Shown here: positions 1-61,344 of the stretch, one piece after another | Layout of the letters: each line of letters begins with the position of its first letter | Numbering within the stretch: position 1 is the stretch's first letter | Source: a virus | Taxonomy: Duplodnaviria; Caudoviricetes | Direction: 5' to 3' (one strand) | Virus record (IMG/VR): IMGVR_UViG_3300033153_010600 | Span: 1 to 61,344 of that record | Length of the DNA: 61,344 nt | The notes under the pieces: generated by a model | What the model was told of the DNA's origin: nothing | The model's input: only the letters and a program-made list of their open reading frames with translations | Database searches by the model: none | Translations under genes and position numbers: made by a program

Positions 1-1414
1 GAGGCATCTGCGCCGCACGAAGTTAGCTGCTTCGGTCAAGCTGGGAAATACTCGACTCTCGTGCTCGTAGAGGTCAGGATCGTATTCGGTCGCTCCCGGC
101 GGGTGGCGGTCGATAGCGACCCACCATGCTCGGTATCGCCGTTCGCCAATTTTCATTATCTCGTCTCCCGATTGCATCCGCGCTGCTACCGTGGGCAATC
201 TTCTGGATGCTCGATGCCAAGAATGCGGCACGCCCTCTTGGCAGCCGCGTTGACTTTCCGTTGCTCGTCGTCTGTGCGGAGCACATTGTAGCGACATGCC
301 TCGCGGCAATCTTCGATGGCCATTCGCCGTTCGTAGTAAGTCGGTCGCGTTTTCATCGTCTTGCTCCCTTAGACGTGGCTTTCCTCTCTCGTCTCTTAGC
401 GAGAATGCTCCACTTTTCGTGGATGGTTTCCCGGCGCATCCAGGCATTCAGCTTGCCACTCGTCAGAGATAGCTCTAGCAGCGGCAAAGGCGCGTTGGGC
501 ACGCGCCTAGGTGAGGGTAATGGTTTGCATCGGTTCTCTCCTATAGGGTTGGGAAAACAACTCTGCCCTCCGCCCGGATTTGTCTTATCGCTGGGCACCG
601 GGACGCCCACGCCTACTAAAGTAGGTGCCGCTGACGATGCCTGGTTGCAGCGACTTCAACCAGGGAGGGCAGGGTAGTCAGCACCCCGCCGAGTTGCGAC
701 GCTCGGTTACGCTTGCGGGGTGAAAGGTTCATGCGGGTGCCTTCTCTGCTGCCGGCAAATTGCAACCGCGATGCTCGCGTTCCGCTTGGTCAGCAGGACA
801 ACTCGCGTACATCGCGCAATCTTCGCAACGCAGCATCGGGGGATCGACGAAACTCTGGGAACATCGGTTGAACCAAGCAGCTTCGCCCTGCGCCACCTCA
901 CGGGTAGCGTAAGTCTCGTCAATCGGAACAACTGTCAGACTAGCCGAGACCACCAGATAGTGACCGTCCGGCGCTTGAATGATTCGGTAACGCATAACTC
1001 CCCTCCTGGGAAAGGGACAAGGCGAAGGGAAATCAGATCCTGGGGTAAGAGAAAAGGCCCCTCCCCGGCAACACGCCGGGGAGGGGGGAGCAAAAGTCAA
1101 GCGTTGGCGATCGCCTCCTCGGCAGCGTCCTCAGCCTGCGACAGCGCCTGCATCAGATACTCACGGCCAATGCCGGCGGCCTCCGCACGCTCTCGCGCAT
1201 TGTAGCACGCCGCCACGATCGACGAGCCGCGGCCAATGACCTCCCGGCGGCCGTGTTCCTCATCGTAGCTCTGACAGATCCCCCAAGACTGGCACACATG
1301 GACGCGGTAGCGGTCTCGTGACTCTTCGGGCAGTATGCAGTTCTCATAGCGATTCTCCCGTCCACGTGATGGCTCGCGGTAGCCGACGCGATAGATGAGG
1401 TCGCGTCTCCTCTC

Positions 1415-1810
1415 TTAGTGAGAATGCCCCAATGCCTCCTCGAATCCGCACTCGCCGGCAATTAGCCCCTTGGCCAGCTCCCGGTAGGGCCTCAGGCTCC
1501 GCCGGCAGTTGCGGCGGACGTGGGCCCTTGTCTCCGGCCCGGCAAATCGGGCCAGCGGCTTGTCCTGCCGGGCACAGTTGCACGCCCGGCACGCCGTGAT
1601 CAGGTTGTCCGCGTCGTTCGACCCGCCGTCGGCCCTGCATCGCACGTGATCGAGCGTGATGTCCTTCGGGTCCGCGTCCGAGAGGTCGCGGAGACAATAG
1701 ACGCACGTGAACCGGTCACGGAGGTAGATAGCCAACCGCTTGTCCGCGCGAATCCACCGGCCGGTCGGCTGGTGTTGCGAGCGGGCCTTCTTGGCGGTCG
1801 TGCAGGTCAT
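1415..1810 (-). CDS. HNH endonuclease
   Basis: RDRFTCVYC...TLDHV...GGSN...NLITACRACN HNH motif; start taken at MTCTT. Confidence 0.85.
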   Translation of the reverse strand: MTCTTAKKARSQHQPTGRWIRADKRLAIYLRDRFTCVYCLRDLSDADPKDITLDHVRCRADGGSNDADNLITACRACNCARQDKPLARFAGPETRAHVRRNCRRSLRPYRELAKGLIAGECGFEEALGHSH

Positions 1811-1920
1811 CGTCTTGCTCCCGAGGTTCGTGTTGGCTTGTTGTTTTCTCATTTCGGTAGGGGGATAGTGCAATCAGCGTACCAAATAGCGTCATGGGGA
1901 GAAAAAAGTATAGTCCAGCC

Positions 1921-2174
1921 CGTAAGTCGTTGTAACACAAGGGGTTACGCCTATCTGCCGCGCCCGCCCAGAAACCTCTCCATGCCCTAAGTGTATACCT
2001 GTTTGGTACACCTACGTAGCGGGGGTACTGGCGTAAACCGTTGCGAGACAAGGGGTTACGTTGCCGCAGGGGGTGTATACCTGCTTGGTACGCCTGCATG
2101 GGGGGGGAGCAACGTAAACCGTTGTAGGATAAGGAGTTATGCGGCCACCCGGGTGTATACCTATTTAGTACACC
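1921..2174. repeat. Three imperfect ~80-bp units made of two alternating motifs
   Basis: CGTAARYCGTTG..AYAAGGRGTTAYG at 1921, 2032, 2113 and GTGTATACCT..TTRGTACRCC at 1991, 2073, 2153. Confidence 0.8.
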
Positions 2175-2415
2175 GGGTCCGCATGGGCCGGTCGAGCAGC
2201 CACGGGTGCAAGCCGTGGATCATCGTCTCCGGCGTAGTCCCCAGCACCCGGGCTATCCGGGCCAACACCACGAGCGTAGGGATCCGGTCGCCGGCCTCGT
2301 AGCGTACCCAGCAGGGCCGCGGTATCCCCGCTAGCCGAGCCGCCTCCCGCTTGCTTATGCCGAGATCAAGCCGTCTCGCGGCGATGCGGGCCGCCAGGGA
2401 GTCTGTATGGGACAT
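2161..2415 (-). CDS. XRE-family HTH regulator
   Basis: RRLDLGISKREAARLAGI...RYEAGDRIPTLVVLARIARVLG is a typical Cro/C1 HTH. Confidence 0.85.
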   Translation of the reverse strand: MSHTDSLAARIAARRLDLGISKREAARLAGIPRPCWVRYEAGDRIPTLVVLARIARVLGTTPETMIHGLHPWLLDRPMRTRCTK

Positions 2416-2470
2416 CGGCGAATCCTCCGGCCGGTGAAACCGCAAACGGCATGCCGAACCGGGGCCTAGC

Positions 2471-2534
2471 ACTTTCTGGGGGAAGGGTCGGCTGAGCCGA
2501 CCCTTACCTACTATCCGGGGGGGGCTCTTGCGAC
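2471..2534 (+). repeat. Dispersed palindromic element, copy 1 of 3
   Basis: GGGGGAAGGGTCGGCTGAGCCGACCCTT.CCTACTATCCGGGGGGGG; also at 26667-26733 (+) and 44540-44614 (-). Confidence 0.85.
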
Positions 2535-2764
2535 TCGCAACACACTTCGGAGCACGTCTCGCTACTCATCTCGTCGTCTCGCAACACACTTCTCAGCACG
2601 TCATCTATCTCCGCCACGACCCCGCCCGGCGAATTGGCCGCGAATTTGATCTGGTCGCGTACTCGTCGCAGTTTGTCGCGGATGACATCCGCGTCGCTCG
2701 CCCTCACCCATTCGCCGTGCGGATCTTCCCTCAATTTGCCTTGCCGCAAGCGGTATCGTTTCAT
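2504..2764 (-). CDS. Hypothetical phage protein
   Basis: ATG ORF in a co-directional run; the C-terminal part contains two repeat handles (2534-2548, 2578-2596). Confidence 0.55.
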   Translation of the reverse strand: MKRYRLRQGKLREDPHGEWVRASDADVIRDKLRRVRDQIKFAANSPGGVVAEIDDVLRSVLRDDEMSSETCSEVCCESQEPPPDSR

Positions 2765-2810
2765 TCGTCGTGCTCCCTGCCTAAGGCGGTTCAGACCAGG
2801 ACGCTACTCA

Positions 2811-3029
2811 TTATACAGGTAGTGTCCTAGTCTGGACTACAACGGCATCGCGCTGCACCAGCTCGATCGCCGTCACCCAAGCGTCCTCCAGCCCGTCGCA
2901 GTATTCCGCAATGTATTCGGCCACCGCCACCGGACTCGACGTAGGCGTGACGACATATTCCCACTGGTTGTCGGACCAGTCGATCAGGCGATACCGCCAC
3001 AGGACGCCCTCGTGCTTGTCGCTGGCCAT
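2811..3029 (-). CDS. Hypothetical protein
   Basis: 72-aa ATG ORF directly after the portal stop. Confidence 0.55.
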   Translation of the reverse strand: MASDKHEGVLWRYRLIDWSDNQWEYVVTPTSSPVAVAEYIAEYCDGLEDAWVTAIELVQRDAVVVQTRTLPV

Positions 3030-3044
3030 TTCGCCCCCACCCGG

Positions 3045-6000
3045 CTAGAACGCGGCTGTAATGGTGCACCGGCAGTTGCTTATGCCGATGTCCTGTGCTA
3101 TAATGAGCCCGGTCACACTCTGGAGGTCATACACATGGTCCGCAAACTCGTAATACCGAACCTCGACGACTTGATCCAACAGTACATTGCCGGGAAATCG
3201 CTCAAGCAACTCAGCGACGAGTCTGGCTACAGCCGCCCCGTCCTGCTTCGTCGCCTCCGGGAACGCAACATCCAAATTAGAGGCCGATCCGAAGCAGAGA
3301 CCCTGAAATGGAGCCGACTCAAGACAGACCGCGCTGCCGTCGTTCGCCAATGCGGAGCTGCCTGGCACGCTACCGCCGCCAAAAGCAAACCCGCCCCTGG
3401 CGTGTTGTGTAGCTACAGGCATCGTGCCGACGCCGCCGTTACTAAATACAAACGGCAATCCCAAGTTTACCCCTTCGAGAACGTCTTCGCTGATATCTTG
3501 CGAGCCAACGGGTTCGCCGTTGAACAGCAATGGCCCGTCGGGCCTTACAACCTCGACATCGCCGTGGCAGAATCGCTCGTCGCCGTGGAAGTCGAGCGAA
3601 AAAATGCCCACACGTTCAACGCACCAACGACTGGACATCTCTGCTCGGGACCGCAACGCCTCGAATACTTGCTCGATGGCGGCTGGACGGTGATATTCAT
3701 TATCGCCGTTTATAGGCATGGCAAACGGATTATCGACCCGTCCTTGGTATCCAATGATCTGATCGCCCTTGTCAAGTTGGCCTGCGGGGACGAATCCCTC
3801 CGTGGTAAGTACGGTGTGTTGTGGGGTGACGGACAGCCGCCTGCCGCTTCGCGTTATCACTTCGCAGGCCGGCCCTTCATACCAGGCTTTGGTCCCGGCG
3901 ACAAATCGGCCTTGGACTAGCTGCCCCGGCAAGATGCAGTTGCATCGTTGCCCCGGCTCCAACGAGTGGTGTCCAGGGTACGGCACCCTCTGCCCACCAA
4001 GCTGAAACAGCCCGTCCGGCGAATCCGGCCCCGGCGCTACCACGCCGTGCAAGGCCAGGTGCTCTGGCCGCGTGTACTGGTCGGCCGTCGCGGACCACCG
4101 GCGACCCTTGATGAGACCCTGACGAATCAGCTCGTCCTGTTGGTGAAAATGCCCCCCATTCAACACGCCCGTCGTCTCCGTACGGGCGATGTTCGCCGAC
4201 CGGACCACCGTTGTTGTCGAGCCCAGCACGCCGTCCGTCACGCCCGGCACCGTCGGGCTGTCCCCGATGCGGACGATCAGCTCGTATTCGCTCTCGCCGG
4301 CCGCGATCCCCTCGCTCATCGTCTTGACCAGCTTGCCCCGCGTCGTCGCGTTGATATGCGGGCTGAAGTTCTGCGTCAGGATCGTTTCGAGATCCGCCCG
4401 CATCGCCGCCTGGACCTCCGGCGAAAGATCGGACATCTCTATCATTTGTTTCGATCGGCGCGGCGAAAGCTCCCGCAGGGCCCCGTCTACCATTATCGCC
4501 TCGCACGTCGGCCGGACGGCCTCTATCAGCCGCTCGTCCCAGTCGACCCGATCGAACACCTCGGCCGCCACGGCCTCGCCCGACAGCCCCTCGACGCCGC
4601 CGGCCGCCGCCAGCCGGCGGAACCGCTCCTGCACGTCCTCGCGCTGGGCCAAGAAGAAGTCGAGCATCACGGCCTGTAGCTGCCGCTCGTGATGCTTGTG
4701 GGCCTTGGCCCACGCCGATGTCTCAGGCGAGGCCGTCAGGGACTTTCGGCCGTTTTTTTTTGCGTCCTTCTGCGGCTCGACGGGCATAAGCACCTGCGTC
4801 GGGGGCGCCGCCATCGTCTCCCCGTCCATGATCGGCCCCAGCCCCAGCATCCCGGCCCGCAGCTCGTTGCGGCTGACGCTCTGATGCTTCGCCGCCAGCT
4901 CCCAGTCCTTCCGCCGCTCTTCCCGGTCGTCCGGCGTGTACGGCTCGATCCACATCGCCAGCTTCTGGTTGCGGCCCGCGAACCGGGGAGCGAATTTCTT
5001 GGTCAGCACTTTGCTGATCAGATCCATGTTGGGATTTAGGGTGAACTCCCCAAAATGGCGACGAGATTCTGCCGACGCCGCCCGGCTCGACGGCTCGGCC
5101 TTGCCCATCACGTAGGGATTCGCGCCAATCCCCTGCGTGATCCGCTCATAGGTAATTTGCCCCGAGTCGGGGAAGTCCATCTCCTCGACGCTGTTCGACA
5201 GCTTCTTCACGTCCCGGATCAGGGCGTCCAGCACAAGCGGCGACCCGGCCCTTGCGGCCGTGGCCCACTTCTGGGCGATCGCCGTCTCGACCAGCAGCCG
5301 CTGCTCCGATTTCAGCAGCGGCATGCCGTCCTCCTCGCCATCCTCGTCCGCCGGGTCGCCGACAAGGAACGCCCAGCGTGGGAACACGCCGTTGGAGAAC
5401 AGTGCCTCCTGGCACATCTGGATCTGCTCGTCCGTGCGAATGGCCCGCCCCTGGGCCTGGGCCGCCGATTTCGCCCCCAGCAGGTTCGCCGGGTCCGGAC
5501 GGTGAACCATGATTATTTCGTCGGCAGCCGCGTCAACCGACGTGATCCCGCCGCCGGGAAACACCTTCCATCCAGAGAACGGGCCCTTCTCGTGGTTCGG
5601 CACAACCCACGACGTTGGCAGCGGCCACAAGACATGGCCATTCGTTGCCCTGCGGGTGGCGGACTTGGTGTGCCACCAGTAGGTGATCCCCGTGACGATC
5701 AGGTTGACGATCGTCAGGTACTTGAGGTGCCAGTCCGTCATCACCGGATTGGGGTCTTCGATCAGGTCGAGAGCCAAGTGCGTCTCGTGGATGTCGAGGT
5801 CGGGAGCCGTCGCCTTGAGAGACTTCGGCAGCAACACTTCCCGGCCGTCGTGCGTCTCGCCCCAGAACGCGGTGGTCATGCCCTCGACAGGGCGGATGGA
5901 GCGGATGGATCTGCCGCCGGCCCTGGAGCCCGGCCTCCGCACCGTGGCAACCCGGACCGCCTGCCCCGCCACCGTGTCGGCGATCGGGCGGATGGCGGCG

Positions 6001-6191
6001 TAGAGGATGCCGCGGAACCGAAGATAGTCGTCCTCGGCCCCCATGTCTCTGGCCACGGTCGGCACCAAGGGCCCCAGGGCCACGCCTCCCTCGGCGAGCC
6101 CGGCGTCGGCAACGGCGCGGAATTGAGCTACGCGGGCGCGGCTCTGGGCCCTGAGCCTGGTGGCACGTTCGGCGGCGGCGATAGCGGTCAT
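3045..6191 (-). CDS. Portal protein fused to MuF (gpF-like head morphogenesis) domain, with an intein
   Basis: Portal-like N-terminus (LIEDPNP, LWPLPTSWV, IIMVHRPDP, FSNGVFP); MuF motifs IARTETT, RRWSATADQYTRPEH, PYPG; RCN/CRC split by an intein. Confidence 0.88.
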   Translation of the reverse strand: MTAIAAAERATRLRAQSRARVAQFRAVADAGLAEGGVALGPLVPTVARDMGAEDDYLRFRGILYAAIRPIADTVAGQAVRVATVRRPGSRAGGRSIRSIRPVEGMTTAFWGETHDGREVLLPKSLKATAPDLDIHETHLALDLIEDPNPVMTDWHLKYLTIVNLIVTGITYWWHTKSATRRATNGHVLWPLPTSWVVPNHEKGPFSGWKVFPGGGITSVDAAADEIIMVHRPDPANLLGAKSAAQAQGRAIRTDEQIQMCQEALFSNGVFPRWAFLVGDPADEDGEEDGMPLLKSEQRLLVETAIAQKWATAARAGSPLVLDALIRDVKKLSNSVEEMDFPDSGQITYERITQGIGANPYVMGKAEPSSRAASAESRRHFGEFTLNPNMDLISKVLTKKFAPRFAGRNQKLAMWIEPYTPDDREERRKDWELAAKHQSVSRNELRAGMLGLGPIMDGETMAAPPTQVLMPVEPQKDAKKNGRKSLTASPETSAWAKAHKHHERQLQAVMLDFFLAQREDVQERFRRLAAAGGVEGLSGEAVAAEVFDRVDWDERLIEAVRPTCEAIMVDGALRELSPRRSKQMIEMSDLSPEVQAAMRADLETILTQNFSPHINATTRGKLVKTMSEGIAAGESEYELIVRIGDSPTVPGVTDGVLGSTTTVVRSANIARTETTGVLNGGHFHQQDELIRQGLIKGRRWSATADQYTRPEHLALHGVVAPGPDSPDGLFQLGGQRVPYPGHHSLEPGQRCNCILPGQLVQGRFVAGTKAWYEGPACEVITRSGRRLSVTPQHTVLTTEGFVPAGQLDKGDQIIGYQGRVDNPFAMPINGDNEYHRPAAIEQVFEALRSRAEMSSRWCVERVGIFSLDFHGDERFCHGDVEVVRPDGPLLFNGEPVGSQDISEDVLEGVNLGLPFVFSNGGVGTMPVATQHARGGFAFGGGSVPGSSALANDGSAVCLESAPFQGLCFGSASNLDVAFPEATKQDGAAVARLVAELLERFPGNVLLDQVVEVRYYEFADHVYDLQSVTGLIIAQDIGISNCRCTITAAF
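3076..3126 (+). promoter_or_regulatory. Sigma70-type promoter and RBS of the nested antisense gene
   Basis: TTGCTT (3076-81), 17 bp, TATAAT (3099-3104) preceded by TG; GGAGG 3122-26; ATG 3135. Confidence 0.75.
3135..3920 (+). CDS. HTH + DUF559/Vsr-like endonuclease, antisense inside the intein
   Basis: 261-aa ORF; HTH YIAGKSLKQLSDESGYSRPVLLRRL; nuclease-like EQQWPVGPYNLDIAVAESLVAVEVE...LLDGGWTVIFI. Confidence 0.8.
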   Translation: MVRKLVIPNLDDLIQQYIAGKSLKQLSDESGYSRPVLLRRLRERNIQIRGRSEAETLKWSRLKTDRAAVVRQCGAAWHATAAKSKPAPGVLCSYRHRADAAVTKYKRQSQVYPFENVFADILRANGFAVEQQWPVGPYNLDIAVAESLVAVEVERKNAHTFNAPTTGHLCSGPQRLEYLLDGGWTVIFIIAVYRHGKRIIDPSLVSNDLIALVKLACGDESLRGKYGVLWGDGQPPAASRYHFAGRPFIPGFGPGDKSALD

Positions 6192-6658
6192 GCGCGTCTC
6201 CTTGGTTGGGCCACCATTCCCCCGATCGCCTCACAGGCGTTCAATACCGCCGTGTGGGCCGCAAACATGGCCATGGTGTGCTCGTGCGCCGCCTGGAACG
6301 CCTCGACCTCGGCCGTCCTGGCCGCCACCTGGGCCTCCGCCTCGGCCAGCGCCTCCCGCAGCCGGCGGATCTCGACCGCCGCGTCCTCCTCGGCCAGCGC
6401 CAGCCGCCCGGCCACGCCGGCCAGGCGGCTTCGCACCACTTTCAGCTCGGCCCGCAGGCGTCGCTCCTCGGCGGACGACCGGCAGCGGCCCAGCCGCCGC
6501 ACGACCCGCCGGAGCAGCCTGGCCAGGCCGCCCCACAGCCATCCCCGCGCAATCCACGGGGCTCGCCACGCGGCCGCCCAGCACCGGCCCGCCAGCCTTG
6601 CTAGCCCGGTCCACAGGCGCCATAAAATTTCCTCGACGGTCCGAACAGTTCGCCACAT
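6188..6658 (-). CDS. Hypothetical coiled-coil protein
   Basis: Overlaps the portal start; C-terminal heptad-like segment; start uncertain (MWRTV). Confidence 0.5.
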   Translation of the reverse strand: MWRTVRTVEEILWRLWTGLARLAGRCWAAAWRAPWIARGWLWGGLARLLRRVVRRLGRCRSSAEERRLRAELKVVRSRLAGVAGRLALAEEDAAVEIRRLREALAEAEAQVAARTAEVEAFQAAHEHTMAMFAAHTAVLNACEAIGGMVAQPRRRA

Positions 6659-6923
6659 GCTAGTATAATGATAGATATAGACTGGATTGTCAAGTTGATC
6701 CTGAAGTGTGTCGCGGGCGAGAAAACGCGCCAGGCCGAGCATGCGTGAAAATTGCAGCCAAGGCTCGGCTAGAGGCGGCTGCCACCAAGCGGGCACGGTG
6801 CGGTGTGCCGCCCTGGACGACGGCGAGAGCAAGCAGCCCGGCACAAATAGTCGTCCATACTATTCACGAAGTGTGTTGCGAGCTGAAGTGTGTAGTGGGC
6901 AAGCAAGCAAGAGGGAAAGTGCC

Positions 6924-7337
6924 ATGTCTATCTCCGTCACCGTCTGCCCCAAGTGCGGGGCCGGACTCATCAACATCGTCAGCGGGGCCCTATGCCCCTA
7001 CGGCTGTACGGGCGGCCCGTATCCGCTGCTGGCAGCCGAACAGAGCCGGCAGAACGCCCGGGCCTACAAGATTGCCCAGTTGCCGAACGCCGCCGTCCTG
7101 CCCGGGCTGCGGGCCCGCAAGGGCGAGTTCGCCGACTGCCGGCTGTTCACGGTCGAGGGGAACAACTTCGTCTTCCGCCGCGTCCGCCGCGAGTCCCAGT
7201 CGCTCGACAAGCGATTGCGCGAGCGCAACGTGCTCGCCAACCTGGACGGCGCACCGATCGAGCTGACGCCAGCGCCCCCGATCAACGGTCGTGTACTCAT
7301 GGCCGAGCTGGTAAGCGGCGAGGAGGAGGATCTCTAA
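6924..7337 (+). CDS. Hypothetical Zn-ribbon protein
   Basis: CPKCG..CPYGC; purine-rich RBS before ATG 6924; preceded by two repeat handles. Confidence 0.6.
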   Translation: MSISVTVCPKCGAGLINIVSGALCPYGCTGGPYPLLAAEQSRQNARAYKIAQLPNAAVLPGLRARKGEFADCRLFTVEGNNFVFRRVRRESQSLDKRLRERNVLANLDGAPIELTPAPPINGRVLMAELVSGEEEDL

Positions 7338-7792
7338 TGGGGCATACCTACTGCCGAAAATGCGGCTGGACCGGCAGTCGCCCGGGCACCGGCCGGATGC
7401 CCGATCCGAACCGGCGCTGGTGGCAATTCTGGCGCACCGTGCCGTGCGACGCGTGCGGTGGATCGGGGTACGCCAAACCGGGACCGCCACCCAAAGGCCC
7501 GTTTCCTCCACCACCGCCGCCGGGGCCTCCGCCCCGCAAATGCACCTGTGACGGGAGCGGGCCGACGCCGGGCTCGCCGAGGCCATGCTCGCGGTGGATT
7601 TCGATGGACGACGCCAAGCCTACCGAGGACAACGTCTATCTCGTTTTCGCCCCGAGCGCCAATCCAAAGTCGCCGTTCATTCACACAGCCTGGTACTGCC
7701 TCCGCCACGAGCGATGGGAAGTGATACACCACTTCTGGGCCGGCAAGATTACCCATTGGATGCCGCTGCCGCTTCCTCCATCTACCCCATGA
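7337..7792 (+). CDS. Zn-finger + DUF551-like protein
   Basis: CRKCG/CDACGGSG, then RWISMDDAKP...ITHWMPLPLPP (DUF551 signature). Confidence 0.65.
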   Translation: MGHTYCRKCGWTGSRPGTGRMPDPNRRWWQFWRTVPCDACGGSGYAKPGPPPKGPFPPPPPPGPPPRKCTCDGSGPTPGSPRPCSRWISMDDAKPTEDNVYLVFAPSANPKSPFIHTAWYCLRHERWEVIHHFWAGKITHWMPLPLPPSTP

Positions 7793-9506
7793 TCCGCTTC
7801 CACGCCTTCGTCTTCCGCACGTCGAAGTTCGGGTCCACCGGCTCGTACGCCTGGAGCCGGCGAAAGGCCCGCTGCCGGGTCCGCATCCGCCACACAGCGA
7901 GGGCGCAGGCGTCCGACCGGTCCGGCGATCGCCCCAGCATCTCCCGTAGGCACTGGCCCGTCTTCTGCCCGGCCTTGCGGTCCTTCGGGGGCAAAAACAT
8001 CTTGCCCTCGCCGTCGTGCAACCGGGGGATCAGCGACAGCTCGTCGACGAGGGCCTCGACATCGGCCCGCAGCCTGCCGTGAGGCGGCAGCGTGAACGCC
8101 CGCTCCCACCGCCGCCGGCCGCTCTCCGTCTCGACGGAGAGCCACTTGCGCGGCACGAGCGGGCTGTCCTCGTCTCCATCCGTCTCTCTCTCCAGCCCGG
8201 GGTCGATCTGCTTGGCCAGTTCGCCGTACAGCTCGGCCCGGCGGTTGACATACTCCTTCTTGTGCCGCTTCGACGCGCCGCCCCCGAACTCCACCGCCGC
8301 CACCCGCTTACCCTCCTTTCGCAGCGGGTCCACGATCGCCGGCTTGCCGGAGCCGCCCGCGTCCACCGCGATGTTCTCCCAGGGAATATCCCATTTGGCC
8401 TGCATCTGCCGCGTGATGTCGAGCTGCTTTCCCGTCTGGGGGATCCCCTCCTCGTCCGCGAATCCCGCCGCCGCGAGCGTGCGGATGTCGCAGACGCCGA
8501 GCTGATCCACCACGATCCAGCACGCCAGGTCCCCGCCGCCCATCGCCGCGTCAACCCCCATGTACTTCGGCAACGTCGCCCGGTGGTCCCGATCCACCTC
8601 GCCCCAGGCCGTCTGGCCGTACTCCAGCCACCGCCGCGGCACGAGCAGCTGGCTCGCGTCGTCCTCCAGCAGCTGACCGTACAGGCACGTGGTGATCCGA
8701 AACTCGGGCCACTCGCGAAGGTGATGAACGTAGTCGGGATACGACATGAGCCCGGGAAATGGGCGGGGGCACGGCCCCTGCCGCCCCTCCTTGTCCCACG
8801 CGATGCCGGCCGCCACGTTGGGCGTCTTGCGAACGTCGATGTGGATCACGCGGCGGCGAAACCTGCCGGGGCGAAACTCGTCCACCACGTCCCCGCCACG
8901 GATCATGTTGGCGTAGCGGCCCGACATGCGAAGCGGGTTGCCGATCACAAGGATGCGGTGGGCCTGCGACTCGATCAGCTCGGCCAGCTCGTCGGACACC
9001 GCGCTCGCCTCGTCGAGGACCGCAAGAATGCGCGGCGTGTCGTCGTCGCTCGCTAGGTGCGTGCCCATGAGGTTCTCGACGGCAGCCACCGACACGAGCT
9101 GCACCCAGTCGTTCGCGTAGGGCCGCCCCGCCGGGTCGAGCCGGCGAAGCATCATGTGCTTCTTGTCGATCCCGAGGGGGATGGCGGTGTCGCGGAAGGC
9201 CCTGTCGATCTCGCCCCAGAGGACGCGGCGGAGCTGCCCGACGCTGGAGGACGTGCATATCACGCGGCAAGGGTGCCGCGTCGAGAAGAACCACAGGACC
9301 AGCCTCGCCGCGATCCAGTCCTTCCCCGACTCCACGCAGGAGTGGACCACCGTAGAGTAGTTGTCCCGGACGGATAGCAAAATCTCCCGCTGCTTCTCCC
9401 AGTAGCTGCATCCCGGCCATACCGCGGCGAAGAAAGCCTCGGGGGTGTCGACCCACCGGCGGAGGATATGGCCGGCGCCTTGCCCCGCGTCACTCGGCTC
9501 CGGCAT
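7782..9506 (-). CDS. terL: Terminase large subunit
   Basis: Walker A-like SCVESGKD, Walker B VLDEAS, IGNP, nuclease YMGVDAA..GD, C-terminal GRSPDRSDA. Confidence 0.92.
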   Translation of the reverse strand: MPEPSDAGQGAGHILRRWVDTPEAFFAAVWPGCSYWEKQREILLSVRDNYSTVVHSCVESGKDWIAARLVLWFFSTRHPCRVICTSSSVGQLRRVLWGEIDRAFRDTAIPLGIDKKHMMLRRLDPAGRPYANDWVQLVSVAAVENLMGTHLASDDDTPRILAVLDEASAVSDELAELIESQAHRILVIGNPLRMSGRYANMIRGGDVVDEFRPGRFRRRVIHIDVRKTPNVAAGIAWDKEGRQGPCPRPFPGLMSYPDYVHHLREWPEFRITTCLYGQLLEDDASQLLVPRRWLEYGQTAWGEVDRDHRATLPKYMGVDAAMGGGDLACWIVVDQLGVCDIRTLAAAGFADEEGIPQTGKQLDITRQMQAKWDIPWENIAVDAGGSGKPAIVDPLRKEGKRVAAVEFGGGASKRHKKEYVNRRAELYGELAKQIDPGLERETDGDEDSPLVPRKWLSVETESGRRRWERAFTLPPHGRLRADVEALVDELSLIPRLHDGEGKMFLPPKDRKAGQKTGQCLREMLGRSPDRSDACALAVWRMRTRQRAFRRLQAYEPVDPNFDVRKTKAWKRIMG

Positions 9507-10161
9507 CGTCCCCCTCCGCGTTCGCCGGCTTCCCGTTGCCCCCGTCCCCCGGCAGCATCGGCACCCCGTCCGGTCCGCGCACCATTTCCCGGCCGTCCGC
9601 CGAGATCACCGTCGGCAGGTTCTCCGGCCGGGACCGCTCCTCCGCGTATTGCACCAGGGCGAAGACCGACGCTATCCGGCCCTCCATGTTCACGTCCAAC
9701 TCCTGCGGCACGGGCTTATACAACCCGAACAGCCGAATGTGCATGTCGATCGCCCGCAGCGCCTTCTCGATGTACGCCGTGTCGCCGCACCGGTCCGTCA
9801 TCTCCGTCCGTGTCTTCACCACCGGCCAGTCCTGGGGCTTCACCCCGGGCACCGCCTCCCGCTCCTGGATCACCTTCTTCATCGGCTGCTTGGACCGCTC
9901 GTACTCCGCCAGGCACTCCTCCAGCAGCTTGGTGAGCCGGGCGTCGGACTGGGCCCGGGCCGCCTCGACGGCCATTGGGACGGCTTTTCGCCACTGCGCC
10001 ATCGTCTGGGAGAAGTACCGCTGGATGGTTGTCACACCCAGCCCCATCTGCTTGGCAATCTGTTTGTCCGTCATGCCGAAATCGCGGCGGAGGCGCAGGG
10101 CCTCGGCTATTCTTGCCGCCCGCTGGGCCGTCGCACGCTGCATCTTGCCGTTGGCGCCCAT
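9490..10161 (-). CDS. Probable terminase small subunit
   Basis: N-terminal HTH (MTDKQIAKQMGLGVTTIQRY); overlaps the terL start. Confidence 0.7.
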   Translation of the reverse strand: MGANGKMQRATAQRAARIAEALRLRRDFGMTDKQIAKQMGLGVTTIQRYFSQTMAQWRKAVPMAVEAARAQSDARLTKLLEECLAEYERSKQPMKKVIQEREAVPGVKPQDWPVVKTRTEMTDRCGDTAYIEKALRAIDMHIRLFGLYKPVPQELDVNMEGRIASVFALVQYAEERSRPENLPTVISADGREMVRGPDGVPMLPGDGGNGKPANAEGDDAGAE

Positions 10162-10173
10162 CTAGGGGACTCC

Positions 10174-11433
10174 GTTATTCGGGGGGGATGTTGCCACTCT
10201 TACTCGGTTTTGGTTCTAGGCCCAGATCTTTGAGCCGCTGAAGCGTTACAGCTGTGTACGCCTCAGAGATTTCGATCCCGTACCCGATGCGGCCAAGCTA
10301 CTCGCAAGCGACAAGGGTGGTGCCGGAACCGAGGAAGGGATCAAGCACAGCATCGCCCTCGATCGAAAAAAGTCGGATACACCGAGCCGCCAGTTCTACT
10401 GGGAACGGGCACTTATGTCCTACCTGCTTTGCCGACGCAGGGGCAATGCTCCAAATACTGTCCATTTGGTGATTGTGATCTTCTCCGTGCAATCCATGCT
10501 TTTTCTCCCTGATCGTGCGGCCGTTGTGGTAACAGACGAGAACGTATTCATGGCTCAAATGGGGAACACATGGCCGGCGCATAAAGCTGATTGGTGGGAG
10601 CGGATTTGTAATCCCTTTGCGCCAAATGACATATCGGACTAAGTCGCCAAGACGTTCGGCCAACTCAATATAATGGACATGAACCCACTCTTGCTTCGCT
10701 TTACCTGCGGGCATGTCACCGCAGCAAACTCTCGGCACAACCCATAGATGGCATCGCCGAGTTCGTACAACCGTGAAATGTTGTCTGTAAAGCCGCCCTC
10801 GCCTTGCTCATTCCACATCTCAGCCGCAGGGTACGGCGGCGATGTAACAACAAGTTCACACTTTTGCCAGTTCTCCGCTTTCGTCGAGTCCCCGCACAAC
10901 ACCCGATGCACGCCCGCCTTGCCCGGGATCTCCCAGAGCTGGCCGCGCTCGGTCCCCCACTCCGCCTGCAACTCGGCCGCCCGGTCAACCTGCGGCTCAG
11001 GGGCTTCCTCCGCTTCCCCGTCGCTTGGCAATGCGAGTAGCTCGTGCAAATCCTCGTCCCCGAACCCCGTCGCCGCCAGCAGCTCCGCGTCGTCCTGCAT
11101 GGCCTGGAGCAGGGCCGCCAGACCGGACTCGTCCCATTCGGCGTGCTCGGCCGTGCGGTTGTCCGCGATCGAGTAGGCCGTCGCCTCCATCCCCTCCAGG
11201 TCCGTCCAGCGGACTTCGATCTCTCTCCACCCGAGGTCGCACGCCGCTTGCCACGTTCCGCTGCCCGCGCGGATCACGCCGTCCTGGCTCACGAGGATCG
11301 GCCGCTGCTGCCCGAACCTAAGTAGGCTCGCCTTGATCGCGTCGATCGACCGCGGCGGATGCAGCCTCACGTTGGCCGGGTCCGGCCCTACCGTGTCGAT
11401 CGGCACCTTTTCGACTATGCAAGGCTGAGGCAT
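10174..11433 (-). pseudogene. ParB-domain/DNA methyltransferase fusion, disrupted
   Basis: ParB-like DPANVRLH..FGQQRPI..IADNR; VTSPPY; HKCPFPVELA..LDPFLGSGTT in another frame (shift near 10720); TAG at 10298-10300 interrupts VACE*LGRIGYGIEISEAY. Confidence 0.75.
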
Positions 11434-11475
11434 GGTTGCTTTGTATACCTTTCGTTTTTGCGGTTTTTGGGGGGG

Positions 11476-12276
11476 CTACACGTCCATGCCGGCCACTTCC
11501 GCCAAGTCCAAGCCGAGCACCTTCTTGTAGCTTTCCTTCCACCGCACTTTGGGTTCGTCCCTCAACGCTGCATATATCCGCTGAACAGCTTCGTCGGTTT
11601 GCCCCGCTTCGATCCGCCGCAACTCCGTTTCGCTAGTGCCTGGGATGCACCGGCTCCGAAGCTGGTTCATCTTGCCGATCCAAATTGTGTCGCTGACGTA
11701 CGGCTCTACTGTGCGGAAGAGATTGACCGCATTGTCCGCGTCAAGCAGCGGCTCGCATGAAACCGAGGTGGCGTAGCCTTGTCTATGGGCGTATCGCAAA
11801 CAGGCAAGCCGTTCCTCGAACGTCGGGGCGCCCGGCTCCCAATACGCCAGGATCGACTCCTCCATTGCCCCGACGGTGAAGCGGAACAGGATCAATTCGT
11901 GGAACATCCGCGCCTCCAGGCAAATTGCCTGGACGCACTCCAGGTGCGGCTTGCTGACGATCAACAGCTCGTTGCCCGCCCGGAGGTGCTTGCGGATCAC
12001 CTCGAGGCATGGCGCGAGGTGCTCTGGCGTGATGTCGTGGGTGGTCGGAAACATCACCCGGCCGTTGACGGGCTTGCGGCGCCTGCGTAGCTGCGCCGGC
12101 CGAACGCGGTTGTATGACTCCCCCCACTCTTCGTAGCTGCCAATCTGCCGCCGCCGGACAGCGTTGGCCCTGGCGTAGCAGTAGCGGCACTTGTGAGTAC
12201 AGCCGAGGACCACGTTGTCGGACTCGACCGACCATTCCCGGGTCCCGCTGATTCGAGCAAAATTGGCGTCAGACAC
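11476..12276 (-). CDS. Radical SAM protein (gp37/gp68- or SplB-like)
   Basis: GCTHKCRYCYA CxxxCxxC; VSCEPLL; IWIG. Confidence 0.75.
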   Translation of the reverse strand: MSDANFARISGTREWSVESDNVVLGCTHKCRYCYARANAVRRRQIGSYEEWGESYNRVRPAQLRRRRKPVNGRVMFPTTHDITPEHLAPCLEVIRKHLRAGNELLIVSKPHLECVQAICLEARMFHELILFRFTVGAMEESILAYWEPGAPTFEERLACLRYAHRQGYATSVSCEPLLDADNAVNLFRTVEPYVSDTIWIGKMNQLRSRCIPGTSETELRRIEAGQTDEAVQRIYAALRDEPKVRWKESYKKVLGLDLAEVAGMDV

Positions 12277-12287
12277 GCTCAGGCTCC

Positions 12288-12983
12288 TTAGCCACCTACG
12301 CTATTCCAAGGGGAAAAATGTTGGTCGCCCCGGACGCGGCTCGCCCGTCGAACCACGAGTTGCGTGAACCAGGGGACGCGAAGGTTGCTTAGCAGACGCA
12401 ACAGATCCGCCACGTGCCGGCTACGCAGCAGCAGAAGGGCAAGCACGACGTTGAGTGCCACGGCGCCGTACTTCTCGCGCGAGAGGAGACGCGCATTCAG
12501 GTAAGTGCTTGCCAATTCCATCAGACGATCACCCAGCTCGGGCTCGCTATCCGGTTCCTCCGGCGGCTGTGAAGTCAGCTTCCGCACAAGGGTCTTGGCT
12601 ACCTCCAGTTCCACTTCCAGCGGAACCGTGGCATTTTGATCGCTGGCCAAGAGGACAGCCAAATCCCCTAAATCACCTCCGTGCATCGTTGCGACGTACT
12701 TCCGAATCGCCGAAGCAACTGCGACCAGGTCCTCTGGATCATCACTGTTGCGATGGTCCTCAATGAAGCGACGGAGGACCACATTGAGCCGGCTACGCTC
12801 GTCAGGCGCAAACGGTAGGACCTCCGCTTCGATCACCATTCTCCGCCTCACCGGATGATCCGTACTCGCATTCTCAAGTACGGCCAACACTGACTCAGGG
12901 GAGAGTCCTTCTGCGGTCAGATCACTTCGCAGGGACAGTTTTTGTCCCCCATGAATTGTCGGCTTGTGGGCTTGTTTGAACAC
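12288..12983 (-). CDS. Hypothetical helical protein
   Basis: 231-aa ORF with natural protein-like composition; no motif recognised. Confidence 0.55.
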   Translation of the reverse strand: MFKQAHKPTIHGGQKLSLRSDLTAEGLSPESVLAVLENASTDHPVRRRMVIEAEVLPFAPDERSRLNVVLRRFIEDHRNSDDPEDLVAVASAIRKYVATMHGGDLGDLAVLLASDQNATVPLEVELEVAKTLVRKLTSQPPEEPDSEPELGDRLMELASTYLNARLLSREKYGAVALNVVLALLLLRSRHVADLLRLLSNLRVPWFTQLVVRRASRVRGDQHFSPWNSVGG

Positions 12984-13644
12984 CGATCCCCATATCTAGG
13001 GGGATACTTTCGCAAATCTCCGGCGTGACCCGCCAGTGAAAACAGCTCCCGCCAATGGCAGATCCGGCTTTCCAGTTCGGAGACAGGGCCTTGGCGGCAC
13101 TGGCGGGCTTTACGGGATGTCGCAAACCCGCCGCCGGAGTATGGTCTTGACTTGTCCTTGTGCATGCGGTATTCTGTCGGCACTGGCTTTCCAGAGAGTC
13201 TAGTTTCGGAGTTTGGGTTATGTCGCGTCGCCACTTTCTCCCTACAAAAAGAGGCGAGTCACAAATCGGCGGGCCTTCAACTCGGCCCGAGAGTCTCGGC
13301 ACCCCAAAGGGGTTCTTTCCGCGTCATCGCGGTTTCTTCCCAGGCAACGGGCACAGGTTGTGTGCATTTACCCCTACGCCCTGGTCCCAATGGCTTCGCA
13401 ATAAGAATCCCGTATTAAAGGGTTGTGGCTCGCCACCGCAACGGCCGTGTCTCGAACCGCGTCCACGCCGACGGAGCAGCAGCGTGGGCTGACCCCGGAG
13501 CTATCGACACGTCGCGTCAGGCCCCCCATGGGGCAAGCCTATAGGGAAGGGGTACACCGATACATTCTCGACTACGCATAGTTGGGCGGAAGCGAATGCT
13601 CCGGAGCACGCTTCCCCCGTGATCCTTTTCTTCTGCTCTTGGTT

Positions 13645-13682
13645 ATGGTACCATGCAATTATGCTGAAAAGTGTGTTGCGAG
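13645..13682 (+). promoter_or_regulatory. Promoter + repeat-handle cassette, antisense to the ASCH 3' end
   Basis: TGGTACCAT then AAAGTGTGTTGCGAG (13668-82); the complement encodes the ASCH tail LATHFSA. Confidence 0.65.
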
Positions 13683-14114
13683 CTCTAGGATCTTTTTCTC
13701 CAGCCAGTTCGGCACATCCCAAAGCCCCAACGCTCCCTTGCATTGCACGGGCTGTTTCAACTTCCGCACTTTCCCCAATACCAAGCAAAGCGGGCCTTCG
13801 GTGTGTTCGTGTGCCAAGAACTCTTCGACCGTCGGGCCTTCGGGGGCAACCAAACGGTCGAGGGTTAACGAACAGTCATTCAGTCTCCGACGAACTACGT
13901 CGGGGCGTAAACAATTCAGCAACTCCGCCACCGCGACAATCGCTCCTGTCGGATATTCTCGCAGCTCATCGCGGCTCAGGTATTGCGTACCTTTACCCGC
14001 ATGGATTGCAAGCGGTCCACGGTAGGATGGCATGCGTTGCCAGCAGCGGTTCTCTACCCACTTCTCTGTGCCGATCATTGAGGCGTATGGTTGGGATATC
14101 GTGATGGCTTTCAT
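13659..14114 (-). CDS. ASCH domain protein
   Basis: MKAITISQPYA..KWVENR..YRGPLAIHAGK..GAIVAVAEL..KGALGLW. Confidence 0.9.
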   Translation of the reverse strand: MKAITISQPYASMIGTEKWVENRCWQRMPSYRGPLAIHAGKGTQYLSRDELREYPTGAIVAVAELLNCLRPDVVRRRLNDCSLTLDRLVAPEGPTVEEFLAHEHTEGPLCLVLGKVRKLKQPVQCKGALGLWDVPNWLEKKILELATHFSA

Positions 14115-14482
14115 CCGCTCGGCTCCGGAACACGCTTCTCCCGTGATCTCTTCTCGCGAAGCAGCTTCTTCGCCGCGAGCACGTGCTCGCGGAACGCCTC
14201 CCGCCCCGCCCCGAACGTCGCGTCGTTCGCCACCGCCACCAGGGCCAACAGCACGTGCGACACGGCTTCCGACAGGCACTCCCCGTAGAGGTGCCCGTAC
14301 ACGCGGTCGTTGGCGAGGTGCTCGTCCAACTCCTCGGCCGTCGCACGTATCTCCCTCGCCTCCGCGGCCCACGCCGCCTGCTGTTCCACGTCACGCCGGT
14401 CCACAAACTTGGACTCGGCCTTCCGCAGCCGGCGGAGTAGGGCTTTCAGCGCTCGCCGGGCCGTCCGCTCGTCAGGCGTCAT
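14111..14482 (-). CDS. Hypothetical protein
   Basis: 123-aa ORF overlapping both neighbours. Confidence 0.6.
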   Translation of the reverse strand: MTPDERTARRALKALLRRLRKAESKFVDRRDVEQQAAWAAEAREIRATAEELDEHLANDRVYGHLYGECLSEAVSHVLLALVAVANDATFGAGREAFREHVLAAKKLLREKRSREKRVPEPSG

Positions 14483-14693
14483 CTCGCTTCCCCCTGTGCG
14501 GATCGTTGTGGCGGAGCCCCGGCCCGCCCTCGCTCCGCGCGATCGCCTTGTAGATCTCTAGGCGGTGGACCGGTATCTCCTTGGGGGCGTTAATCCCAAG
14601 CCTCACCATGCCGTCCTTGATCTCCATGACAGTAATCGTGATGTCGTCACCGATCACGATCTTCTCGTTCTTTTTCCTCGTGAGCATCAGCAT
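14472..14693 (-). CDS. csrA: Carbon storage regulator CsrA
   Basis: MLMLTRKKNEKIVIGDDITITVMEIKDGMVRLGINAPKEIPVHRLEIY; GGAGGT RBS. Confidence 0.95.
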   Translation of the reverse strand: MLMLTRKKNEKIVIGDDITITVMEIKDGMVRLGINAPKEIPVHRLEIYKAIARSEGGPGLRHNDPHRGKRDDA

Positions 14694-14725
14694 AGCCGTT
14701 ACCTCCATGTTCAGAATCAGTACCC

Positions 14726-15202
14726 CTATTGTACCATTTTCCCGCAGGTTTTCCAAGCCGGCTCGCCTATCCGTCGCATGTAGCGGCGATGCCCCTCCCA
14801 GTCGACCGCCAGGTCCGGCAGAAATCGGCGACGGAGGATAGCCGAGCGCACCCAGTCCGTGTGGACCGCATCCGTTGCCCACTTGCGGAACAGCAGGAGC
14901 CCCACGTTCGCCTCGCTCTGCGGCCCGTACCGCTCGTGGCACTCCCGGCAGCACATAATTACAGCGCAGAGTTCGTCGCTTTTTCCGTGCCGGCCGGCGA
15001 ACATGTGGTGTATTTCCAGGATCGCCCCCCTCCGGCCCAAGGCGCCGCACACCTGGCACCACTGCCAGTCATAGTACATCCGCCGACCGAAGTCCCGATC
15101 TCGCACCCGGTTGGCTGGGGGAAAATTCCGGGCCAGATTCGGCAGCAGCTCTCGGTACCGGGCGAAAGGCACGCCCCGGCCGTCGACGAAGGCGTCCACC
15201 AT
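14726..15202 (-). CDS. HNH-like protein
   Basis: CQVCG..LEIHH..CRECHE. Confidence 0.65.
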   Translation of the reverse strand: MVDAFVDGRGVPFARYRELLPNLARNFPPANRVRDRDFGRRMYYDWQWCQVCGALGRRGAILEIHHMFAGRHGKSDELCAVIMCCRECHERYGPQSEANVGLLLFRKWATDAVHTDWVRSAILRRRFLPDLAVDWEGHRRYMRRIGEPAWKTCGKMVQ

Positions 15203-15216
15203 TTGTGGTCGGTCCC

Positions 15217-15513
15217 TTAGCTTTCAATCCACTTGCCGCACACTGGACACTCGCTCGGATTTTCACGTCCCGCCAGGACGAGCTGTCGCAATGCCCTGCA
15301 TCCCACACATTCCTCGACAGATTTCTTGACAGATTTTGACTTCGCCGATTGTTGTCGAATGCTCCGCCTGCCCGCTAGATACTCCTCGATGCTAGTATGG
15401 CTCCAACCGGTCTCGTGTGCAATTTGGCGCATTGTGAGACCGGCAGCCCGAAGTCGGCGGAATTCAAGAATATCCGCTTGGGTAATTTTGGTTTGGCCGG
15501 GTTGCCTGGGCAT
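15217..15513 (-). CDS. HTH + Zn-ribbon protein
   Basis: GLTMRQIAHETGWSHTSI; CVGC/CPVCG. Confidence 0.65.
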   Translation of the reverse strand: MPRQPGQTKITQADILEFRRLRAAGLTMRQIAHETGWSHTSIEEYLAGRRSIRQQSAKSKSVKKSVEECVGCRALRQLVLAGRENPSECPVCGKWIES

Positions 15514-15534
15514 CCGCCTATCCTCCGCTACTAT

Positions 15535-16953
15535 CTACCACTTGGCGAACTGCTCCGCGATCTCTTCACAGGTGTCCGGGATCGCAACCATCTCGGCAGC
15601 ATCGCAGTAGGACGAAGGCCCCATCTTGTTGGCCACCGCGTCCATGTACATGCTGAATTTGCCCTCTAGCGTCGTAATACACACGTCGGGGACTACCTTT
15701 GCGAGCTGAACGGAAAACTCCTGCGCCACCACCGTGTCGATCGACACGTGTTGCAGATCGGCCTTGCGAACCCAGTCCATCCAGTCGGAATAGTCCCGGG
15801 GTTCTTTGCCCTGCGCCCGCCCCTCCGGTTTCCATCCCAGTAGCACCACGTCTAGCCCCATGCGCTCGGCATCGCGTATGCAGTATTCCGCGTACGGCGA
15901 CCCCAGAACGACATGGACCGCAAGTTTTCCCTTGGGCAGCTTCGCGTGGCAGCCTGCCTCCGCAAACTTGCAGATCTCCCAATTGCTCAGCGGCGAGAAC
16001 GCCACTCTTCCGGGATGCTCCCGCAACCATAGGACTATCGGGTCTTCGGCAGTCATCCAATCCAGCGAACCTGTAGAAAAGTTGGCGACGATGCCTTGGT
16101 GGGCCGCGGACTCCAAAATGCTCACGAAATGGGGATGCAGCGTCGGTTCGCCCCCACCAATGGCAATCTCGAAGACGTGCATTTCCCCTAATCGCCGTAG
16201 CAACTGGAAAATGTTGTCAAAGTTCGCGTGCTGCCCTTCAGCCGTTGATCCCTGATAGCAGTACGGACAGCCTCGCTCGCAACGGTCCGTGATTTTCAGG
16301 TCCACCAGTTCAGGCCACGTTGCCTTCTCGTAGATGGGATAATTATCGTGTTGCGCATCCGGATACGGCACGAGGTTGATGCGAATCTTGGTCCCGGTCT
16401 TCCGATTAAACAGCACCCACCAGTCGCCATCCTTTCTCGCAACAAGACTACCCCACTGCTCCGCGAGATTGTTAAGCCCGGGCGGATCAGCACAAGATCC
16501 CATGTCCAACAGCGGGCAGTATTCATCGACATTATCGTCGCCGCCGCATATCACGATACCGGATGTCAGGATATACTTCTCCAGATCCCGAACAAACTCG
16601 ATATTCAGCCCGCGCCCATCCCAGTTGTTCGGCAATGCCCAAGACGATTGGTGATCGACATAGGCGTTAAGGTGTCCGTGCTTGTCCAGCGGAGGCATCT
16701 TGACGCCGAACAACGATTCCACGACGCACTTCGCAGCGAACTTATCCCCAAGTATTCCCTTACACGTCATGTAGACCATTGCGGCGAGATATTTCGCCTT
16801 GGCCTCCGTTGTCGCGCAGACGAAGATGTCTCGCCCGAACGCGTATCTTCCGTCTTCGGGAGCCACGTCTTTGGTGTATCCCGGCAGCCATATTAGCGAA
16901 TGTGTGCTGCTGCTATTGGTCGCCAGGCCGACCCGAATGTTGGAAATTTGCAC
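15535..16953 (-). CDS. Radical SAM protein with N-terminal TNSSS domain
   Basis: RVGLATNSSSTH; ITDRCERGCPYCY; IAIGGGEPTLHP; AAGGAG RBS before GTG. Confidence 0.85.
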   Translation of the reverse strand: MQISNIRVGLATNSSSTHSLIWLPGYTKDVAPEDGRYAFGRDIFVCATTEAKAKYLAAMVYMTCKGILGDKFAAKCVVESLFGVKMPPLDKHGHLNAYVDHQSSWALPNNWDGRGLNIEFVRDLEKYILTSGIVICGGDDNVDEYCPLLDMGSCADPPGLNNLAEQWGSLVARKDGDWWVLFNRKTGTKIRINLVPYPDAQHDNYPIYEKATWPELVDLKITDRCERGCPYCYQGSTAEGQHANFDNIFQLLRRLGEMHVFEIAIGGGEPTLHPHFVSILESAAHQGIVANFSTGSLDWMTAEDPIVLWLREHPGRVAFSPLSNWEICKFAEAGCHAKLPKGKLAVHVVLGSPYAEYCIRDAERMGLDVVLLGWKPEGRAQGKEPRDYSDWMDWVRKADLQHVSIDTVVAQEFSVQLAKVVPDVCITTLEGKFSMYMDAVANKMGPSSYCDAAEMVAIPDTCEEIAEQFAKW

Positions 16954-16970
16954 AACACTCTCCTTTCCCC

Positions 16971-17027
16971 TTGCTACGTCCACCGAGGAATAGTACAATG
17001 CATTCGTGCTAAGAAGTGTGTTGCGAG
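16971..17027 (+). promoter_or_regulatory. Promoter + repeat-handle cassette
   Basis: TTGCTA-17 bp-TACAAT, then GAAGTGTGTTGCGAG 17013-27; antisense to the end of 17009-17296 (SQHTS). Confidence 0.8.
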
Positions 17028-17296
17028 TATTTGGCGATAGCCCGCCAATCCCGACGACTCATCAGCCGGCAGGCAATAACCGGTGAGTGCCTTCGGTCCT
17101 CCGGCTGGCGATACAGCCGCAGCCGGGCCGTTCGGCCGCCGACGTGCACGGTCAGGTCGACGTACCAGCCGTGCTCGTCCACTCGCGTTACCATTCCCTC
17201 GATCTGCGGGCCGCCGACCTCCTCGGCCACCGTCGCCCGGATCGTGTCGCCAGGCCGCAGGTCTACGTCGTATTGCTGATCAGTCAGCGTTAGCAC
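17009..17296 (-). CDS. Hypothetical protein
   Basis: Part of a tightly packed minus-strand run. Confidence 0.55.
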   Translation of the reverse strand: MLTLTDQQYDVDLRPGDTIRATVAEEVGGPQIEGMVTRVDEHGWYVDLTVHVGGRTARLRLYRQPEDRRHSPVIACRLMSRRDWRAIAKYSQHTS

Positions 17297-17549
17297 GGCT
17301 CACCTCCAGATCCTCGGCCTGCTCGATGGCCGTCTTGAGTGATTGCCCTAAAGACCGAGCTTGCTCAAGCGTTAGAAAATGGGATACGCCTACGTCTTCG
17401 CCCGGCGCTTCCCTAATGACTACGCCTAGTACCAGTGCTTCCCGTGTCACGTCCGCCCTAAGCCGCAGCCCATGCGTCCTGATTCTGGGCCTATTGCACC
17501 CACTTGTGGCGCCAACCTGAAATTCCCATTTTGTCGATTCGCCCATCAT
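17280..17549 (-). CDS. Hypothetical protein
   Basis: Overlaps both neighbours. Confidence 0.55.
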   Translation of the reverse strand: MMGESTKWEFQVGATSGCNRPRIRTHGLRLRADVTREALVLGVVIREAPGEDVGVSHFLTLEQARSLGQSLKTAIEQAEDLEVSRANAD

Positions 17550-17911
17550 CCGCTCCTGTCAATCGCGGCCACCGGGTCGACCTCTGCCGGGAAATCAACC
17601 GGGACAGCCTGGTGTAGTTTCTCGGCCAAAGCATTGAGAGCGTCGATCGTTAAGTCTTCGCCGAACAACTCGCGAAACCGGGTCCGCACGGCGTCGCCGA
17701 CGAACAGCCTGTCGAGCTGGTGGTGCAGCATCCGGGTCACGTCCGGCGGGCAGAACAGCTCGACCCTTTGCTCGTCTGCTGCCTGGATACTGATGGCGAC
17801 GAAGTCCATCCCGCTCGGCCTGTTGCGGCAGTCGATCACGTCGGTGCCGCTCACGTCGTGCACGTTGATCTTGTCCAGTCGCCCGTCGTTGTAATGCATC
17901 TCGATACTCAT
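17546..17911 (-). CDS. Hypothetical protein
   Basis: Start MSIEMH coupled to the upstream stop. Confidence 0.55.
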   Translation of the reverse strand: MSIEMHYNDGRLDKINVHDVSGTDVIDCRNRPSGMDFVAISIQAADEQRVELFCPPDVTRMLHHQLDRLFVGDAVRTRFRELFGEDLTIDALNALAEKLHQAVPVDFPAEVDPVAAIDRSG

Positions 17912-18216
17912 GCGTTCGCTCCCATTGCTTCGGCCACGGTCCGCCGCCCTATCGCCCGGGGGACGCCGCCGCCTTCGCCTCGTAGATAGTCCCGCAGCCG
18001 CCCCGCGCAACATCCGGAGCAGACTGCCCACCATTCGCCCCCCTCCCGGAAGTGCTGCCGAAAATACCCCAGCGGCCGGCCGCAGCAGTCGCACGACTTG
18101 CGGCCGTCGAGATCGTGCCGCCGCCTCCGCTCCTGGTGCTCGGCCTCGATCACGTCTAGCAGCACCGACGGTGCCGCAATGCGGTGTTCTGGTCGCGTCA
18201 TGTCCTCGCCCTCCAT
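17908..18216 (-). CDS. Small Zn-finger protein
   Basis: CDCCG...CSGC. Confidence 0.55.
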   Translation of the reverse strand: MEGEDMTRPEHRIAAPSVLLDVIEAEHQERRRRHDLDGRKSCDCCGRPLGYFRQHFREGGEWWAVCSGCCAGRLRDYLRGEGGGVPRAIGRRTVAEAMGANA

Positions 18217-18358
18217 TTTCGTGGTTTCGCACTCACTCGCAACACATTCCTAAGCCATACGATACCAGATAGACATCGTATGTCAATAGTCTATCGGGTA
18301 TTTTGCCAAAATAAATTCGGCAATCGCCGTAAGTTGTTGTCGGAGTTGAGGTTAGGAG

Positions 18359-18523
18359 TCACGACATACGCTTGCCCAGGGCCTGGATGACCAGAAAATC
18401 GGACACGCTCCGGCTCGTGGCCCGGGCACGCTGGCTCAGCTCCCTCCGCTCGCGGGCCGTGACCCGGATTAGAATCGCCTTGTTTCGCCGCTCCGCCGGC
18501 GACTTCCGCCTATTGTCCGCCAT
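18359..18523 (-). CDS. Ribbon-helix-helix (MobC-like) regulator
   Basis: RRNKAILIRVTARERREL..ARATSRSVSDFL; GAGGTG RBS. Confidence 0.75.
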   Translation of the reverse strand: MADNRRKSPAERRNKAILIRVTARERRELSQRARATSRSVSDFLVIQALGKRMS

Positions 18524-18534
18524 GTCGCCACCTC

Positions 18535-18591
18535 TTGCTACGTCTACCGGAGAATGGTGCAATACAATTATACTGAGAAGTATGTTGCGAG
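18535..18591 (+). promoter_or_regulatory. Promoter + repeat-handle cassette
   Basis: TTGCTA-17 bp-TGCAAT; GAAGTATGTTGCGAG 18577-91. Confidence 0.7.
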
Positions 18592-18619
18592 CGAGCGCTC
18601 CGCCGCGACGAACAGCCCC

Positions 18620-19195
18620 TCACCACTCCAGCGTCGGCTCGCCCCCGCCGATACCGATGGAGGTGGTCGTGTCGACGTACTCGGCAGACGCAGGCTGGTC
18701 GGCCGTCTGCGAGTTGTACGCGCCGAGCAACCACGGGATAGCGGTTCCGAGCCCGCCGCCGGCTAGCAGACCAGCCGCAACGTACGGTAGAGCTTTGGCT
18801 ACGAGGCCCTTTTCGGGGCTTGCTGTAGCGGGCTGCCCAGGTTGACCCGCGGGACCAGCCGGCTCGTGTATATGCACGTCGCGCGCAGCCATGATTCGCA
18901 TCGGGTTATCTTCCTCCGGCGGCCCAGATCCCCCGTCCTTTTTCCCGTAGAACAGATCTCGATGCAACGCCTTGGACTGCTCTCGCACCATTCGGTTTTC
19001 TTCCTCCATGCCGCCGACGATTGCGTCGAGTCCAACCATGCGAGTCAACCTTGCGAGTCCCGCTTTGCTCTCAAGTGCTTCAGTCACCGCCGCTTTCGCC
19101 GCCTCCAAGGGATTCGGCGAACTCGTCGACGAGTCGGTCGTAGTTGGTGAAGTCACCGCTAGTTGCTCCCGCGACAAAGGCTTTTCGGATGGCAT
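18620..19195 (-). CDS. Hypothetical membrane protein
   Basis: C-terminal hydrophobic segment ALPYVAAGLLAGGGLGTAIPWLL. Confidence 0.6.
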   Translation of the reverse strand: MPSEKPLSREQLAVTSPTTTDSSTSSPNPLEAAKAAVTEALESKAGLARLTRMVGLDAIVGGMEEENRMVREQSKALHRDLFYGKKDGGSGPPEEDNPMRIMAARDVHIHEPAGPAGQPGQPATASPEKGLVAKALPYVAAGLLAGGGLGTAIPWLLGAYNSQTADQPASAEYVDTTTSIGIGGGEPTLEW

Positions 19196-19430
19196 CGGCT
19201 CGGTCCGCGATCCGCTTCCGCCGAAGCGCGCTGTCCTCCACGGTTTCTGATTCTCGCAGATAATCGACCAACTCCCCCATGATGGAAAGCATGTTGGCCG
19301 TTACCTTCGCGATCACCGCAGCCGCTTGGGCCTTGCGGTCGGTCGCAAACTCCGCCGCAGAAAACAACTTTTCGGCCGTAGCGTTGTTCTCCGCGGCGCG
19401 TTTGCGGAAATCGTCTCCCAAGCCGCTCAT
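19080..19430 (-). CDS. Hypothetical helical protein
   Basis: ATG ORF with RBS in the operon. Confidence 0.55.
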   Translation of the reverse strand: MSGLGDDFRKRAAENNATAEKLFSAAEFATDRKAQAAAVIAKVTANMLSIMGELVDYLRESETVEDSALRRKRIADRADAIRKAFVAGATSGDFTNYDRLVDEFAESLGGGESGGD

Positions 19431-19439
19431 GTTGACCCC

Positions 19440-19631
19440 TTACGGCAAGAGGAGCACTTTGTCGATGGCCCGAGCCTCGGCCGGTCCAGGTTCATCGGCA
19501 ACTTTGATGGCCACCGCACGGAGGGTCCGGTTCGCATGGCCGATGCCGGCCCGAACCGAATTGATGTGCTTCTGATGGCTCAAGTGGGCCGACGTCTTGA
19601 TGAGTGTTTTGACGTTCTCAGGAAGTGCCAT
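19440..19631 (-). CDS. Hypothetical protein
   Basis: AGGAG RBS; EPGPAEARA tail resembles that of 19702-19995. Confidence 0.55.
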   Translation of the reverse strand: MALPENVKTLIKTSAHLSHQKHINSVRAGIGHANRTLRAVAIKVADEPGPAEARAIDKVLLLP

Positions 19632-19701
19632 AGTCTGTACGCTCCTATTTCAGCGAAGAAGAACTTGGTACGTTCACACGAAAGGCATGGTCGCTAGGCG
19701 A

Positions 19702-19995
19702 TCACGGCTTCTTTTTCATAATCACCTCGGCCGCCGCCGCTTCGATGGGGCCAACTTCATCGAACTTGCGCCCAGAGGCAAAGTCAACAATCTGGCCCAT
19801 CGTCTCTTCGTTGGCCGCCTGGTCTTCGACAAAAGCCGTGTGCCCCTTGGCCATGTCTTCAATAATGACCTGGAGGCAATCGCCATCAATGTCGCCACTG
19901 GCGTGTTCTTCCAAAACTGTACTCACTGCGTCATCTCCTTGCCCGTCGCCGGGCGTTACGGTGTTGATGGTCGCGGGTGCCACGTCGCACCTCAC
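19702..19995 (-). CDS. Hypothetical acidic protein
   Basis: Tail EVGPIEAAA; start uncertain. Confidence 0.5.
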
Positions 19996-21335
19996 TTCAA
20001 TGCTTCGGGTTTTACAAGATCACGAACCGCTTTCGTGATTGACTCTTCGTATATCGTGAGCACGTCGGCAAGATGAACCTGCTCGATCGCGGTAATAGGA
20101 CCGTCCTTCTGGTCTCGATGTTGGACTTCGATCCCCGGCAAGCGAACATCGGAGCCGGGTTTCAGTTCAGCCTTCCAGTATTCATAGCCGCCCTTCTCGG
20201 GGCGTTCCGCAGAACGCAGAGTAATCGGCGGTATCCTCGCAATCACCTGTGTGGTTAGCTTGTCAAGATCAATCGTGGGGGCCGCGCTGATCGCTCCACC
20301 CGGCAGTCCTTGCGGCCCCGGAGGGCCTCGCTCGCCCGGCGCCCCCGGCAAGCCCATCGGCCCACGCTCGCCAGGCGGTCCTTGCGGCCCCCGGGGTCCC
20401 GGCTCGCCTTTCCCAGCAGTGCTTTCGACAGCGGCAAGTCGCTTTGCAAGGCTGTCGATCTGCGCCGCCAGTGCATGTTGGGCCTCCAAAAAATCCTTCA
20501 ACTGGGACGCCGACGGAGACGGAAGTGTCGTCGAGGGCGGAGGCTGCGAAGGCGGCACTTCCTCGGTATGGTAGCCGCCACCTTGGGGTTGCGGCACAGG
20601 AGTAGGCGTTGTCGGCCGGCGCCGAATCGTCCCGTAATTCGGCGCCGGCCGACAGATATAGCCTGGAGGGCAAGTGTAGTTCGGACTCGCCCCAGGATAG
20701 GGACGGATCTGTCGTGATCCGCTCCCGCAGCGGCGAAGGAGATTGCGTAGCCGTTCGCCAAACGTGCCGACGAAAGTTCGGCCGTCCGTGCCCCAAAACA
20801 CGGCTACCAATTCGCCCCGCTCGTTGAAAATCGGCCCGCCTGAATCGCCGTTGCGAAGCGATCCACGGACTTCGATCATTTCGCTGGTCGTAGTGCCGGT
20901 CGTGTTGACCCGCCCAATCATCGTACCCCGACACTCACGATAAGTGGAATCTGGGCCCCAGCCCGCTCCGATAAGCGTATCGCCAGGTTGTGGCGGCGTG
21001 TCGGCCAACTTCACCGTCGCGATCTTCGGCAAAAAGGCGCATTGCAGAACAGCCAGATCCCACACTAGATCACGGCCAACCAGTTGGAGACCGCGCATGG
21101 AGCCCGTTGTCCACCGTGCCTGGATCTCTACGACCCCATCGTTGAACAGGTGGGAGGCCGTCAACACGAGCCCGTCGCCAACATAGGTGCCCGAACCGTA
21201 GCTATTCGTCCCGTTGCCGTGCACTACGCCAATCCGGCAGACGGAGGGATGAGGAGTTGCGCCATGCGCTGCCGCGGCCAGAATCGCCAGCACGGCGAGC
21301 ACGTAGACGATGAGTTCTGCGGCCCAGGATTTCAT
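19992..21335 (-). CDS. Secreted trypsin-like serine protease with collagen-like repeat
   Basis: Signal peptide; LTASH, DLAVL, GDSGGP triad; G-X-Y run [16 protein letters not shown]. Confidence 0.88.
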
Positions 21336-21739
21336 CGGTCAATCCTCTCCACGTACAACGGCATCCCCAGTTTCGCGCACACCGCCTGGCATCGCCAGAC
21401 GAACCGTTCTTCGCCATCTTCGACAAGCAGTAATACGGCCGGCTGCTTCCGCAGCACCAACCCGTAGTATTGGCCTTGGCCGATTGCTTCTGCCCACTTC
21501 TTAGCACGATCTACTTCAATCGCCTCCGTCTCGGTCACGAGGTCGCACCGCGAGCGATCCCACAACATTACTTCCGTTTCGGCTCCGTACTTGTCGGCCA
21601 GCCGTTCGCACCAGTCGTGTTCGGACAGCTTTACGTCGGTGCTGGATCTTGCACTCGTGGGGCGTCCGGCGATGATCGCCAAAATGACGGCCAACCCAAA
21701 CAGACTCATCACGATGGCTTCTGTTGTTGACAGCTTCAT
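21332..21739 (-). CDS. Membrane-anchored PD-(D/E)XK-like protein
   Basis: N-terminal TM; [22 protein letters not shown]. Confidence 0.65.
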
Positions 21740-21754
21740 CGCCTTGGCCTTTCG

Positions 21755-22714
21755 CTATTCCAAACGAAATCTGAACAGTTTTCCGTTTAGGTAGCGTGGT
21801 GTATATCCTCTCGCTTCCGTCTCCGCTGGCGTAGGCGATTTCCTTTTTCCCGCCGACGCAAACCCCGCCGGATTCAATTCGAGGGGAATCTTCTCAACGA
21901 CTTCCTTTGTCGGTCGCGGTAGTTTCGGATCGAAAAGCCACTCGACTCCGATTTCCTTTGCCCAGATACGAACGCTCCGCACAGGAACAACCCAATGAAA
22001 CGAGTCGCCACCACCACGAAGACCAAGGGTAATCATCCCTACCCATCGCCCGTCGCTACGCAAAGCGACAAGGCCGCCGGACGATCCGGGCAACCCTGCA
22101 CAATCCGTCTGATCGAATATGCCATGTTGCGAGCCGCCGAAATCAGGAATGCGAACACCGAGACGACTCAGAATCCCCGAAGTGAGTGAACAAGTCCCGC
22201 CAATTTCTTTTCCGCCAGGCGCGCCAGCGTGATAAAGCGGCGTCCCCGGCGCCGGAATCGTTTCGTCCAAGTACATCTCGCCGCCGACTTTCGTAAAGTC
22301 ACCCTTGCGAACGCGCAATAGGGCGATGTCCCTCGCAGGATCAACGTTCACGACCTTTGCATCGTATTTGATTTCCCCCACGCCACGGCCGTTCTCAACC
22401 TGTTCCTGGACTATCTGGGCGTCCCGGTAGCGGATCTGCTTACGCTCTTCGCCATCCGAACCAATGACGGTTTTGATTTCCCGCAACTTCTCGACCACAT
22501 GATGAGCCGTGAGTATCCAAACTGTTGGCGTCTTCTCGATCTCGCTCAAGAAAATCGTGCCCGAACCTTGCCCATCATTCGGACAGACGACATTGACCGA
22601 GATAGACTGCAAATATGGTCCGACTTCTTCGGGCTTGCGTTGACCCTTGGCGGGAATCGCCAGCACGACGAACATACAGACGGCGAGTTCAGCAGACTTT
22701 AGCCAGATTGCCAT
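21755..22714 (-). CDS. Secreted trypsin-like serine protease
   Basis: GSGT, ILTAHHV, DIALL, PGSSGG; signal peptide; GGAGGTG RBS. Confidence 0.88.
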   Translation of the reverse strand: MAIWLKSAELAVCMFVVLAIPAKGQRKPEEVGPYLQSISVNVVCPNDGQGSGTIFLSEIEKTPTVWILTAHHVVEKLREIKTVIGSDGEERKQIRYRDAQIVQEQVENGRGVGEIKYDAKVVNVDPARDIALLRVRKGDFTKVGGEMYLDETIPAPGTPLYHAGAPGGKEIGGTCSLTSGILSRLGVRIPDFGGSQHGIFDQTDCAGLPGSSGGLVALRSDGRWVGMITLGLRGGGDSFHWVVPVRSVRIWAKEIGVEWLFDPKLPRPTKEVVEKIPLELNPAGFASAGKRKSPTPAETEARGYTPRYLNGKLFRFRLE

Positions 22715-23184
22715 CACATCACCTCCATCTGTCCAGTATATCGCATCCGCGTGCTCGTCCCGAGCAGCCCCGGCGATGTCCGCCACGGCTCGGCGTTCAC
22801 CAACGGCTCGCCAATCGACGCGCACGCCGCCTGCAATATCTCCGAGCAAAACCACCAGCCCGGCTTATCGCACCGCCTGCGGACGGCAAATCCGAGTATC
22901 CCCCAAAGGTCGTATCGCTCGCCCTCGTGCCGCTCGTAGAACGCCGTCACCGCGTCGGCCTTCGCCGGGTCCCGCTCGAAGTCGGCCTGGTACACGTCGA
23001 TCACCGTCCCGGGCGTGTGCCCCCGGGACAGCCCAGGAACGATCCTAACGCCATCCGGCCACCACGCCTCGCACACCCGGGCGTCCCCCCGCGTAAGCCA
23101 CGCAGCGTGCGAGTAGGGGCTCCAGGTACGCCACTGGATCAGGCGGGAGAGCCAAGACTTGCCGCGGTAGAGCAGGACAGCCAT
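22714..23184 (-). CDS. Permuted papain-like NlpC/P60 (YiiX-like) enzyme
   Basis: SPYSHAA..EA..GVR..YDLWG..WFCSEI. Confidence 0.8.
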   Translation of the reverse strand: MAVLLYRGKSWLSRLIQWRTWSPYSHAAWLTRGDARVCEAWWPDGVRIVPGLSRGHTPGTVIDVYQADFERDPAKADAVTAFYERHEGERYDLWGILGFAVRRRCDKPGWWFCSEILQAACASIGEPLVNAEPWRTSPGLLGTSTRMRYTGQMEVM

Positions 23185-23537
23185 CCTCGCAACACACTCC
23201 GGAGAAATCTTACATTCCCATATAGTCTAGCACTGTGCTAGCACCCTGTCAACTCTAGAGCCCCCCCTTCCGGGGCTCTCCCTGGCCTGCCGGCTGCCGT
23301 TTGCCGTGACTCGTCCGTCCCTACTGTCGTGTGCCAGGTGTGTTGGCCTGACAGGGCTGTGGATTCGACGGGTTGTCGCATGCTGCGGGTTTCGCCCCAC
23401 CGGGATGCAGGGGTTGGCAGAGCCCGGAATTATGGTTTTGCCCATCTATCCACTCCCCCCTGGGCGGCGGGGGGTTCCGGTCGCGGTCTGGCCGCTCTAG
23501 CCCTTCGGTCGATTTGGACCGATTCGACAAAATAGTC

Positions 23538-23583
23538 TTGCTACGTCCACCGAGGATATGGTACAATGCAGTTGTGCTGCGAG
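23538..23583 (+). promoter_or_regulatory. Promoter cassette with degenerate handle
   Basis: TTGCTACGTCCACCGAGGATATGGTACAAT, nearly identical to 16971; ends GTTGTGCTGCGAG. Confidence 0.7.
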
Positions 23584-24367
23584 TGAGTACCCGATAACGC
23601 ACCGCTTTTTTGGAGAAAGGGCACGGCCCATAACCCGCGACGGATGGATTGCCGTCGCGTCCTCTGAGTTCAGGACGAACGAGTCTGGCGGTCGGGGGAT
23701 GGCACCCCGCGTACCGCCGAAGTTTGCTGGACGGCCGGTTGATCCACGAGGTTGGCCGGCCGTTCTGTTTTCCATAGGCGCTCCGTTTGGTTTGGGGGGG
23801 AAAAACAGCATCCAGACGGGGCCGGCAGCGGACGCCCCGGAGTGGGTTCGCAGTTCCGCCAGCCCCGCCGCCGGGGGTATATCCAGAAAGAGCAGGGGCC
23901 CCCGGCAGGCAATTCCTGCTGCGGGGGCCCCAAAAAACCGCAACCGACGGGAGATTCGGTTGTACTATGGGCGTTTTGTGTGGTATACTGCTAGTAGGCA
24001 TAGGTGGTGTTGCACCTTGTCTCACCGGCTCGGGGCCTCTCACCCGCGAGCCTCTTTTCTTTCCTTGGCTGGTTGATCGAACCTCATGCCGTCCATTCTA
24101 CCATAGCCGTCGGGCCATGTCTACACCTCGCAACACACTTCAATTCTCATGCCGCCGAGATTTGCCTCACCGGCCGGAGAATGGCCCGACCGGCCATCGA
24201 ATACTTTCGTTCCGGTTCGGCCAGCGGCGGTAGATCTCGCCCATGCAGCCGTTCACGTTCCTCTATGATGGCAGCGAACTCGCCATCGTCTATCGTGTCC
24301 ATTGTCGCCTCGACGGCGGTCAGCAGAGCGTCCGATCCCCAGGGGGCGTGTAGCAGAATGTCGTGAG

Positions 24368-24691
24368 TCATTTGCCGCCCCCCGCGAGCTTCGCCCGCTT
24401 TTCGGCCAGTCGTTTGGCCAGCGCCCGCCGGGCCTCTATCTCCACCGTTGTTGCCGGCGCCCGTCGCCCCGGGGGCGGCGTCGCCCGGGCAATTCGCCAC
24501 ACCGAGCCCGCCGGCACGCCCGTCAGCCGGGACACTTCAGCTTCACTGATTCCCAGCCTCACCAGGTCGGCCACCCGCCGCCTCACTTCGGGCCGATACT
24601 TGTGTCGTCCCATCACGGTACTCCACAATGATAGGTCCGTCGGGTATTCGATCGGGCCGAATCCGTTTGTAGCCCGACGGCCCACCGACAA
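24368..24691 (-). CDS. HTH protein
   Basis: LGISEAEVSRLTGVPAGSVWRI; true start probably MGRHKY. Confidence 0.6.
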   Translation of the reverse strand: MSVGRRATNGFGPIEYPTDLSLWSTVMGRHKYRPEVRRRVADLVRLGISEAEVSRLTGVPAGSVWRIARATPPPGRRAPATTVEIEARRALAKRLAEKRAKLAGGGK

Positions 24692-24745
24692 ATCCCCACG
24701 GGCGCCGCACGCAGACGGGCGCGTAGTATGCCGGCGGCCCCAGCG

Positions 24746-25657
24746 TCAATTCGCGTTTGCCGCCTTGCACCATCCGCTTACCCCTACTGGGTAGTTTACC
24801 CACAGGCATTCCGTCATCCGTCTCTTCGTCTTCGCGCCCGATGCGTTGTTCGGCAGTTCAAACTCGACGCAATGCCAGCCCCGCGCTTTCGCAGTAGCAT
24901 TATACCAACGGTTATGATAACCGCTAAGCTGGAACGTGCCCTTGATTCCGGCCAGCACGTCCAGCAACTTCGCATGTTGCTCCTCCGTCATCTCGTGCTC
25001 GTAACAGCGCGTCGCCGTCCGCGTCTCGTGCAAGTAGGGGGGGTCGATATAATAGTGCGTTCGCGGCCCATCCTGTTGCCGGATCACGTCAATCGCGTCG
25101 TCATTTAGTATCACCACCCGTTTAAGCCGCTCGTGCGCCTTGGGCAAACCCTCCACGGTAGAAAGCCAGGACGCCACCTGCTCGTTCATCCCCCGCCGCG
25201 TCCGGTTGCGCGAAAGCGTGGCGAAGTCCTTGCCGAGCCCCTGGCGAGATTGGCGGTAGCGGATGAAGAAGTTGACAGCCGAAACGACGCACGGCGTCTC
25301 CCGGGGCATGTTGTCCTGGTTGTACTGGACGGCTGCTTGCCACCGCGCTTGGCTGAACGGCGTTGCCTCAACGACCCGGTAGAAGGCCGCAAACGCGTCG
25401 TCGTCCTGAAGCGTTCGCCAGAAGTTTACCAGGCCCCCGTTAATGTCGTTCACCACCTCGCTGCATCCGCGCATTTCCGCCGAGCCGTCATACTCCGGCG
25501 AACCCTCGTACCAATCGCGGTCCGGGTCGCGGGCAAATAGCACCGCACCGCCGCCAAAATACGGCTCGACGTAGTGCAAGTGCGGGGGCATCAGGCCGAC
25601 GATCCGCTTCGCCATGTAGTGCTTTCCACCGTGGATCTTTAGGGGGAGGCTGCTCAT
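24746..25657 (-). CDS. Dam-like DNA adenine methyltransferase
   Basis: HGGKHY, YVEPYFGGGAV, VVNDIN, YIDPPY. Confidence 0.92.
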   Translation of the reverse strand: MSSLPLKIHGGKHYMAKRIVGLMPPHLHYVEPYFGGGAVLFARDPDRDWYEGSPEYDGSAEMRGCSEVVNDINGGLVNFWRTLQDDDAFAAFYRVVEATPFSQARWQAAVQYNQDNMPRETPCVVSAVNFFIRYRQSRQGLGKDFATLSRNRTRRGMNEQVASWLSTVEGLPKAHERLKRVVILNDDAIDVIRQQDGPRTHYYIDPPYLHETRTATRCYEHEMTEEQHAKLLDVLAGIKGTFQLSGYHNRWYNATAKARGWHCVEFELPNNASGAKTKRRMTECLWVNYPVGVSGWCKAANAN

Positions 25658-25677
25658 GGCCAACATAGCGCCTATTA

Positions 25678-25972
25678 TTCGCAACACACTTCTCAGATTT
25701 CAGCCGTTGTCACTAGGTGAGGAGGATACGAAACTGACCGAGAGGCTGCTCTCGCAACACACTTCTCAGACTTCAGCCGTTGTCACGCCCGGATGATGGG
25801 CGTGAGGCGGTCCTATTTCTCGCAACACACTTCTCAGATTTTAGCCGTCGTCACCACACCCGCGCGGTTGACACTGGCCCCATCTCGGCTACTCGCAACA
25901 CACTTCTCGATTTTTAGCCGTCGTTACTAGCGACAAACGCCGGCGCGATCCCGCACTCTCGCAACACACTTC
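25678..25972 (-). CRISPR. CRISPR array A: 15-nt handle + 4 full repeats, 4 spacers
   Basis: Repeats at 25678, 25751, 25819, 25892 and half repeat 25958-72; TGCTATAAT on the minus strand at 25982-90 just upstream of the half repeat. Confidence 0.93.
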
Positions 25973-26228
25973 ATGCTCCCTATTATAGCAGCCTTGACGG
26001 CCGAGCGTCCATGGATTCCCGAAGGGAACCTAACTCCTACCCCCGCAACGATTTAGGGTTTCCGGCCGAAATTGCCCGGGAGAAGGTATAATAGGCATCG
26101 TGGACGCAAGATGACGATCGCCGAACTGCCCGATGGCGCGGCCGGGCTGCGAAAGCAGCATGGGATAGAAGTGTGTTGCGAGGTCGCTCCCTGTCCACCG
26201 GCCGCGTTTTTTTTGTGGAGGCTAGAGC

Positions 26229-27089
26229 ATGGCTGAAACCAAACGGCTATCCATCAACCTGATCCGCCGCGACAAGAGCACGCAGGGACGAGTGGGCGTC
26301 GACACGGAAACGGTAGAACAATACCGGGAAGTCTATACGGAGCTGCCGCCCCCCAAGGTCTGCAAGGACGACGAGGGCATCTACTGGCTATATGACGGCT
26401 TCGCCACGATAGAGGCGTTTACCCTAGAGGGCCGCAAACAGATCGACTGCGAGGTCCGCAAGGGCAGCTACGAAGACGCCAGGTGGCTGGCGGCCGGCGC
26501 GAACGTTGACCACGACACCGCCGGCCGGCGGCGGACAAACGCGGACAAGCGGCGGGCCGTCGAAGTGGCCCTGTCGTGCCCGCGGTCGGACGAGAAGTCG
26601 AACGGCGAGATCGCGGATCACTGCCGGGTCAGCCGCGACCTAGTTGCCTCGGTCCGGGCGGAAATTGGCGACACGGTACTTTTGGGGGGAAGGGTCGGCT
26701 CAGCCGACCCTTCCCTACTATCCGGGGGGGGCGCGGCGGCCGGCACTTTGGCGGCCGCCTCGAAGCGGCAGCGGGCAAAAACATCTAAGCAAAAGCCACC
26801 CAAAGCCGAGACGCCCGAGCCTACCTCGCCGCCGAACGGCTCCAGCCGCCTCTCCGCCCCCGCTTCGGCTGAGGACTGCGGGCACCACGATGACCCGAAG
26901 TATCTCCACGGCACGCGGGCCGAGCTGAAGGATCGCCTCACGAAACGGCTCACTTCGCTACATTCATTGCTGGGCGAGATCGACAAACTGTACGATCGGA
27001 TAGGAGCAAATACGGGGCAGGTAGAGGAGCACCTGGCGGCGATCGCCAAGGCCCAGCACAGCCTGGCGGCGATCGCCAACGGTCTATAG
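26229..27089 (+). CDS. ParB-like DNA-binding protein
   Basis: TQGRVGVD..VEQY..YWLYDGF..RRTNADKRRAV..SNGEIADHCRVS; GGAGG RBS; palindromic element in frame at 26667-26733. Confidence 0.75.
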   Translation: MAETKRLSINLIRRDKSTQGRVGVDTETVEQYREVYTELPPPKVCKDDEGIYWLYDGFATIEAFTLEGRKQIDCEVRKGSYEDARWLAAGANVDHDTAGRRRTNADKRRAVEVALSCPRSDEKSNGEIADHCRVSRDLVASVRAEIGDTVLLGGRVGSADPSLLSGGGAAAGTLAAASKRQRAKTSKQKPPKAETPEPTSPPNGSSRLSAPASAEDCGHHDDPKYLHGTRAELKDRLTKRLTSLHSLLGEIDKLYDRIGANTGQVEEHLAAIAKAQHSLAAIANGL

Positions 27090-27130
27090 TCGATGTACGC
27101 TCGCCACTACGAACTACGGGAGCTATACTA

Positions 27131-28198
27131 ATGTGCGAGTTCTTATCCGGCGTGGTCACGATAGAACGGTGCCCTCGTGTGCTTTGTGCCGATTTATGGC
27201 ATCACGAGCGCACGGTGGAGGCGTTCGATCTCAAACCAGAAACGTACCGGGAGTGGGAATGGACTAGGGACGACGACGGCGCCAGCCTCACGGTGCGTGC
27301 CGCGCCGGGCGAAAAAAGCAGCGTGCTGAAGTCGGCTATTCTTGCGAAGTTCCCAACGCGGGAAGACGCGCTGAGGGATTGTATCGCACAAACGTTGGAG
27401 AAAGGTGGTTCGCTCTCCCTTTGCGATTGCACGCTACCCGATAATCTAACGCTACCCGAGTCGATCGGCGGCGGGCTCGACTTTAGTAGATGTACACTAC
27501 CCGATGGTCTGACGCTACCCGAGTCGATCGGCGGCGGGCTCGACTTTAGTAGATGTACACTACCCGATGGTCTGACGCTACCCAAGACGATAGACGGTTG
27601 GCTCAACCTTAGTTACTGCGTGCTGCCTGCCGATTTGACGTTGCCCAAGTCGATCGGCGGTGCATTCTACTTTCGCGGTTGCACGCTGCCCGCTGGTTTG
27701 ACGCTGCCCAAAACAGTAGGCGGTTGTCTCGACCTTTGCGGTTGCACGCTGCCCGCCGATTTGAAGCTACCCGAGTCGGTCGGCGAGTGGTTCTACCTTT
27801 ACGACTGCAAACTGCCTGCCGGATTGACACTACCCAAGTCGATAGGCGGTTGGCTCGATCTTCGCGGTTGCCCATTACCTACTGGCCTGACGCTGCCCGA
27901 GTCGATCGGCGGCGGGCTTGACCTTCGCGGTTGCACGCTACCCGCCGATTTGAAGCTGCCCAAATTGGTAGGCGACTGGCTCTACCTTAGCGGTTGCTCA
28001 TTGCCTGTTGGTCTAACGCTACCCAAGATAGTCGGCGGTTCGCTCTCCCTTTGCGATTGCAAGCTACCCGCCGGATTGAAGCTACCTGAGTCGATTGGCG
28101 GTTGCCTTGACCTTCGTCGCTGCACGCTGGCTGAGGGGCTAACATTGGACCTGAGCAAATATAGTGTGGTCCGCGCTGCAAGCTGGCTGAAGGCTTAA
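27131..28198 (+). CDS. LRR-like 21-aa repeat protein, paralog 1
   Basis: Shared MCEFLSG N-terminal domain + tandem LPESIGGxLDLxGCTLPAGLT. Confidence 0.9.
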   Translation: MCEFLSGVVTIERCPRVLCADLWHHERTVEAFDLKPETYREWEWTRDDDGASLTVRAAPGEKSSVLKSAILAKFPTREDALRDCIAQTLEKGGSLSLCDCTLPDNLTLPESIGGGLDFSRCTLPDGLTLPESIGGGLDFSRCTLPDGLTLPKTIDGWLNLSYCVLPADLTLPKSIGGAFYFRGCTLPAGLTLPKTVGGCLDLCGCTLPADLKLPESVGEWFYLYDCKLPAGLTLPKSIGGWLDLRGCPLPTGLTLPESIGGGLDLRGCTLPADLKLPKLVGDWLYLSGCSLPVGLTLPKIVGGSLSLCDCKLPAGLKLPESIGGCLDLRRCTLAEGLTLDLSKYSVVRAASWLKA

Positions 28199-28251
28199 CA
28201 TTGGACCTGAGCAAGTACCGTATAATCCGCTAGGCAACAGGAGCCATCACA

Positions 28252-29361
28252 ATGTGCAAATTTTTATCCGGCGTGGTCACGATGGAGCGGTGCCCGCGAG
28301 TGCTCTGCGCCGACCTATGGCACCACGAGCGTACGGTGGAGGCGTTCGGCCTTAAGCCGGAGACGTACCGAGAATGGGAATGGCTCGAAGACGACGACGG
28401 CGCCAGCCTCACGGTGCGTGCTATACCCGATGAAAATCCCAACGTGTTGAAGTCGGCCATCCTAGCGAAATACCCGACGCGGGAAGAAGCGCTGAGGGCT
28501 TGTATTGCACAGGTGTTAGAGAGACATGGCAGGCTCGATTTCGGTGATTGCGTGCTGCCTGCCAACCTAACACTACCTGAGTTGATAGACGGTTGTCTCG
28601 ACTTTAGCGGATGTGCACTACCCGCCAGTCTAACACTACCCGAGACGATAGGCGAATGGCTCGATCTTAGTGGTTGTGTATTGCCTGCCGAATTAACGCT
28701 ACCCAAGTCAGTCGGCAGTTCACTCTACCTCTGCAACTGCGTGTTACCCGCTAGTTTGGAGTTACCTGAGACGATTGGTGGCTCACTTAACCTTAGTGGC
28801 TGCAAGTTGCCTGTTGGATTAACGCTACCCAATCCAATAGACGGTATACTCAACCTCAACGGCTGCACGCTACCTATTGGTTTGACGCTACCCGAGTCGA
28901 TCGGCGGCGGGCTCGACCTTCGCGGTTGCACGCTGCCCGCCGATTTGAAGCTACCCGAGTCGATCGGCGGCTCGCTTGACCTTCGCGGTTGCTCATTGCC
29001 TATTGGTCTAACGCTACCCAAGACAGTCGGCGGTTCGCTCTCCCTTTGCGATTGCAAGCTACCCGCCGGATTGAAGCTACCCGAGTCGATTAGCGGCGGA
29101 CTCGACCTTTGTGGTTGCGTACTGCCTGCCGATCTGAAGATGCCCGAGTCGGTGGGCGATTGGCTCTACCTTAGCGGTTGCTTATTGCCCGTTGGTCTAA
29201 CGCTACCCGAGACAGTCGGCGGTTCGCTCTACCTTTGCGATTGCGAGTTACCTGCTAGGCTAACGCTACCCGAGTCGATCGGCGGCTCGCTTGACCTTCG
29301 CGGTTGCACGCCGGCTGAAGGCTTAACATTGGACCTGAGCAAGTACCGCGTGATCCGTTAA
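28252..29361 (+). CDS. LRR-like repeat protein, paralog 2
   Basis: Same architecture; AGGAG RBS. Confidence 0.9.
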   Translation: MCKFLSGVVTMERCPRVLCADLWHHERTVEAFGLKPETYREWEWLEDDDGASLTVRAIPDENPNVLKSAILAKYPTREEALRACIAQVLERHGRLDFGDCVLPANLTLPELIDGCLDFSGCALPASLTLPETIGEWLDLSGCVLPAELTLPKSVGSSLYLCNCVLPASLELPETIGGSLNLSGCKLPVGLTLPNPIDGILNLNGCTLPIGLTLPESIGGGLDLRGCTLPADLKLPESIGGSLDLRGCSLPIGLTLPKTVGGSLSLCDCKLPAGLKLPESISGGLDLCGCVLPADLKMPESVGDWLYLSGCLLPVGLTLPETVGGSLYLCDCELPARLTLPESIGGSLDLRGCTPAEGLTLDLSKYRVIR

Positions 29362-29379
29362 TCAACAGGAGCCATCACA

Positions 29380-30678
29380 ATGTGCGAGTTCTTATCCGGC
29401 GTGGTCACGATGGAGCGGTGCCCGCGAGTGCTCTGCGCTGATTTGCGGCATTGCGAATACACAGTGGCAGCGTTCGGTCTTAAGCCGGAGACGTACCGAG
29501 AATGGGAATGGCTCGAAGACGACGACGGAGCCAGCCTCACGGTGTATGCCGCGCCCGGCGAAGAAGGCAGCGTGCTGAAGTCGGCCATCCTGGCAAAATA
29601 CCCGACGCGGGAAGACGCGCTGAGGGCTTGCGTCGCTCAGGCGTTGGAGAAACGCGGTTTGCTCGACTTTCGCAGCTGTACGCTACCCGCTGATTTGAAG
29701 CTACCCGAGTCGATGGATGACTCGCTCAATCTTCGCTATTGCACGCTACCCGACGGATTGACGCTACCCAAGTCGATCGGTGGCTGGCTCGACCTTAACA
29801 ACTCCGTGCTACCCGACGGTTTGAAGCTACCCGAATCGGTAGGCGGCTCGCTCGACCTTAGTGGCTGCAAGTTGCCTGTTGGATTGACGCTACCCAAGTC
29901 GATCGGCGGCTCGCTCGACCTTAGCGATTGTAAGCTGCACGCTGGATTGAAATTACCCAAGTCGGTGGGCAAGTGGCTCTACCTTTGCGGCTGCACGCTA
30001 CCCAACGGGCTGACGTTGCCTAAGTCGATGAACGGTTCGCTTGACCTCAGCTACTGCACGCTACCCGCCGATCTGAAGCTACCCAAGTCGATTGGCGGCT
30101 CGCTTGACCTCTATTACTGCGTGCTACCTGCTGGCCTGACGCTGCCCGAGTCGATCGGCGGCGGGCTCGATCTTCGCGGCTGCGTATTACCCGCTGGGCT
30201 GACGCTGCCCGAGTCGATCGGCGATGAACTCTGCCTTCGCAACTGCACGCTGCCCGACGATTTGACGCTGCCCGAGACAATAGGCGGTTGGCTTGACCTT
30301 CGCGGCTGCGTATTACCCGCTAGTCTGACACTACCCGAGTCGATCAGCGGCTCGCTCGATCTTCGCGGCTGCAAGCTACCCGCTAGTCTGTCGCTACCCG
30401 AGTCGATCGGCGGTTCGCTCTACCTTCGCGGCTGCACATTGTCTAGCGATTTGACATTACCCAAATCGGTAGGCGGTTCGTTTAACCTTTGCGATTGCGT
30501 ATTACCTGTTGGGCTGACGCTACCCGAGTCGATTGGCGGTGAACTCTACTTTTGGAATTGTAAGCTACCCGCTGGGCTAACGCTACCCAAGTCGATTGGC
30601 GGTTGGCTCGACCTTAGCGGCTGCACGTTGGCTGAAGGCTTAACGTTGGACCTGAGTAAGTACCGCGTGATCCGTTAA
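29380..30678 (+). CDS. LRR-like repeat protein, paralog 3
   Basis: Same architecture; longest repeat tract. Confidence 0.9.
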   Translation: MCEFLSGVVTMERCPRVLCADLRHCEYTVAAFGLKPETYREWEWLEDDDGASLTVYAAPGEEGSVLKSAILAKYPTREDALRACVAQALEKRGLLDFRSCTLPADLKLPESMDDSLNLRYCTLPDGLTLPKSIGGWLDLNNSVLPDGLKLPESVGGSLDLSGCKLPVGLTLPKSIGGSLDLSDCKLHAGLKLPKSVGKWLYLCGCTLPNGLTLPKSMNGSLDLSYCTLPADLKLPKSIGGSLDLYYCVLPAGLTLPESIGGGLDLRGCVLPAGLTLPESIGDELCLRNCTLPDDLTLPETIGGWLDLRGCVLPASLTLPESISGSLDLRGCKLPASLSLPESIGGSLYLRGCTLSSDLTLPKSVGGSFNLCDCVLPVGLTLPESIGGELYFWNCKLPAGLTLPKSIGGWLDLSGCTLAEGLTLDLSKYRVIR

Positions 30679-30696
30679 TCAACAGGAGCCAATATA

Positions 30697-31512
30697 ATGT
30701 GCGAATTTCTATCCGGCATAGTTACGATGGAGCGGTACCCTCGTGTGCTCTGCGCCGACCTACGGCATCACGAGCGCACGGTGGAGGCGTTCGATCTCAA
30801 GCCGGAAACGTACCGGGAGTGGGAATGGGTCGAGGACGACGACGGAGCCAGCCTCACGGTGCGTGCCGCGCCCGGCGAGAATCCCAGCGTGCTGAAGTCG
30901 GCCATCCTGGCGAAATACCCGACGCGGGGAGACGCGCTGAGGACTTGCGTTGCTCAGGCGTTGGAAAAAAGCGGTTCGCTCTACCTTCGCGATTGCAAGC
31001 TGCCTGACGGTTTGACGCTGCCCGAGACGATAGATGGTTGGCTCGACCTTCATGGTTGCGTATTGCCTGCTAGTCTAACGCTACCCAAAACAGTTGGTGG
31101 CTGGCTCAACCTCGACGGCTGCATGCTACCCGCCGGAGTGACGTTACCCGAGTCGATCGGCGGCTGGCTTGACCTCAACAACTCCGTGCTACCCGACGGA
31201 CTAACGCTACCCAAGTTGGTAGGCGATTCGCTCGACCTTCGCGGCTGCAATCTACCTGCTAGTCTGACGCTACCCAAGACAGTTGGCAGTTCACTCTACC
31301 TTTGCGATTGCGAGCTACCCAACGGATTGACATTACCCAAGTTGGTAGGCGGTTCGCTCGACCTTCGCGGTTGCAAGCTACCTGCTGGCCTGACGCTACC
31401 CGAGTCGATCGGCGGTTCGCTCGACCTTCGTCGCTGCACGCTAGCTGAGGGTCTGATATTGGACCTGAGCAAATATAGTGCGGTCCGCGCTGCACGTTGG
31501 CGAAGGGTTTAA
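30697..31512 (+). CDS. LRR-like repeat protein, paralog 4
   Basis: Same architecture; shortest repeat tract. Confidence 0.9.
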   Translation: MCEFLSGIVTMERYPRVLCADLRHHERTVEAFDLKPETYREWEWVEDDDGASLTVRAAPGENPSVLKSAILAKYPTRGDALRTCVAQALEKSGSLYLRDCKLPDGLTLPETIDGWLDLHGCVLPASLTLPKTVGGWLNLDGCMLPAGVTLPESIGGWLDLNNSVLPDGLTLPKLVGDSLDLRGCNLPASLTLPKTVGSSLYLCDCELPNGLTLPKLVGGSLDLRGCKLPAGLTLPESIGGSLDLRRCTLAEGLILDLSKYSAVRAARWRRV

Positions 31513-31589
31513 CATTGGACCTGAGCAAGTACCGCGTGATTCGCTAGGGTGTAACTACCCACTATCTAATTCGGGCAAAGGAACGCACC

Positions 31590-33251
31590 GTGAAGCGCGA
31601 CTGCGGACACGACAGTCCGTCGGGCCTGACTTGCAAGTGCGGGATGACATGGTGCCCTGACTGTTACGACAAGCACATTTGCCCCGAACCACTTCCCCCG
31701 CTGTGGCCGACGCAGGAGCGCGGCATACAGGCGATCCGCAATGCGTTCAGAGCAGGGCACCGACGAATACTCGTGACGGCTCCCTGCGGGGCCGGCAAGA
31801 CGCTTATGATGGCCATGATTGCCCGCGGCGTGCAGGAGAAGTCTCGCCGGGCGATCATCTACAGCAACCGCCGCATGCTCACAACGCAGACGAGCCGCAA
31901 GCTGCACCAAGCCGGCGTGGACCACGGCATGTTTCTCTCCGGCGAGCGGATGGCGTTCTTGCGGGACGTGCAGGTCGCCAGTATCCAGACGGTACACTCG
32001 TGGCTGAAGCGCAAGAAGATCGAGCTGCACCCGGCTGACGCTATAATGATAGACGAACCCCATGCGCAAAAAGGCGAAATGATGCGGTCGCTGATGGCCC
32101 AGCACCTAGAGCAGGGGGCCGTCATCATAGGCTTCACAGCAACGCCGGTCGACTTGGGGGGATACTACGACGTGCTGGTGGAGGCGGGCACGAAGCAGGA
32201 TCTCCGCGAGATCGGGGCGCTGGTGCCGGCCCGCACGTTCGGACCCGACGAGCCGGACCTGCGGCACGTCGGTATCGACAAGCTGGTCTATACGGTCGGC
32301 GAGCAGACGGAGGCAATCATCCGGCCGAAGGTGTTCGGCCGGATATGGGATAACTGGTCGCGGCTACAGAGGGATCTTTTTGGTGTGTTGAACCTACAGC
32401 AGGACGCCCGGCCGACGGTGCTTTTCGCCCCAGGCGTGCCGCACTCACGGTGGTTCGCGGAGCGGTTTGAACACCGTGGAGTCGCTGCCGCCCATATCGA
32501 CGCAACGACGCCCGACGACGAGCGGGCAGAGATCGAAGAGGGGTCGCGGGATGGACGCATCAAAGTCGTATGCAACCGATTCTTGCTACGGGAAGGGATT
32601 GATTGGCCCTGGATCGAACACATGATCCTTGCATGCGTGATGGGGTCAATCCAGACATGGGTGCAGGCTACCGGCCGGGGGCTGCGCGCGTGCCCGGATG
32701 TAGGCAAGCAGTTCGTAATCGTGCAAGATCACGGCGGCCATTGGCATCGCCACGGCGACATCAACGACGACATCGACTGGGTGCTCAGCGACACGTCGGT
32801 TGACGTGCATCGCAAGCGGCGGGAGGCCGTCCAGTCCGGCGAAGTCAAAGAAGACTTCCGATGCCCGCAGTGCGGCGAGATCATCAAGCCGTACGACCTC
32901 CAGCACTTCGGCGGCTGCCCGCATTGCGGCAAGAAATTCAAGCGGTCGGTCCGCGAGGTTGTCCAGGTGGACGGCACGCTCAAGCGAATGTACGGGCCGG
33001 CGAGGCCCCGTAGGCGCAAGCACCCGGTCAAGATGGATTCGGAGAAGCTGTGGGACAAGTGTTTCTGGGGCAGCATGCGGGCAAAGCGGAAGATGACGTT
33101 GGAGCAGACGAAGATGTGGTTCTATTCGGAGCGGCACAAGCGGGGCATGGGCGACGCCCAGCCGCCCTACGGGGCGTGGAACTGCCCGGAACAGGGGAGT
33201 ATCGACTGGACGCGGTACGTGCGTGAGGTGTACGCGAAGTACGTCAAATAG
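31590..33251 (+). CDS. SF2 helicase with Zn finger
   Basis: APCGAGKT, IDEPH, GFTATP, QATGRGLR, CPQC/CPHC. Confidence 0.92.
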   Translation: MKRDCGHDSPSGLTCKCGMTWCPDCYDKHICPEPLPPLWPTQERGIQAIRNAFRAGHRRILVTAPCGAGKTLMMAMIARGVQEKSRRAIIYSNRRMLTTQTSRKLHQAGVDHGMFLSGERMAFLRDVQVASIQTVHSWLKRKKIELHPADAIMIDEPHAQKGEMMRSLMAQHLEQGAVIIGFTATPVDLGGYYDVLVEAGTKQDLREIGALVPARTFGPDEPDLRHVGIDKLVYTVGEQTEAIIRPKVFGRIWDNWSRLQRDLFGVLNLQQDARPTVLFAPGVPHSRWFAERFEHRGVAAAHIDATTPDDERAEIEEGSRDGRIKVVCNRFLLREGIDWPWIEHMILACVMGSIQTWVQATGRGLRACPDVGKQFVIVQDHGGHWHRHGDINDDIDWVLSDTSVDVHRKRREAVQSGEVKEDFRCPQCGEIIKPYDLQHFGGCPHCGKKFKRSVREVVQVDGTLKRMYGPARPRRRKHPVKMDSEKLWDKCFWGSMRAKRKMTLEQTKMWFYSERHKRGMGDAQPPYGAWNCPEQGSIDWTRYVREVYAKYVK

Positions 33252-33272
33252 AAGGTATAATGGAGAGCAGCT

Positions 33273-33491
33273 GTGAGATACACGCTGTGGTTCCTGTCGT
33301 TGTTCATTGCCAGCATAGCTAGTTTCTGCGGCCTTATTTGCGCCTGGGCAGTAGCGGCCAACCTGGGCGGCTGGTGGTTGGTGGGAGCGTTGGCATGCCC
33401 GAACATTGCTATAATTGTCTTGTTGGGTCACATGCTGCAAGCCCGGCCGAATCGGCGTTGTCCAACGGGTTGCTCCCGTGACAACGGCTGA
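33273..33491 (+). CDS. Small membrane protein
   Basis: Two hydrophobic segments; stop lies inside the lone repeat. Confidence 0.5.
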   Translation: MRYTLWFLSLFIASIASFCGLICAWAVAANLGGWWLVGALACPNIAIIVLLGHMLQARPNRRCPTGCSRDNG

Positions 33492-33513
33492 AATTCGAGA
33501 AGTGTGTTGCGAG
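33478..33513 (+). repeat. Lone full CRISPR repeat
   Basis: GTGACAACGGCTGAAATTCGAGAAGTGTGTTGCGAG, 8 nt before ATG 33522. Confidence 0.9.
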
Positions 33514-33521
33514 CGAATGAG

Positions 33522-34529
33522 ATGACAACCGAATTGCTGACAACCGATCCGCCTCCCGGCCCGGGCGTTTACCCCGGCGTGCCTATGCGGGAGTACATGG
33601 CGTGGCCGTACATGAACGCCTCGACGCTCGTCCAGGCGTTCCCCGGCGGCGACCGCGAGATGATGTCGATGGCCCGGCTCAAGGCCGCGATCGACGGCCG
33701 GCTGCCCGGGCCGAGCGCCGCGATGTTGTTGGGGCAGGCGATCCACATGCGGCTTCTTGAGCCCGACAAGTTCGCGGCCACCTACGTCGTGGCCCAGCCT
33801 TGCGGGGCGACGATCCAGTCCAAGTCGTCCAAGAACTACGGCAAGCTGTGCGGGCGTATCGGCGATACGATGTACCGCGACGGTGAAGGGACGTGGTTCT
33901 GCTCGATGCACAATCCGGGCGGGCTGGAGCCGGAGGAAGACTTCCTGGACCCGGACACGGCCGCCGCAATCGAGGAGATCGTGGCCGTGATCGCCAAACG
34001 GAAGGTGGTCCAACTCCTCAAGGCGTTCGGTGGCTGCGAGGTGAGCTACGTCTGGGACCAGGCGGTGGAGTTCGCCGTTGGCGACGAGAGGCACGAGACG
34101 GTCGTGCGGATAAAGTGCCGCGTCGACAAGGACCTGACGGATTTGCCCCAACAGTACCCGAAGCTCCGGCCGCTGTTCGTGGACCTGAAGAAGGTGGGCC
34201 GCGACAGGTGGACCGACCGCAAAGTTCTCACGGCCGTCCACGACTACTGCTACGACATCAAGGCCGCGCTCTACCTAGACGGCGCAAGGGCCGTCGACGG
34301 CATCGAGCGGCAGTGGATATGGCTGGTCCTGGAGGACACGTATCCCTACCACACGAATGCGGTCGAGGCCCCGTCGGGAATGATCGAAACGGGTAGGGCG
34401 TGGTACAATAAGGTGCTGAGCGAATACGCGAGGTGCGTCTACCTTGCCGAGCAGGACGACTCGTTTCAATGGCCCGTGGCCTGCGAGAAGATACATTTCA
34501 GCCGTGACCCGTGGTGGGAGCCGCCGTGA
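33522..34529 (+). CDS. RecE/ExoVIII-like PD-(D/E)XK exonuclease
   Basis: AMLLGQAIHMRLLEP; IKCRVD..VDLK..YDIKAALYLDG; near recT. Confidence 0.85.
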   Translation: MTTELLTTDPPPGPGVYPGVPMREYMAWPYMNASTLVQAFPGGDREMMSMARLKAAIDGRLPGPSAAMLLGQAIHMRLLEPDKFAATYVVAQPCGATIQSKSSKNYGKLCGRIGDTMYRDGEGTWFCSMHNPGGLEPEEDFLDPDTAAAIEEIVAVIAKRKVVQLLKAFGGCEVSYVWDQAVEFAVGDERHETVVRIKCRVDKDLTDLPQQYPKLRPLFVDLKKVGRDRWTDRKVLTAVHDYCYDIKAALYLDGARAVDGIERQWIWLVLEDTYPYHTNAVEAPSGMIETGRAWYNKVLSEYARCVYLAEQDDSFQWPVACEKIHFSRDPWWEPP

Positions 34530-34954
34530 TGTATAAACAAGACATAAGAGACGTACTTCGCACGCTGGACAGTCTTGGTTCGGCCGACAGGATAGCAGCC
34601 GCGTTGCGGCAAGCTAGATGTTTTGGCGCGAAGTTTCCGGCGAATCATCCATTGGTCTACGCGCTAATCGAATACTATCCATGGGGGCTAGATGTATTTC
34701 CTAAGACGCGCGGGCCTTACGGCGAGTCGTCGAAACCGGACTGCGGAATACTGCTAAGTGACGGCATCGAAGGAGACGAGTGGCTGGACTGTAACGTGTG
34801 GCAGCATCTGAGCGAATTTATGGAAGTATTCGCGTCCACCGAATGCTACGACTTCCTGCTGCGAACGCCGTGCAATCATACCAAGGAATACCTGCGCACG
34901 GATTGGCATAGCATCGTAGGTATAATGAATAGTAAGGAAATACTACATACCTGA
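34529..34954 (+). CDS. Hypothetical protein
   Basis: Coupled ORF between the nuclease and recT. Confidence 0.55.
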   Translation: MYKQDIRDVLRTLDSLGSADRIAAALRQARCFGAKFPANHPLVYALIEYYPWGLDVFPKTRGPYGESSKPDCGILLSDGIEGDEWLDCNVWQHLSEFMEVFASTECYDFLLRTPCNHTKEYLRTDWHSIVGIMNSKEILHT

Positions 34955-34988
34955 GCACACAAACATCTATGTTGTGGGAGCCGCCGCA

Positions 34989-35807
34989 ATGAGAACCCGA
35001 TCGAGCGGGCTGATGTTGCCCGATCCGAAGAACGACATGGCCAAGTGCGTGACGGAGAACATTGACGGAGTGCTGTCGGTGCTCCGCGACGCGACGGACC
35101 GGCAGCGGTTCGCCTCGTCTGTTGTGATCGCCGCCAACTCGCTCAAGGCGCATTCGTGCCGGCCGGAGTCCGTGGTGATCGCATCTCTGCATGCCGCGAT
35201 GATTGGGCTGGTGCCCGGCCCGGCCGTTCGGCACTGCTACTTTATCCCTCGCAAGCTGCGGAGGGCGGACACCCTGGCCACGTGCCAGCTTGAGGTGGGC
35301 TACCAAGGCTACCTGCATCTCGTCTACGGATGCCGCTACCTCAAAGGCGTCTACTGCGATTGGGTGCTGCGGGGGGAAGAATTCCGACACGGGATGATTG
35401 GGGGCGTGCCGACCATCGAGCACGAGCCGGCCCCGGACCGGGACGACACGGCGGAGGCGCTGCGCAAGACGATGATCGGCGCGTACTGCTACTGGGAGAC
35501 GACGACGGGGTTCGGCAGCCATCGCTATCTGACGCGGAAGCAGATCGACGTGGTAGAGTCGTGCGGCGGCCCTGTCTGGAAGAGCCGCTTCTACGGCGAA
35601 ATGGTGCTCAAGACCCCGCTGCGCCGTGCGGCGAAATGGTGGAACCTCACGGAGCCGCTGTCGATGGCGCTGACGTTGGACGACCAGTTGGAGGCGGGCG
35701 AAGAGCAGAACATAGGGGCTGCGCTGCCGGCGATTTCGCCGGCCGGCGAGGAGCCTGTGGACCTTGACGACATGACCGGAGAGCCCGCCGATGCCGCCAC
35801 CGAATGA
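34989..35807 (+). CDS. recT: RecT-family annealing protein
   Basis: AAMIGLVP..CYFIP..CQLEVGYQGYLHLV..EMVLKTPLRRAAK. Confidence 0.88.
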   Translation: MRTRSSGLMLPDPKNDMAKCVTENIDGVLSVLRDATDRQRFASSVVIAANSLKAHSCRPESVVIASLHAAMIGLVPGPAVRHCYFIPRKLRRADTLATCQLEVGYQGYLHLVYGCRYLKGVYCDWVLRGEEFRHGMIGGVPTIEHEPAPDRDDTAEALRKTMIGAYCYWETTTGFGSHRYLTRKQIDVVESCGGPVWKSRFYGEMVLKTPLRRAAKWWNLTEPLSMALTLDDQLEAGEEQNIGAALPAISPAGEEPVDLDDMTGEPADAATE

Positions 35808-36009
35808 GTGGGACGCAGACGATACCACCCTGGAGGTTATGGAGGGCCGGATAGACGGCAGGCTGATCGTCATCCTGAAGATCGTCGGGCCAGACATGCG
35901 ACACTTCCTGGTATTTGACGATGCTGCCGAGCTGGGGATGTTTGCCCAGGCGATGGGCCTCGCCGCCCGGAAGATGGCGGAGGGAAACAATGGGCAGACG
36001 ACGTATTGA
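35791..36009 (+). CDS. Hypothetical protein
   Basis: Overlaps the recT end. Confidence 0.5.
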   Translation: MPPPNEWDADDTTLEVMEGRIDGRLIVILKIVGPDMRHFLVFDDAAELGMFAQAMGLAARKMAEGNNGQTTY

Positions 36010-36218
36010 GATTTCAGTCGGGCAACGGAGGGGAGACCTTGTGCCTAATTGAATAGGCGGAACGCTTCGGATTGATGCAGTATAATAGGGAGAGTTGTAG
36101 ATGCGTCAACCCCGGTAGGCGTTTCTGCTGAGATCTGAGAAGTGTGTTGCGAGCGAGAGCGGCTGAATCGCGGATGGCCGATTTAGCAGGCGCTTACCAA
36201 GCCGATAGGAGAACCATT

Positions 36219-37092
36219 ATGAGCAGATCGCAATGGGTCCGCGTCAGTCGACGCGAGCCTTGTCCGGTCTGTCATCCACAAGCCGGACTGGTGCCTTGTA
36301 ACTGGTCCTGAAGGATGTCGTACGGCCGTGATATGCGCCCGCGTCGAGAGCCCCAAGCGCTGCGGCGAGGCTGGCTGGCTCCACAAGCTGCGGGATGACT
36401 GGCGGAATTCGCCCCCGCCCAGACTCGATCCGAAGCCGGAGCGGCCAGAGCCGAAGCGGGACTTCGCGGCGTTCGCGGAGCTGTGCACGACACAGTTGCA
36501 CCGAGACGCCCTGGGGGCGTTTGCCGGGAAGATGGGGCTAAGCGTCGGCTCGCTCGTGCGGCTGGGGCTCGGCTGGTCGCTGGAACATAAGGCGTTCACG
36601 TTCCCAATGCGGCGGGGCTCCGACGGCAAGGTGGTGGGCATCCGGCTGCGTCTACGCAGCGGCCGGAAGCTGGCGGTCAAAGGCGGGAGGGAGGGGCTGT
36701 TTGTGCCGTCGGACACGCCGCGGACTGGCGAGCTGTACCTGCCGGAGGGGCCGACGGACACGGCGGCGCTGCTGGACATCGGCTGCGAGGCGGTAGGGCG
36801 GCCGAGTTGCAACGGCGGCATCCAACACATACTGTCGTTCATCGCGCGGTCGAAGTACGCCGGCATCTGCGTTGTGGCGGACGCGGACGCGCCGGGCCAG
36901 CAGTGGGCGAAGGTGTTGGCGGAAAAGCTGCTACCGTACGCCCCCCGGGTGTGGATCGTCACGCCGCCTGACGGACACAAGGACGTGAGAGACTGGGTGC
37001 GGGGGGGAGCGACAAAACGCAACATTGACGGCGCAGCCGTGCCGCAAGAAACTCGCAACACACTTCTTAGCACAAATGCATTGTACCATTAG
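36219..37092 (+). CDS. Primase (Zn finger + TOPRIM), frameshifted near 36275
   Basis: AGGAG + ATG 36219 MSRSQWVRVSRREPCPVC continues in another frame as HKPDWC..ICAR; EGPTDTAAL, VADADAPG, HKDVRDW. Confidence 0.8.
37052..37088 (-). promoter_or_regulatory. Promoter + repeat-handle cassette, antisense to the primase 3' end
   Basis: TGGTACAAT then GAAGTGTGTTGCGAG (37066-37052). Confidence 0.72.
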
Positions 37093-37122
37093 AGGCAGGA
37101 TGCGGCAATACAGGATAACCGA

Positions 37123-37530
37123 ATGAGCCGGCAGAAACGCATAGCGAAGGCACACCGCGAACTGTACGCCGCAATACCCGAGGTGAAAGGATGCACGCAC
37201 TGCGGCGAGTGCTGCGGGCCGGTGGTATGGTCGGCGTGGGAATGGTCGCGGGTGGAGCACCGCAAGCCGACCGAGCAGGACGCCCGGCTGCTGCGGTGCC
37301 CGTACTATCGGGCGAAGATATGCGACTGCTACGAGAATCGGCCGTTTCTGTGCCGGTTGTTCGGTGCCGCGGACAACCTGCGGTGCCCGAACGGAGCGCG
37401 GCCGGATCGGCTGCTTACGGCGGCCGAATCTAATGCCCTGATGGAAAAATACCTGACGCTGTGCAAACAGTCCGACGCAGGGGATCTGGTATTGTGCAAG
37501 GGGGAGGCACAACCAAATGAGACCGCATGA
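37123..37530 (+). CDS. YkgJ-family cysteine-cluster protein
   Basis: CTHCGECCG..CPY..CDCYENRPFLCRLFG. Confidence 0.85.
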   Translation: MSRQKRIAKAHRELYAAIPEVKGCTHCGECCGPVVWSAWEWSRVEHRKPTEQDARLLRCPYYRAKICDCYENRPFLCRLFGAADNLRCPNGARPDRLLTAAESNALMEKYLTLCKQSDAGDLVLCKGEAQPNETA

Positions 37531-37720
37531 CATACGTATGGGCGCGACGTATCGCGGTCGCGGCAAACGCAAGACGATTCGGACCGTGCTGTATATCGGC
37601 AGCTCTCCGCCGGAGCCGCCTCGCGTCATATACCGCGACTATCGCGGGCGCAGACGCGACACGTCCCTCACGTCGTTTGCGCGCTGGGCGGACGAGGAAG
37701 TTCTAGTGTACGTTGGATAA
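37517..37720 (+). CDS. Hypothetical protein
   Basis: GGAGG RBS; 67 aa. Confidence 0.55.
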   Translation: MRPHDIRMGATYRGRGKRKTIRTVLYIGSSPPEPPRVIYRDYRGRRRDTSLTSFARWADEEVLVYVG

Positions 37721-38320
37721 CCGATTTCAGCGGAGCCGGATTTCTCTGGCGAGTCGAATAGATAGACCGACCCTCCCTGGGCATCCCCGTACATGGTAGC
37801 CGTGATGACGCTCGTTGATTCTAGAAGACGCCCGGCTGTCTGCTTCGATCGGCCGGGACCGGTTCGGGCTTCTGCGACACAGGCTGGCAAGGCCCGTGTA
37901 GACCTACTGACGGCGTTCTGTTTGCCGGATGCCTTTTGGACCGGGACGCGGTCGGCGCGGTTGGATCGACTACCAGCTCGTTGCCCGGGAGAAGCCGCGA
38001 TGTGCGGCACAGAATACCTTTCGGCTGCATCGGCCCTCGGGCGGAGATATGCGCCCGCCGATTTGTATTCCGGCTCTTTTTGTGGGGTGAAAGTGCCGGC
38101 ACGACGTAACCCCTCTTCGAGAATCGGTCTCCGCCGAACTATTCGGCTGAATGTAGTATAATATGGGCTAGTGAACGTGTCAACCCCGGCAGGCGAGTCG
38201 GTCTCCGCCTTTGAGTCCCCCAATCGGCCGTAACCCCCGTGCGGGGGGCGAGCCGGGTTTTTCATGGCAACGGCTGAAATCCAAGAAGTGTATAGCGAGC
38301 AAAAGCGAAAGGACAATCGA

Positions 38321-38764
38321 ATGGCCGAAAAAGCACCTGAAGAGCGTTTGTGGGGCTGCATAGTACAAATCATGCTGATGGCGTTTTTCATCTATATCAT
38401 AGGCGTTCTTCTTGCGGCCCTGTTTAAGTCCGCGTCTATGCCGGACGTTACGCCGTCGTACAGGCCGCCTGCCACGCCGTCTTGGGACGACATGTATTCG
38501 TCGCCGGGGCCGTCGCGCAGCAGCGGTGCGACGACTGTCTCGACGTGTACTCTGGCCCCGTCGGCCTCGGCCTACAGGCAGGCCACCGACGCGGCGGCAC
38601 ACGGCAACGGGCTCGGCGTGGCGGCGACCGGCACGGTGATCCTGGAGAGCGGCACGCGGGTCAGGGTGCTCGGCTCGGGCGGGTTCATGCTGAAGCGGGT
38701 GGCCGTGCTGAGCGGACCCTATGCCGGAAAGACGGGCGTGGTTGCGTCGGAAAAAATCCGCTGA
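38321..38764 (+). CDS. Membrane-anchored hypothetical protein
   Basis: N-terminal TM; preceded by a degenerate full repeat at 38264-38299. Confidence 0.6.
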   Translation: MAEKAPEERLWGCIVQIMLMAFFIYIIGVLLAALFKSASMPDVTPSYRPPATPSWDDMYSSPGPSRSSGATTVSTCTLAPSASAYRQATDAAAHGNGLGVAATGTVILESGTRVRVLGSGGFMLKRVAVLSGPYAGKTGVVASEKIR

Positions 38765-38782
38765 GATATGGTATAATAGAAA

Positions 38783-39009
38783 TCAACGGGGTCCTCGCAG
38801 CCCCAATGAGAGGCGAGAAGTACCATGACACCCAAACGGCAATCACGGCGCATCCGTCCCCGATCATGTGCAAGCATGACGGGTGACGGTCGCCGGCTGA
38901 GCGGGTCCGGGCAACTCTCGCTGAAGGCTCCTGAAACAGGCCGGATATGCCGTGAGCCCGGCCGACACACTTCGCCTGGTGCGGTGATTCATCGCCGCAC
39001 CAGGTTTTT
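38783..39009 (+). ncRNA. Candidate tracrRNA
   Basis: TGGTATAAT 38769-77 upstream; CTCGCAG (38794-800) pairs with TTGCGAG; CGACACACTTC (38963-73) pairs with GAAGTGTGTTG; terminator follows. Confidence 0.8.
38975..39009 (+). terminator. Intrinsic terminator
   Basis: 13-bp stem CCTGGTGCGGTGA/TCGCCGCACCAGG with TTCA loop, then TTTTT. Confidence 0.88.
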
Positions 39010-39014
39010 ATTCT

Positions 39015-40676
39015 GGCTGAAATTCAAGAAGTGTGTTGCGAGGCACGGGGCGACCTGGACACGTCACACCTCGTGACGACGGCTGAAATCTGAGAAGTGT
39101 GTTGCGAGACCGAATCTCACCGTAGAGAAGAGCCTCTTTATAGGGTGGCGACAACGGCTGAAATCTGAGAAGTGTGTTGCGAGCGAGCAAACAAAAACGA
39201 AAGGGAAAGGAGAACGACATGGCGACTACAAGACAAGCGTTGTTGGAGCTGAAGAGGCTGGCGGCATCGGCCGCCGACAACCTGTACCGCCGCATCGAGC
39301 TGTCGGCGCAGGTGATGAGCGACCTGGACTGGATTGCCCGCGAGCACGGCGGTTCCGACTTGAAGGCCCAAGACACGTTGCAGGATCAGTTCTTCAGGGA
39401 CCTTGGCGGGTTCATCTCCCTCGGCAAGCTGATTGCGATGTTTCGCAACGTGCCGCAGGAGACGTGGGCCGAGCTGAAGTACGACGTGGCGGCCGTCGAA
39501 GTCGTCTACGACGACCAGGCCATCGAGAAGACGGAGAAGGGGACCAAGACCGCCTGGAAGCCCATTGCGGAGGAGAGGGGCGAAAAGATCGAACGCCTTC
39601 AGCGGCAGATGTCTCAGGTCAACGAGCTGGCCGATAAGCAGCGTTCGGAAATCGACGTGCTGCGGGCGAAGGTTGAAGAGCTGACCCGCGAGAACGAGCG
39701 TCTTCGGGGGCGCGTCGAGGAGCTTCAACGACTGCTCGATAGGCAGGTCGTGCAAGTGTGACGGGAAGTGTGTTGCGAGGGCGAGAACCGGCTTCAGCAC
39801 GTGGTCCCCGCAAGAGGTGACAACGGCTGAAAGCGGAGAAGTGTGTTGTGAGGACGGGGCGATTGCGGGTTGTGACGACGGCTGAAATTGGAGAAGTGTG
39901 TTGCGAGCCGAGTCTGTCCCCGAGGGTGACAACGGCTGAAAATCGAGAAGTGTGTTGCGAGACACGGCGCCCGCGCCCGTCTCGACGCCGCGAGCGACGT
40001 GACAATGGCTGAAAATCGAGAAGTGTGTTGCGAGCACCCGGCTCACGTCCACGCCGCCCGGGCCGGCCCGGTGACAATGGCTGAAATCCGAGAAGTGTGT
40101 TGTGAGAAGGTCACCCACCCTCCGAGTGGTGACAACGGCTGAAATCGGAGAAGTGTGTTGCGAGACCTCCCAGCGCCGCCCGCCGGGGTCGGACAGCTCG
40201 CCCGTGACAACGGCTGAAAATCGAGAAGTGTGTTGCGAGCCGAATAGGTCGGTAAGCTTGGTTGGGTGGTGCTCTCGTGACGATGGCTGAAATTCGAGAA
40301 GTGTGTTGCGAGCAGACCCCAATCGTGCAAGACCGCGACACTAAGGCACGTGACGACGGCTAAAATCTGAGAAGTGTGTTGCGAGCCGACGAAGAATCCC
40401 GCCGTCGCGAGGGAGATGGCCGTGACAACGGCTGAAATCTGAGAAGTGTGTTGCGAGCTGCCATCGTTACCCTTTCAGTCTGGTTATGTTACCCGTGACG
40501 ACGGCTGAAATCCGAGAAGTGTGTTGCGAGGCTTCGGAGTAGGCCAGCCGCCCGTCCAGGTCCGGGGTGATGACGGCTGAAAGTCGAGAAGTGTGTTGCG
40601 AGTGTCCATGATGCAATCGCAGGGGACGCTGCTGGAGGCGCTGACGACGGCTGAAATCGGAGAAGTGTGTAACGAG
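39015..40676 (+). CRISPR. CRISPR array B: 17 repeats (2 partial), 15 spacers, one embedded gene
   Basis: Consensus GTGACRAYGGCTGAAA....AGAAGTGTGTTGCGAG; degenerate last repeat 40641-76; spacers 18-39 nt. Confidence 0.95.
39219..39761 (+). CDS. Coiled-coil protein embedded in array B
   Basis: AAGGAG RBS, 180 aa, C-terminal LRAKVEELTRENERLRGRVEELQRLL; repeats on both sides. Confidence 0.8.
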   Translation: MATTRQALLELKRLAASAADNLYRRIELSAQVMSDLDWIAREHGGSDLKAQDTLQDQFFRDLGGFISLGKLIAMFRNVPQETWAELKYDVAAVEVVYDDQAIEKTEKGTKTAWKPIAEERGEKIERLQRQMSQVNELADKQRSEIDVLRAKVEELTRENERLRGRVEELQRLLDRQVVQV

Positions 40677-40701
40677 CAAACAAGCGAGGGAGCGAGGCAA
40701 A

Positions 40702-41985
40702 ATGGCCATCGGAATTCTAGAAGTCAAGCTGGGGCGTCCGATCCAAATGCCAACGAAGCGGTTCCACCAGCTACTCAGGCAGGCCCGCCGCGATTGCTGC
40801 AAAGCACGCAACGCGGCCATGCTCCACTGGTATGTCTGGCGGCGAGAGCACGCGGATTGGGAGCCGGGAAAACCATACGAGGCGCCGAAAGCCAAGATTA
40901 TGCGAACTCGCAAACCGGCAGGCGAAGGGAAGAAGCCACCGAAGGACTCGCCGATTGCCCCTCGCCTATTTCTTAGCCGCGAACTCTACCACGCGGCAAC
41001 CGCGGCGGCGCGGAACCTGTCGGCGTCGCTCGCCTCGTCGTGTGTACAGGAGGTGATCGCCCGACTCAAGGCCAACACCCCTTACGACCACGACGGCGAA
41101 GCGAGGTGGGTATGGCAAGCAATCCTTGCGTCCGAAGTCAATCTGCCCACCTGGCGCGGCGGGCGCATCCCGATGCCCAAGCGGTGCTCGTCGCTCGGAT
41201 ACGACGGGGCCGTCAGCCAACCGTCGGCTGACGTGGCGAGGGCCTGCAAAAGCGGGTGCGTTTTGAAGTTTCAACTGCTGTCTAGGCTGAGCGGCTATAG
41301 GACGCTATCGCCCATCGTCCGACTGGACGCCGCCGACCTGACGCGGGGCAACCGGCGATTGCTGAGGCGTCTGGCGTCTGGCGAGGTACGTCTGGCAGAC
41401 AGCCAGATCGTCGAGAAAAAGGGCAAGTGGTTCGCCCAATTCTGCTACGAGGTGGCGGCCAACGCGATCGGCCTGCCAACGGATCAGGTGTTGACGCTAC
41501 TGCCGGCGGAGCCGGACGACAAGTGGCCGTTCGCGCTCGCATGGACCAAGGAGGATGGGAATGGGCGGGTGTGGAAGATTGGCAACGGGCGGCCGCTCGT
41601 GGCCGAATACCGCCGGGTAGTAGCCCGGCGCCGGGCGATCCGCTACCGCTACCAGGACGGGACGGGCAGCGGGCACGGGCGCCAGCGGTGGTACAAGGCG
41701 ATTCGTCCGATGGCTCACGCCGTGCGGGACATGCAGAACCGCTTTGAGAAGCAGACGATTGCGGACATCATCAAGCTGGCGATTCGTGAGCGGTGCGGCA
41801 CGGTCCTGTACCGCGAGCCGACGATGCCGGTCCGCAACTATTCGTGGTTTGCGGCCAAGGACGTGCCGTTTGACTGGACGAGTTTCGAGGCGAGGCTGCG
41901 GTTCAAGACGGAGACGCGCGGCCTGGCCTACGAGAAGGCGCGTATCGGGATGAAGGAATGGCGTCCAAGAAAAATCGCAAACTGA
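40702..41985 (+). CDS. cas12f: Cas12f-like effector, predicted nuclease-dead and C-terminally truncated
   Basis: Collinear motifs resembling AsCas12f1 as I recall it: RLASGEVRLADSQIVEKKGKWF, GSGHGRQR, LAIRERCGTV, FEARLRFKTE; no GIDLG Asp, no RuvC-II Glu in register, no Zn finger/RuvC-III; between two arrays. Confidence 0.85.
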   Translation: MAIGILEVKLGRPIQMPTKRFHQLLRQARRDCCKARNAAMLHWYVWRREHADWEPGKPYEAPKAKIMRTRKPAGEGKKPPKDSPIAPRLFLSRELYHAATAAARNLSASLASSCVQEVIARLKANTPYDHDGEARWVWQAILASEVNLPTWRGGRIPMPKRCSSLGYDGAVSQPSADVARACKSGCVLKFQLLSRLSGYRTLSPIVRLDAADLTRGNRRLLRRLASGEVRLADSQIVEKKGKWFAQFCYEVAANAIGLPTDQVLTLLPAEPDDKWPFALAWTKEDGNGRVWKIGNGRPLVAEYRRVVARRRAIRYRYQDGTGSGHGRQRWYKAIRPMAHAVRDMQNRFEKQTIADIIKLAIRERCGTVLYREPTMPVRNYSWFAAKDVPFDWTSFEARLRFKTETRGLAYEKARIGMKEWRPRKIAN

Positions 41986-42278
41986 TCCTCGACTGCGAGA
42001 TATGCGGGGAGCCGGTAGTGCTGTCGCCGTCGCGGTACGTCGCGCTCGTGCGGGCTGGCGAGCGGCCGCGGTGCCGGAAGAACGGGTGCGAGAGGTTGTG
42101 CGGTGCGAAAAGTGCGGGGACCTCTCGCGGCACGCAAGTACTTGCCGGGGCGAGGGTTTCGCCGCTGGTAGTGCAATGGCCCCACACGAAGAGGGGCAAC
42201 AAGAATGGAGCCCTCGCAAAGCTGGCCGTAAAGCGAGACGGCGCATGGCGTTACGAGGGGTGCCGTGACGATGGCTGA
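41958..42278 (+). CDS. Possible small Zn-finger ORF overlapping the effector end
   Basis: CEICG...CRKNGC; runs through the probable leader, so it may be spurious. Confidence 0.35.
   Translation: MASKKNRKLILDCEICGEPVVLSPSRYVALVRAGERPRCRKNGCERLCGAKSAGTSRGTQVLAGARVSPLVVQWPHTKRGNKNGALAKLAVKRDGAWRYEGCRDDG
42085..42264 (+). promoter_or_regulatory. Probable leader of array C
   Basis: Inverted repeat GCGAGAGGT...ACCTCTCGC, second CCCTCGCAAA, and GTAA..TTACG just before the first repeat. Confidence 0.6.
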
Positions 42279-43946
42279 AATCGGAGAAGTGTGTTGCGAG
42301 ACACGAGTTCAGGCGATGTATATACTGGTATGAGCAAGTGACGATGGCTGAAATCGGAGAAGTGTGTTGCGAGGGTCCGACGCCTCCGCAATCTGCTTGG
42401 CGTAGCCGAGTGACAACGGCTGAAATCGGAGAAGTGTGTTGCGAGTGCGAGCGTCCTCCACCCCGAGGCTCGGGTACCTCCCGTGACGACGGCTGAAATC
42501 GGAGAAGTGTGTTGCGAGGCACGTCTCTGGCCTCGCCAATCGCCGCGTTCTTGCCGTGACGATGGCTGAAAATCGAGAAGTGTGTTGCGAGAGAACCGTC
42601 AAGTCCGGGTCGCCACCGTGCGACGACGGCTGAAAGCGGAGAAGTGTGTTGCGAGGCGAATACGAGAGACGTGGGCGCCGACCGTTGGCCGCGTGATGAC
42701 GGCTGAAAGCGGAGAAGTGTGTTGCGAGCTGGTAGCGGCAGGCGTGTATCGCCCGAAAGACGGGCGTGACGCGGCTGAAATCCAAGAAGTGTGTTGCGAG
42801 TAGAGTCTGCATAGGCTCAGCGTGTGACAACGGCTGAAAGTCAAGAAGTGTGTTGCGAGCCTGCCGATCGCCCATTGCGTCTCACTCCTTTCGGGTCGTG
42901 ACGATGGCTAAAATCCGAGAAGTGTGTTGCGAGAAGGTCGCCCACCCTCCGAGTGGTGACGACGGCTGAAATTCGAGAAGTGTGTTGCGAGAATGAAGAG
43001 GGAAGGCAGGGGTTACGATCCCATCCGGCGTGATGATGGCTGAAATCTGAGAAGTGTGTTGCGAGGGGTGGACGTGCCGGCGGCGACGATCACGGTGGAC
43101 GGCGTGACGATGGCTGAAATCGGAGAAGTGTGTTGCGAGTCGAGTAGCTGCCCGGGGGCTTGTAGGCACCGGCCCGCGTGACGATGGCTGAAAATCGAGA
43201 AGTGTGTTGCGAGAACCACGCAATCAGGGAGCTGGCCTGGGAGGGTGTCAAGTGACGACGGCTGAAATCGGAGAAGTGTGTTGCGAGGCCGAAAACCGAA
43301 GACGATCAGCGTGCGATAGCTGGTCGTGACGATGGCTGAAATCTGAGAAGTGTGTTGCGAGAGCACGTACGGGCTCACACCCGGCGGTTGACTCCAGCGG
43401 TGACGACGGCTGAAATCTGAGAAGTGTGTTGCGAGCCCTCCCGTGTGACGAGCCGGATGACCTATACGCAGGTGACGACGGCTGAAAATCAAGAAGTGTG
43501 TTGCGAGTCGCCAACCCGGGGATACGTTCAACGGACAGCTACGGACGTGACGATGGCTGAAATTCGAGAAGTGTGTTGCGAGTTGATCGAGAAGATGTTG
43601 GTGGCTGGCCAGCCGGCGTGTGACGATGGCTGAAATTCGAGAAGTGTGTTGCGAGTCGCGGGCCTTCAGGAGGGCAGTTAGCCGTGATTGCAGTGATGAC
43701 GGCTGAAATCTGAGAAGTGTGTTGCGAGGCGTCGATCAGCGCCAGCGGGGCCGGCCCGTGGAATGCGTGACGATGGCTGAAATCTGAGAAGTGTGTTGCG
43801 AGAAGCCAAGAGGCAATGCGAGCACGGCGAATGGGGGCGTGACAACGGCTGAAAGCGGAGAAGTGTGTTGCGAGGCTGCCCAATGTGCCCTTGTATTTGG
43901 CGAGAGAACGCGTGCCAACGGCTGAATCCAAGAAGTGTGTCGCGAG
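42265..43946 (+). CRISPR. CRISPR array C: 24 repeats, 23 spacers
   Basis: 36-nt repeats at ~73-nt period; degenerate last repeat 43912-46. Confidence 0.97.
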
Positions 43947-44289
43947 CGAAAAGAAGCCGCACAAGTACAGGGCCCGCCCCGTTGTGGTAGACGGCATCCG
44001 GTTCGCAAGCAAGCGGGAAGCCGCCCGCTACGGCGAGCTGCGATTGCTGGAGCGCGGCGGCCGGATCAAGAATCTCCAGGTCCATCCGCCTTTTATATTG
44101 CAAGAAAAGTTCATCCGGCCGGACGGAAGGAAGGTGCCGGCAATCCGATACATAGGGGATTTCTCCTATTGGGAGGCCGGCGTGTTCGTTGTGGAAGATG
44201 TGAAGGGCGTCGAGACCGTAGTGTGGAAGCTGAAGCAGAAAATGTTTTGGAAGCGGTACCCCGAGATCGATCTGAGGATAGTAAAATGA
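43912..44289 (+). CDS. DUF1064-family putative endonuclease
   Basis: KYRARPVVVDGIRFASKREAARYGEL..YIGDFSY..VVEDVKG; the likely GTG start lies in the last repeat. Confidence 0.85.
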   Translation: MPTAESKKCVASEKKPHKYRARPVVVDGIRFASKREAARYGELRLLERGGRIKNLQVHPPFILQEKFIRPDGRKVPAIRYIGDFSYWEAGVFVVEDVKGVETVVWKLKQKMFWKRYPEIDLRIVK

Positions 44290-44460
44290 ACACGCTGATC
44301 TTCCTGGCCGCGTGGCTGGCGATGGGCCTGGCTGGCGTCGCCCTTGGGGCGATTGCACGGCGGCGTATCGGCTTGCCGCAGAACGACCGCCTAACGCAGG
44401 TCACAGCTTCGTTTGCTGGGCCGATGGTCCTGATAGGCGGGATCGTGATGCTGATCTACT

Positions 44461-44516
44461 CTCGCAACATACTTCGCAGCACAACTGCATGGTACCATTC
44501 CTCGGCGGACGCAGGG
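44461..44516 (-). promoter_or_regulatory. Promoter + repeat-handle cassette
   Basis: CGTCCGCCGAGGAATGGTACCAT...GAAGTATGTTGCGAG on the minus strand. Confidence 0.65.
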
Positions 44517-44626
44517 AGGACGACTCGCAATTTGCCCTGTCGCAAGACGCCCCCCCCGGACAGTAGGGAAGGGTCGGCCGAGCCGACCCTTCCCCCCAAA
44601 AGTACCGTGTCGCCGGAGAAATAGCG

Positions 44627-45313
44627 ATGAAATGTTCGGCCGTAGTCCTATCCTTCAATCGCGTGCCCAACCTGGGCCGTATCGTCGAGAACCTCCGGCG
44701 GCACGACTGGATAGACGACATCGTGATATGGCACCAAGGCGAGCGGCTGCCGCCCGACTTCGAAGTGTGTTGCGAGCCTATCTGGTATGGCGTCCGCGAA
44801 ATCCACGCGCACAACCGCCTGCGCATGGGGCGATTCGACGCGATGGACCATTGCGCCCACGACGCGGTGCTCGTCCAGGACGACGACACGCTGCCCCGCA
44901 ACCTCGACGCGGCGTGGCAAGCCTGGCGCGAGGAGCAGTCCCGGATCGTTGCCCTGCTCGACCGTGGGCACCTGATGACGGACCGCTGGCGGCACTGGGG
45001 CGATTGCCATGAGGTGCTGCTCGGCTGGGGCGCAATCCTCGATCGGCGGTGGCGGAACGTGTTCAGGCTATGGGAGCACAGCTACGGCGTTGACGAGTTG
45101 CTAGAGCGGAAGGCCGACCGTATCTTCTCAATCCTCCAGCGGCGGCACCACACCGTCCTGCTGGCTGACTACGAGAAGCTACCCGGGGCGGACTCGAACG
45201 ACGCGGCGTGGAAGCAGCCGGACCATGACGCGACGACGAGAGAGGCGAGAGAGCGGTGCCTGAACGGCATATGTGGAATGGGATTGCAGCGCCACGAGTA
45301 CCGGATACGATAA
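44627..45313 (+). CDS. GT-A glycosyltransferase-like protein
   Basis: AVVLSFNR..DIVIW..VQDDD..LGWGA..ADRIF; in-frame handle at 44762-76. Confidence 0.75.
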   Translation: MKCSAVVLSFNRVPNLGRIVENLRRHDWIDDIVIWHQGERLPPDFEVCCEPIWYGVREIHAHNRLRMGRFDAMDHCAHDAVLVQDDDTLPRNLDAAWQAWREEQSRIVALLDRGHLMTDRWRHWGDCHEVLLGWGAILDRRWRNVFRLWEHSYGVDELLERKADRIFSILQRRHHTVLLADYEKLPGADSNDAAWKQPDHDATTREARERCLNGICGMGLQRHEYRIR

Positions 45314-46038
45314 TGCATTTGCCCCTGTACCCCGTGCCGAGCGACACTTGGCAGGACGAATACGAGGCGTGTTTGGCGGACCCGTACCTGCAAAAGAAAT
45401 ACGACCGGGAGAAGAGCATCCGGGAGCACGTCGACTACTTCGGCCGATACTGCCCGGAACTCGTGCCCGTAACCAAACCGCCCGGGCTGGTCGTCGACAT
45501 CGGCCCCGGCTTCGGCGTTGGGCTAGAGGTCGCCCGCCAGCTCGGATACGACACGATCGGCGTCGAGTCCCCGTCCGGCGATGGCGGGATGGGGGACGCC
45601 TACCACCGGCTGAGTCGCCTACTGCATGCGCGGCAGAAGCTAGCCGTAACCTACGTCGGCTGGCAGGAGTGGGTTGAGGCGGCCGAGATTCCCGAGGACA
45701 GCGTGTTTCTGTTCAACTCGCGCGGATCGTGGGAGCAGTGCTACGCGGAACTTCTGAGCGGCCCGCCTCACGACCGGCACCACGACTGCAAACAGCAGAC
45801 GTGGGATCAGATCGTGACGTGCGTTATCCGGTGGCGGCGGGCGTTCGCGTTCATGGCGTCCCGGCTCGTGCCTGGCGGGCTCGTGCTGATCCACGCCAAC
45901 GGGACCGGCTCGTCGACCAGCGACCGATGGTACAGCGCGGCGATAGCCGCCGCTGGGGAGTTTGCCGGACTCGAATTGGCGCTGAAGGAGGGCAATAAAT
46001 TGCACAAGTGGAAGAAACCACAACTGATGGAGACATAG
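45313..46038 (+). CDS. Class I SAM methyltransferase
   Basis: VVDIGPGFG; LVPGGLV. Confidence 0.75.
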   Translation: MHLPLYPVPSDTWQDEYEACLADPYLQKKYDREKSIREHVDYFGRYCPELVPVTKPPGLVVDIGPGFGVGLEVARQLGYDTIGVESPSGDGGMGDAYHRLSRLLHARQKLAVTYVGWQEWVEAAEIPEDSVFLFNSRGSWEQCYAELLSGPPHDRHHDCKQQTWDQIVTCVIRWRRAFAFMASRLVPGGLVLIHANGTGSSTSDRWYSAAIAAAGEFAGLELALKEGNKLHKWKKPQLMET

Positions 46039-46041
46039 CCG

Positions 46042-46626
46042 ATGCCAGGCTCGCAACACACTTCAACTTCCCATCATAGCGGAAAGACGGTTGCCGACAA
46101 GTCATCCGAGGGAAACGGCGAAGAAATCGACCGGCTGAAATCGGAAATCGCCGCACACAAGGAAAGCCTGAAAACATGCCGCAAGACGATTGCGTCGCTC
46201 GAACAGTCTCTGGAAACGGCCAACGCTGCGATTTGGCGAATCGTAGATGAGGTCTGGTCGGTGCGAACTTGCAAGGAAAACGTCGAGCTGGGCGAGACAG
46301 TCGAGGCATTGGTTGAAAACCACAAAGCGTATCTCGCGTTGATCAGGTCGAGGAGGCAAGAGGCTGCAAGAATATGCAAGGAAGCACGCGAGATTCAATC
46401 CGCGTTGCGGTTCGTCGGGCGTGCTGCCAGTTCAGGGTCGAGCGGTATGATGTTCGGATCAGCAGAGCACTTGGTACTCAGCATCGACGCAATCATGCGC
46501 CAGGCGTGTCGAGATATTGACGGTTTGATTGCCAGTTCGACTGGCGTCGTAAACGGCAGCCAAGATCGCTTGATGCGGGACGCGGTGGCAGAACTCCCGC
46601 AACACCACTCGCAACACACTTCATAA
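46042..46626 (+). CDS. Coiled-coil hypothetical protein
   Basis: Both ends contain antisense handle cassettes (46050-64, 46608-22; SQHTS). Confidence 0.6.
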   Translation: MPGSQHTSTSHHSGKTVADKSSEGNGEEIDRLKSEIAAHKESLKTCRKTIASLEQSLETANAAIWRIVDEVWSVRTCKENVELGETVEALVENHKAYLALIRSRRQEAARICKEAREIQSALRFVGRAASSGSSGMMFGSAEHLVLSIDAIMRQACRDIDGLIASSTGVVNGSQDRLMRDAVAELPQHHSQHTS

Positions 46627-46660
46627 CTGTATTATACCATGTCCTCAGCGGACGCAGCAA
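46608..46660 (-). promoter_or_regulatory. Promoter + repeat-handle cassette
   Basis: TTGCTG-18 bp-TATAAT, 8 nt, GAAGTGTGTTGCGAG. Confidence 0.8.
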
Positions 46661-46685
46661 GGAGTCTTGACATGAAGGACGCGGG

Positions 46686-47600
46686 ATGCGGGCAATAATA
46701 ATATACGACGTGGACGGTTTCGCGTACCACCGGCGGGCGGTAGCATTGAAAAAGTACGCGCCGCCCGACGCGGACGTGCGGCTTGTCAGGACGCCCGACT
46801 ACTGCGGCCCCGGCGACGCGGACGTAGTGGTGCTTTTGGACTATATCTGTCTGGGCATGGTTCAGGGCATGACGCCGGCCCGAGTGCCGCTCGTTTGCAC
46901 ATTTTCGGCGGACCACCGGCGGCGGGAGAAACAGTGGCGGCACACCTGCGAGCACGCCGACTGGGTGATAGCGTTGAGCCGGGAGCGGTACGAGGCGGAG
47001 CCGCGATTCGGCAACACCTGCTGCATTGCCAACGGCGTGGACCTCGACGATTTTGGTGCAGACGTACCGATCGAGGGCCGGCCAGACAAGGCGCTGTGGA
47101 TCGGCCAGGACGGGCGAGGGGACAACAAGGGGCTGATCTCCGTCCTGTCGCCGCTGCGCAAGCTGGCCGAGCGGAGCGGGTTCGCCTGCGACTTCCGGGC
47201 GGTGGGCCCTCGCGGATTTTCTACGGATCGCCTGCGGAGTTGGTATAATAGCGGGAGTTACATCGTGTGCGCTAGCCGCTCGGAGGCGACGGCAAACACG
47301 GTGATGGAGGCAGCCGCTTGCGGCTGCGTGCCGGTGAGCACGCCGGTTGGTACCCTGACGGATTGGGGCCAGGATGGCGAGAACTGCGTGCTCGTGAAGG
47401 ATCGGTCGCCGGAGGCGTTCCTGAAAGGACTGCAACGGGCGAAGGACGCACGCCTCCGGCTGGCCGCCGGCACGATGGAGGCCGTGGCGAGGTATGACTA
47501 CCGCCGCGTGGCGGAGCTGTACTGGGAGGATGTAATTCGGCCAATCGCCGAAGGGCGCCGGCCGGAACAATTCTGCTACCTCTCGCAACACACTTCCTGA
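46686..47600 (+). CDS. GT4-like glycosyltransferase
   Basis: IANGVD..CASRSEATANTVMEAAACGCVPVST. Confidence 0.85.
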   Translation: MRAIIIYDVDGFAYHRRAVALKKYAPPDADVRLVRTPDYCGPGDADVVVLLDYICLGMVQGMTPARVPLVCTFSADHRRREKQWRHTCEHADWVIALSRERYEAEPRFGNTCCIANGVDLDDFGADVPIEGRPDKALWIGQDGRGDNKGLISVLSPLRKLAERSGFACDFRAVGPRGFSTDRLRSWYNSGSYIVCASRSEATANTVMEAAACGCVPVSTPVGTLTDWGQDGENCVLVKDRSPEAFLKGLQRAKDARLRLAAGTMEAVARYDYRRVAELYWEDVIRPIAEGRRPEQFCYLSQHTS

Positions 47601-47739
47601 CTATATTATACTATATCCACCGAGGAAATTTTGTAGGAGAAAGAGCCGTGGAGCCAGAATTGAGTTCGGAAGCCTGAAACCACCTTAAGAACTCGGCCGT
47701 TAAGGCTGCTATAATGGGGAGTATGAAGTGTGTTGCGAG
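47582..47739. promoter_or_regulatory. Back-to-back promoter + handle cassettes
   Basis: Minus: TATAAT 47610-05, handle 47596-82. Plus: TGCTATAAT 47707-15, handle 47725-39. Confidence 0.8.
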
Positions 47740-48000
47740 AGTAAAGACAAGACCTCGGACGCAACCACAGTGATAAGCGGGTGCGCCTTGTTGGCGTGGC
47801 GAGTGTTCGTAGTGTTGCCTCTGTGGTATGTGTTGCTGGCGTCGCTGCTTTTGGCTACAGATGCCGAAGGGTGGCAATGGGTTCTGTACATCCTGTATGT
47901 TCCCGCGGGGGTATTCGGCTCCATAATGGTGTATGGATTCAATCTCCTACGCAAGGCAAATAGCATAAGCCCTTCCGAGAAGTGTATTGCGAACGAGTGA
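47728..48000 (+). CDS. Small membrane protein
   Basis: Two hydrophobic segments; bounded by handles; start uncertain. Confidence 0.45.
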   Translation: MCCESKDKTSDATTVISGCALLAWRVFVVLPLWYVLLASLLLATDAEGWQWVLYILYVPAGVFGSIMVYGFNLLRKANSISPSEKCIANE

Positions 48001-48021
48001 GCGGGCGAAAGGAGAAGCGGT

Positions 48022-48438
48022 ATGTGGTCAATCGTGGTATGGTTTGTCGTCCCGGGCATTGTAATGGGGCTTGGCCTGTTCATGGCATGGCGGGCTAACA
48101 AAATGCCTATCAAATGCACAGGTCTTGTAATGCTGGTCCTCATAGGGATGGCTCTGGGGACCTGCTTAGCTATTCTGCCGTTGTTTCGCATTGAAATACA
48201 CGCCCAAATCGCACGATTTCATTCCGTTCGGCAATCCGTGGAAGCTGCGCGTAACGGCAACACCGCCGAAGATATCGAGCGTGCCGCCATGTTGGACAAA
48301 ATCGTCGAGCGGGCCGCCCTGTCGCACAAAACCGTCGAGGCCAACGAATGGCTGGCACGATCTCGCTACTACGCGAGTCGATGGTATCTGGACGTATTCT
48401 GGCCTGACGAGGTGCTGATGTTGGAACCGATACGGTGA
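48022..48438 (+). CDS. Membrane protein
   Basis: AAGGAG RBS; two N-terminal TM segments. Confidence 0.65.
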   Translation: MWSIVVWFVVPGIVMGLGLFMAWRANKMPIKCTGLVMLVLIGMALGTCLAILPLFRIEIHAQIARFHSVRQSVEAARNGNTAEDIERAAMLDKIVERAALSHKTVEANEWLARSRYYASRWYLDVFWPDEVLMLEPIR

Positions 48439-49139
48439 CTGCTGCTATCCCCAAGGTAACGGCCGTCCTGCTTAACTGGAGGCGGCCGGACAACATCCCG
48501 CTGATCCTGGAACGGCTGGCCGAGCAGCCGTTTGTCGATGAAATAGTGCTGTGGAACAACGACGACAGCATTTGCGAGCACAAGGACCACTCGGACTGGT
48601 TCTGGGCGACGGGCGACGTAAGGCTGCGTCTTCTGTTTCGGTTCGCCAACCTCGGCACTTGGGCGAGATTCCTCGCGTGCCGAGAGGCGTCTTGCGACTG
48701 GATTATCACGCAGGACGACGACTGCCTCTGCGACAACTGGCCCGAACTCTACCGCGAGGCTCTGGCCCATCCCGACGCGATTACGGCCAACATGCACCGC
48801 AACGAGGACGACACCCACGACGGGCTGATCTACGTCGACGGCAAGTGCTGGGATGTATGGCTTGGCTGGGGCTCGATGTTCCGACGGGAGCTGATAGGAG
48901 ACATATTCGAGCGGTACGTGGCCAAGTGGGGCGAGGACGAGTGCCTGCTACGGGACGCGGACCGAGTGTTTGCGGTGGCACTGGGGCGTAGGCACCACGC
49001 GATCCAAGCCAGAACCGAAAACTTGCCGGGGATCGACGGGCCGATGGCGATCCACAAGGATGGGAGGAAACACCTCACATGGCTTGCGCGGCGGCGAGGA
49101 GTCCAGTTGGCGGAGAAATGCGAAAGGGAGGGACGATGA
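48435..49139 (+). CDS. GT-A glycosyltransferase-like protein (paralog of 44627)
   Basis: AVLLNWRRPDN..EIVLWNN..TQDDD..LGWGS..ADRVF. Confidence 0.78.
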   Translation: MTAAIPKVTAVLLNWRRPDNIPLILERLAEQPFVDEIVLWNNDDSICEHKDHSDWFWATGDVRLRLLFRFANLGTWARFLACREASCDWIITQDDDCLCDNWPELYREALAHPDAITANMHRNEDDTHDGLIYVDGKCWDVWLGWGSMFRRELIGDIFERYVAKWGEDECLLRDADRVFAVALGRRHHAIQARTENLPGIDGPMAIHKDGRKHLTWLARRRGVQLAEKCEREGR

Positions 49140-49333
49140 GCAGATCTGATTTGCGGTACGCCGTGATTGTTGCGGTGACTCATGCGCTCTACAGCGGAGA
49201 TACATGGAGAGCGTCAGCAGTAGAGTCAGGACCGGTATATCGTCGTGCTGCCGAAATCGCGGTAAAGCAGGCTGACGCAATCCTGGCATGTCTTGAGTCA
49301 GAAGACCAAGAAACCGCTGAATAGGATGAAAAA

Positions 49334-49537
49334 ATGAGTGAGTGGAAAAGGTATCGGAAACGAGGCACAACCGAGATGCGCCCATACGTGCCGGGCGAAG
49401 ATCTGTCGGACATATCCGTCAACAAGGAAGACACGCCAGAGGAGGGCGGCATGATTGCCCGCAACTCGGACAACCACGAGGACCAATGGTACGTCGCCAA
49501 GGCGTATTTTGCAGCCCATTACGAGGCGGCGCAATGA
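49334..49537 (+). CDS. Hypothetical phage protein
   Basis: WKRYRKRG..MRPYVPGE..MIARN..WYVAKAYF. Confidence 0.65.
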   Translation: MSEWKRYRKRGTTEMRPYVPGEDLSDISVNKEDTPEEGGMIARNSDNHEDQWYVAKAYFAAHYEAAQ

Positions 49538-49760
49538 GCCGCACCATCATCGCCGGCAACGGCCACAAGATCGGCTACGTCCATATTCCTTGCACCGGCG
49601 GGCGGAGCGTAATGCACGCACTGGGGCTTTTGCCGAGCCACGCAACCGCGGCGGAATTGAGGCGTCGGCACCCGGACCTGACGCATGTCGTTGCCATAGT
49701 CCGCTCCCCGTTTACGCTGCTCGTCTCGTGGTACAATCGGATCTCGCAACACACTTCAGC
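49534..49760 (+). pseudogene. Truncated sulfotransferase-family gene
   Basis: YVHIPCTGGRS..HATA..IVRSPFTLLVSWY, then runs directly into a handle cassette. Confidence 0.6.
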
Positions 49761-49802
49761 ATCTTATCATAGCGAAAAAGACGGTCGAGGACAAGTCATC
49801 CG

Positions 49803-49882
49803 AGAAGTGTGTTGCGAGCGGGCGAGCTCGTCGAAGGTCACGCGGCGTGGCAACGGCTAAAATTCGAGAAATGTGTTGCGAG
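49803..49882 (+). CRISPR. One-spacer mini-array
   Basis: Handle 49803-17, 29-nt spacer, full degenerate repeat 49847-82; opposite-strand cassette at 49743-71. Confidence 0.7.
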
Positions 49883-49897
49883 CGAGTGAGCGAGCGA

Positions 49898-50518
49898 ATG
49901 AGGGCGTGGGGCCAACTACAAGGACGTTATCCGTGGCCGGATCGGCAGCCAAGCGACCAAGGGGTCAAGCGGCCGTTTGGCTGGCTGCACAACAAGACGC
50001 AAGCGGCCCTGCGCCAGCATCTTGGCGAACACACGCGATACGTCGTGGAGTTGGGGACGTGGCTTGGCAGGTCGGCCCGGTTCATTTTGTCGTGCGCGCC
50101 GAACGCGAAAATAGTCTGCGTCGATCACTGGCAGGGCTCGCCGGAGTTGGGCGAGGACCACGGGCACCTGTTTGGCGAACCGGTGTATCAGGCGTTTCTA
50201 CACCACAACTGGGACCTGAGAGAGCGGATCGTGGCCGTACAGGACCGAACCGAGGCCGGCATAACCGAGGTCGTGATGGCCGGCCTGACGCCTGACCTGG
50301 TGTACATCGACGCCGCGCACGACGCGGAGAGCGTGCGGCTAGACGTATACGCATCAGCGATGGCGTTTCCCGACGCGATATTGGTCGGGGACGACTGGGA
50401 TGTGGACGCCGATCACTACGGCGTGGCGTCCGGCGTAGCGGATGGGTTGAGCCAGGCGTTCGCCAGCTACGACCTACGCAACAACGGCAAAGCGTGGTGG
50501 GCGAAAAGAGTGCCATGA
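49898..50518 (+). CDS. Class I SAM methyltransferase (Methyltransf_24-like)
   Basis: VVELGTWLGRS..CVDHWQGS..LVYIDAAH..GDDW. Confidence 0.85.
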   Translation: MRAWGQLQGRYPWPDRQPSDQGVKRPFGWLHNKTQAALRQHLGEHTRYVVELGTWLGRSARFILSCAPNAKIVCVDHWQGSPELGEDHGHLFGEPVYQAFLHHNWDLRERIVAVQDRTEAGITEVVMAGLTPDLVYIDAAHDAESVRLDVYASAMAFPDAILVGDDWDVDADHYGVASGVADGLSQAFASYDLRNNGKAWWAKRVP

Positions 50519-51288
50519 GAACCGATCTTCCCCCGTGTTACCGCTGCCACAAACAGCCCTGCAAGTGCAAGGACGGGGTGGCATTGTACCACGGCGACTG
50601 CCTTGACGTGATGCTCGCGATAGAGCCGGAGAGCGTGGACTTAGTGTTAACGGACCCGCCGTACGGCATATCACAAATAGGGGTATCGCACACACGAAGA
50701 CCAGGCAAGGGAAGTCGTAATTTCGATTTCTTCAACAACGATACTCCGCAAGAGGCCGTATCATTGATGTTGAAGGCGGCGGGGTTGTGCAATCGCCTTG
50801 TAACGGAGAAAGCGTCAGCCTACTGGTGGGTTGGCCATTACGGATTCGGTCCGCTCATCAGCTGGTATGAAGGGCAGTCGTGGAAAACGCGATTCCTCGT
50901 GTGGAACAAGGCCGCTCCCTGCCCACCTCCACCGGGTAGCGGATGGCCGAGTGCTGCGGAACTATGCGTCTACGCTTGGCGGCTTGGTCGGACATGGACA
51001 CACGACGGGAAGAACTATCCACAGTCAAACGTAATAACCGCCGATAGCTATAGGCATGGTATGCCGGGGAAGGTGAACCATCCCACACAAAAGCCACTGA
51101 CGGTCATTCGGCCGTTAATTCAGGCGTCTTCGTGCAAAGGACATACTATTCTCGATCCGTTTGCCGGCAGCGGCACAACCGGCCTCGCCTGCAAGGAACT
51201 GGGGCGAAAAGCCATTTTGATAGAGATCGAAGAGAAATACTGCGAAATCGCCGCACGGCGGCTTGAGCAGGGAATGCTGTTTGGCTAA
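50515..51288 (+). CDS. N4/N6 DNA methyltransferase
   Basis: LYHGDC, LTDPPY, HPTQKP, LDPFAGSGTT. Confidence 0.92.
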   Translation: MRTDLPPCYRCHKQPCKCKDGVALYHGDCLDVMLAIEPESVDLVLTDPPYGISQIGVSHTRRPGKGSRNFDFFNNDTPQEAVSLMLKAAGLCNRLVTEKASAYWWVGHYGFGPLISWYEGQSWKTRFLVWNKAAPCPPPPGSGWPSAAELCVYAWRLGRTWTHDGKNYPQSNVITADSYRHGMPGKVNHPTQKPLTVIRPLIQASSCKGHTILDPFAGSGTTGLACKELGRKAILIEIEEKYCEIAARRLEQGMLFG

Positions 51289-51967
51289 AGAGGCGTATCC
51301 TGTGTTCGTAACCGATTCGCACCTGTTCATTGGGATGCACCGCACGGGCACCACCTGGGTCTGCCGCGTGCTGGAGGCCGCGTTCGGCCCCAGCCAGATG
51401 CCCGTGCAGCACACGCCGATATCGGACGTGCCCGCCGAGTTCAAAGCCGGCCGCACTGTCGTCGGCGTCGTGTGCAATCCGCTGGAGTGGTATGTCTCCC
51501 GCTGGGCGTATTCGTACCAGACCACGAAGGACAAGTCGAAGCGGCTGGGCTTCTGCGATTATCTGGACCGGCACATGGGCAACCCGCAAGGGCCGATTGG
51601 CAAGGCGTGCGAAGACTTCCCCCAAACCGACATGCGGATCGGGGCGTACAGCTATCTCTACGTGTGCTACTTCTTCGAGCGGGCCCGCGAGTTGCTGCCG
51701 GGACTGGGCCCGGACCGGCTGCAAGAGTTGCACGACGAGGGGTGCTCAGTTAACCTGATGATGCGAAGGGACAACCTGACCCGCGACCTGATCGAGGTCT
51801 TCGGCGAGAGGGTGCGGCCACACCTTGGCGAGTGGCGCAACGCCACGATCCACGATCCGTGGCAGGACTATTACCGCGACGCCCGGGGCAAATGGTGGGA
51901 GCGCAGAATCCTTAGTCTCGACGCGGCAATTTTTCGGCGGTGGGGTATTGAAACCATAAGAGGATAG
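51281..51967 (+). CDS. Sulfotransferase-like protein
   Basis: FIGMHRTGTTWV..VCNPLEWYVSRW..WQDYY; start uncertain. Confidence 0.65.
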   Translation: MAKEAYPVFVTDSHLFIGMHRTGTTWVCRVLEAAFGPSQMPVQHTPISDVPAEFKAGRTVVGVVCNPLEWYVSRWAYSYQTTKDKSKRLGFCDYLDRHMGNPQGPIGKACEDFPQTDMRIGAYSYLYVCYFFERARELLPGLGPDRLQELHDEGCSVNLMMRRDNLTRDLIEVFGERVRPHLGEWRNATIHDPWQDYYRDARGKWWERRILSLDAAIFRRWGIETIRG

Positions 51968-52149
51968 CATGGCTAAAATTACGATTACACTTACAGATAC
52001 GCGAGAAGGTGAAATTTGCATTCAAGTGGTCACCACTCCGCCGGTGAAACCAGGCGACAAAAGTACGCCTGCCCAAAAAATAGCGGCAGCATGCCTGGCA
52101 GCAATCGCAGTGCGACACGATAGCGGGAGCCCAAACTAGGGGAAGTCGG

Positions 52150-53187
52150 ATGGCGAAGATCATAGTCGACCCTTATGTCCCCGGCAACGACAACCGGAAA
52201 TGCCGCAAGATGCGCCGGCTGGTTTACCTGGCGTGGATCGCACGCGACCTGGGGCACGAGGTGGCCGTCCACTACGACCGGGACGAGATCGACGCCCTAC
52301 GGCAGCGCACCGCCTACAATGGCAGGACGGACTTCAGCTACCTCGACCTGCTCGGATCGTTCCGCAAGTGTGTTGCGAGCGAGGACGCCGACCTGCTGAT
52401 CTGCTCGGAGGAGACGGCCCTGGGGCAGCAGCGGCCGGACTGCAAAGTGGCGGCATGGCGGTCGGTACTCGGTGGCGGACACAGGGCCGTCGAGCACCAC
52501 GACAAGTTTGACCTGCTCTGCGGCTATGCGTTTTCGCAGCAGGACTGGACGAGGAAGACAACCATAGAGGGAAAGCTGCGGCACGATACGCCCGTGCGGA
52601 ATAGGCTGGGCGACAAGTGGTTTTCAGTCCCGTGGCTGCCCTTTGAGTGCACGCTGCATCAGCTTCACAAGGACGGCCTATGGAAGGCGTATCTGCGGGA
52701 CGACCTGGACGCGATCCGTGAGCGATATGGGAGCGCCAAGAAGAGACGAGTGTTCGGGTTCGCGGGATACCCATGGCCATGGCGGACGCGGATTGCCGGC
52801 ATTTTCGACGGCGACGAGCGGTTCGTCTTCAGGTGGGCGGACTGCGCCGAGAAGGCCATGCCGCCCGCCGAATATCTGCGGTGGCTCAGCGAGTGCGAGG
52901 TGTCCATGTGCCTGCCGGGCGACACCTGGAAATGCAGCCGGTTCGCCGAGTCGGTGATGATGGGCGTCCCCGTAGTGCATCCCCGCGGCGTGGTCGACCT
53001 GACGCCGCCGTTGTCTAGCCTGAACGCGATACTGGTTGGGGAGTGGGAGGAGTTGGCAGACATGCGGGTGGCTGATCTCGACCTGATCGTTGCCAACGCT
53101 GACAAGGCGTACCGCGAGGGATGGGGACTTCGCGGGCAGTTCTCGCAACACACTTCTATGACTGCATTATACCATAAAAGAGCCTAG
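52150..53187 (+). CDS. Glycosyltransferase-like protein (GT-B/exostosin-like C-terminus)
   Basis: FGFAG..EYLRWL..SMCLPGDTWKCSRFAESVMMG. Confidence 0.6.
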   Translation: MAKIIVDPYVPGNDNRKCRKMRRLVYLAWIARDLGHEVAVHYDRDEIDALRQRTAYNGRTDFSYLDLLGSFRKCVASEDADLLICSEETALGQQRPDCKVAAWRSVLGGGHRAVEHHDKFDLLCGYAFSQQDWTRKTTIEGKLRHDTPVRNRLGDKWFSVPWLPFECTLHQLHKDGLWKAYLRDDLDAIRERYGSAKKRRVFGFAGYPWPWRTRIAGIFDGDERFVFRWADCAEKAMPPAEYLRWLSECEVSMCLPGDTWKCSRFAESVMMGVPVVHPRGVVDLTPPLSSLNAILVGEWEELADMRVADLDLIVANADKAYREGWGLRGQFSQHTSMTALYHKRA

Positions 53188-53367
53188 CGGGTGGCCACCG
53201 CGTGCCGATGCCAAAGTACGACCGGCACATGGACTTTGCGGCCCCGCAATCGCGGTAGCTCGCCGTAGACTTCCTCGGGGAGCAGGAGCGGCTCGACTAC
53301 GTGTCCCGGCAGAAGCCGAAGACGAGCCGCTTTATGGTATAATGCAGTCATAGAAGTGTGTTGCGAG
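53142..53367. repeat. Perfect 37-bp inverted repeat of the promoter + handle cassette
   Basis: TTTATGGTATAATGCAGTCATAGAAGTGTGTTGCGAG at 53331-67 (+) and 53178-42 (-). Confidence 0.9.
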
Positions 53368-53424
53368 GTAAACAATATGCCAACATGAGGCACACCAACC
53401 TCGGACAGAAACAAGATCAGGGAG

Positions 53425-54432
53425 GTGATGCCTCGCATGTCGTCTGCTAAAATACTGTTAGTCTATGACGTGCCGAACTGGGCATGGGGTTTTCGCGCCC
53501 AAGACATCCAGCGATTCGCCCCCGACGGCTTCGATGTCGAGACGGTGGACTACACGAGTCTCCCGAAGCGATACCCGCCGGAGCGGATACGCGACTACTG
53601 CGTGCTCAACTTTTCCTGGACCATGTGTCCGATGGGCTTGGTGATGCACGCCAAGCGGAACGTCGCGCTCGTCACTTGCGGCGGGCTGATCTACGACCGG
53701 CAGAGGGAGGGCGACTGGCGGAGCCGCGTTGTCACCGCGTCCCGAAACACGACGCGGGCGAGGCTACGGCTGCCGAACTTCGACGGCTGCATCGCCGTCA
53801 ACCGCGAAATCTGCGAGGCGGCCAAACAGCACAACGTGAACACCGTCCTAATACCGTCGGGCGTCAACACGGACTTCTGGTATCACAGGCCCATGCGGGG
53901 GTACGACGGACGGCTTCGCGTCGGCTGGTCCGCCCAGCGGCGGTGCAACGTCAAGGGGCTGCACGAGGTGCTAGAGCCGCTTGTGGCCCGATGCCCGCAG
54001 TACGACTGGCGGGTAAACGACCGCAACTTCAACGAGGCCATGAGCCGCGAAGAAATGCGGGACTGGTATCACGACCTGGACGTGTTTGTGAGCACGTCGA
54101 TCATCGAAGGCACGCCCTCGCCGCCGTTCGAGGCCGCGAGCTGCGGCCGAGTCGTCCTGTCAACCGACGTGGGCGTCGTGTCCGACTGGGACTACCTAGG
54201 GCAACGGGAGTTGCGCGCCCCGGCGTACAGGAATCAATCAGAGGCAAACGCAACGGTCGACTGGTTTGTCGCCAAGTTGGCAGAGATGGAGCGATACGCG
54301 AAGGCGGGCAGGCTGCCGAAGATCGGCGAGCTGCTTCGCCTGTCGGTGATCGCCAACTATTCGTACGACTCGCTCGCGGGCATTGCCCGCAAGTACCTGG
54401 AGTTTATCGCAGGGGAGAATGATGAAGCGTAA
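53425..54432 (+). CDS. GT4-like glycosyltransferase
   Basis: PSGVNT..LDVFVSTSIIEGTPSPPFEAASCG..STDVG. Confidence 0.88.
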   Translation: MMPRMSSAKILLVYDVPNWAWGFRAQDIQRFAPDGFDVETVDYTSLPKRYPPERIRDYCVLNFSWTMCPMGLVMHAKRNVALVTCGGLIYDRQREGDWRSRVVTASRNTTRARLRLPNFDGCIAVNREICEAAKQHNVNTVLIPSGVNTDFWYHRPMRGYDGRLRVGWSAQRRCNVKGLHEVLEPLVARCPQYDWRVNDRNFNEAMSREEMRDWYHDLDVFVSTSIIEGTPSPPFEAASCGRVVLSTDVGVVSDWDYLGQRELRAPAYRNQSEANATVDWFVAKLAEMERYAKAGRLPKIGELLRLSVIANYSYDSLAGIARKYLEFIAGENDEA

Positions 54433-55615
54433 CAACCAGTGTAAATTGCTGATCGTGTACGACGTGGGGCCGCCTCATTGCTCCGGCTGGGCCCAGTACA
54501 GACACGCCGAGGGACTGAGTCGTTACTCGCCGAAGAACGTGACCGTCCACATCGTACCGCTCGGTACCTACTTGCAGCAGCAGGAAACGTGGCTTTCGCA
54601 GTACGCGGCCGTGTACGTCATTTCGCTATACCACGCCCAGCCGCGAAAGGGTATTGGACGTCTTGCGGCATGCGTCGCCTCCCACGCCTGGACGCATAAG
54701 CGGCTAGACAAATCCGACTGGCGCACCTACGGCGTCAACAAGGACCGCTGCCATTCGGTTGGGGCGCAGCGGCTCCGCGGACTATATGCCGCCGTGTGCC
54801 GCAACGAGGCGCTAGGCAAGTGGGCTCGCTCACTCGGCGCGAACGTGGCCGTCATCCCGGCCGGCGTCGACTGCGAGATATTCAAGCCCGGTGAGTTCCG
54901 TCACGACACGAAGCGGCTCCGCGTGGGGTGGTGCGGCCAGCTTGGCGGGATCACGAGCTTCAAGGGCTATGACGAAGTGCTCCAGCCGTTGCGGCACCTG
55001 TTCCAGCAGTACGATTGGCGCGTCAACACCAGGACGCACGAGAACGCCTACTCTGCGGAGCGCATGGCCGACTGGTATCGCAGCCTGGACGTGTTCGTTT
55101 GCACGAGCAGTGCCGAAGGAACGCCCAATCCGGCGATGGAAGCCGCGGCGTGCGGCGTTCCCGTCGTCGCGACCGACGTGGGGCAGCTGGCCGACTGGGA
55201 CGACTTGCGGGAGACGGGCATGATCGTGCCGGACTGGGGCAACCAAAGGGAAGCCCAGATTGTTGTCAACAAGATAGCTGGACGGCTGACCCTACTGGAG
55301 GAGCCGGCGGTAAGGCGGGAGTGCCGGGAGCGGCTGCTGCAATCCGTCGCGGACCGATACGATTATCGTGTCGTGACCCCGGAGACGCTGAATTTCTTGC
55401 TGGCGGGCATCAAAAAGCCGGTGGCGCCTGTGGCCCAGACCACCCTCCAGGCCGACGCGGCGAGGTGGGACTACATGCGGCGGCGGCTAACCACGAAGCG
55501 ACGCGACGCGAAGGGCGGCAAGCTGTGGCGGTTCGAGCCTCTCCGCAACTACCACGGGGACACGGTTGACGAGGCCATGGACAAAGCGATTGCCGACGAG
55601 CAGGAGGGCGGGTGA
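54419..55615 (+). CDS. GT4-like glycosyltransferase
   Basis: PAGVD..LDVFVCTSSAEGTPNPAMEAAACG..ATDVG. Confidence 0.88.
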   Translation: MMKRNNQCKLLIVYDVGPPHCSGWAQYRHAEGLSRYSPKNVTVHIVPLGTYLQQQETWLSQYAAVYVISLYHAQPRKGIGRLAACVASHAWTHKRLDKSDWRTYGVNKDRCHSVGAQRLRGLYAAVCRNEALGKWARSLGANVAVIPAGVDCEIFKPGEFRHDTKRLRVGWCGQLGGITSFKGYDEVLQPLRHLFQQYDWRVNTRTHENAYSAERMADWYRSLDVFVCTSSAEGTPNPAMEAAACGVPVVATDVGQLADWDDLRETGMIVPDWGNQREAQIVVNKIAGRLTLLEEPAVRRECRERLLQSVADRYDYRVVTPETLNFLLAGIKKPVAPVAQTTLQADAARWDYMRRRLTTKRRDAKGGKLWRFEPLRNYHGDTVDEAMDKAIADEQEGG

Positions 55616-56628
55616 TGCCGAGCGTCCTTGTGCGTTACGACGTGGAAAACTGGGCCTTTCACCGCCGTGCCCTCGGCCTGCAACGGTATCGCCGGCCCGG
55701 CGACCAAGTGACGATCGCCAGCGACTACGCCTACGGCATGGGCGTAGCCGACGGCGAGTACGACGCCGTGCTCCTGTGCGACATGACATCCAGCTTCCCC
55801 GGTTCGCGGCCCCACTGCCGGGCCGGGAGAATAGTGCGGCTCGTCGGGTCGCACGGGTGGTTGTACCCCGAATACGATCCCGACGACTGGCGGACGAAGG
55901 GAGTGAACGGCCGCAACTCCAACCAAGCCGCGTCGATCGTGGAAGACTGCGACACGGTGGTCGTCTATAGCGCGGAGCAAAAGCGGTTCTTCGACTCGAT
56001 CCACAGCGACGTGCGGCTCATGCCGTACTCGATCGACACAAATGTGTTCAGACCGCGTAGGATAACGGCCGAATTCGAGAAGTGTGTACGGAGGCTCCGC
56101 GTGGGTTGGTGCGGCCAGCTTGGCGGCGGCGAAGGGAGCTTCAAGGGATTCGTCGAGGTCATGGTGCCCGTGATCGCCAGGCTCGGCGAGCAATTCGAGT
56201 GGTCGATCAATCACCGGGACTTCCGTACGGCGCTGAGCGGGCCGGACCTGGCCAAGTGGTATCAGTCGCTCGACGTGTTCCTTTGCACCAGCGTGGCGGA
56301 GGGGGGGCCGCAGACGGTATTCGAGGCCGCGGCGTGCGGATGCGTGCCCCTGTCGACGGCGGTCGGGCAGGTGGCGGACTGGCGGTGGATGCGCGACAAG
56401 AGCCTGACGACGCCCCCGCCGGCGAACGCGGAGGACGCGGCTCGCGTGGTAGGCTGGTTCGTCGAGAGCCTTCGCTACATGGACGCCAACAGGCAGATGC
56501 GCGACCGGTGGAGCCAGGACGCCGTCCGCGCCGTCCGACGCGACTACGACGCGGCGGAGTTAGTGCCCCAGCACCTGGCAATTATCACGGGGCCCGCTTG
56601 CTCGCTTGCAACACACTTCTCAGCATAA
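55612..56628 (+). CDS. GT4-like glycosyltransferase
   Basis: LDVFLCTSVAEGGPQTVFEAAACG; internal degenerate repeat 56061-93; antisense cassette 56605-38 encodes the tail LATHFSA. Confidence 0.88.
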   Translation: MMPSVLVRYDVENWAFHRRALGLQRYRRPGDQVTIASDYAYGMGVADGEYDAVLLCDMTSSFPGSRPHCRAGRIVRLVGSHGWLYPEYDPDDWRTKGVNGRNSNQAASIVEDCDTVVVYSAEQKRFFDSIHSDVRLMPYSIDTNVFRPRRITAEFEKCVRRLRVGWCGQLGGGEGSFKGFVEVMVPVIARLGEQFEWSINHRDFRTALSGPDLAKWYQSLDVFLCTSVAEGGPQTVFEAAACGCVPLSTAVGQVADWRWMRDKSLTTPPPANAEDAARVVGWFVESLRYMDANRQMRDRWSQDAVRAVRRDYDAAELVPQHLAIITGPACSLATHFSA

Positions 56629-56661
56629 CTGTATTGTACCGTATCCTTGGAGGGAAGGATA

Positions 56662-56940
56662 ATGTTTACTCGCTGGACAGCCCTATTGTGGCGGTGGTTC
56701 CGTATGCAGATTACATTTCGCTGGCCGATTCGCTCCCCAGTTTCGATCGACCTGCGAAATTTCATCTACATGTGCCGGCGGCTTCGGCGGCGGACTAACT
56801 GGTATCGGTGCGTCGACTGCGGGCGGTGGGCGCACACGGACCTCGGCGTTGGCGGTTGCCACTGGGCCGAGCGGGTCGACGGCAAGGCAAGGATCGTCGG
56901 CTGGTGCGAAAAATGTGGCCGAAAGAGGACGATAACATGA
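56662..56940 (+). CDS. Small Zn-finger protein
   Basis: CVDCG..CEKCG; GGAGG upstream. Confidence 0.5.
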   Translation: MFTRWTALLWRWFRMQITFRWPIRSPVSIDLRNFIYMCRRLRRRTNWYRCVDCGRWAHTDLGVGGCHWAERVDGKARIVGWCEKCGRKRTIT

Positions 56941-57884
56941 ACGTCGTCTTTCTGATTAGTCGCCGATTACACGAGATGAAGGTCGATAGACACAGACCTT
57001 CCCTGGCTGCGGCGCTGACTCGTCGTGATGACTGCCGCGTCATCACGACCGGCCACGGCTGGCCGGGCTACGACAGCGGCAGGACGGTCTCGCAGAACTT
57101 GGCAAACATGGGGCTTTCGCCCGACGTGCTATGGGTATACCAGACGGCGGCCGACCATATTCACGAGGGTGTCCGCTCGGTCGAGGCCGTGAGGTGTCTC
57201 TTGATATACGACGCCTACGAAACCAAAAAGCGGAAGGCCGAGGTGGAGGCCGTCGAGCCGCAGGTCATCGTTCACACGCACGCCAACGACGCCAAACGCC
57301 TGGCCAAGATCGCCCCTCGCGCCAGGCGCGTCCACGTGCCGTTCGGCGTCGACAAGGCCACGTTCTACCGGCCGGACTACGGCGAGCGGCCGATCGACTG
57401 CCTGGTGGTCGGCCAGACGGACCCGGACACGTACCCCCTGCGTGCCCGGTGGCGGAGGCTCGTGGAGTCCGGGGCGATCCCCGGCGAGGTCCGGCGGATG
57501 CCGTCCTACCGGCTGGAGCCCGCCCAGTGCGTCCGCCAGTACGTGGAGTGGGGCGAGCACATGCGGCGGGCGAAGATCGTGCTCACCGGCGGCTCGAAGT
57601 ACCGCTACGCGCTCCAGGTCTACTACGCCGCGGCGATGTGCGGCTGTGTGGTGGTCGCGGACATGCCGGACGACTTGGTCTACCGCGAGACGCTGGGCGT
57701 GCACCAAGTGGCAGTCGACGCGGGAGCCATTCACGATTCGCTGGCGAACACCGTCAAGCGACTTCTCCGAGATGACCTGGCGATCCGCCAGCGCGGCCTC
57801 GCGGCCCGCAACACATGCCTGGAACTCTACACGACGGATATCGTCGCGGAGCGGTTCGTCGAGGAGTGCAGTGACAACGGCTGA
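56937..57884 (+). CDS. GT-B (CgeB-like) glycosyltransferase
   Basis: TGHGWPGY..HVPFGVD..YPLRARW..AKIVL..YRYAL. Confidence 0.75.
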   Translation: MNVVFLISRRLHEMKVDRHRPSLAAALTRRDDCRVITTGHGWPGYDSGRTVSQNLANMGLSPDVLWVYQTAADHIHEGVRSVEAVRCLLIYDAYETKKRKAEVEAVEPQVIVHTHANDAKRLAKIAPRARRVHVPFGVDKATFYRPDYGERPIDCLVVGQTDPDTYPLRARWRRLVESGAIPGEVRRMPSYRLEPAQCVRQYVEWGEHMRRAKIVLTGGSKYRYALQVYYAAAMCGCVVVADMPDDLVYRETLGVHQVAVDAGAIHDSLANTVKRLLRDDLAIRQRGLAARNTCLELYTTDIVAERFVEECSDNG

Positions 57885-57906
57885 AAGTCAAGAAGTGTGT
57901 TGCGAG
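57871..57906 (+). repeat. Lone full CRISPR repeat between convergent GT paralogs
   Basis: GTGACAACGGCTGAAAGTCAAGAAGTGTGTTGCGAG; contains the stop of 56937-57884. Confidence 0.9.
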
Positions 57907-57908
57907 GC

Positions 57909-58925
57909 TCACAGGCACCTCTCCACGGCCGCGACGAACCGCTCCGCGAAATGCTCCTGCGTGTACGCCTCCCGCCACAGCCGCCACGCCGCTTCGCTCC
58001 GCTCCTCCAGCCCGCCGTCGTCCTCCATCGCGGTACGCACCGCCCCGACCAGTTCGGCGTCGTTGGCCTCCGGATCGACCTCGACAATGTGCTTCCCCAG
58101 CCCATCCCTGAACACGTCGTCGTCCGGCATGTCCGAGACGTGCACGGCCCCGGCGGCGGCGGCTTCGGGGAACCTGGCGAGGGCGTAGCGGTAGCGGCTG
58201 GAACACCCCAGCACGACCTTCGCCCGCCCCAGAAGGTCCGCGTACTCCTGGACGTATTGGTTGGCCTCCGCCAGGTTCTTGGCCAGGTGCGGCGGACGGG
58301 CGTGACAGTGCACCGGCGTCCCGATTGCTACGGATACCTTGCCCTGTAGGTCCCGCCACCGGGCCCGCAGCGGGTAGTGCTCCCGCCCGATAGTCCCTGT
58401 CAGCACGACGGGTATGTCCCGGCCACGCCATGAGCGCCTCGCTGCCCCGAACACTGCCGACTCCGCACAGTGGTGGATCACCTCGACGGCGATGCCCCGC
58501 TTCTCCGCCTCCTCCAGACGCGGGCGGTCGTTCGCGTGCGACAGGACGCAAAGGCCGACGCGGCGGTCGACCATCTGCTGCCAGAAGGGTATTCCGGGAA
58601 GCCCGCCAATTCCATGCCACGCTTCTTGAAGCTTCTCCACTAATAGGTAATTGCTGCCAATGGATCGGTAATCCCTGACGGCCGGAATTCGCACGCCGCC
58701 AATCCGTGTTCCTTCGATCTTGTAGCCAATCACGGCGTCGATGTTCGGCATGAGTCGCTTGATGTTCTGTACGCCTGTCAGCTTGTTGTCCCAGTCCGGC
58801 CAACCCACACCCGAATAGTGGAACTCGACACCGCCGTGATTGGCCACCGCCTCCATATCGTGGCGGCGGGACGCGGAGACGCGGCGCAACCACATGAGAT
58901 ACGGGCAGATATAGAGCAGTCGCAT
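57909..58925 (-). CDS. GT-B (CgeB-like) glycosyltransferase, paralog
   Basis: SGVGWPDW..YPLRARW..AKVVL..YRYALARFPE. Confidence 0.75.
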   Translation of the reverse strand: MRLLYICPYLMWLRRVSASRRHDMEAVANHGGVEFHYSGVGWPDWDNKLTGVQNIKRLMPNIDAVIGYKIEGTRIGGVRIPAVRDYRSIGSNYLLVEKLQEAWHGIGGLPGIPFWQQMVDRRVGLCVLSHANDRPRLEEAEKRGIAVEVIHHCAESAVFGAARRSWRGRDIPVVLTGTIGREHYPLRARWRDLQGKVSVAIGTPVHCHARPPHLAKNLAEANQYVQEYADLLGRAKVVLGCSSRYRYALARFPEAAAAGAVHVSDMPDDDVFRDGLGKHIVEVDPEANDAELVGAVRTAMEDDGGLEERSEAAWRLWREAYTQEHFAERFVAAVERCL

Positions 58926-59190
58926 CAGTCTTCGTCCTCCTGGTCCTCCGGACAGCACACATGCCAATGGTGGGCGGGGACTTTGTCCGGAATCGGCCCA
59001 TCATAGTAGAGCACCCCATGCACGAGTGGCTTCTGGCAGTCGAGCCGCACCGTGCAGACGCCGCCATTATTATCGTCGCAGATACACTTCAGACACTCTC
59101 GCAACACAACTTCGCCGGGAAATTCGCCGGCTCTGAACAGCGTCCTGAGGACCACGCGCTGACCAATGTGCAGTGGCATGGCAATTTCTC

Positions 59191-59904
59191 TTATCGCTTC
59201 CGCGTCTCGCAACACACTTCTCGATTTTCAGCTAACTCCCGGCAGTCCTCCACGAACTCACCCTCGTGCCTGTACTGCATCCACTTTCGGTTGCCCCGCC
59301 TGGTGTACACCGCCGATACCACCCCAACGTGTCGCACCAGCGACGGGCTGTGATGCGCCCACCGCAGCCCCCGATCCTTGCACCAGCAGGCCACGTGGTA
59401 GTCCGTCTTTGTGCGACCGTCCGGCCTCGGGAACAGCTTCGCCAGATCCTCAGCCCTACCCCTCATTATAGCAATCGCTACCGCCCCGTACGCTTTGCGG
59501 GGCATCGACTTCTCCGGCAGGCAGAACCAGCCCCGCGACGGACCAAAGTTCTTTGCTATTTGTTCAGAGGTGTAGAGCGAGACCACCCCGGTGTCCGGCC
59601 AGGGCCACTGGGCCAGCTCCGCCTCCAACCACTCGCGGCAGCCACGGGCCACCAAGCAGTCGTCCTGGAATACGGCCACGGCGTCGCACGGCGATTCTAG
59701 GCACCCTCGCAGGGCGCGCTGGAACTGGGGCCACGGGCCGACGCTCCGCTCCGCGTAGTCCATCGGCCAGCGGCAGTCGGGCGTGCCCGGGTCCGCGTAG
59801 ACCACGCCGTCGGGCCAGCCGGCGGCGGCGATGCTCTCGATCGCATCGGCTAGATAGAATGTCCCTTTGCGAGGGGCCGCTGTCACGGCGGCGGACCAGT
59901 TCAC
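59191..59904 (-). CDS. GT-A glycosyltransferase-like protein
   Basis: AVFQDDC..VVSLY..PSLVRHVG; tail EVCCE comes from a sense repeat at 59206-32. Confidence 0.7.
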   Translation of the reverse strand: MNWSAAVTAAPRKGTFYLADAIESIAAAGWPDGVVYADPGTPDCRWPMDYAERSVGPWPQFQRALRGCLESPCDAVAVFQDDCLVARGCREWLEAELAQWPWPDTGVVSLYTSEQIAKNFGPSRGWFCLPEKSMPRKAYGAVAIAIMRGRAEDLAKLFPRPDGRTKTDYHVACWCKDRGLRWAHHSPSLVRHVGVVSAVYTRRGNRKWMQYRHEGEFVEDCRELAENREVCCETRKR

Positions 59905-60031
59905 GGCTCATCCCCCCGGGATTCCCGGCCTGTTTCGGGAAAATAGTAGATAGCCCCTTGATACACAACCGATATATGCGATAATAAGGGTGTCGTGAGA
60001 ATAGTCTCACCAACACGAAGGGAGCGAGACC

Positions 60032-60346
60032 ATGAAGAAGCACTGGCATCAAATAATTGTTGCGATTTTGCTTATCGGCATTGGCATCGGTTTCTGGATG
60101 TTCTGGTTGTCCGGAGATCAGCCATCTGGAAATCTTCCGACTCGCGTCATGCCGCGCGAATGGGCCTGGAACATCAAGGCACTACGGGATGAATTGAACC
60201 ATGCCGGACAAGCCTTGGATGCAGGGGACCAAACCGAAGTCGCCGCAGCGATAGCCAGAATGCGCAAACAGTGTACGACGATTGAGCGAAACGTCCAGAC
60301 TGATAATGCGGCATGGGTGGCATGGACGGCGAAATTTAACTACTGA
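60032..60346 (+). CDS. Membrane-anchored hypothetical protein
   Basis: GGAG RBS; N-terminal TM. Confidence 0.6.
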   Translation: MKKHWHQIIVAILLIGIGIGFWMFWLSGDQPSGNLPTRVMPREWAWNIKALRDELNHAGQALDAGDQTEVAAAIARMRKQCTTIERNVQTDNAAWVAWTAKFNY

Positions 60347-60584
60347 GATTTTCTGTCCAATTCCGTCCATATCTCGCACCAGTTCCCCCGGTCGCACAAC
60401 CACTCTGCGAACTTCCCGCCGCTGAGTCCGAGCCGGCGGCACCCGTCGCCCGACCATTCAGAACACCGCTGGCAGAGTCCGAGGTAGAGACCTGCCATCG
60501 CCCACTGCCTGGTCGCTAGTCCGTTCGATTCAAGCTCGTCAATCGCACGGGTGATCTCAGGACAAGCCATTTCGTTCCTTGCCG

Positions 60585-61337
60585 TTATGGTATTTTGCTC
60601 TGCATCCTGGCCTTCCTATGCCGTTTAATCTCTAGCCACGGTGTGCGATGTCTGTAGCCGCGGGGATACGGGATACCTGCAAGACAGTATACTACACCGG
60701 ATGCCCAAAGGGCGTACGAAAGGCTCAACTGGTCTCGTATTGGGCCGGAGCAGTATTCATTCCACCATATTTGGTTGAATAGCTCGCAACCAGGACGTCT
60801 TAGGATACATCCGCCCCAGGCCAAACACTTTGCGGCGTCAATTAGGTCGTCGTAACGTGTTATGTACTGGCGCACGATCTTCGGATCGTCCAGCCCCATG
60901 CGTACTACGGCGGCGGCCTCCTGGGCCACGGTTTTCCGTAGATTGTGCCGCAGTAAGAACAGTTGTGCCTCCGGCCTCGTTTCTACCATCGCCAAGGCGA
61001 GGCCCCGGGGATCGGTCAGTCTAACATTGGCGTCGACGTACAACGTGGTCGCGTCCGGAGGAAAGAACTCGTGAGCCAGGATTTTTGGCCGCCGGCTGGC
61101 TCTCCGCGGACTGCCGTTCGCCCATTCGATAGGGATTCTGTTCCATGGCTCAACTACATTGCCGTCCGTTATCGCCACGTAGGAGACGCCGTCCTGCCGG
61201 GGCTGCGCCTGCAGCTGGTCATAACCACCGATGCAAACCGTATAGACATGGAGCTCGGGAAGCCGAATCTCCGACATGCCTAGGTAGGGCAGGTAATACT
61301 CGTGATCAAGCCCGAGCCATGTCCGAAGCTGACTCAA
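60585..61337 (-). CDS. DUF616-like glycosyltransferase
   Basis: VYTVCIGGYD..PKILAH..LYVDAN..RDQLSLSYALW; the N-terminus may extend beyond the window. Confidence 0.8.
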   Translation of the reverse strand: MSQLRTWLGLDHEYYLPYLGMSEIRLPELHVYTVCIGGYDQLQAQPRQDGVSYVAITDGNVVEPWNRIPIEWANGSPRRASRRPKILAHEFFPPDATTLYVDANVRLTDPRGLALAMVETRPEAQLFLLRHNLRKTVAQEAAAVVRMGLDDPKIVRQYITRYDDLIDAAKCLAWGGCILRRPGCELFNQIWWNEYCSGPIRDQLSLSYALWASGVVYCLAGIPYPRGYRHRTPWLEIKRHRKARMQSKIP

Positions 61338-61344
61338 GTCGCGG

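Follow-up and report, generated by a model that had tools for sequence, protein, structure and literature searches.

A presumed homing endonuclease gene nested antisense within a class-1 intein of a phage portal–MuF fusion protein

Vsr-like homing endonucleases of the EDxHD family were reportedly first described by Dassa et al. in 2009. Antisense VSR-like endonucleases in inteins of minor-capsid proteins were described by Gosselin, Arsenault and Gogarten (bioRxiv 10.1101/2025.01.02.630785), whose text also cites Gorbalenya (1998) and Gogarten et al. (2002) for antisense LAGLIDADG endonucleases in inteins; in the LAGLIDADG cases, as cited there, the endonuclease likewise lies opposite the intein frame, but with another nuclease family and other host genes than those considered here. 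The antisense-endonuclease intein is thus a known layout. The window analyzed here, a stretch of 61,344 nucleotides at positions 1 to 61,344 of IMG/VR record IMGVR_UViG_3300033153_010600 (Duplodnaviria; Caudoviricetes), is one further example, and the novelty implied by an initial annotation of this DNA was too high given that such arrangements are already in print.

The intein and its host gene occupy the minus strand:

3045–6191, minus strand: portal–MuF fusion gene, 1048 aa, host of the intein (open reading frame, Pfam and PHROG matches)
3075–3938, minus strand: class-1 intein, 288 aa, residues 752–1039 of the fusion protein, between N-C and C-R-C of the MuF C-terminal motif
3750–3938, minus strand: N-terminal splicing part, intein residues 1–63, with Cys1 and block B TPQH at residues 38–41 (pLDDT 95–98)
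3075–3209, minus strand: C-terminal splicing part, the last 45 residues, with blocks F and G, ...GHVYDLQS...SN (pLDDT 90–98)
3264–3521, minus strand: sense residues 140–225, a low-confidence and poorly conserved loop, no more than a reverse reading of the nuclease gene (pLDDT 42–53)

The 1048-aa open reading frame (ORF) matches the Pfam families Phage_portal (2.1e-24, residues 136–446) and Phage_Mu_F (9.2e-9, residues 623–752; 36.5 bits against a cut-off of 29.6), and the PHROG families matched are portal and head-morphogenesis. The Phage_Mu_F match breaks off at profile position 107 of 112, the exact point of insertion, and the intein edges read ...QRCN followed by CILPGQ at the start and ...GISN followed by CRCT at the end. 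These borders bear out the initial description of a 288-aa intein interrupting the NCRC motif of MuF. A megablast search of the phage collection with positions 2500–6500 returned no near-identical DNA. A search of sequencing runs listed no RNA run and a single DNA run, which contains a 0.08 share of the words.

The marks of a class-1 intein are present: C1; the T-x-x-H of block B, as TPQH; and Asn followed by Cys at the downstream junction (...GISN|CRC). Across 67 intein sequences C1, H41 and N288 are invariant and T38 is nearly so. The penultimate His of block G is absent, its place being taken by Ser in the window's intein and in most relatives; this His is missing from many active inteins. 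The AF2 model aligns with the Mtu RecA mini-intein over 105 residues (Z 12.5, rmsd 1.4), which indicates a HINT fold, and it reaches a Z of at least 8 for 63 of 286 aligned chains. Pfam Intein_splicing matches the window's intein at 27.1 bits (E 4.2e-6), under the curated cut-off of 35.8, and 65 of the 67 sense translations of relatives at E ≤0.01. It is the sole Pfam match in the sense frame of the window's intein; no nuclease family was matched there or in any of the 67 sense translations, in agreement with the earlier observation that the intein has no recognizable in-frame nuclease.

The plus strand of the intein carries the following elements:

3135–3920, plus strand: antisense gene, 261 aa plus stop, with a helix-turn-helix (HTH) and a Vsr/DUF559-like nuclease, presumed homing endonuclease (homology, fold and selection)
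3138–3275, plus strand: N-terminal HTH domain, residues 2–47 (structural and Pfam matches)
3459–3800, plus strand: nuclease domain, residues 109–222 (structural and profile matches)

Because 3135 and 3045 differ by 90, the antisense ORF is in codon register with the intein, plus-strand codon position 1 facing minus-strand position 3. The frames of both strands are free of stops across the 786 bases of the plus-strand ORF, a measured length that agrees with the ~790 nt noted at the outset.

The AF2 model of the antisense protein has a pLDDT of 83, rising to 91–98 in the nuclease core. As judged by VIA-align, the HTH resembles the corresponding domains of Tn3 resolvase, Hin and Tc3 (Z 5.7–6.8), and the best structural match of the protein is Vsr (1cw0: Z 9.4, rmsd 3.5, 118 residues aligned), followed by the homing endonuclease I-Bth0305I (3r3p: Z 8.6, rmsd 3.0, 93/98 residues, ORF residues 112–218) and the DUF559 protein NGO0050 (3hrl: Z 8.6, rmsd 2.1). 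A profile of the antisense family matches 3hrl with an E of 1.7e-4. In Pfam searches at E ≤0.01, MTES_1575 matches 37 and DUF559 17 of 64 antisense family members; HTH_58 matches 38 and HTH_7 19 of the 64. On the window's own ORF, MTES_1575 scores 25.3 bits against a curated cut-off of 38.2, and all of its Pfam matches lie below cut-off; Foldseek gave no PDB match at E ≤0.001, and no PHROGs family was assigned. Seven nuclease residues are near-invariant: E115, Q132, Y138, N139, D141, E152 and R175, with E115, D141, E152 and R175 kept in at least 90% of antisense family members. Nuclease similarity, which the initial annotation had posed as a test of the antisense ORF, is thus found in structure, profile and Pfam comparisons, and translation, homology and fold agree with its description of a complete 261-aa HTH and DUF559-like ORF within the intein. 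Together, sequence matches and structural models, along with the per-frame selection and the translation and transcription signals described below, support the ORF as a complete, conserved nuclease gene nested in an intein that lacks an in-frame nuclease.

Relatives of the antisense ORF were found by tblastn in 46 GenBank phage records, 34 of them with at least 80% query coverage, and in IMG/VR in 345 stretches out of 381 pattern matches. Carriers include Pseudomonas, Klebsiella, Cronobacter, Vibrio and Idiomarinaceae phages, together with five bacterial assemblies. A codon-aligned open frame lies opposite the ORF at 84 of 84 places (83 loci and the window; locus GC 0.40–0.72), and the five bacterial-genome loci all carry the gene nested likewise in an intein. 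Free-standing relatives of the nuclease number 0 of 84 viral places and 0 of 5 genome loci, in searches that reach fairly close relatives only. A point for annotation emerges from the three GenBank records inspected: in all three the match is antisense to an annotated MuF CDS, and the matching strand bears no annotated gene.

An open frame opposite a GC-rich intein could be an accidental shadow, whose apparent homologs would mirror the conservation of the sense protein. The window alone would allow this, since its antisense frame would stay open by chance with a probability of ~0.40 over 281 codons, because TTA, CTA or TCA make up only 2 of 773 extein codons. Shadows do occur in this element: an antisense G-x-Y-G-V near the C-terminus of the ORF mirrors sense block B, and the ORF tail is conserved better in the sense frame. 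The relatives argue otherwise. Of 69 distinct inteins, 66 keep the antisense frame clear of internal stops, where extein codon usage would predict 6.8; loci at 40–50% GC are among them, and for low-GC inteins the chance of an open antisense frame is 1e-9 to 1e-3. In the remaining three copies one or two stops interrupt the antisense gene and the sense frame is intact, as expected for decaying homing genes. Conservation in homologous inteins, another point raised at the outset, is therefore found both in the open frames (66/69) and in their codon alignment (84/84), and the antisense frame is non-random on the evidence of the relatives, not of the window copy. GC3 cannot separate the two frames, sense GC1 being the same as antisense GC3, both ~0.65.

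Comparison of selection in the two frames decides against a shadow. In the intein centre (164 columns), amino-acid identity is 0.340 in the antisense frame versus 0.239 in the sense frame, and the antisense frame is the better conserved in 120 versus 40 columns (Wilcoxon 4e-14). The relation is reversed at both ends: sense 0.457 versus antisense 0.278 in the N part (49 versus 14 columns), and 0.450 versus 0.343 in the C part (31 versus 14 columns). Central columns with sense A/T/S, F/L, I/V or G/S/R/C face antisense R, E, D, N or A residues kept in 64–68 of 69 inteins, and over sense residues 140–225 the sum-of-pairs score is ~0 in the sense frame versus 0.7–2.3 in the antisense frame. The per-frame comparison of substitutions proposed in the initial annotation points the same way: across 20 independent nearest pairs, 680 codon changes in the centre are silent in the antisense frame alone, versus 238 that are silent in the sense frame alone. 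The antisense-only count is the higher one in 19 of the 20 pairs, equal in one and never the lower. Purifying selection is thus directed at the antisense frame within the central part of the intein, and at the sense frame in both splicing ends. In addition, Pfam families of nucleases and HTH domains that derive from unrelated free-standing proteins match the antisense protein in 37–38 of 64 members, while nuclease families match 0 of 67 sense translations, and the antisense product is confidently modelled as a Vsr-like domain. That the ORF is a mere shadow is, on these grounds, extremely improbable.

The evidence for frame-specific constraint is family-level and not particular to the window copy. 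The single tied pair consists of the window and L004, its nearest comparator (20 versus 20), and the window comes from a single metagenomic virus record that is 67% complete and has no close relatives. Together with the chance of ~0.4 noted above, these points would suit an inactive relic, its ORF open merely since GC-rich codon usage seldom makes antisense stops. We nevertheless consider this quite unlikely: (i) the window's protein, the reference for the invariant and near-invariant columns, has Y17, G20, R34, R49, S52 and W59; (ii) the window keeps the ATG, the GGAGG and a perfect TATAAT; and (iii) against the other comparators, antisense-only synonymous changes in the centre outnumber sense-only changes in 9 of 10.

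In one zone the separation of the frames is less clear, and the start region of the nuclease gene coincides with conserved splicing blocks:

3546–3686, both strands: zone in which both frames are apparently constrained, sense residues 85–131 lying opposite the catalytic strands of the nuclease
3076–3104, plus strand: promoter-like TTGCTT-17-TATAAT, lying within the codons for the final ten residues of the intein (sequence and family resampling)
3122–3126 and 3135–3137, plus strand: GGAGG and ATG, the reverse complements of the D-L-Q codons and His codon, both of block F

The 3546–3686 zone encodes in the sense frame a helix and a D-[FL]-[HY]-G-D motif, with pLDDT values of 85–94 in the sense and 91–98 in the antisense model, and codon positions 1 and 3 differ little in nucleotide identity. 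Antisense Ala is encoded as GCC in 65 of 69 inteins, the sense residue then being Gly, and antisense Val/Ile as GTG or ATA, the sense residue then being His/Tyr. The confident AF2 fold of sense residues 81–135 may be genuine, or it may reflect covariation of the antisense frame carried by the alignment.

The promoter-like element consists of TTGCTT (3076–3081), a 17-base spacer and TATAAT (3099–3104), directly preceded by TG-n (3096–3098). The TTGCTT-17-TATAAT and GGAGG reported earlier are therefore present within the intein (3076–3126), with the former better described as an extended -10 type. A consensus promoter scan of positions 2700–4300 called no site, because TTGCTT agrees with TTGACA at only 3 of 6 positions and makes a weak -35; terminator-like sites in the same interval are unremarkable (3 versus 1.0 ± 1.0 in shuffles). 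Across the family, a TAnnnT at the -10 offset occurs in 32 of 61 members versus 4.8 ± 2.0 under synonymous resampling, and TGnTAnnnT in 22 of 61 versus 0.8 ± 0.9. The start position is ATG or GTG in 58 of 69 inteins, CAT being chosen in 48 of those 58 versus 22 expected; 46 of 69 inteins have a Shine-Dalgarno motif, versus 15.0 ± 3.0 resampled, and CTC is chosen in 49 of 53 versus 15.7 expected. All these controls ignore shared ancestry and draw on the codon usage of the extein, which may be a poor guide to that of an intein acquired by transfer. This pattern of codon choice supports the view that the promoter-like, Shine-Dalgarno and start signals of the nuclease gene are maintained by synonymous codon choice.

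A further reading, to which we give somewhat less than even credence, is that the two strands have co-evolved, such that the ~47 codons of 3546–3686 would encode two folded and selected segments, with codon choices that suit both, and the block F and G residues would be partly held in place by signals of the nuclease gene. With the same reserve, the Ser-Asn, Ile-Val/Ile, Asp-Leu-Gln and His codons could be said to spell the -35, the -10, the Shine-Dalgarno sequence and the start, the penultimate Ser included. If true, this would be a compact case of bidirectional coding with embedded regulatory signals.

Evidence on mobility comes from Pseudomonas phages. Phage phi297 has a precise intein-less allele (GNSIN|CKCSQ), and its N-extein DNA is 96.0% identical, its C-extein 100% identical, to that of the intein-bearing vB_Pae_BR313c; precise intein-less alleles exist among Pseudomonas phage genes that are 95–97% identical. 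The comparison of MuF alleles with and without the intein, suggested in the initial annotation, thus yields a precise pair in these phages and none for the window's own gene, for which no intein-less allele is known because its extein is without relatives in the phage or IMG/VR collections (no match to the 204-aa N-extein in the phage collection by tblastn, or to a 354-aa extein query in IMG/VR). Presence/absence polymorphism by itself fits homing gain and precise loss alike. From the type of nuclease and the precise intein-less alleles of related Pseudomonas phages, we infer a probable role in homing.

The antisense gene could instead be real with a role that is not, or no longer, homing, such as that of a nuclease or DNA-binding protein in phage-phage competition or exclusion, or antisense regulation of MuF by its transcript, with mostly vertical inheritance of the intein. 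Points in its favor are that (i) the general-base His of Vsr and I-Bth0305I has no conserved counterpart in the antisense family, which lacks a conserved His column after the E152 strand; (ii) most VSR-like intein groups look vertically inherited according to the main text of bioRxiv 10.1101/2025.01.02.630785; and (iii) transcription converging on the late operon might have antisense effects on the MuF mRNA. It is harder to reconcile with the retention of acidic E115, D141 and E152, plus R175, in most members, with the confinement of the gene to one intein and one insertion site at all viral places and genome loci, which fits a selfish partnership, and with the precise intein-less alleles among nearly identical Pseudomonas phage genes. 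We judge a non-homing role unlikely.

Based on these observations, we propose as the probable interpretation a mobile class-1 MuF intein whose homing endonuclease is a separate antisense gene in exact codon register. The nuclease gene would have an extended -10 type promoter of its own for transcription, with the Shine-Dalgarno sequence and ATG serving translation. With these signals embedded in the block F and G codons, expression need not track the late operon, a possible uncoupling from the late genes that is suggested by the promoter-like and Shine-Dalgarno signals of the ORF itself. In co-infecting or resident relatives, the product would target MuF alleles that lack the intein and cut them near the N-C|C-R-C junction, and recombinational repair would copy the intein together with the nuclease gene into the cut allele. 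MuF function would be preserved by a sense frame that stays stop-free across the reversed gene: the reversed gene would be translated in the sense direction as a mostly disordered loop of ~90 residues and a small folded insert, and the two HINT halves would fold together and splice out the entire insert. Antisense expression and homing are now testable questions in cultured carriers, for example Gordonia or Pseudomonas phages.

Among the known systems, the DUF559/REase_MTES_1575/Vsr branch of PD-(D/E)xK nucleases shares its fold and core motif with the antisense product, the family profile aligning to 3hrl as E...Q.P.G.Y..D...VE...R..YL; its members differ in being cellular proteins that stand free and lack both the N-terminal HTH and the helical linker. 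I-Bth0305I, as presented by Taylor et al. (2011; PMC3239194), has the same order of an N-terminal HTH-type DNA-binding region and a C-terminal Vsr-like catalytic domain, and the EDxHD family is likewise tied there to self-splicing elements in phage genes. A group I intron houses I-Bth0305I itself, and relatives of this enzyme lie, in that account, between split-intein halves or are free, whereas the present gene is antisense in a contiguous intein. For the E-D-x-H-D set, conserved E115, D141 and E152 are possible counterparts, while the general base H213 given for I-Bth0305I in that paper has no conserved counterpart; sequence profiles did not reach 3r3p.

The closest system is that of Gosselin et al. 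(2025), whose main text describes an unsplit intein with an endonuclease ORF on the antisense strand, a host protein of the minor capsid (MuF-like) or another kind, and a product with a VSR-like fold that resembles 3R3P. The scope given there is the actinobacteriophages of PhagesDB, whereas the present family also includes Proteobacteria phages, IMG/VR contigs and bacterial assemblies; the element is thus not confined to actinobacteriophages, the same MuF site being occupied in Proteobacteria phages and in hundreds of uncultured viral contigs. In the present family the start of the ORF and its signals lie in blocks F and G, and its last ~60 codons overlap the N-terminal splicing part. Because the words 'promoter' and 'Pseudomonas' are absent from the main text of Gosselin et al. 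and 'purifying' appears once, speculatively, per-frame selection and the block F and G signals seem to be untreated in that text. Besides this wider distribution, the family-level additions made here are direct evidence that selection swaps strand within the intein, and a nuclease start, ribosome-binding site and promoter-like element encoded in conserved intein codons. The origin proposed in the preprint, in which a free-standing endonuclease gene invaded an intein, suits the present family as well.

In the window, a single minus-strand ORF of 1048 aa encodes a portal-MuF fusion: Pfam assigns residues 136–446 to Phage_portal (E 2.1e-24) and residues 623–752 to Phage_Mu_F (E 9.2e-9), with a weaker match to Intein_splicing, and the PHROGs assignment (portal plus head morphogenesis) is concordant. 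The Phage_Mu_F alignment reaches profile position 107 (of 112) and breaks off at the precise point where an insert of 288 residues starts. The initial annotation described this insert as an intein with a nested antisense ORF preceded by promoter-like and GGAGG signals, which is correct, although its signal coordinates were off by one base. The features are as follows (slashes mark intein junctions):

1415–1873, minus strand: HNH endonuclease, 152 aa (Pfam HNH 1.4e-9, above cut-off)
2161–2472, minus strand: XRE-type HTH protein between the HNH and MuF genes (HTH_31 9.3e-12)
2504–2764 and 2811–3029: two small ORFs directly after MuF, no family match
3045–6191, minus strand: portal-MuF fusion ORF (Pfam, PHROGs)
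3075–3938, minus strand: intein, 288 residues, ...QRCN/CILPGQ... to ...GISN/CRCT
3076–3081, plus strand: TTGCTT, upstream of the ATG, within the intein
Between TTGCTT and TATAAT, plus strand: 17-base spacer ending in TG-n, within the intein
3099–3104, plus strand: TATAAT, upstream of the ATG, within the intein
3122–3126, plus strand: GGAGG, upstream of the ATG, within the intein
3135–3920, plus strand: antisense ORF, 261 codons plus stop, inside the intein

The MuF gene is followed downstream, at about 1.2 kb and in the same orientation, by the HNH gene, a second nuclease gene close to the packaging and head genes. Portal and MuF domains also share one ORF in several relatives (e.g. L004, L029, L033 and L051 of the numbered loci; products of about 1090–1400 aa), and other relatives have MuF without the portal fusion.

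The start offset of 90 (3135 − 3045) puts both frames in exact codon register, so that position 1 of a plus codon pairs with position 3 of a minus codon. TTA, CTA and TCA, which are read as stops in the aligned antisense frame, account for 2 of the 773 extein codons of the window gene, and with this codon usage a fraction of about 0.40 of codon-aligned antisense frames is expected to stay open over 281 codons. Taken alone, the open antisense frame in the window is not more than chance, and GC by codon position did not separate the two frames there. Since the window by itself does not exceed chance, the case for an antisense gene rests on its relatives.

A tblastn search of 50,697 phage records with the antisense ORF matched 46, all below 60% identity and 34 of them covering at least 80% of the query, from phages infecting Pseudomonas, Gordonia, Klebsiella, Idiomarinaceae, Vibrio, Rhodococcus, Cronobacter and Mycobacterium. 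In all three records inspected (MK511015.1, MH976510.1 and JF314845.1) the match is antisense to an annotated MuF/head-morphogenesis CDS; this is the only CDS listed, with no gene annotated on the strand of the antisense ORF. A large protein database held 12 related called proteins (36–48% identity), and a pattern scan of IMG/VR gave 381 stretches, 345 of which encode a relative; the best 80 of these 345 were retained. The same nesting was found in five of five loci of bacterial assemblies, titled Gemmatimonadaceae, Alcaligenaceae, Pseudomonadota, Rubellimicrobium and Halothiobacillus.

At all 84 places examined (83 loci plus the window; locus GC 0.40 to 0.72), a long open frame lies opposite the match in the codon-aligned register. 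Intein boundaries were definable at 81 of them, yielding 69 distinct inteins with the junctions N/C...SN/CRC in nearly all. In 66 of the 69, the antisense frame has no stop except at its two ends, against 6.8 expected from extein codon usage, and for low-GC members the chance of an open antisense frame is 1e-9 to 1e-3. Three antisense genes contain one or two stops but are otherwise well kept, with the sense frame intact. These broken copies look like recently inactivated homing genes, and would be in line with the decay phase that homing elements usually pass through. In one of them, L060, the antisense reading has a duplicated HTH module. Other members are much longer, with extra central segments (inteins of 336–391 aa, antisense ORFs of up to 355 aa). 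Five inteins (L053–L055, L077 and L050) are followed by CAYN, CGNN or CRTT rather than CRC, and therefore may interrupt host proteins other than MuF, or MuF motifs that have diverged.

L060, 3513–4487: interrupted antisense gene
L074, 3938–4759: interrupted antisense gene
L077, 3941–4768: interrupted antisense gene
L076, 3716–4888: longer member
L063, 3746–4801: longer member
L007, 3779–4786: longer member
L048, 2253–3260: longer member

To evaluate selection by frame, the 69 inteins were aligned twice, by sense and by antisense protein, and each codon column was scored in both frames; the outcome was identical under either alignment.

Conservation of the two frames along the intein (amino-acid identity; columns favouring sense/antisense)
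First 63 codons, 63 columns: sense 0.457, antisense 0.278; 49/14
Centre, 164 columns: sense 0.239, antisense 0.340; 40/120
Last 45 codons, 45 columns: sense 0.450, antisense 0.343; 31/14

In the centre, antisense identity exceeds sense identity (Wilcoxon 4e-14), and variation is greatest at the sense first position (the antisense third); at both intein ends it is greatest at the sense third position. Single columns illustrate this: antisense R in 68 of 69 lies opposite sense A47/T12/S9, antisense E in 68 of 69 opposite F37/L32, and antisense A in 67 of 69 opposite G24/S19/R18/C6, while sense I/V columns face antisense D (68 of 69) and N (67). In 20 non-overlapping nearest pairs (55–85% DNA identity), chosen against shared-ancestry effects, 680 codon changes in the centre are synonymous in the antisense frame alone versus 238 in the sense frame alone. 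Of the 20 pairs, 19 have more antisense-only than sense-only changes and none has fewer; the window with L004 is the single tie (20 each). The corresponding counts are 121 versus 287 at the N end and 87 versus 202 at the C end. The central antisense excess also appears between the window and 9 of 10 other comparators.

The AF2 model of the antisense protein, from an alignment of only 13 sequences, has a mean pLDDT of 83 (core 91–98). Foldseek matches were weak, the best domain-level rows being I-Bth0305I, Vsr and 3hrl (E above 0.01). Using VIA-align against 48,161 chains, residues 109–254 match Vsr (1cw0; Z 9.4, 118 residues aligned), the homing endonuclease I-Bth0305I (3r3p; Z 8.6, 93/98 residues) and the DUF559 protein NGO0050 (3hrl; Z 8.6, rmsd 2.1), and residues 2–47 match resolvase, Hin and Tc3-type HTH domains (Z 5.7–6.8). 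A sequence profile also reached 3hrl (E 1.7e-4) via E...Q.P.G.Y..D...VE...R..YL. Scanned singly, the 64 members matched HTH_58 (38), REase_MTES_1575 (37), resolvase HTH (19) and DUF559 (17), in keeping with the proposed nuclease similarity; formal Pfam membership is not claimed, because the window's own scores fall below curated cut-offs. Among 67 sense translations scanned as a control, 65 matched Intein_splicing and none any nuclease family, as the initial annotation had anticipated in noting no recognisable in-frame nuclease. Homology, fold and per-frame selection thus support the core of its reading, a nuclease gene nested antisense in an intein, and we regard the antisense ORF family as a real, selected nuclease gene with high confidence. 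Near-invariant residues are E115, Q132, Y138, N139, D141, A150, E152, R175 and W184. Vsr and I-Bth0305I are described as employing a His as general base (PMC3239194), whereas the antisense family columns hold no conserved counterpart, which suggests that its catalytic chemistry may differ.

The sense model (67-sequence alignment) has pLDDT 95–98 for residues 1–65, 84–98 for 230–288 and 42–53 for 140–225. It resembles mini-inteins and Hedgehog HINT domains, with Mtu RecA as best match (Z 12.5, rmsd 1.4) over 105 residues, roughly the sum of the two intein ends. Judging from the model, the reversed nuclease gene thus forms a long loop in the sense frame, across which the HINT halves must meet. 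Residues 81–135 form a helix-plus-strands insert (pLDDT 81–94) opposite the catalytic strands of the nuclease, where codon position 1 is conserved about as well as position 3. This confident sense fold may be an echo of antisense covariation in the alignment. Some columns of the insert are driven by the sense frame: 64 of 69 keep F92, with E43/K21 as the antisense residue opposite; G119 (65 of 69) is kept because the antisense Ala is nearly always GCC; and residue 118 is H48/Y15 because the antisense Val/Ile is GTG or ATA. True dual coding is probable over roughly 3546–3686.

The antisense gene starts opposite the His codon of splicing block F (G-H-V-Y-D-L-Q), of which its start codon is the reverse complement; 48 of the 69 inteins have ATG there and 10 have GTG. 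This His is CAT in 48 of 58 (22 predicted from extein usage). For the Leu of D-L-Q, 49 of 53 use CTC (15.7 expected), which spells GGAG on the opposite strand. In 46 of 69, GGAG or GAGG lies 4–15 bases upstream of the start, against 15.0 ± 3.0 (maximum 25) in 200 synonymous resamplings. Sixty-one inteins place this His exactly 20 codons from their end, and their consensus on the plus strand is GTTGCT..tgAcgATGCC.T.tGCTAc.ATCCA...TGGAGgTCGTAgACATG. Of these 61, 32 carry TAnnnT at the fixed offset (versus 4.8 ± 2.0 in the controls) and 22 carry TGnTAnnnT (0.8 ± 0.9); TTG-(16–18)-TAnnnT occurs in 33 of 69 (3.4 ± 1.6). All controls for these signals ignore relatedness and take extein codon usage as the null. 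Read on the plus strand, the terminal Ser-Asn codons give TTGCT. At the penultimate position, most of the 69 inteins have Ser in place of the usual His (window 3075–3080); the Ser codon is mostly AGC (TTGCT opposite), less often TCA (TTTGA), with some TCG, AGT and TCT, and the two commoner codons place TTG at the would-be −35 position. Because the −35 in the window matches only 3 of 6 positions, a consensus promoter scan called nothing over 2700–4300, and the controls are limited, we infer, and go no further, that the antisense gene would have its own promoter and hence be expressed apart from the late operon.

No relatives of the window's own extein were found in the phage and IMG/VR collections searched. 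The vB_Pae_BR313c gene matched 50 phage records, 14 covering at least 80% of the query; among the matches listed, 20 are in two pieces spanning 852 bases (about 95–97% identity), the length of this gene minus its 807-base intein. Comparison of MuF alleles with and without the intein, proposed earlier, yielded a precise intein-less allele for the Pseudomonas members in phi297 (GNSIN/CKCSQ), the one two-piece match checked, with DNA identity of 96.0% in the N-extein and 100% over 135 bases of the C-extein. Such precise presence and absence would fit homing; precise intein loss may also account for the intein-less alleles. Of the near-identical Pseudomonas aeruginosa phages L001 (MK511015.1) and phi297 (L085, HQ711984.1), the first carries and the second precisely lacks the 807-base intein, with the nearest N-extein mismatches 19–20 bases from the junction, followed by 55 bases without mismatch; this pattern could be a co-conversion tract. 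We consider the whole mechanism, antisense-encoded homing of a splicing MuF intein with expression of its own, to be quite likely.

Finally, Gosselin, Arsenault and Gogarten (2025; bioRxiv 10.1101/2025.01.02.630785) report 63 non-canonical inteins in PhagesDB, with minor capsid proteins among the carriers, including VSR-like and LAGLIDADG endonucleases on the antisense strand. The preprint uses HHpred to connect the VSR-like type with 3R3P, proposes an origin from free-standing endonuclease genes invading inteins, and cites earlier antisense LAGLIDADG cases (Gorbalenya 1998; Gogarten 2002) and VSR-like genes between split-intein halves (Dassa 2009). The layout is therefore already known, and the window is an additional example. 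The ORFs described in the preprint typically lie outside the splicing blocks, whereas here the antisense ORF overlaps them, and the preprint's carriers come from PhagesDB, whereas the present family extends beyond actinobacteriophages. The terms “promoter” and “Pseudomonas” do not occur in the preprint's main text, from which this wider spread, the change of selected strand along the intein, the expression signals within blocks F and G, the overlap of ORF and splicing blocks and the possible dual-coded zone also appear to be absent; its supplements may bear on each point. These family-level details add something testable to an already described kind of intein.

Follow-up and report, generated by a model that had tools for sequence, protein, structure and literature searches.

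The 15-mer GAAGTGTGTTGCGAG, the 3′ end of the CRISPR repeats of a Caudoviricetes phage, is also scattered among the genes of that phage, and 14 copies follow a promoter. We give about an even chance to the reading in which crRNAs dock on the tracrRNA through this 15-mer as their 5′ handle and phage genes are read out as guide RNAs. The idea that phage genes themselves turn into guides has structural support. The window was the whole 61,344-nt phage record (IMG/VR IMGVR_UViG_3300033153_010600), which is 67% complete. Features are listed in the table.

Dispersed handles in the phage genome

The whole record was scanned for the 15-mer. At ≤2 mismatches, 77 matches were found against 0.11 expected, and none of 100 shuffles reached 77. 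At ≤1 mismatch there were 72 matches, and the reversed-pattern control gave 0. Scattered handles, as an earlier note on this sequence had proposed, were thus confirmed. Forty-six of the 77 copies were the 3′ ends of 36-nt CRISPR repeats spread over four arrays, and 31 copies were dispersed outside the arrays. Repeat comparison also agreed with the note that the handle is the near-invariant 3′ part of the repeat; the 5′ half is variable.

The note had listed 14 promoter–handle sites. A handle was found at all 14 coordinates and strands, nine of them perfect (including 25958) and five with one mismatch (13668, 18577, 44461 and 56605 among them). The list was real and incomplete, given the 31 copies beyond the arrays. 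Its "mostly antisense" description held for the promoter cassettes, 11 of which point antisense toward phage ORF 3′ ends and three sense, and failed overall: 19 of the 31 dispersed copies were sense, in mRNA leaders or genes. One of the three sense cassettes starts a real array, the minus-strand array running 25972→25678; the note had claimed such a start for one array.

Promoters before the handles

The promoter test set was the 30 handle copies lacking the repeat 5′ half. A −10 box (at least 5/6 of a TATAAT-like hexamer, with A2 and T6) ended 6–14 nt upstream of 12 of them, against a background of 1.1% over 200,000 randomly chosen positions (binomial P 2e-16). The −10 boxes that had been noted were real; the other two noted sites, 13668 and 44461, carried TGGTACCAT in the same register. 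Spacings from the −10 box to the handle were 8, 9 or 13 nt. At 17013, 18577 and 46608, −35 boxes (TTGCTA or TTGCTG) were present with 17-nt spacing. A generic two-hexamer scan recovered only two cassettes with no overall excess (5 vs 4.2 expected), because most are extended −10 (TGnTAnAAT) promoters. The TGgTATAAT type was common to tagged cassettes and the tracrRNA gene.

Judged by sequence, the promoters are positioned for predicted RNA starts at the handle or a few nucleotides before it. A type V guide needs only the handle and the sequence that follows. A promoter 8–13 nt before a bare handle would therefore be a complete one-unit crRNA gene.

Handles written into phage genes

Homologues lacked the handle at four tagged sites in three carrier genes. 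All nine aligned homologues of the glycosyltransferase 46686-47600 kept native tails. Handle 44762 was missing from 11/11 aligned homologues of its gene, and handle 52365 from 9/9. In both genes tested, similarity to cassette-free homologues ran exactly up to the handle. These results indicated that real phage genes had received handles and cassettes, and they support the view that what follows a handle is true phage coding sequence and no foreign spacer. The 53142 guide spans AYREGWSLRGQ, the most conserved motif of its gene family. The segment after 44762, one of two in-gene handles, was poorly conserved.

Unrelated proteins had been noted to share C-terminal tails, and seven ORFs did so (LATHFSA, SQHTS or RNTLLSTNALYH, each followed by a stop). 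Cassettes shorten conserved C-termini, and this resembles damage that the phage tolerates no less than it resembles design. As to the suggestion that cassette-free relatives could be targeted, such homologues exist for two tagged genes, and targeting would mean binding only.

tracrRNA and CRISPR module

The module is a phage-encoded Cas12f-like CRISPR system with a tracrRNA, a coiled-coil protein, an effector, a Zn-ribbon ORF and arrays. Near its 3′ end the tracrRNA carries the anti-repeat CCGACACACTTC (38963-38974), followed by an intrinsic terminator (38976-39010). Its conserved blocks were aligned in this phage and relatives L009, L016, L010 and L018; the motif and anti-repeat were also present in L013, L015 and L021. 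In eight loci it lies upstream of the module with promoter and terminator. RNAalifold predicted 33 pairs, 13 with compensatory changes, and Rfam gave no match.

Handle nt 1–11 paired with the cognate anti-repeat in 6/6 systems (66/66 cells), and 6 of the 11 positions showed compensatory changes. In non-cognate combinations the mean was 8.3/11 paired (n=28). The handle–tracrRNA duplex energy was −17.7 kcal/mol against −14.3 ± 2.0 for shuffles, a modest gain since 36/500 shuffles were as good. The locating of the tracrRNA and this covariation upheld the claim that the 15-mer is the tracrRNA-pairing part of the repeat.

The effector matched AsCas12f chains by phmmer (E ~2e-9, residues 212–408). 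Its family profile matched Cas12f (E 1.9e-15) and "nuclease-deactivated Cas12f" 9n9c (2.4e-6), and Atlas structures placed it with Cas12f/TnpB clusters (TM ~0.7); Pfam gave no match. The ORF is without RuvC-III and the TNB zinc finger. Homologues in 49 clusters were all ≤479 aa and ended after RuvC-II. From its sequence, the effector is probably nuclease-dead, able to bind DNA and not to cut it. The earlier crRNA reading thus stood for handle identity, tracrRNA pairing, promoters and phage-sequence guides, and not for nuclease targeting.

With a 28-nt overlap in the −1 frame, the Zn-ribbon ORF2 covers the effector stop; at its other end it extends into the first repeat of array B. The overlap and frame were kept in 10/11 loci, with A-runs within the overlap. 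ORF2 had no significant match in PDB or Pfam. The coiled-coil gene lies between tracrRNA and effector in all relatives; searches of Pfam, NCBIfam and Atlas with its protein gave nothing beyond coiled-coil noise. The last repeat of the mini-array 39007..39183 is 35 nt upstream of the next gene's ATG. Array A opens with a bare handle just after the coiled-coil stop, and its last, degenerate repeat is 25 nt upstream of the effector ATG. Gene 43912-44289 (DUF1064, E 9e-29) takes its GTG start and opening codons from the degenerate terminal repeat of array B. The last repeat of the minus-strand array adjoins a Dam-type methyltransferase gene (24746-25687). Degenerate terminal repeats precede genes at 38285, 40662, 43932, 47979 and 25678. 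Searches for protospacers gave none for the 43 spacers (0/43).

Extra-array handles of relatives (L009 at position 131, L016 at 1363, at least five in L020) carried that relative's own handle sequence; in L015/L021 the arrangement was TTGACG-17-TAAATT-6-handle. L009 and L014 have arrays with differing repeat 5′ halves and one common handle. A distant relative's phage genome (95% complete) had the system and no dispersed handles, indicating that the genome-wide spread is lineage-specific and not essential to the system.

Table. Positions of the CRISPR module, cassettes and dispersed handles in the window
Feature	Position	Strand	Details
Two bare sense handles	2534..2592	-	44 nt apart
Bare/degenerate sense handles near gene starts	6703+, 6868+, 24127-, 26168+, 47979+		
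Antisense promoter+handle cassette	13646..13682	+	TGGTACCAT, 13 nt, AAAGTGTGTTGCGAG; last codons of minus-strand ORF 13659-14372, tail LATHFSA-stop
Antisense cassette	16971..17027	+	TTGCTA-17-TACAAT-13-handle; ORF 17009-17296 3′ end, tail SQHTS-stop
Sense handle near gene start	18236	-	TTGACA-16-TATCGT-8
Antisense cassette	18535..18591	+	TTGCTA...TACAAT, handle 1 mismatch; 28 nt past stop of ORF 18620-19039
Sense handle near gene start	23186	-	TTGACA-17-TAGACT-23
Minus-strand array	25678..26003	-	Promoter (TATAAT, 9 nt) and bare handle 25958-25972, then 4 full repeats
Solitary full repeat	33478..33513	+	Upstream of PDDEXK (DUF3799) gene 33597-34529
Solitary/partial repeats, leaders or unit ends	36118-36153+, 38264-38299+, 57871-57906+, 59206-59241-		
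Antisense cassette	37052..37108	-	3′ end of Toprim-like gene 36328-37092, tail RNTLLSTNALYH-stop
tracrRNA-like ncRNA, ~225 nt	38785..39010	+	Extended −10 promoter TGgTATAAT, hexamer 38772-38777
Mini-array, 3 repeats (first degenerate)	39007..39183	+	Directly 3′ of tracrRNA terminator
Coiled-coil accessory protein, 180 aa	39219..39761	+	tblastn matches in 10 other loci
CRISPR array A, 14 handle copies	39765..40676	+	
Cas12f-like effector, 427 aa	40702..41985	+	Ends just past RuvC-II region
Zn-ribbon ORF2, 106 aa	41958..42278	+	CxxC...CxxxxC; protein conserved in 10 other loci
CRISPR array B, 24 repeats	42265..43946	+	
Antisense cassette	44461..44497	-	TGGTACCAT, handle 1 mismatch; end of small ORF downstream of DUF1064 gene
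In-gene bare sense handle	44762..44776	+	Codes FEVCCE; loop insertion of gene 44627-45313
Antisense cassette	46050..46100	-	TTGTCG-16-TATGAT-8-handle; 11 nt past stop of gene 45313-46038
Antisense cassette	46608..46660	-	TTGCTG...TGGTATAAT-8-handle; ORF 46042-46626 3′ end, tail SQHTS-stop
Antisense cassette	47582..47612	-	TATAAT-8-handle; replaces native C-terminus of glycosyltransferase 46686-47600, tail SQHTS-stop
Sense promoter+handle cassette	47694..47739	+	TATAAT-9-handle; near-copy of 25958 cassette
Antisense cassette	49743-49794	-	Back to back with plus-strand two-unit mini-array
Two-unit mini-array	Handle 49804, full repeat 49847-49882	+	Ends 15 nt before methyltransferase gene 49898-50518
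In-gene sense handle	52365-52379	sense	Codes (R)KCVAS; gene 52150-53187
Antisense cassette	53142-53178	-	Directed into gene 52150-53187; native C-terminus replaced
Sense cassette	53331-53367	+	Directed into glycosyltransferase 53437-54432
Antisense cassette	56605..56641	-	CGGTACAAT-13-handle, 1 mismatch; glycosyltransferase 55615-56628 3′ end, tail LATHFSA-stop

Alternative explanations

It is possible, if doubtful, that the tagged RNAs act as a timer in cis. The handle 3′ end would satisfy the PAM, the RNAs would guide the dead effector downstream of their own promoter, and tagged promoters, including antisense ones opposing auxiliary genes, would switch off as effector and tracrRNA build up. 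Such a timer is the main explanation narrowed to self as the target. A one-base 5′-G target-adjacent motif, described for another dCas12f in one account (PMC13472631), is in its favor. The last five handle nucleotides, GC(G/A)AG, are kept in all relatives, though only nt 1–11 pair with the anti-repeat; GCGAG could instead pair with the invariant tracrRNA block ACUCUCGC or contact protein. A nuclease-dead effector pays no lethal self-targeting cost, tagged and tracrRNA promoters are of one type, and in all relatives a handle lies ahead of every module gene. The guides had no trans targets elsewhere in the genome, with seed matches at chance (11-mers 5 vs 2.3 expected), which also suits this reading. 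However, arrays would silence themselves, and all CRISPR arrays known to us avoid a PAM in the repeat. Rather unlikely is a tag at the RNA level, by which the handle would dock tracrRNA, with or without effector, on phage mRNAs and antisense RNAs instead of making DNA guides; in polycistronic transcripts it would set processing sites and 5′ ends, or else it would control stability and translation. The sense majority of dispersed copies points this way, as do full repeats or handles 1–83 nt before the start codons of at least 12 genes, the degeneracy of the pre-gene terminal repeats, the arrays that abut and share orientation with the following genes in all relatives, and the lack of an intrinsic terminator excess on the + strand at 43.9–60 kb. 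Such a tag leaves unexplained the strong promoters fused to antisense handles in ORF ends and the bare handles in coding loops. An 11-bp duplex is also short for RNase III, and no processing enzyme was found.

Selfish or accidental spread appears about equally unlikely. Handles would then be MITE-like mobile or recombination-derived insertions, or gene conversions from arrays, without phage function and surviving only where ORF ends, loops and intergenic DNA tolerate them. Near-identical cassettes exist: 53142 and 53331 form a 37-nt perfect inverted repeat with handles outward, 25958 resembles 47725, and 46050 and 49743 are near-copies. A six-member TGGTACAATGCA...GTGCTGA family includes a copy at 23559 with the handle deleted. 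The lineage-specific distribution, the truncated conserved C-termini and the occupied variable loops are consistent with spread, and genes for RecT and a PDDEXK nuclease are present in the phage; however, neither a transposase nor Cas1 was found in the 67%-complete record. The promoter-to-handle spacing is preserved, and 26 of 31 dispersed handles have ≤1 mismatch though their flanks diverge, which suggests purifying selection on tracr-pairing nucleotides. An RNA anti-CRISPR or decoy, in which tagged RNAs, dead effector and tracrRNA would soak up or mis-program an active host type V-F system with the same repeat, is improbable. Solitary repeat units are described as RNA anti-CRISPRs (PMC10651486), crRNA sequestration has been proposed for a dead Cas9 that a phage encodes together with a tracrRNA of its own (PMC11656645), and many strong promoters would yield high decoy levels. 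Against this, a pattern scan of limited sensitivity found no effector relative in 185,579 species genomes, and a decoy would need neither the 43 diverse spacers nor the two accessory proteins, both conserved, that the phage keeps. The earlier note's own alternative was a DNA operator, read by a phage DNA-binding protein at +1 to +15, with the repeat resemblance secondary. The motif does lie at or just after the predicted starts of 14 promoters, and outward-facing inverted pairs occur at six intergenic regions (47725+ with 47582- is an outward-facing pair). This alternative is very improbable, because in relatives the dispersed copies vary in step with the tracrRNA anti-repeat, following each relative's own tracrRNA-matched handle. 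The motif is also asymmetric, pair spacing varies from 46 to ~330 bp, and copies occur in coding loops and as promoterless full repeats.

Proposed use of phage genes as guides

In the main explanation, the effector of a Cas12f-derived system would have lost its nuclease C-terminus, and the phage lineage has placed at least 31 handle copies outside its arrays; copies other than the cassettes are full repeats or bare handles in sense-mRNA 5′ leaders or coding loops. A handle-tagged RNA would form the same 11-bp tracrRNA duplex as an array crRNA, so it could load into the effector, and the phage sequence next to the handle would then serve as guide. An effector that probably cannot cut would leave RNA-guided DNA binding as the result. 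Self-protection may come from the handle, which occupies the PAM position at the RNA's own locus. If the PAM tolerates the conserved 3′ GC(G/A)AG, binding could occur there and shut the RNA's own promoter. At homologous alleles without the handle, as in co-infecting relatives, the handle would no longer be on the PAM side, and binding could follow. With dCas12a, the roadblock is weak when the PAM-distal face meets RNA polymerase. Antisense 3′-end guides would present that face to sense RNA polymerase, so silencing of competitor genes looks inefficient. Transcription start points, loading, DNA binding and a biological purpose are what we infer for the tagged RNAs, and the candidate roles of these guides are binding of cassette-free relatives, self-repression, RNA tagging and selfish spread.

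Handle copies are dispersed over the whole phage genome

The handle, the 15-mer GAAGTGTGTTGCGAG, is the 3′ end of the 36-nt repeat. The motif scan of the whole genome that the earlier note had called for was run on the complete 61,344-base IMG/VR virus record (completeness estimate, 67%). It found 77 occurrences at ≤2 mismatches, against 0.11 expected. At ≤1 mismatch there were 72 copies, and the reversed control gave 0. The repeat consists of GTGACRAYGGCTGAAA, 4–5 variable nt, GA and the handle, and 46 of the 77 copies were 3′ ends of such repeats in four tandem arrays. The arrays had variable spacers; 48 full repeats and 43 spacers of 18–39 nt, mostly 36–39 nt, were counted.

The other 31 copies were located outside the four arrays, 26 of them with ≤1 mismatch. 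Dispersed copies were grouped into four classes. Class (a), a promoter followed by a bare handle (here called a cassette), comprised the 14 sites of the earlier note, and the one at 25958 opens the minus-strand array. The members of classes (b) to (d) are listed in the table together with the other mapped features.

Table. Mapped features of the phage record
Feature	Position	Strand	Description
tracrRNA-like region	38785-39010		~225 nt, non-coding
Array	25678-25972	minus	5 copies
Array	39028-39183	plus	3 copies
Array A	39765-40676	plus	14 copies
Array B	42286-43946	plus	24 copies
Coiled-coil ORF	39219-39761	plus	180 aa
Effector ORF	40702-41985	plus	427 aa
ORF2	41958-42278	plus	Zn-ribbon, 106 aa
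Class (b)	33478, 36118, 38264, 49847, 59206		Full or partial solitary repeats just upstream of genes
Class (c)	2534, 2578, 6703, 6868, 18236, 23186, 24127, 26168, 47979, 49804		Bare or degenerate handles in leaders
Class (d)	44762, 52365		Bare sense handles within coding sequence
Outward-facing handle pair	53142-53178 / 53331-53367		37-nt perfect inverted repeat
Cassette remnant	23559-23580	plus	12 nt of handle gone, ...GTGCTGC/GAG left
Palindromic hairpin	2478-2510, 26685-26717, 44564-44596		GGGGGAAGGGTCGGC-nnn-GCCGACCCTTCCC
Short shared spacer	40107-40128 (array A), 42934-42955 (array B)		22 nt, 1 mismatch
Tandem-repeat genes	27131-31512		Four successive genes of 63-nt (21-aa) repeats
Recombination module	33597-35807		PDDEXK (DUF3799) nuclease and RecT

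A generic promoter and terminator scan of 43.9–60 kb gave no excess over shuffles, and a targeted −10 test was used in its place. Among the 30 copies without the repeat 5′ half, 12 had a −10 hexamer of ≥5/6 matches ending 6–14 nt upstream, against 1.1% at random (P = 2e-16). The promoters described in the earlier note were thus recovered: 12 of its 14 sites had a ≥5/6 hexamer, and the other two carried TGGTACCAT instead. For the TATAAT and TATGAT types the spacing between promoter and handle was 8–9 nt, so the transcript would start roughly at the handle's first G. A six-member family, TGGTACAATGCAnTTGTGCTGA, had a spacing of 13 nt, giving about 7 extra 5′ nucleotides. The cassette remnant is a seventh member of the TGGTACAATGCA...GTGCTG family, a deletion derivative lying antisense inside a minus-strand gene block.

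Most promoter cassettes were said to fire antisense into gene 3′ ends, and 11 of the 14 did. The solitary full repeat at 57871-57906 likewise faces a convergent gene, giving 12 antisense copies in all. Eight of them were located within the last 19–46 nt of a called ORF, three at 2–28 nt past the stop, and one was unclear. As had also been noted, the C-terminal tails LATHFSA, SQHTS and RNTLLSTNALYH, each followed by a stop, arise from antisense handle copies at ORF ends. Outward-facing handle pairs occurred in six intergenic regions, one of them being the perfect inverted repeat in the table. Another 37-nt inverted repeat (57828-57965, 78% complementary) flanks the solitary full repeat, right where the genes 56904-57884 (+) and 57909-58925 (−) converge. 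The palindromic hairpin is a second repeated element, with 6 strand-matches against 0.01 expected; two of its three copies adjoin handles (2534−, 44461−).

The phage genes were called by codon usage, with ORFs added by hand. Those between position 1 and 25.7 kb point left, those at 26.2–57.9 kb point right, and the remainder point left again. The phage is a tailed one; it encodes a large terminase, a portal/head-morphogenesis fusion, tail fibres, a helicase, a PDDEXK nuclease, RecT, several DNA methyltransferases and a cluster of about 14 kb rich in glycosyl- and methyltransferase genes. This dense run, at 44.6–58.9 kb, holds 8 of the 12 antisense handle copies. At least two of its genes have homologues that co-occur on other long contigs (longest listed, 92,657, 92,947 and 74,809 nt). 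The tandem-repeat genes form a paralogous LRR protein cluster, the first of them with a leucine-rich-repeat match. With RecT, the PDDEXK nuclease makes up a RecET-like recombination module, and the idea that it could in principle copy cassettes by a short-patch route is offered as an idea only. Rfam and tRNA scans gave no match. A look-up of sequencing runs for positions 44001-54000 listed no RNA run; one DNA run contained a 0.05 share of the words. Searches of the record, estimated to be 67% complete, found no Cas1 family member, no Y1 transposase and no sigma-70 region 2 (Sigma70_r2).

Handles are inserted in phage genes

Alignments of handle-tagged genes with their homologues showed forms free of the cassette. 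The glycosyltransferase encoded at 46686-47600 ends in the handle-encoded SQHTS. Homologues of 64–74% identity match it up to ...QFCYL and continue with native tails (EREPW..., EHETW...), and the SQHTS tail was present in 0 of 9 aligned homologues. For gene 52150-53187, all nine aligned homologues end in ...AYREGWSLRGQ(F)xQ(I/M)LKRLGL. The phage protein is identical as far as RGQF and then continues with SQHTSMTALYHKRA and a stop. The would-be guide at this 3′ end is antisense to the most conserved motif of the family. Within coding sequence, the handle at 52365 replaces a variable loop at equal length. The handle at 44762 is located in a loop insertion of about 6 aa, absent from a 71%-identical homologue and 10 others, and the segment downstream of it is not conserved. 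Because these alignments show cassette-free forms of the tagged genes, the sequence that follows the handles is, by comparison with homologues, phage coding sequence of which cassette-free versions exist.

For the cassette-free homologues P0051 and P0116 the longest listed contig was 92,657 nt in both cases, and no contig of this length was present among those of the 49 clusters of effector homologues. In IMG/VR, no close relative of the terminase, of gene 52150-53187 or of the homologue P0051 was found. A 15-mer scan of IMG/VR returned 41 contigs with one copy apiece, and these were rejected as chance matches, not relatives.

Trans targets of the guides were at chance level. For the PAM-proximal seeds of all 77 guides, the phage genome contained 18 matches of 10 nt (9.0 expected), 5 of 11 nt (2.3 expected) and 1 of 12 nt (0.6 expected), and most seed matches reflected leader-to-leader similarity. 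A BLAST comparison of the 43 spacers with the window plus 13 related loci yielded only chance matches of 10–18 nt, apart from one duplicated spacer. Array B spacers had no match in 50,697 phage records. At the protein level, the 36 spacers of ≥30 nt were compared in six frames with the genes of the phage itself and scored the same as shuffled controls. The unusually short spacer shared by arrays A and B, the single duplicate among the 43, had 0 matches in GTDB species genomes and 0 in IMG/VR. At the end of array B, a degenerate terminal repeat gives a DUF1064 protein its only in-frame start (GTG 43912) and its first ~12 codons (43912-43960). The DUF1064 Pfam domain begins at residue 17 of the gene starting at that GTG.

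The handle covaries with the anti-repeat of a tracrRNA-like region

The tracrRNA-like region upstream of the module is equipped with a promoter of the extended −10 type (TGgTATAAT) and with a canonical intrinsic terminator. It was strongly conserved in the window and in the related loci L009, L010, L016 and L018, and recognisable in L013 and L015/L021 (8 loci). Of the 33 pairs given by RNAalifold, 13 showed compensatory changes. The region had no match in Rfam. Directly ahead of the terminator is a 12-nt anti-repeat complementary to the repeat, as in type V-F systems.

The handle sequence differed among loci, being GAAGTGTGTTGCGAG in the window and L018, GAGAGCATGTTGCAAG in L009, GAAACGTGATGCGAG in L014 and L020, (C/T)GGGTGTGATGCGAG in L015 and L021, GAGGTGTGATGCGAG in L016 and CAGGAATGATGCGAG in L010. 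In all six systems, handle nucleotides 1–11 paired with the cognate anti-repeat (66/66 cells, G–U counted), and double compensatory changes were observed at 6 of the 11 positions; the anti-repeat varied together with the handle. Non-cognate combinations paired at a mean of 8.3/11, with a maximum of 10 (n = 28). The duplex energy of handle and tracrRNA alone was not significant, as 36 of 500 shuffles were equally good. The repeat 5′ half had no complementarity to the tracrRNA and, in L009 and L014, was not the same in all arrays of the locus. Because the anti-repeat changes with the handle and every cell pairs in 6/6 systems, the 15-mer is exactly the part of the crRNA that docks to the tracrRNA, as the earlier note had proposed. 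The same covariation argues against its alternative, that the 15-mer is a DNA operator, which is disfavoured.

In every related locus a repeat or handle precedes the effector gene, and also the coiled-coil gene and the post-array gene where these are visible. Extra-array handles in the relatives have each relative's own handle sequence. L015/L021 carry a TTGACG-17-TAAATT-6-nt-handle cassette upstream of the tracrRNA, in L009 a bare copy occurs at position 131, in L016 a handle falls at the stop of the coiled-coil gene, and in L020 several short units follow the array. The L010 phage (37.7 kb, 95% complete; effector 40% identical) has 15 handles, all within a single array. The genome-wide spread is therefore lineage-specific.

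The effector is a truncated Cas12f homologue

The effector ORF is located between arrays A and B and had no Pfam match. It matched AsCas12f chains with an E value of ~2e-9 (phmmer, 1.8e-9). A family profile of 20 sequences matched 7wju (E = 1.9e-15), with further matches to 9i8y, 9nzq, 7l48 and 7c7l, and it matched 9n9c, deposited as 'nuclease-deactivated Cas12f', with E = 2.4e-6. NCBIfam guided_TnpB gave only E = 0.0036, short of the family cut-off. The Atlas model of the effector itself had TM scores of 0.67–0.76 (~0.7) to Cas12f/TnpB clusters, and 364–365-aa Bacteroidota clusters were among the structure matches of the model. The effector is homologous to Cas12f/TnpB (WED-REC-RuvC core). 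A pattern scan of species genomes found no effector relatives.

The AsCas12f alignment ended at about chain residue 368 of 422–432, and the phage effector stops 19 residues on. In Cas12f the RuvC-III aspartate comes after the zinc finger. The segment absent from the effector is presumably the one carrying both in Cas12f/TnpB, and the effector ORF does not contain the complete RuvC triad (D-E-D) with a TNB zinc finger before RuvC-III. Each of the 49 homologue clusters recovered was ≤479 aa and had the same end point. The RuvC-I aspartate column, assigned from a weak pairwise alignment, had D in 11 of 20 aligned sequences. Since the alignment stops after RuvC-II, the clusters are all short and the RuvC-I aspartate is kept in only part of the family, the effector is probably naturally nuclease-dead.

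Both accessory ORFs were kept at the protein level in all related loci. The coiled-coil protein encoded upstream of the effector had no informative family or Atlas match. ORF2 overlaps the effector stop in the −1 frame, across an A-rich run, in 10 of 11 loci; the conserved overlap may reflect a programmed frameshift giving a fusion of ~525 aa, or a conserved split protein. The overlap was observed in the window (41958-41985), L009, L013, L014, L016, L018, L019, L020 and others. It measured 28–55 nt in most loci and more where the first start codon was ambiguous. The ORF2 ATG is embedded within conserved ...EW(R) codons, the overlap contains an A5–A7 run, and A AAA AAA/C heptamers occur in it in L014, L018 and L020. 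ORF2 was also considered as the detached TNB/RuvC-III part. PDB and Pfam profile searches did not support this, with no significant similarity to known TNB domains; the best match, to an unrelated zinc finger, had E = 2.9.

Possible functions of the dispersed handles

In type V systems, the crRNA consists of the handle and the sequence that follows it, and the PAM lies where the repeat 3′ end lies in an array. Given this layout, a promoter plus handle would be a minimal crRNA gene, and a handle within an mRNA would be a docking site for the tracrRNA. The 31 extra-array copies are complementary to the anti-repeat and are followed by guide-usable sequence, the features of noncanonical crRNAs. 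We consider the chances slightly better than even that handle-tagged RNAs base-pair with the tracrRNA and are taken up by the effector. As the effector appears to be dead, the outcome would be DNA binding.

What such binding would serve can be read in several ways. Tentatively, and with doubt outweighing confidence, we propose that the phage genome acts as a guide library, in which dozens of promoter-plus-handle and bare-handle insertions turn its own coding sequence into guides for a dead, tracrRNA-dependent Cas12f-like protein. Each cassette would encode a guide against the allele without that cassette. The cassettes might then be scaffold-less TnpB-like ends that mark or silence cassette-free co-infecting relatives and, with RecT and the exonuclease, drive cassette copying into them; or they might, across the genome, act as an RNA-guided timer for the promoters of the phage itself. 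The targeting of cassette-free relatives had been put forward in the earlier note. It fits a TnpB-like geometry, in which the flank is the guide, and the conserved motif covered by the guide of the handle at 53142; however, no targets were found, and antisense guides at gene ends would likely be weak roadblocks, following the polarity known for dCas12a. Self-repression at the RNA's own locus is another reading, if the PAM is compatible with the conserved GC(G/A)AG end. A role at the RNA level would fit the many sense leaders that carry handles. Selfish spread of the cassettes fits as well, since the copies are near-identical and the insertions have damaged C-termini.

Comparison with known systems

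The phage system resembles type V-F Cas12f (AsCas12f, PDB 7wju, 8j12) in the sequence and fold of its miniature effector, in a long tracrRNA that pairs, through an anti-repeat at its 3′ end, with the 3′ part of the repeat, in a handle-then-spacer crRNA, and in its arrays. Unlike type V-F Cas12f, its effector ends after RuvC-II, and the effector ORF lacks both RuvC-III and a zinc finger; it is accompanied by the coiled-coil protein and the conserved overlapping Zn-ribbon ORF, it is phage-encoded with the handle dispersed genome-wide, and no Cas1 was found in the record.

In TnpB and IscB systems, as reportedly described by Meers et al. in 2023, the guide is the DNA flanking the element end, and an element that is present divides the target from its adjacent motif, so that only element-free alleles are recognised. 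In comparison, the phage scaffold would come in trans from the tracrRNA and only ~15–60 nt would be inserted; the phage record has no transposase found and, as far as the alignments tell, probably no active nuclease.

Nuclease-dead Cas12f homologues with a truncated C-terminus occur naturally, some of them beside arrays, and are guided to DNA by RNA, according to the available part of the report (PMC13472631). The likeness to its dCas12f-sigmaE lies in the truncated dead Cas12f, in line with the 9n9c match. As described there, dCas12f-sigmaE has an operonic ECF sigma gene and single chimeric gRNAs without a tracrRNA, and is bacterial, that part mentioning no phage context or dispersed handles; the phage effector instead neighbours the coiled-coil protein and the Zn-ribbon ORF and has a separate tracrRNA and large arrays. 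The partly phage-encoded TldR proteins are also dead RNA-guided DNA binders of the TnpB/Cas12 lineage (10.1101/2023.11.30.569447). In the accessible text they use one adjacent omega-like gRNA with a fixed guide against a host promoter, and no array, tracrRNA or multi-copy handle, whereas this phage has 43 spacers, a trans tracrRNA and many handles.

mRNA segments resembling the repeat can pair with a tracrRNA anti-repeat so that the flanking mRNA becomes the guide (Jiao et al. 2021, PMC8224270). The noncanonical crRNAs in the part of that article available to us are fortuitous, imperfect Cas9 matches, whereas the phage has ~31 near-perfect copies, 14 with promoters, and a dead type V effector. 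In excerpts of the respective sources, solitary repeat units (Racr) in phages are described as RNA anti-CRISPRs (PMC10651486), and viral mini-arrays of 1–2 spacers are proposed to serve in inter-virus competition; a dead Cas9 that a phage encodes together with a tracrRNA is described as well (PMC11656645). Racr and mini-arrays, as presented there, mimic host repeats and use host Cas; the repeats of this phage correspond to the system that it encodes itself, there are many more of them, and phage coding sequence serves as their 'spacer'. The crlRNA/CreR units are repeat-like and direct Cas effectors to bind without cleaving, repressing transcription (10.1101/2023.03.03.530964, 10.1101/2023.03.10.532045), and binding by Cas12m without cleavage also represses transcription (PMC11013384), as far as the consulted portions go. 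There, crlRNA/CreR are one or two units partially matching cas or toxin promoters, whereas the trans seeds of the phage guides were at chance level. The literature searched contained no phage that scatters its own type V handle behind promoters and into its own genes, and neither a guide library nor an RNA-guided timer of this kind was described there as a use of CRISPR parts.

If the dead effector does take up handle-tagged transcripts, the phage would be the first natural example of a virus hard-wiring its own genes as guides. Such a case would join three themes, namely dead Cas12f/TnpB proteins as natural RNA-guided DNA binders, mRNA-derived guides, and the flank-is-guide logic of TnpB. A 15-nt tag and a trans tracrRNA may suffice to make any transcript a guide for a tiny effector (427 aa + 106 aa), a point of practical relevance to compact tools for CRISPRi and RNA sensing. 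The most conservative reading would still add a phage-borne, array- and tracrRNA-associated family of predicted dead Cas12f proteins accompanied by two accessory proteins that are themselves conserved, a conserved split of the effector into overlapping frames, and a clear example of repeat fragments written into coding sequence.

Follow-up and report, generated by a model that had tools for sequence, protein, structure and literature searches.

The window, the whole 61,344-nt stretch analysed here, is a 61-kb virus record rated 67% complete. The element it represents is a tailed phage, with genes for a portal, terminase, tail fibre and helicase. Positions 38770-43946 hold a CRISPR module in which a conserved tracrRNA is accompanied by three arrays and by a Cas12f homologue of 427 aa. 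The element order proposed in the first-pass annotation was confirmed, running from the tracrRNA candidate (38786-39012) through a mini-array, a gene (39219-39761), array B and the effector gene (40702-41985) to array C, as was the placement of array A 13 kb away (25678-25972, minus strand). The features of the module and its outlying arrays are as follows.

38770-38778, plus: extended -10 box TGGTATAAT of the tracrRNA promoter; the tracrRNA profile match (nhmmer) begins 8 nt downstream, at 38786
38786-39012, plus: tracrRNA, a conserved structured RNA of ~225 nt
38963-38973, plus: anti-repeat, pairing with the first 11 nt of the repeat 3' half, one G-U
38974-39012, plus: intrinsic terminator of the tracrRNA, 14-bp stem and T run
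39028-39183, plus: mini-array of a half repeat, 2 spacers and 2 full repeats; the last repeat enters the 5' leader of the next gene
39219-39761, plus: accessory gene, 180 aa, with an uncharacterised N-terminal domain and a C-terminal coiled coil
39765-40676, plus: array B, half repeat and 13 spacers; the last, degenerate repeat is 25 nt upstream of the effector ATG
40702-41985, plus: effector, 427 aa, Cas12f-like; by alignment, Leu267 for the RuvC-I Asp and Arg371 for the RuvC-II Glu; ends before the Zn-finger/RuvC-III part
41958-42278, plus: zinc-ribbon ORF in the overlapping -1 frame, encoding a 106-aa C4 zinc-ribbon protein; stop codon inside the first repeat of array C
42265-43946, plus: array C, 24 repeats and 23 spacers; the last repeat is upstream of a DUF1064 gene
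25678-26011 including the promoter, minus: array A, -35/-10 at 26011-25982, half repeat at about the transcript start, 4 spacers
49804-49882, plus: mini-array of a half repeat, one 28-nt spacer and a full repeat, followed by the 5' leader of a gene at ~49900-50518

The effector and its partner proteins

The 427-aa protein is a Cas12f homologue. In a single-sequence search of PDB chains, the best five matched at E 1.8e-9 to 3.1e-8, and a profile of its family retrieved 12 chains at E<=1, all of Cas12f/Cas14 type, with 7wju as the best (E 7.2e-16). Chains 8j12, 8j3r, 7wju and 8dzj, whose PDB titles give only OrfB/IS605, are presumably the Acidibacillus sulfuroxidans enzyme; the likeness to these type V-F proteins is that of a homologous miniature effector. 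An ESM Atlas model of the effector (pTM 0.63) aligned with Cas12f/TnpB clusters at TM 0.71-0.76. Close relatives number 48, and the family extends to 664 clusters at E<=0.001.

The first-pass annotation had read the catalytic motifs as altered and had proposed alignment to Cas12f as a check, which gave clear similarity and no intact D-E-D triad. In HMMER alignments, VLTLLPA (residues 263-269) lies opposite Cas12f IMGIDLG, and CGTVLYREP (residues 365-373) opposite CGTIQMEDL. Leu267 aligns to the variable position of IMGI(D/A)LG, which is D in chain 8j12 and A in 7wju. Across 49 close and 149 distant members, the RuvC-I Asp column is variable with no Asp majority, while the RuvC-II Glu column is Arg in 49/49 close and 84/149 distant members and Glu in 5/198. 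As judged from these alignments, the effector has lost its DNA-cutting residues, and its description as nuclease-dead holds insofar as the RuvC-I and RuvC-II acids are absent family-wide.

The effector ORF ends before the Zn-finger/RuvC-III part, and this is not a one-off mutation, since close relatives end at the same place; 47 of the 48 (40-77% identity) are 376-479 aa long and one is a 255-aa fragment. The truncation therefore stands, but it is probably not a simple one, as a C4 zinc-ribbon ORF overlaps the effector gene in 26/26 loci examined (64 clusters). The ~270-nt "leader" (41986-42264) had been mistaken for non-coding sequence and is occupied by this conserved ORF, which overlaps the effector stop. 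Since the overlapping -1 frame still specifies a C4 zinc-ribbon protein, the effector is probably two-part rather than simply truncated. The C-terminal half of the zinc-ribbon protein matches the in-frame C-terminal tails of 8/198 family proteins (E 2.5e-8 to 2.6e-4), all of them distant effector relatives; the zinc-ribbon protein does not match the Cas12f Zn finger significantly. The ORF has its own ATG in 17/18 loci and a GTG in one, and a slippery heptamer, A_AAA_AA(A/C), occurs in the effector frame within the overlap in 3/18 loci but is absent from the window and 15/18, which favours separate initiation.

These observations bear on whether the module might still be a nuclease, with the effector and the zinc-ribbon protein rebuilding an active site from other residues to cut DNA or process RNA, the zinc ribbon serving as a second subunit or being fused by occasional -1 frameshifting. 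The ORF is located where the Cas12f Zn-finger/RuvC-III would be, distant members carry its C-terminal half as a fusion, the heptamer is present at three loci, and the acidic columns E145, D233, D355 and E372 (the last adjoining the lost Glu) are conserved across the 198 proteins. Rearranged catalytic sites have also been described for TnpB, in the portion of PMC10691335 available. We nevertheless regard a retained nuclease as very improbable, given the unconserved RuvC-I column, the conserved Arg in place of the RuvC-II Glu, the prevalence of independent start codons over the heptamer, and the invariant columns of the zinc-ribbon protein, which are four Cys, Pro and Arg, with E45 as the sole near-invariant acid.

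The gene first described as embedded in the array is present and, like the ORF in the "leader", is a conserved protein gene of the module. It encodes a coiled-coil protein; copies 47-60% identical adjoin the effector gene or the tracrRNA at no fewer than 12 loci, and the protein collection contains 87 clusters of it.

The tracrRNA and the arrays

The tracrRNA is real and conserved, with a covarying anti-repeat. Homologues were found by nhmmer in 19/38 records, always upstream of the effector and on the same strand, and a 14-sequence alignment contains 21 consensus pairs, 7 with compensatory changes. The anti-repeat covaries with the repeat in L005, L014, L023 and further loci; no Rfam family matched the tracrRNA. 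Through the 11-nt anti-repeat, the tracrRNA would pair with every repeat in its 3' half.

The repeat is 36 nt with a period of ~73 nt, and the spacers, ~37 nt, are positioned 3' of the handle. A scripted count agreed with the ~42 spacers noted initially, giving 42 in four arrays (2 in the mini-array at 39028-39183, 13 in array B, 23 in array C and 4 in array A) plus 1 at 49804-49882. The last repeat of every array enters a gene's leader; that of array A (minus strand) lies upstream of a Dam-type methyltransferase gene. Array spacers turn over between near-identical relatives: L022 and L023, which carry Sak4-like, helicase and primase genes, are 99% identical across 2.25 kb, yet their first two spacers are different.

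Consistent with the initial impression that no cas1/cas2 is recognisable, Cas1, Cas2 and Cas4 profiles gave no match at E<=1 in the six frames of the 61-kb record; the part missing from this 67%-complete record could carry cas1/cas2 or a partner. No protospacers were found within the window, in 38 related records, in 50,697 phage records or in 72,556 plasmids, and exact scans with three spacer prefixes returned none. A pattern scan of 185,579 species genomes gave 4 candidates, 0/4 of which encode a relative.

Repeat handles across the phage genome

The 3' 15-mer of the repeat, GAAGTGTGTTGCGAG, occurs in 72 copies in the whole 61-kb window, counted with up to 1 mismatch, against 0.01 expected from shuffles. 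Arrays account for 45 of these, and 27 lie outside. The dispersed units are listed below.

2534-2592, minus: two half repeats in tandem; sense, upstream of ORF 2161-2472
6868-6882, plus: half repeat; sense, ~42 nt upstream of an ATG
13668-13682, plus: half repeat after a TACCAT -10-like box; faces against a minus-strand gene block
17013-17027, plus: half repeat after promoter 16971-16999; antisense, final codons of ORF 17009-17296 (minus)
18577-18591, plus: half repeat after a -10-like box; antisense to a minus-strand block
23186-23200, minus: half repeat; sense, immediately upstream of the start of ORF 22714-23184
24127-24141, minus: half repeat; sense, within a minus block
26168-26182, plus: half repeat; sense, 46 nt upstream of the ATG of ORF 26229-27089
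33478-33513, plus: solitary full repeat before ORF 33504-34529 (PDDEXK-like DUF3799)
36139-36153, plus: half repeat; sense, upstream of a Toprim-like ORF
37052-37066, minus: half repeat after promoter 37108-37080; antisense, final codons of ORF 36328-37092 (plus)
38264-38299, plus: solitary full repeat, degenerate, with 2 mismatches within its 15-mer; 21 nt upstream of the ATG at 38321
44461-44475, minus: half repeat after a TACCAT -10-like box; antisense within a plus-strand block
44762-44776, plus: half repeat within the coding sequence of a glycosyltransferase ORF; sense, without a promoter
46050-46064, minus: half repeat after promoter 46100-46073; antisense, 12 nt beyond the stop of ORF 45256-46038
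46608-46622, minus: half repeat after TGGTATAAT; antisense, final codons of ORF 46042-46626
47582-47596, minus: half repeat after TAGTATAAT; antisense, final codons of ORF 46686-47600
47725-47739, plus: half repeat after TGCTATAAT; sense, divergent pair with 47582-47596
49743-49757, minus: half repeat after promoter 49794-49766; antisense
52365-52379, plus: half repeat, 1 mismatch; sense, within ORF 52150-53187
53142-53156, minus: half repeat after TGGTATAAT; antisense, close to the end of ORF 52150-53187
53353-53367, plus: half repeat after an identical TGGTATAAT box; sense, upstream of ORF 53425-54432
56605-56619, minus: half repeat after a TACAAT box; antisense, final codons of ORF 55612-56628
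57871-57906, plus: solitary full repeat, its end 3 nt from the stop of the convergent ORF 57909-58967 (minus)
59206-59220, minus: half repeat; sense, ~26 nt upstream of an ATG, minus-strand block

Despite replacement of the repeat 5' half, 20/27 dispersed copies are perfect 15-mers, and the stretch they keep consists of the tracrRNA-pairing segment and 4 further nt. By our ORF map, 13 copies precede ORFs in sense orientation, 12 run antisense, and the other 2 fall within coding sequences. Eleven of the 12 antisense copies are 8-13 nt downstream of a TATAAT- or TACAAT-like box, and 6/28 promoter-like sites from a promoter scan end 8-13 nt upstream of a dispersed copy.

This distribution raises the question of whether tracrRNA and effector bind handle-bearing phage transcripts to control the phage's own expression. 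Substrates would be mRNAs, through their 5' leaders, and the antisense RNAs that promoters drive at gene ends. Binding could cover a ribosome-binding site that occupies the "guide" position, set where mRNAs end, or act at gene ends as a roadblock or insulator. The excess of 27 dispersed handles over the 0.01 expected window-wide, the conserved pairing stretch, the placement of the copies and their promoters, and the entry of each array's last repeat into a gene leader all speak for such regulation, as does the repeat that likewise precedes the effector gene in related loci. Although compatible with the best explanation given below, own-genome regulation seems unlikely to us. Each such "guide" perfectly matches only its own template DNA, where the handle occupies the PAM position; no seed match of at least 14 nt occurs elsewhere in the window for 77 guides (longest 13 nt, once), and no partial matches of dispersed-handle guides to promoters were found. 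Dense dispersal is seen in this phage only, the relatives (short contigs) having one to three extra copies each and L023 none in the 10 kb upstream except in the effector leader. Regulation of this kind would also leave the 42 fast-changing spacers unexplained.

Because Cas12f acts as a dimer, an inactive subunit might disturb it. The dead protein and the promoter-driven solitary repeats might accordingly poison a host's nuclease-active type V-F system, the repeats acting as RNA anti-CRISPRs that titrate host Cas12f or tracrRNA and the subunit as a dominant negative. Promoter-bearing solitary repeat units in phages are described as counter-defence in the text available from PMC10651486, 10.1101/2024.10.29.618823 and 10.1101/2023.03.03.530964. 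We consider an anti-CRISPR decoy quite improbable here, because the phage brings its own tracrRNA, which covaries with its own repeat in each lineage, along with two conserved partner proteins and long, turning-over arrays, none of which a decoy would need.

Relation to known systems and proposed function

With type V-F Cas12f, the module shares a separate tracrRNA with the anti-repeat near its 3' end, 36-nt repeats, and ~37-nt spacers 3' of the handle. It differs in the apparent loss of the RuvC-I Asp and RuvC-II Glu, an ORF that stops short of the Zn-finger/RuvC-III region, the presence of two additional conserved genes, and a phage-borne location with handles dispersed genome-wide; nor was any cas1, cas2 or cas4 found in the 67%-complete record.

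The dCas12f-sigmaE systems (PMC13472631, as far as its text is available; chain 9n9c, titled "nuclease-deactivated Cas12f") also have a dead Cas12f that is comparably short (365 aa, aligned as far as residue 361), and the modelled phage effector appears similar in fold to ~365-aa Bacteroidota clusters. The phage family profile is nearer 7wju (7.2e-16) than 9n9c (7.5e-8), and the phage guides are a separate tracrRNA and arrays, not a small number of fused single guides. Sigma-factor region 2 was not found in the window, whose sole region-4-like HTH is in an ORF adjoining the terminase gene.

TldR proteins, some of them prophage-borne, rely on a single omega-RNA-like guide whose target is fixed, whereas the phage module has CRISPR arrays (42 spacers) and a separate tracrRNA. 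No Cas12m chain is among the 12 PDB chains found at E<=1 with the family profile. Type V-M Cas12m needs no tracrRNA and is a different branch from the phage effector. By the accessible portions of PMC10442227 and PMC11013384, it is likewise a compact Cas12 and confers protection by binding dsDNA and silencing it, without cutting, and it keeps a non-canonical RuvC site. TldR shares nuclease-dead, RNA-guided repression by TnpB/Cas12 relatives and, per its abstract, derives directly from TnpB.

The contrast first drawn with dead relatives that use one or a few fixed guides is less sharp than proposed, as bacteria are already reported to have Cas12f that is nuclease-dead, truncated at its C terminus and adjacent to CRISPR arrays (PMC13472631, PMC10691335, both in excerpt). 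According to these excerpts, the bacterial proteins still adjoin CRISPR arrays and are proposed to repress transcription; they come from bacterial genomes (a Chitinophagaceae MAG), with guides that match an efflux-pump promoter. The phage family is set beside them by description only, and the zinc-ribbon ORF, coiled-coil gene, spacer turnover and dispersed handles are absent from the description in those excerpts.

Repeat-like units outside arrays, some with promoters, are reported from phage genomes or cas loci as Racr (PMC10651486) and regulatory mini-arrays (10.1101/2023.03.03.530964). Relative to what the available text of these reports covers, the present phage has ~27 copies in one 61-kb genome that also encodes an effector, located in mRNA leaders and antisense at gene ends. 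VIPR (10.64898/2026.10.15.759431) resembles the module in phage-encoded, RNA-guided silencing without cutting, mobile-element conflicts and solo guide RNAs, but its machinery is unrelated (GGYNN repeat arrays, Vipr/Vap1 proteins, non-contiguous base recognition), and the available part of its text mentions neither TnpB nor Cas12. We found no description of a phage-borne three-gene version with dispersed handles in the literature searched.

We therefore favour, with a probability of roughly 0.68, a phage CRISPR module derived from Cas12f in which DNA cutting would have been lost and the guide machinery kept, making it an RNA-guided binder or silencer of matching DNA. The Cas12f homology, the family-wide loss of RuvC acids, the early ORF end, and the real tracrRNA with large arrays make this the best reading. 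Its parts would be the ~225-nt tracrRNA, the coiled-coil accessory protein, the 427-aa effector, the overlapping-frame zinc-ribbon protein and four arrays with 42 spacers. We infer a ribonucleoprotein in which the protein(s) bind the tracrRNA:repeat duplex and hold the following spacer as guide; the complex would then bind matching DNA and block transcription or replication as a roadblock, without cleavage. The ~27 other phage transcripts that the 15-nt handle starts or precedes may be loaded likewise. Because spacers differ between near-identical phages, the guides would be renewed, and the most probable targets would be rival mobile elements or genes of the host, not fixed promoters. Together, a handle on many phage transcripts, a dead effector and changing guides suggest that this phage uses its RNA guides to silence rather than to cut.

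A truncated Cas12f homolog and its partner proteins

The 427-aa effector encoded at 40702-41985 (+) proved to be a Cas12f homolog, as a first-pass annotation of the sequence had proposed. A family profile built from 48 members gave 12 matches to Protein Data Bank (PDB) chains, every one Cas12f/Cas14 and the best at E 7.2e-16 over profile positions 139-395. The effector sequence by itself retrieved five Cas12f chains (E 1.8e-9 to 3.1e-8). Pfam returned no match to the effector, and the NCBIfam TnpB model scored 16.6 bits, the cut-off being 100. The ESM Atlas contains a model of exactly this protein (pTM 0.63), which aligned to Cas12f/TnpB clusters with TM scores of 0.71-0.76 and to clusters of ~365-aa Bacteroidota proteins with scores of 0.67-0.71 by query. 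At E<=0.001, an exhaustive profile search recovered 664 clusters, of which 151 also passed E<=1e-30; among the 150 clusters listed, homologs were mostly 360-540 aa long.

In the profile alignments, the motif is IMGIDLG in one PDB chain and IMGIALG in another (7wju); this difference identifies the RuvC-I aspartate position, which falls on Leu267 of VLTLLPA in the effector. The RuvC-II glutamate of CGTIQMEDL lies opposite Arg371 of CGTVLYREP. Both pairings had been put forward in the first-pass annotation and recurred in the HMM-profile alignments to PDB chains. We counted residues by column in 198 family proteins, 49 of them close and 149 distant: the RuvC-I column is variable, with no majority residue, and the RuvC-II column is Arg in 49/49 close and 84/149 distant members and Glu in 5/198. 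By alignment, the ORF stops ahead of motif III and an intact RuvC Asp-Glu-Asp triad is absent. The effector ends ~20 residues past the last aligned strand; solved Cas12f chains run on to 422-446 residues, and the part missing by comparison we take to be the zinc finger and motif III. The effector ORF itself contains no C-terminal zinc finger (TNB domain). This truncation is a family trait rather than a one-off mutation, as 48 relatives (40-77% identical; 47 of 376-479 aa and one 255-aa fragment) share the C-terminus RIGMxEWRP... The alignment thus points to a nuclease-dead effector. Acidic columns E145, D233, D355, and E372 are conserved across the 198 family proteins; with the RuvC-I and RuvC-II positions lost, we regard a residual nuclease as very unlikely.

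Directly behind the effector, what had been read as a leader before array C is a conserved gene. The ORF at 41958-42278, in the -1 frame, overlaps the final 28 nt of the effector gene, terminates inside the first repeat of array C, and encodes a 106-aa protein with a CxxC...CxxxxC motif (C4 zinc ribbon). An equivalent small ORF follows the effector in 26/26 loci examined, including relatives at 27-41% identity, and its product accounts for 64 clusters in the protein collection. Across 17 aligned sequences, the invariant columns are four cysteines, one proline, and one arginine. The small-protein profile matches the in-frame C-terminal tails of 8/198 family proteins (E 2.5e-8 to 2.6e-4), always via the C-terminal half of the small protein (profile positions ~45-105). 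On these sequence matches, the small protein probably represents, wholly or partly, a C-terminus detached from the ancestral effector, with a zinc ribbon added in front. Its comparison with the Cas12f zinc finger, PDB chains, and Pfam families (zinc-ribbon model included) produced no significant match, and the ESM Atlas offered no lead.

A programmed -1 frameshift as the general join between effector and zinc ribbon was not supported: a slippery heptamer occurs in just 3/18 loci, so separate but coupled translation is the simpler reading. The small ORF starts with its own ATG in 17/18 loci and with GTG in one. In 14/18 loci this ATG lies within the effector Glu-Trp codons, which may partly account for the conservation of that effector motif.

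The gene embedded in the array region (39219-39761), also noticed in the first pass, is likewise a conserved accessory gene, with 47-60% identical copies adjoining the effector or tracrRNA in at least 12 loci. Its product (87 clusters in the protein collection) combines a well-conserved N-terminal part of ~100 aa, belonging to no known family, with a C-terminal coiled coil; attempts at family assignment returned only coiled-coil look-alikes, geminin and bZIP among them.

tracrRNA, arrays, and spacers

The locus resides in a tailed-phage genome, a virus record of 61,344 nt rated 67% complete, with PHROGs matches for portal, large terminase, tail-fiber-like, and helicase genes. Pfam matches in the window include Toprim, DUF1064, DUF3799, a Dam-type methyltransferase, and several glycosyltransferases. 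Many, though not all, type V-F loci carry cas1 and cas2 (cas4). Here, six-frame profile searches of the 61-kb record (67% complete) with a threshold of E<=1 gave no match to cas1, cas2, or cas4, in line with the earlier impression that cas1/cas2 were not recognizable. The effector family looks viral: 78% of the Atlas cluster members that have a record are viral, the related locus L002 is, like the window, a virus record, and two others (L022 and L023) lie with Sak4-like, helicase, and primase genes. A weak scan with only two peptide patterns, covering 185,579 species at one genome apiece, produced four candidate stretches, none encoding a relative. Elsewhere in the genome, four tandem paralogous ORFs (27131-28198, 28252-29361, 29380-30678, and 30697-31512, within 27131-31512) are each built on a 63-nt (21-aa) period repeated about ten times, their ~1.1-1.3-kb units being 79-86% alike.

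RNA-coding features of the locus and its arrays
38770-38778: extended -10 box TGGTATAAT, preceding the ~225-nt tracrRNA
39028-39183: mini-array, 2 spacers (by script)
39765-40676: array B, 13 spacers (by script)
42265-43946: array C, 23 spacers (by script)
25678-25972, minus strand: array A, 4 spacers (by script)
49804-49882: single-spacer unit, 1 spacer beyond the 42 of the four arrays

In its 3' part, the tracrRNA carries an 11-nt segment that pairs with the first 11 nt of the 3' half of the repeat (one G-U), followed by a 14-bp terminator with a T run. The same layout recurs in related loci. Judged by eye from tracrRNA tails set beside the repeats, the anti-repeat is altered in step with the locus's own repeat in L005, L014, and L023, and also in L008, L006/L033, L011, and L017. 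With a four-sequence profile, nhmmer located the tracrRNA in 19/38 records, always on the effector strand and upstream of the effector. The four-sequence alignment supports 38 pairs, 9 with compensatory changes; an alignment of 14 sequences contains long invariant blocks and 21 consensus pairs, 7 with compensatory changes, and the most varied pairs form the helix immediately 5' of the anti-repeat. Searching viral contigs with a block of the tracrRNA returned L002 as the sole match. At gathering thresholds, Rfam detected no family anywhere in the window, the tracrRNA included, and a tRNA search of the window found none. Directly upstream of the module, a ~730-nt gap without a predicted gene (37531-38263) holds the region's best sigma-70-like site (minus strand, TTGACA-17-TATACT, 38183-38155) and may be a further non-coding RNA.

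The 36-nt repeat is genuine: its 3' 15-mer, the tracrRNA-pairing handle, occurs 72 times in the window with <=1 mismatch, compared with 0.01 expected from shuffles. The four arrays hold 42 spacers, matching the first-pass estimate of ~42. Most are 36-39 nt long and ten are 18-32 nt; a 22-nt spacer common to arrays B and C is the only one that occurs a second time in the window. The terminal repeat of each array extends into a gene leader, that of the coiled-coil gene, the effector, the DUF1064 gene, or the Dam methylase. Along a 2.25-kb alignment that takes in the effector, small ORF, first repeat, and first spacer, L022 and L023 share 99% identity. Their first two spacers are not the same, and arrays are therefore renewed in nature.

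Some arrays among the relatives depart from this pattern. At the far end of the L022 array (3330-3540), shortened repeats interleave with 12-25-nt "spacers" and one unit is duplicated. The distant relative L034 (29% identity; positions 1-2700) lacks a regular array; the 11-nt repeat end occurs 16 times at irregular spacings of 22-120 nt, flanking the effector gene on both sides, and looks like an array cut down to handles. One array-B spacer (40165-40203) resembles a spacer in the array of L019 (2428-2455; 21/23 nt), and the two may be inherited or acquired from related targets.

Searches for protospacers gave none for the 43 spacers in the window plus 37 loci, none for 262 guide-like 30-mers drawn from every locus and compared with every locus, none for array C among plasmids, and chance-level matches only (E 0.1-0.5) for arrays B and C in a phage collection. 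Exact scans of viral contigs for two spacer prefixes, and of genome and viral collections for the shared 22-nt spacer, were negative. Within the window, the longest seed match of any of 77 guides was 13 nt, which occurred once. In the search of the window plus 37 loci, the sole non-array match, 18 internal nt of an array-A spacer at L012:8564-8581, was set aside as too short. Since the spacers turn over and none has a match in the phage's own genome, competing mobile elements or host genes are the most likely targets.

We put at roughly two in three the probability that the effector, its partner proteins, the tracrRNA, and crRNAs would assemble into one DNA-binding complex that silences matching DNA without cutting it. 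The first-pass interpretation of an RNA-guided, CRISPRi-like binder is partly supported; its locus, arrays, lost RuvC acids, and truncation stand, and its "leader" does not.

Handles dispersed through the phage genome

Outside the arrays, the 15-mer handle occurs in 27 copies with <=1 mismatch (20 perfect), with five further copies at two mismatches. These dispersed copies keep the tracrRNA-pairing stretch and CGAG, the 5' half of the repeat being replaced. On a heuristic, GC3-based ORF map, 13 copies lie in sense orientation upstream of ORFs, 12 are antisense, and 2 fall within coding sequences. Where an ATG is visible near a sense copy, the motif ends 0 to ~60 nt ahead of it, often with a purine-rich leader between. 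Divergent handle pairs occupy intergenic regions at 47582/47725, 53142/53353, 49743/49804, and 25958/26168.

A promoter-like -10 box precedes 11/12 antisense copies: five lie 8-9 nt past TATAAT or TATGAT, often with TG, and six lie 13 nt past a TACAAT-like box (TACAAT, TACCAT, or TGCAAT). In four of those six, a -35 hexamer resembling TTGCTA or TTGCCG stands 17 nt upstream. For seven of these 11 copies, the opposed gene's stop codon is no more than ~45 nt away. Because antisense handles overlie gene ends, three plus-strand ORFs have identical last few residues. Overall, ~15 of the 27 copies sit behind -10-like boxes. An independent consensus scan of the full window gave 28 promoter-like calls where 15.8 were expected, and 6/28 end 8-13 nt upstream of a dispersed copy.

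Among relatives, a repeat always lies ahead of the effector gene, with a few more upstream-of-gene copies (L012, L014); 10 kb of L023 contains no further copies, and the relatives' contigs are short. Dense handle dispersal is shown for the window phage only.

Several further features adjoin the handles. Sequence just past the handle at 2534 (2500-2533) recurs at 26714-26732 and 44540-44567, as one 19-nt exact match and one 26/28 match, a short conserved element. The promoter and handle unit at 13668 fires into a 1.1-kb stretch without a predicted ORF (12984-14110) in the minus-strand structural block. Glycosyltransferase/methyltransferase-like genes cluster at 44627-47600 and 53425-55615, and a radical-SAM-like ORF lies at 15535-16998; many antisense handle units sit at the ends of exactly these genes, which may serve DNA or surface modification.

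It is possible, though we would not expect it, that the phage wrote the crRNA handle into its own transcriptome, gaining RNA-guided gene control beside renewable anti-rival spacers. Promoters would fire straight into the 15-nt handle, mRNA leaders would carry it ~25-60 nt ahead of start codons, and 11 promoter-driven antisense RNAs would begin with it at gene 3' ends. The dead Cas12f-tracrRNA complex, a split effector with its zinc-ribbon tail supplied from the overlapping frame, would then take up phage mRNAs and antisense RNAs to serve as guides. The outcome could include, at gene ends, roadblocks or insulators and, at leaders, the effector's own among them, feedback on translation, alongside conventional renewable spacers aimed at rivals. 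The sole perfect DNA match of such dispersed-handle "guides" is their own template. That this use of the phage's own RNAs is the main function of the system appears unlikely, with spacers renewed and dense dispersal shown for the window phage only, and it could coexist with silencing of matching DNA.

Relation to known systems

A 2022 survey in Cell reportedly covers virus-encoded CRISPR-Cas systems. To our knowledge, most natural nuclease-dead RNA-guided proteins either rely on a fixed guide, or on a few of them (TldR, dCas12f-sigmaE), or act as effectors of bacterial immunity (Cas12m). The window system resembles type V-F Cas12f in effector homology, a tracrRNA with an anti-repeat, and CRISPR arrays with unique spacers, but differs in having no intact RuvC triad and no adaptation genes found. 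The effector ORF holds no zinc finger, and a C4 zinc-ribbon protein is encoded by the overlapping ORF. Unlike dCas12f-sigmaE, which has fused single guides and no CRISPR association, it pairs a separate, self-terminated tracrRNA with arrays and has no adjacent ECF sigma gene; Sigma70_r2 (sigma-factor region 2) had no match in the window, and the sole r4_2-like (region-4-like) HTH match (10000-10104) lies in an ORF beside the terminase gene, 30 kb from the module. With dCas12f-sigmaE, TldR, and Cas12m, the window system has the principle in common but not the components.

PMC10691335 describes Cas12f branches that lost activity along with motif III and whose array then shrank to a half repeat beside the tracrRNA. 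The window also has a half repeat, 16 nt past the tracrRNA terminator, yet its large arrays persist. A bacterial cluster of dead, C-terminally truncated Cas12f adjoining CRISPR arrays, with guides to an efflux promoter, is mentioned in PMC13472631; the phage family may correspond to that cluster. VIPR (10.64898/2026.10.15.759431) is virus-borne silencing with solo guides and machinery unrelated to that of the window. No paper in the literature searched, supplements aside, describes a phage-borne dead Cas12f with large arrays, the three-gene module, a zinc-ribbon ORF overlapping its effector, or half repeats scattered outside arrays.

Racr (PMC10651486) and cr-like RNAs (10.1101/2023.03.03.530964) are solitary repeats of known kinds, and the window likewise has solitary repeat-like units with promoters in a phage genome (27 copies). 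A reading of the units as an anti-CRISPR decoy draws on this likeness; beside the locus's own tracrRNA, partner proteins, and renewed arrays, we consider it very unlikely.

The window thus presents a virus-borne, very small (427 + 106 aa), apparently dead Cas12f with long, changing arrays, a well-defined tracrRNA, and two partner proteins. The overlapping zinc-ribbon ORF would record a Cas12f C-terminus that was split off yet kept. The dispersed handles raise the question of whether a CRISPR effector can take ordinary mRNAs and antisense RNAs from its own genome as guides, or can serve to punctuate operons. If silencing holds true, the system would offer a compact natural CRISPRi scaffold, and phages themselves would be using adaptive-looking guide repertoires for silencing.
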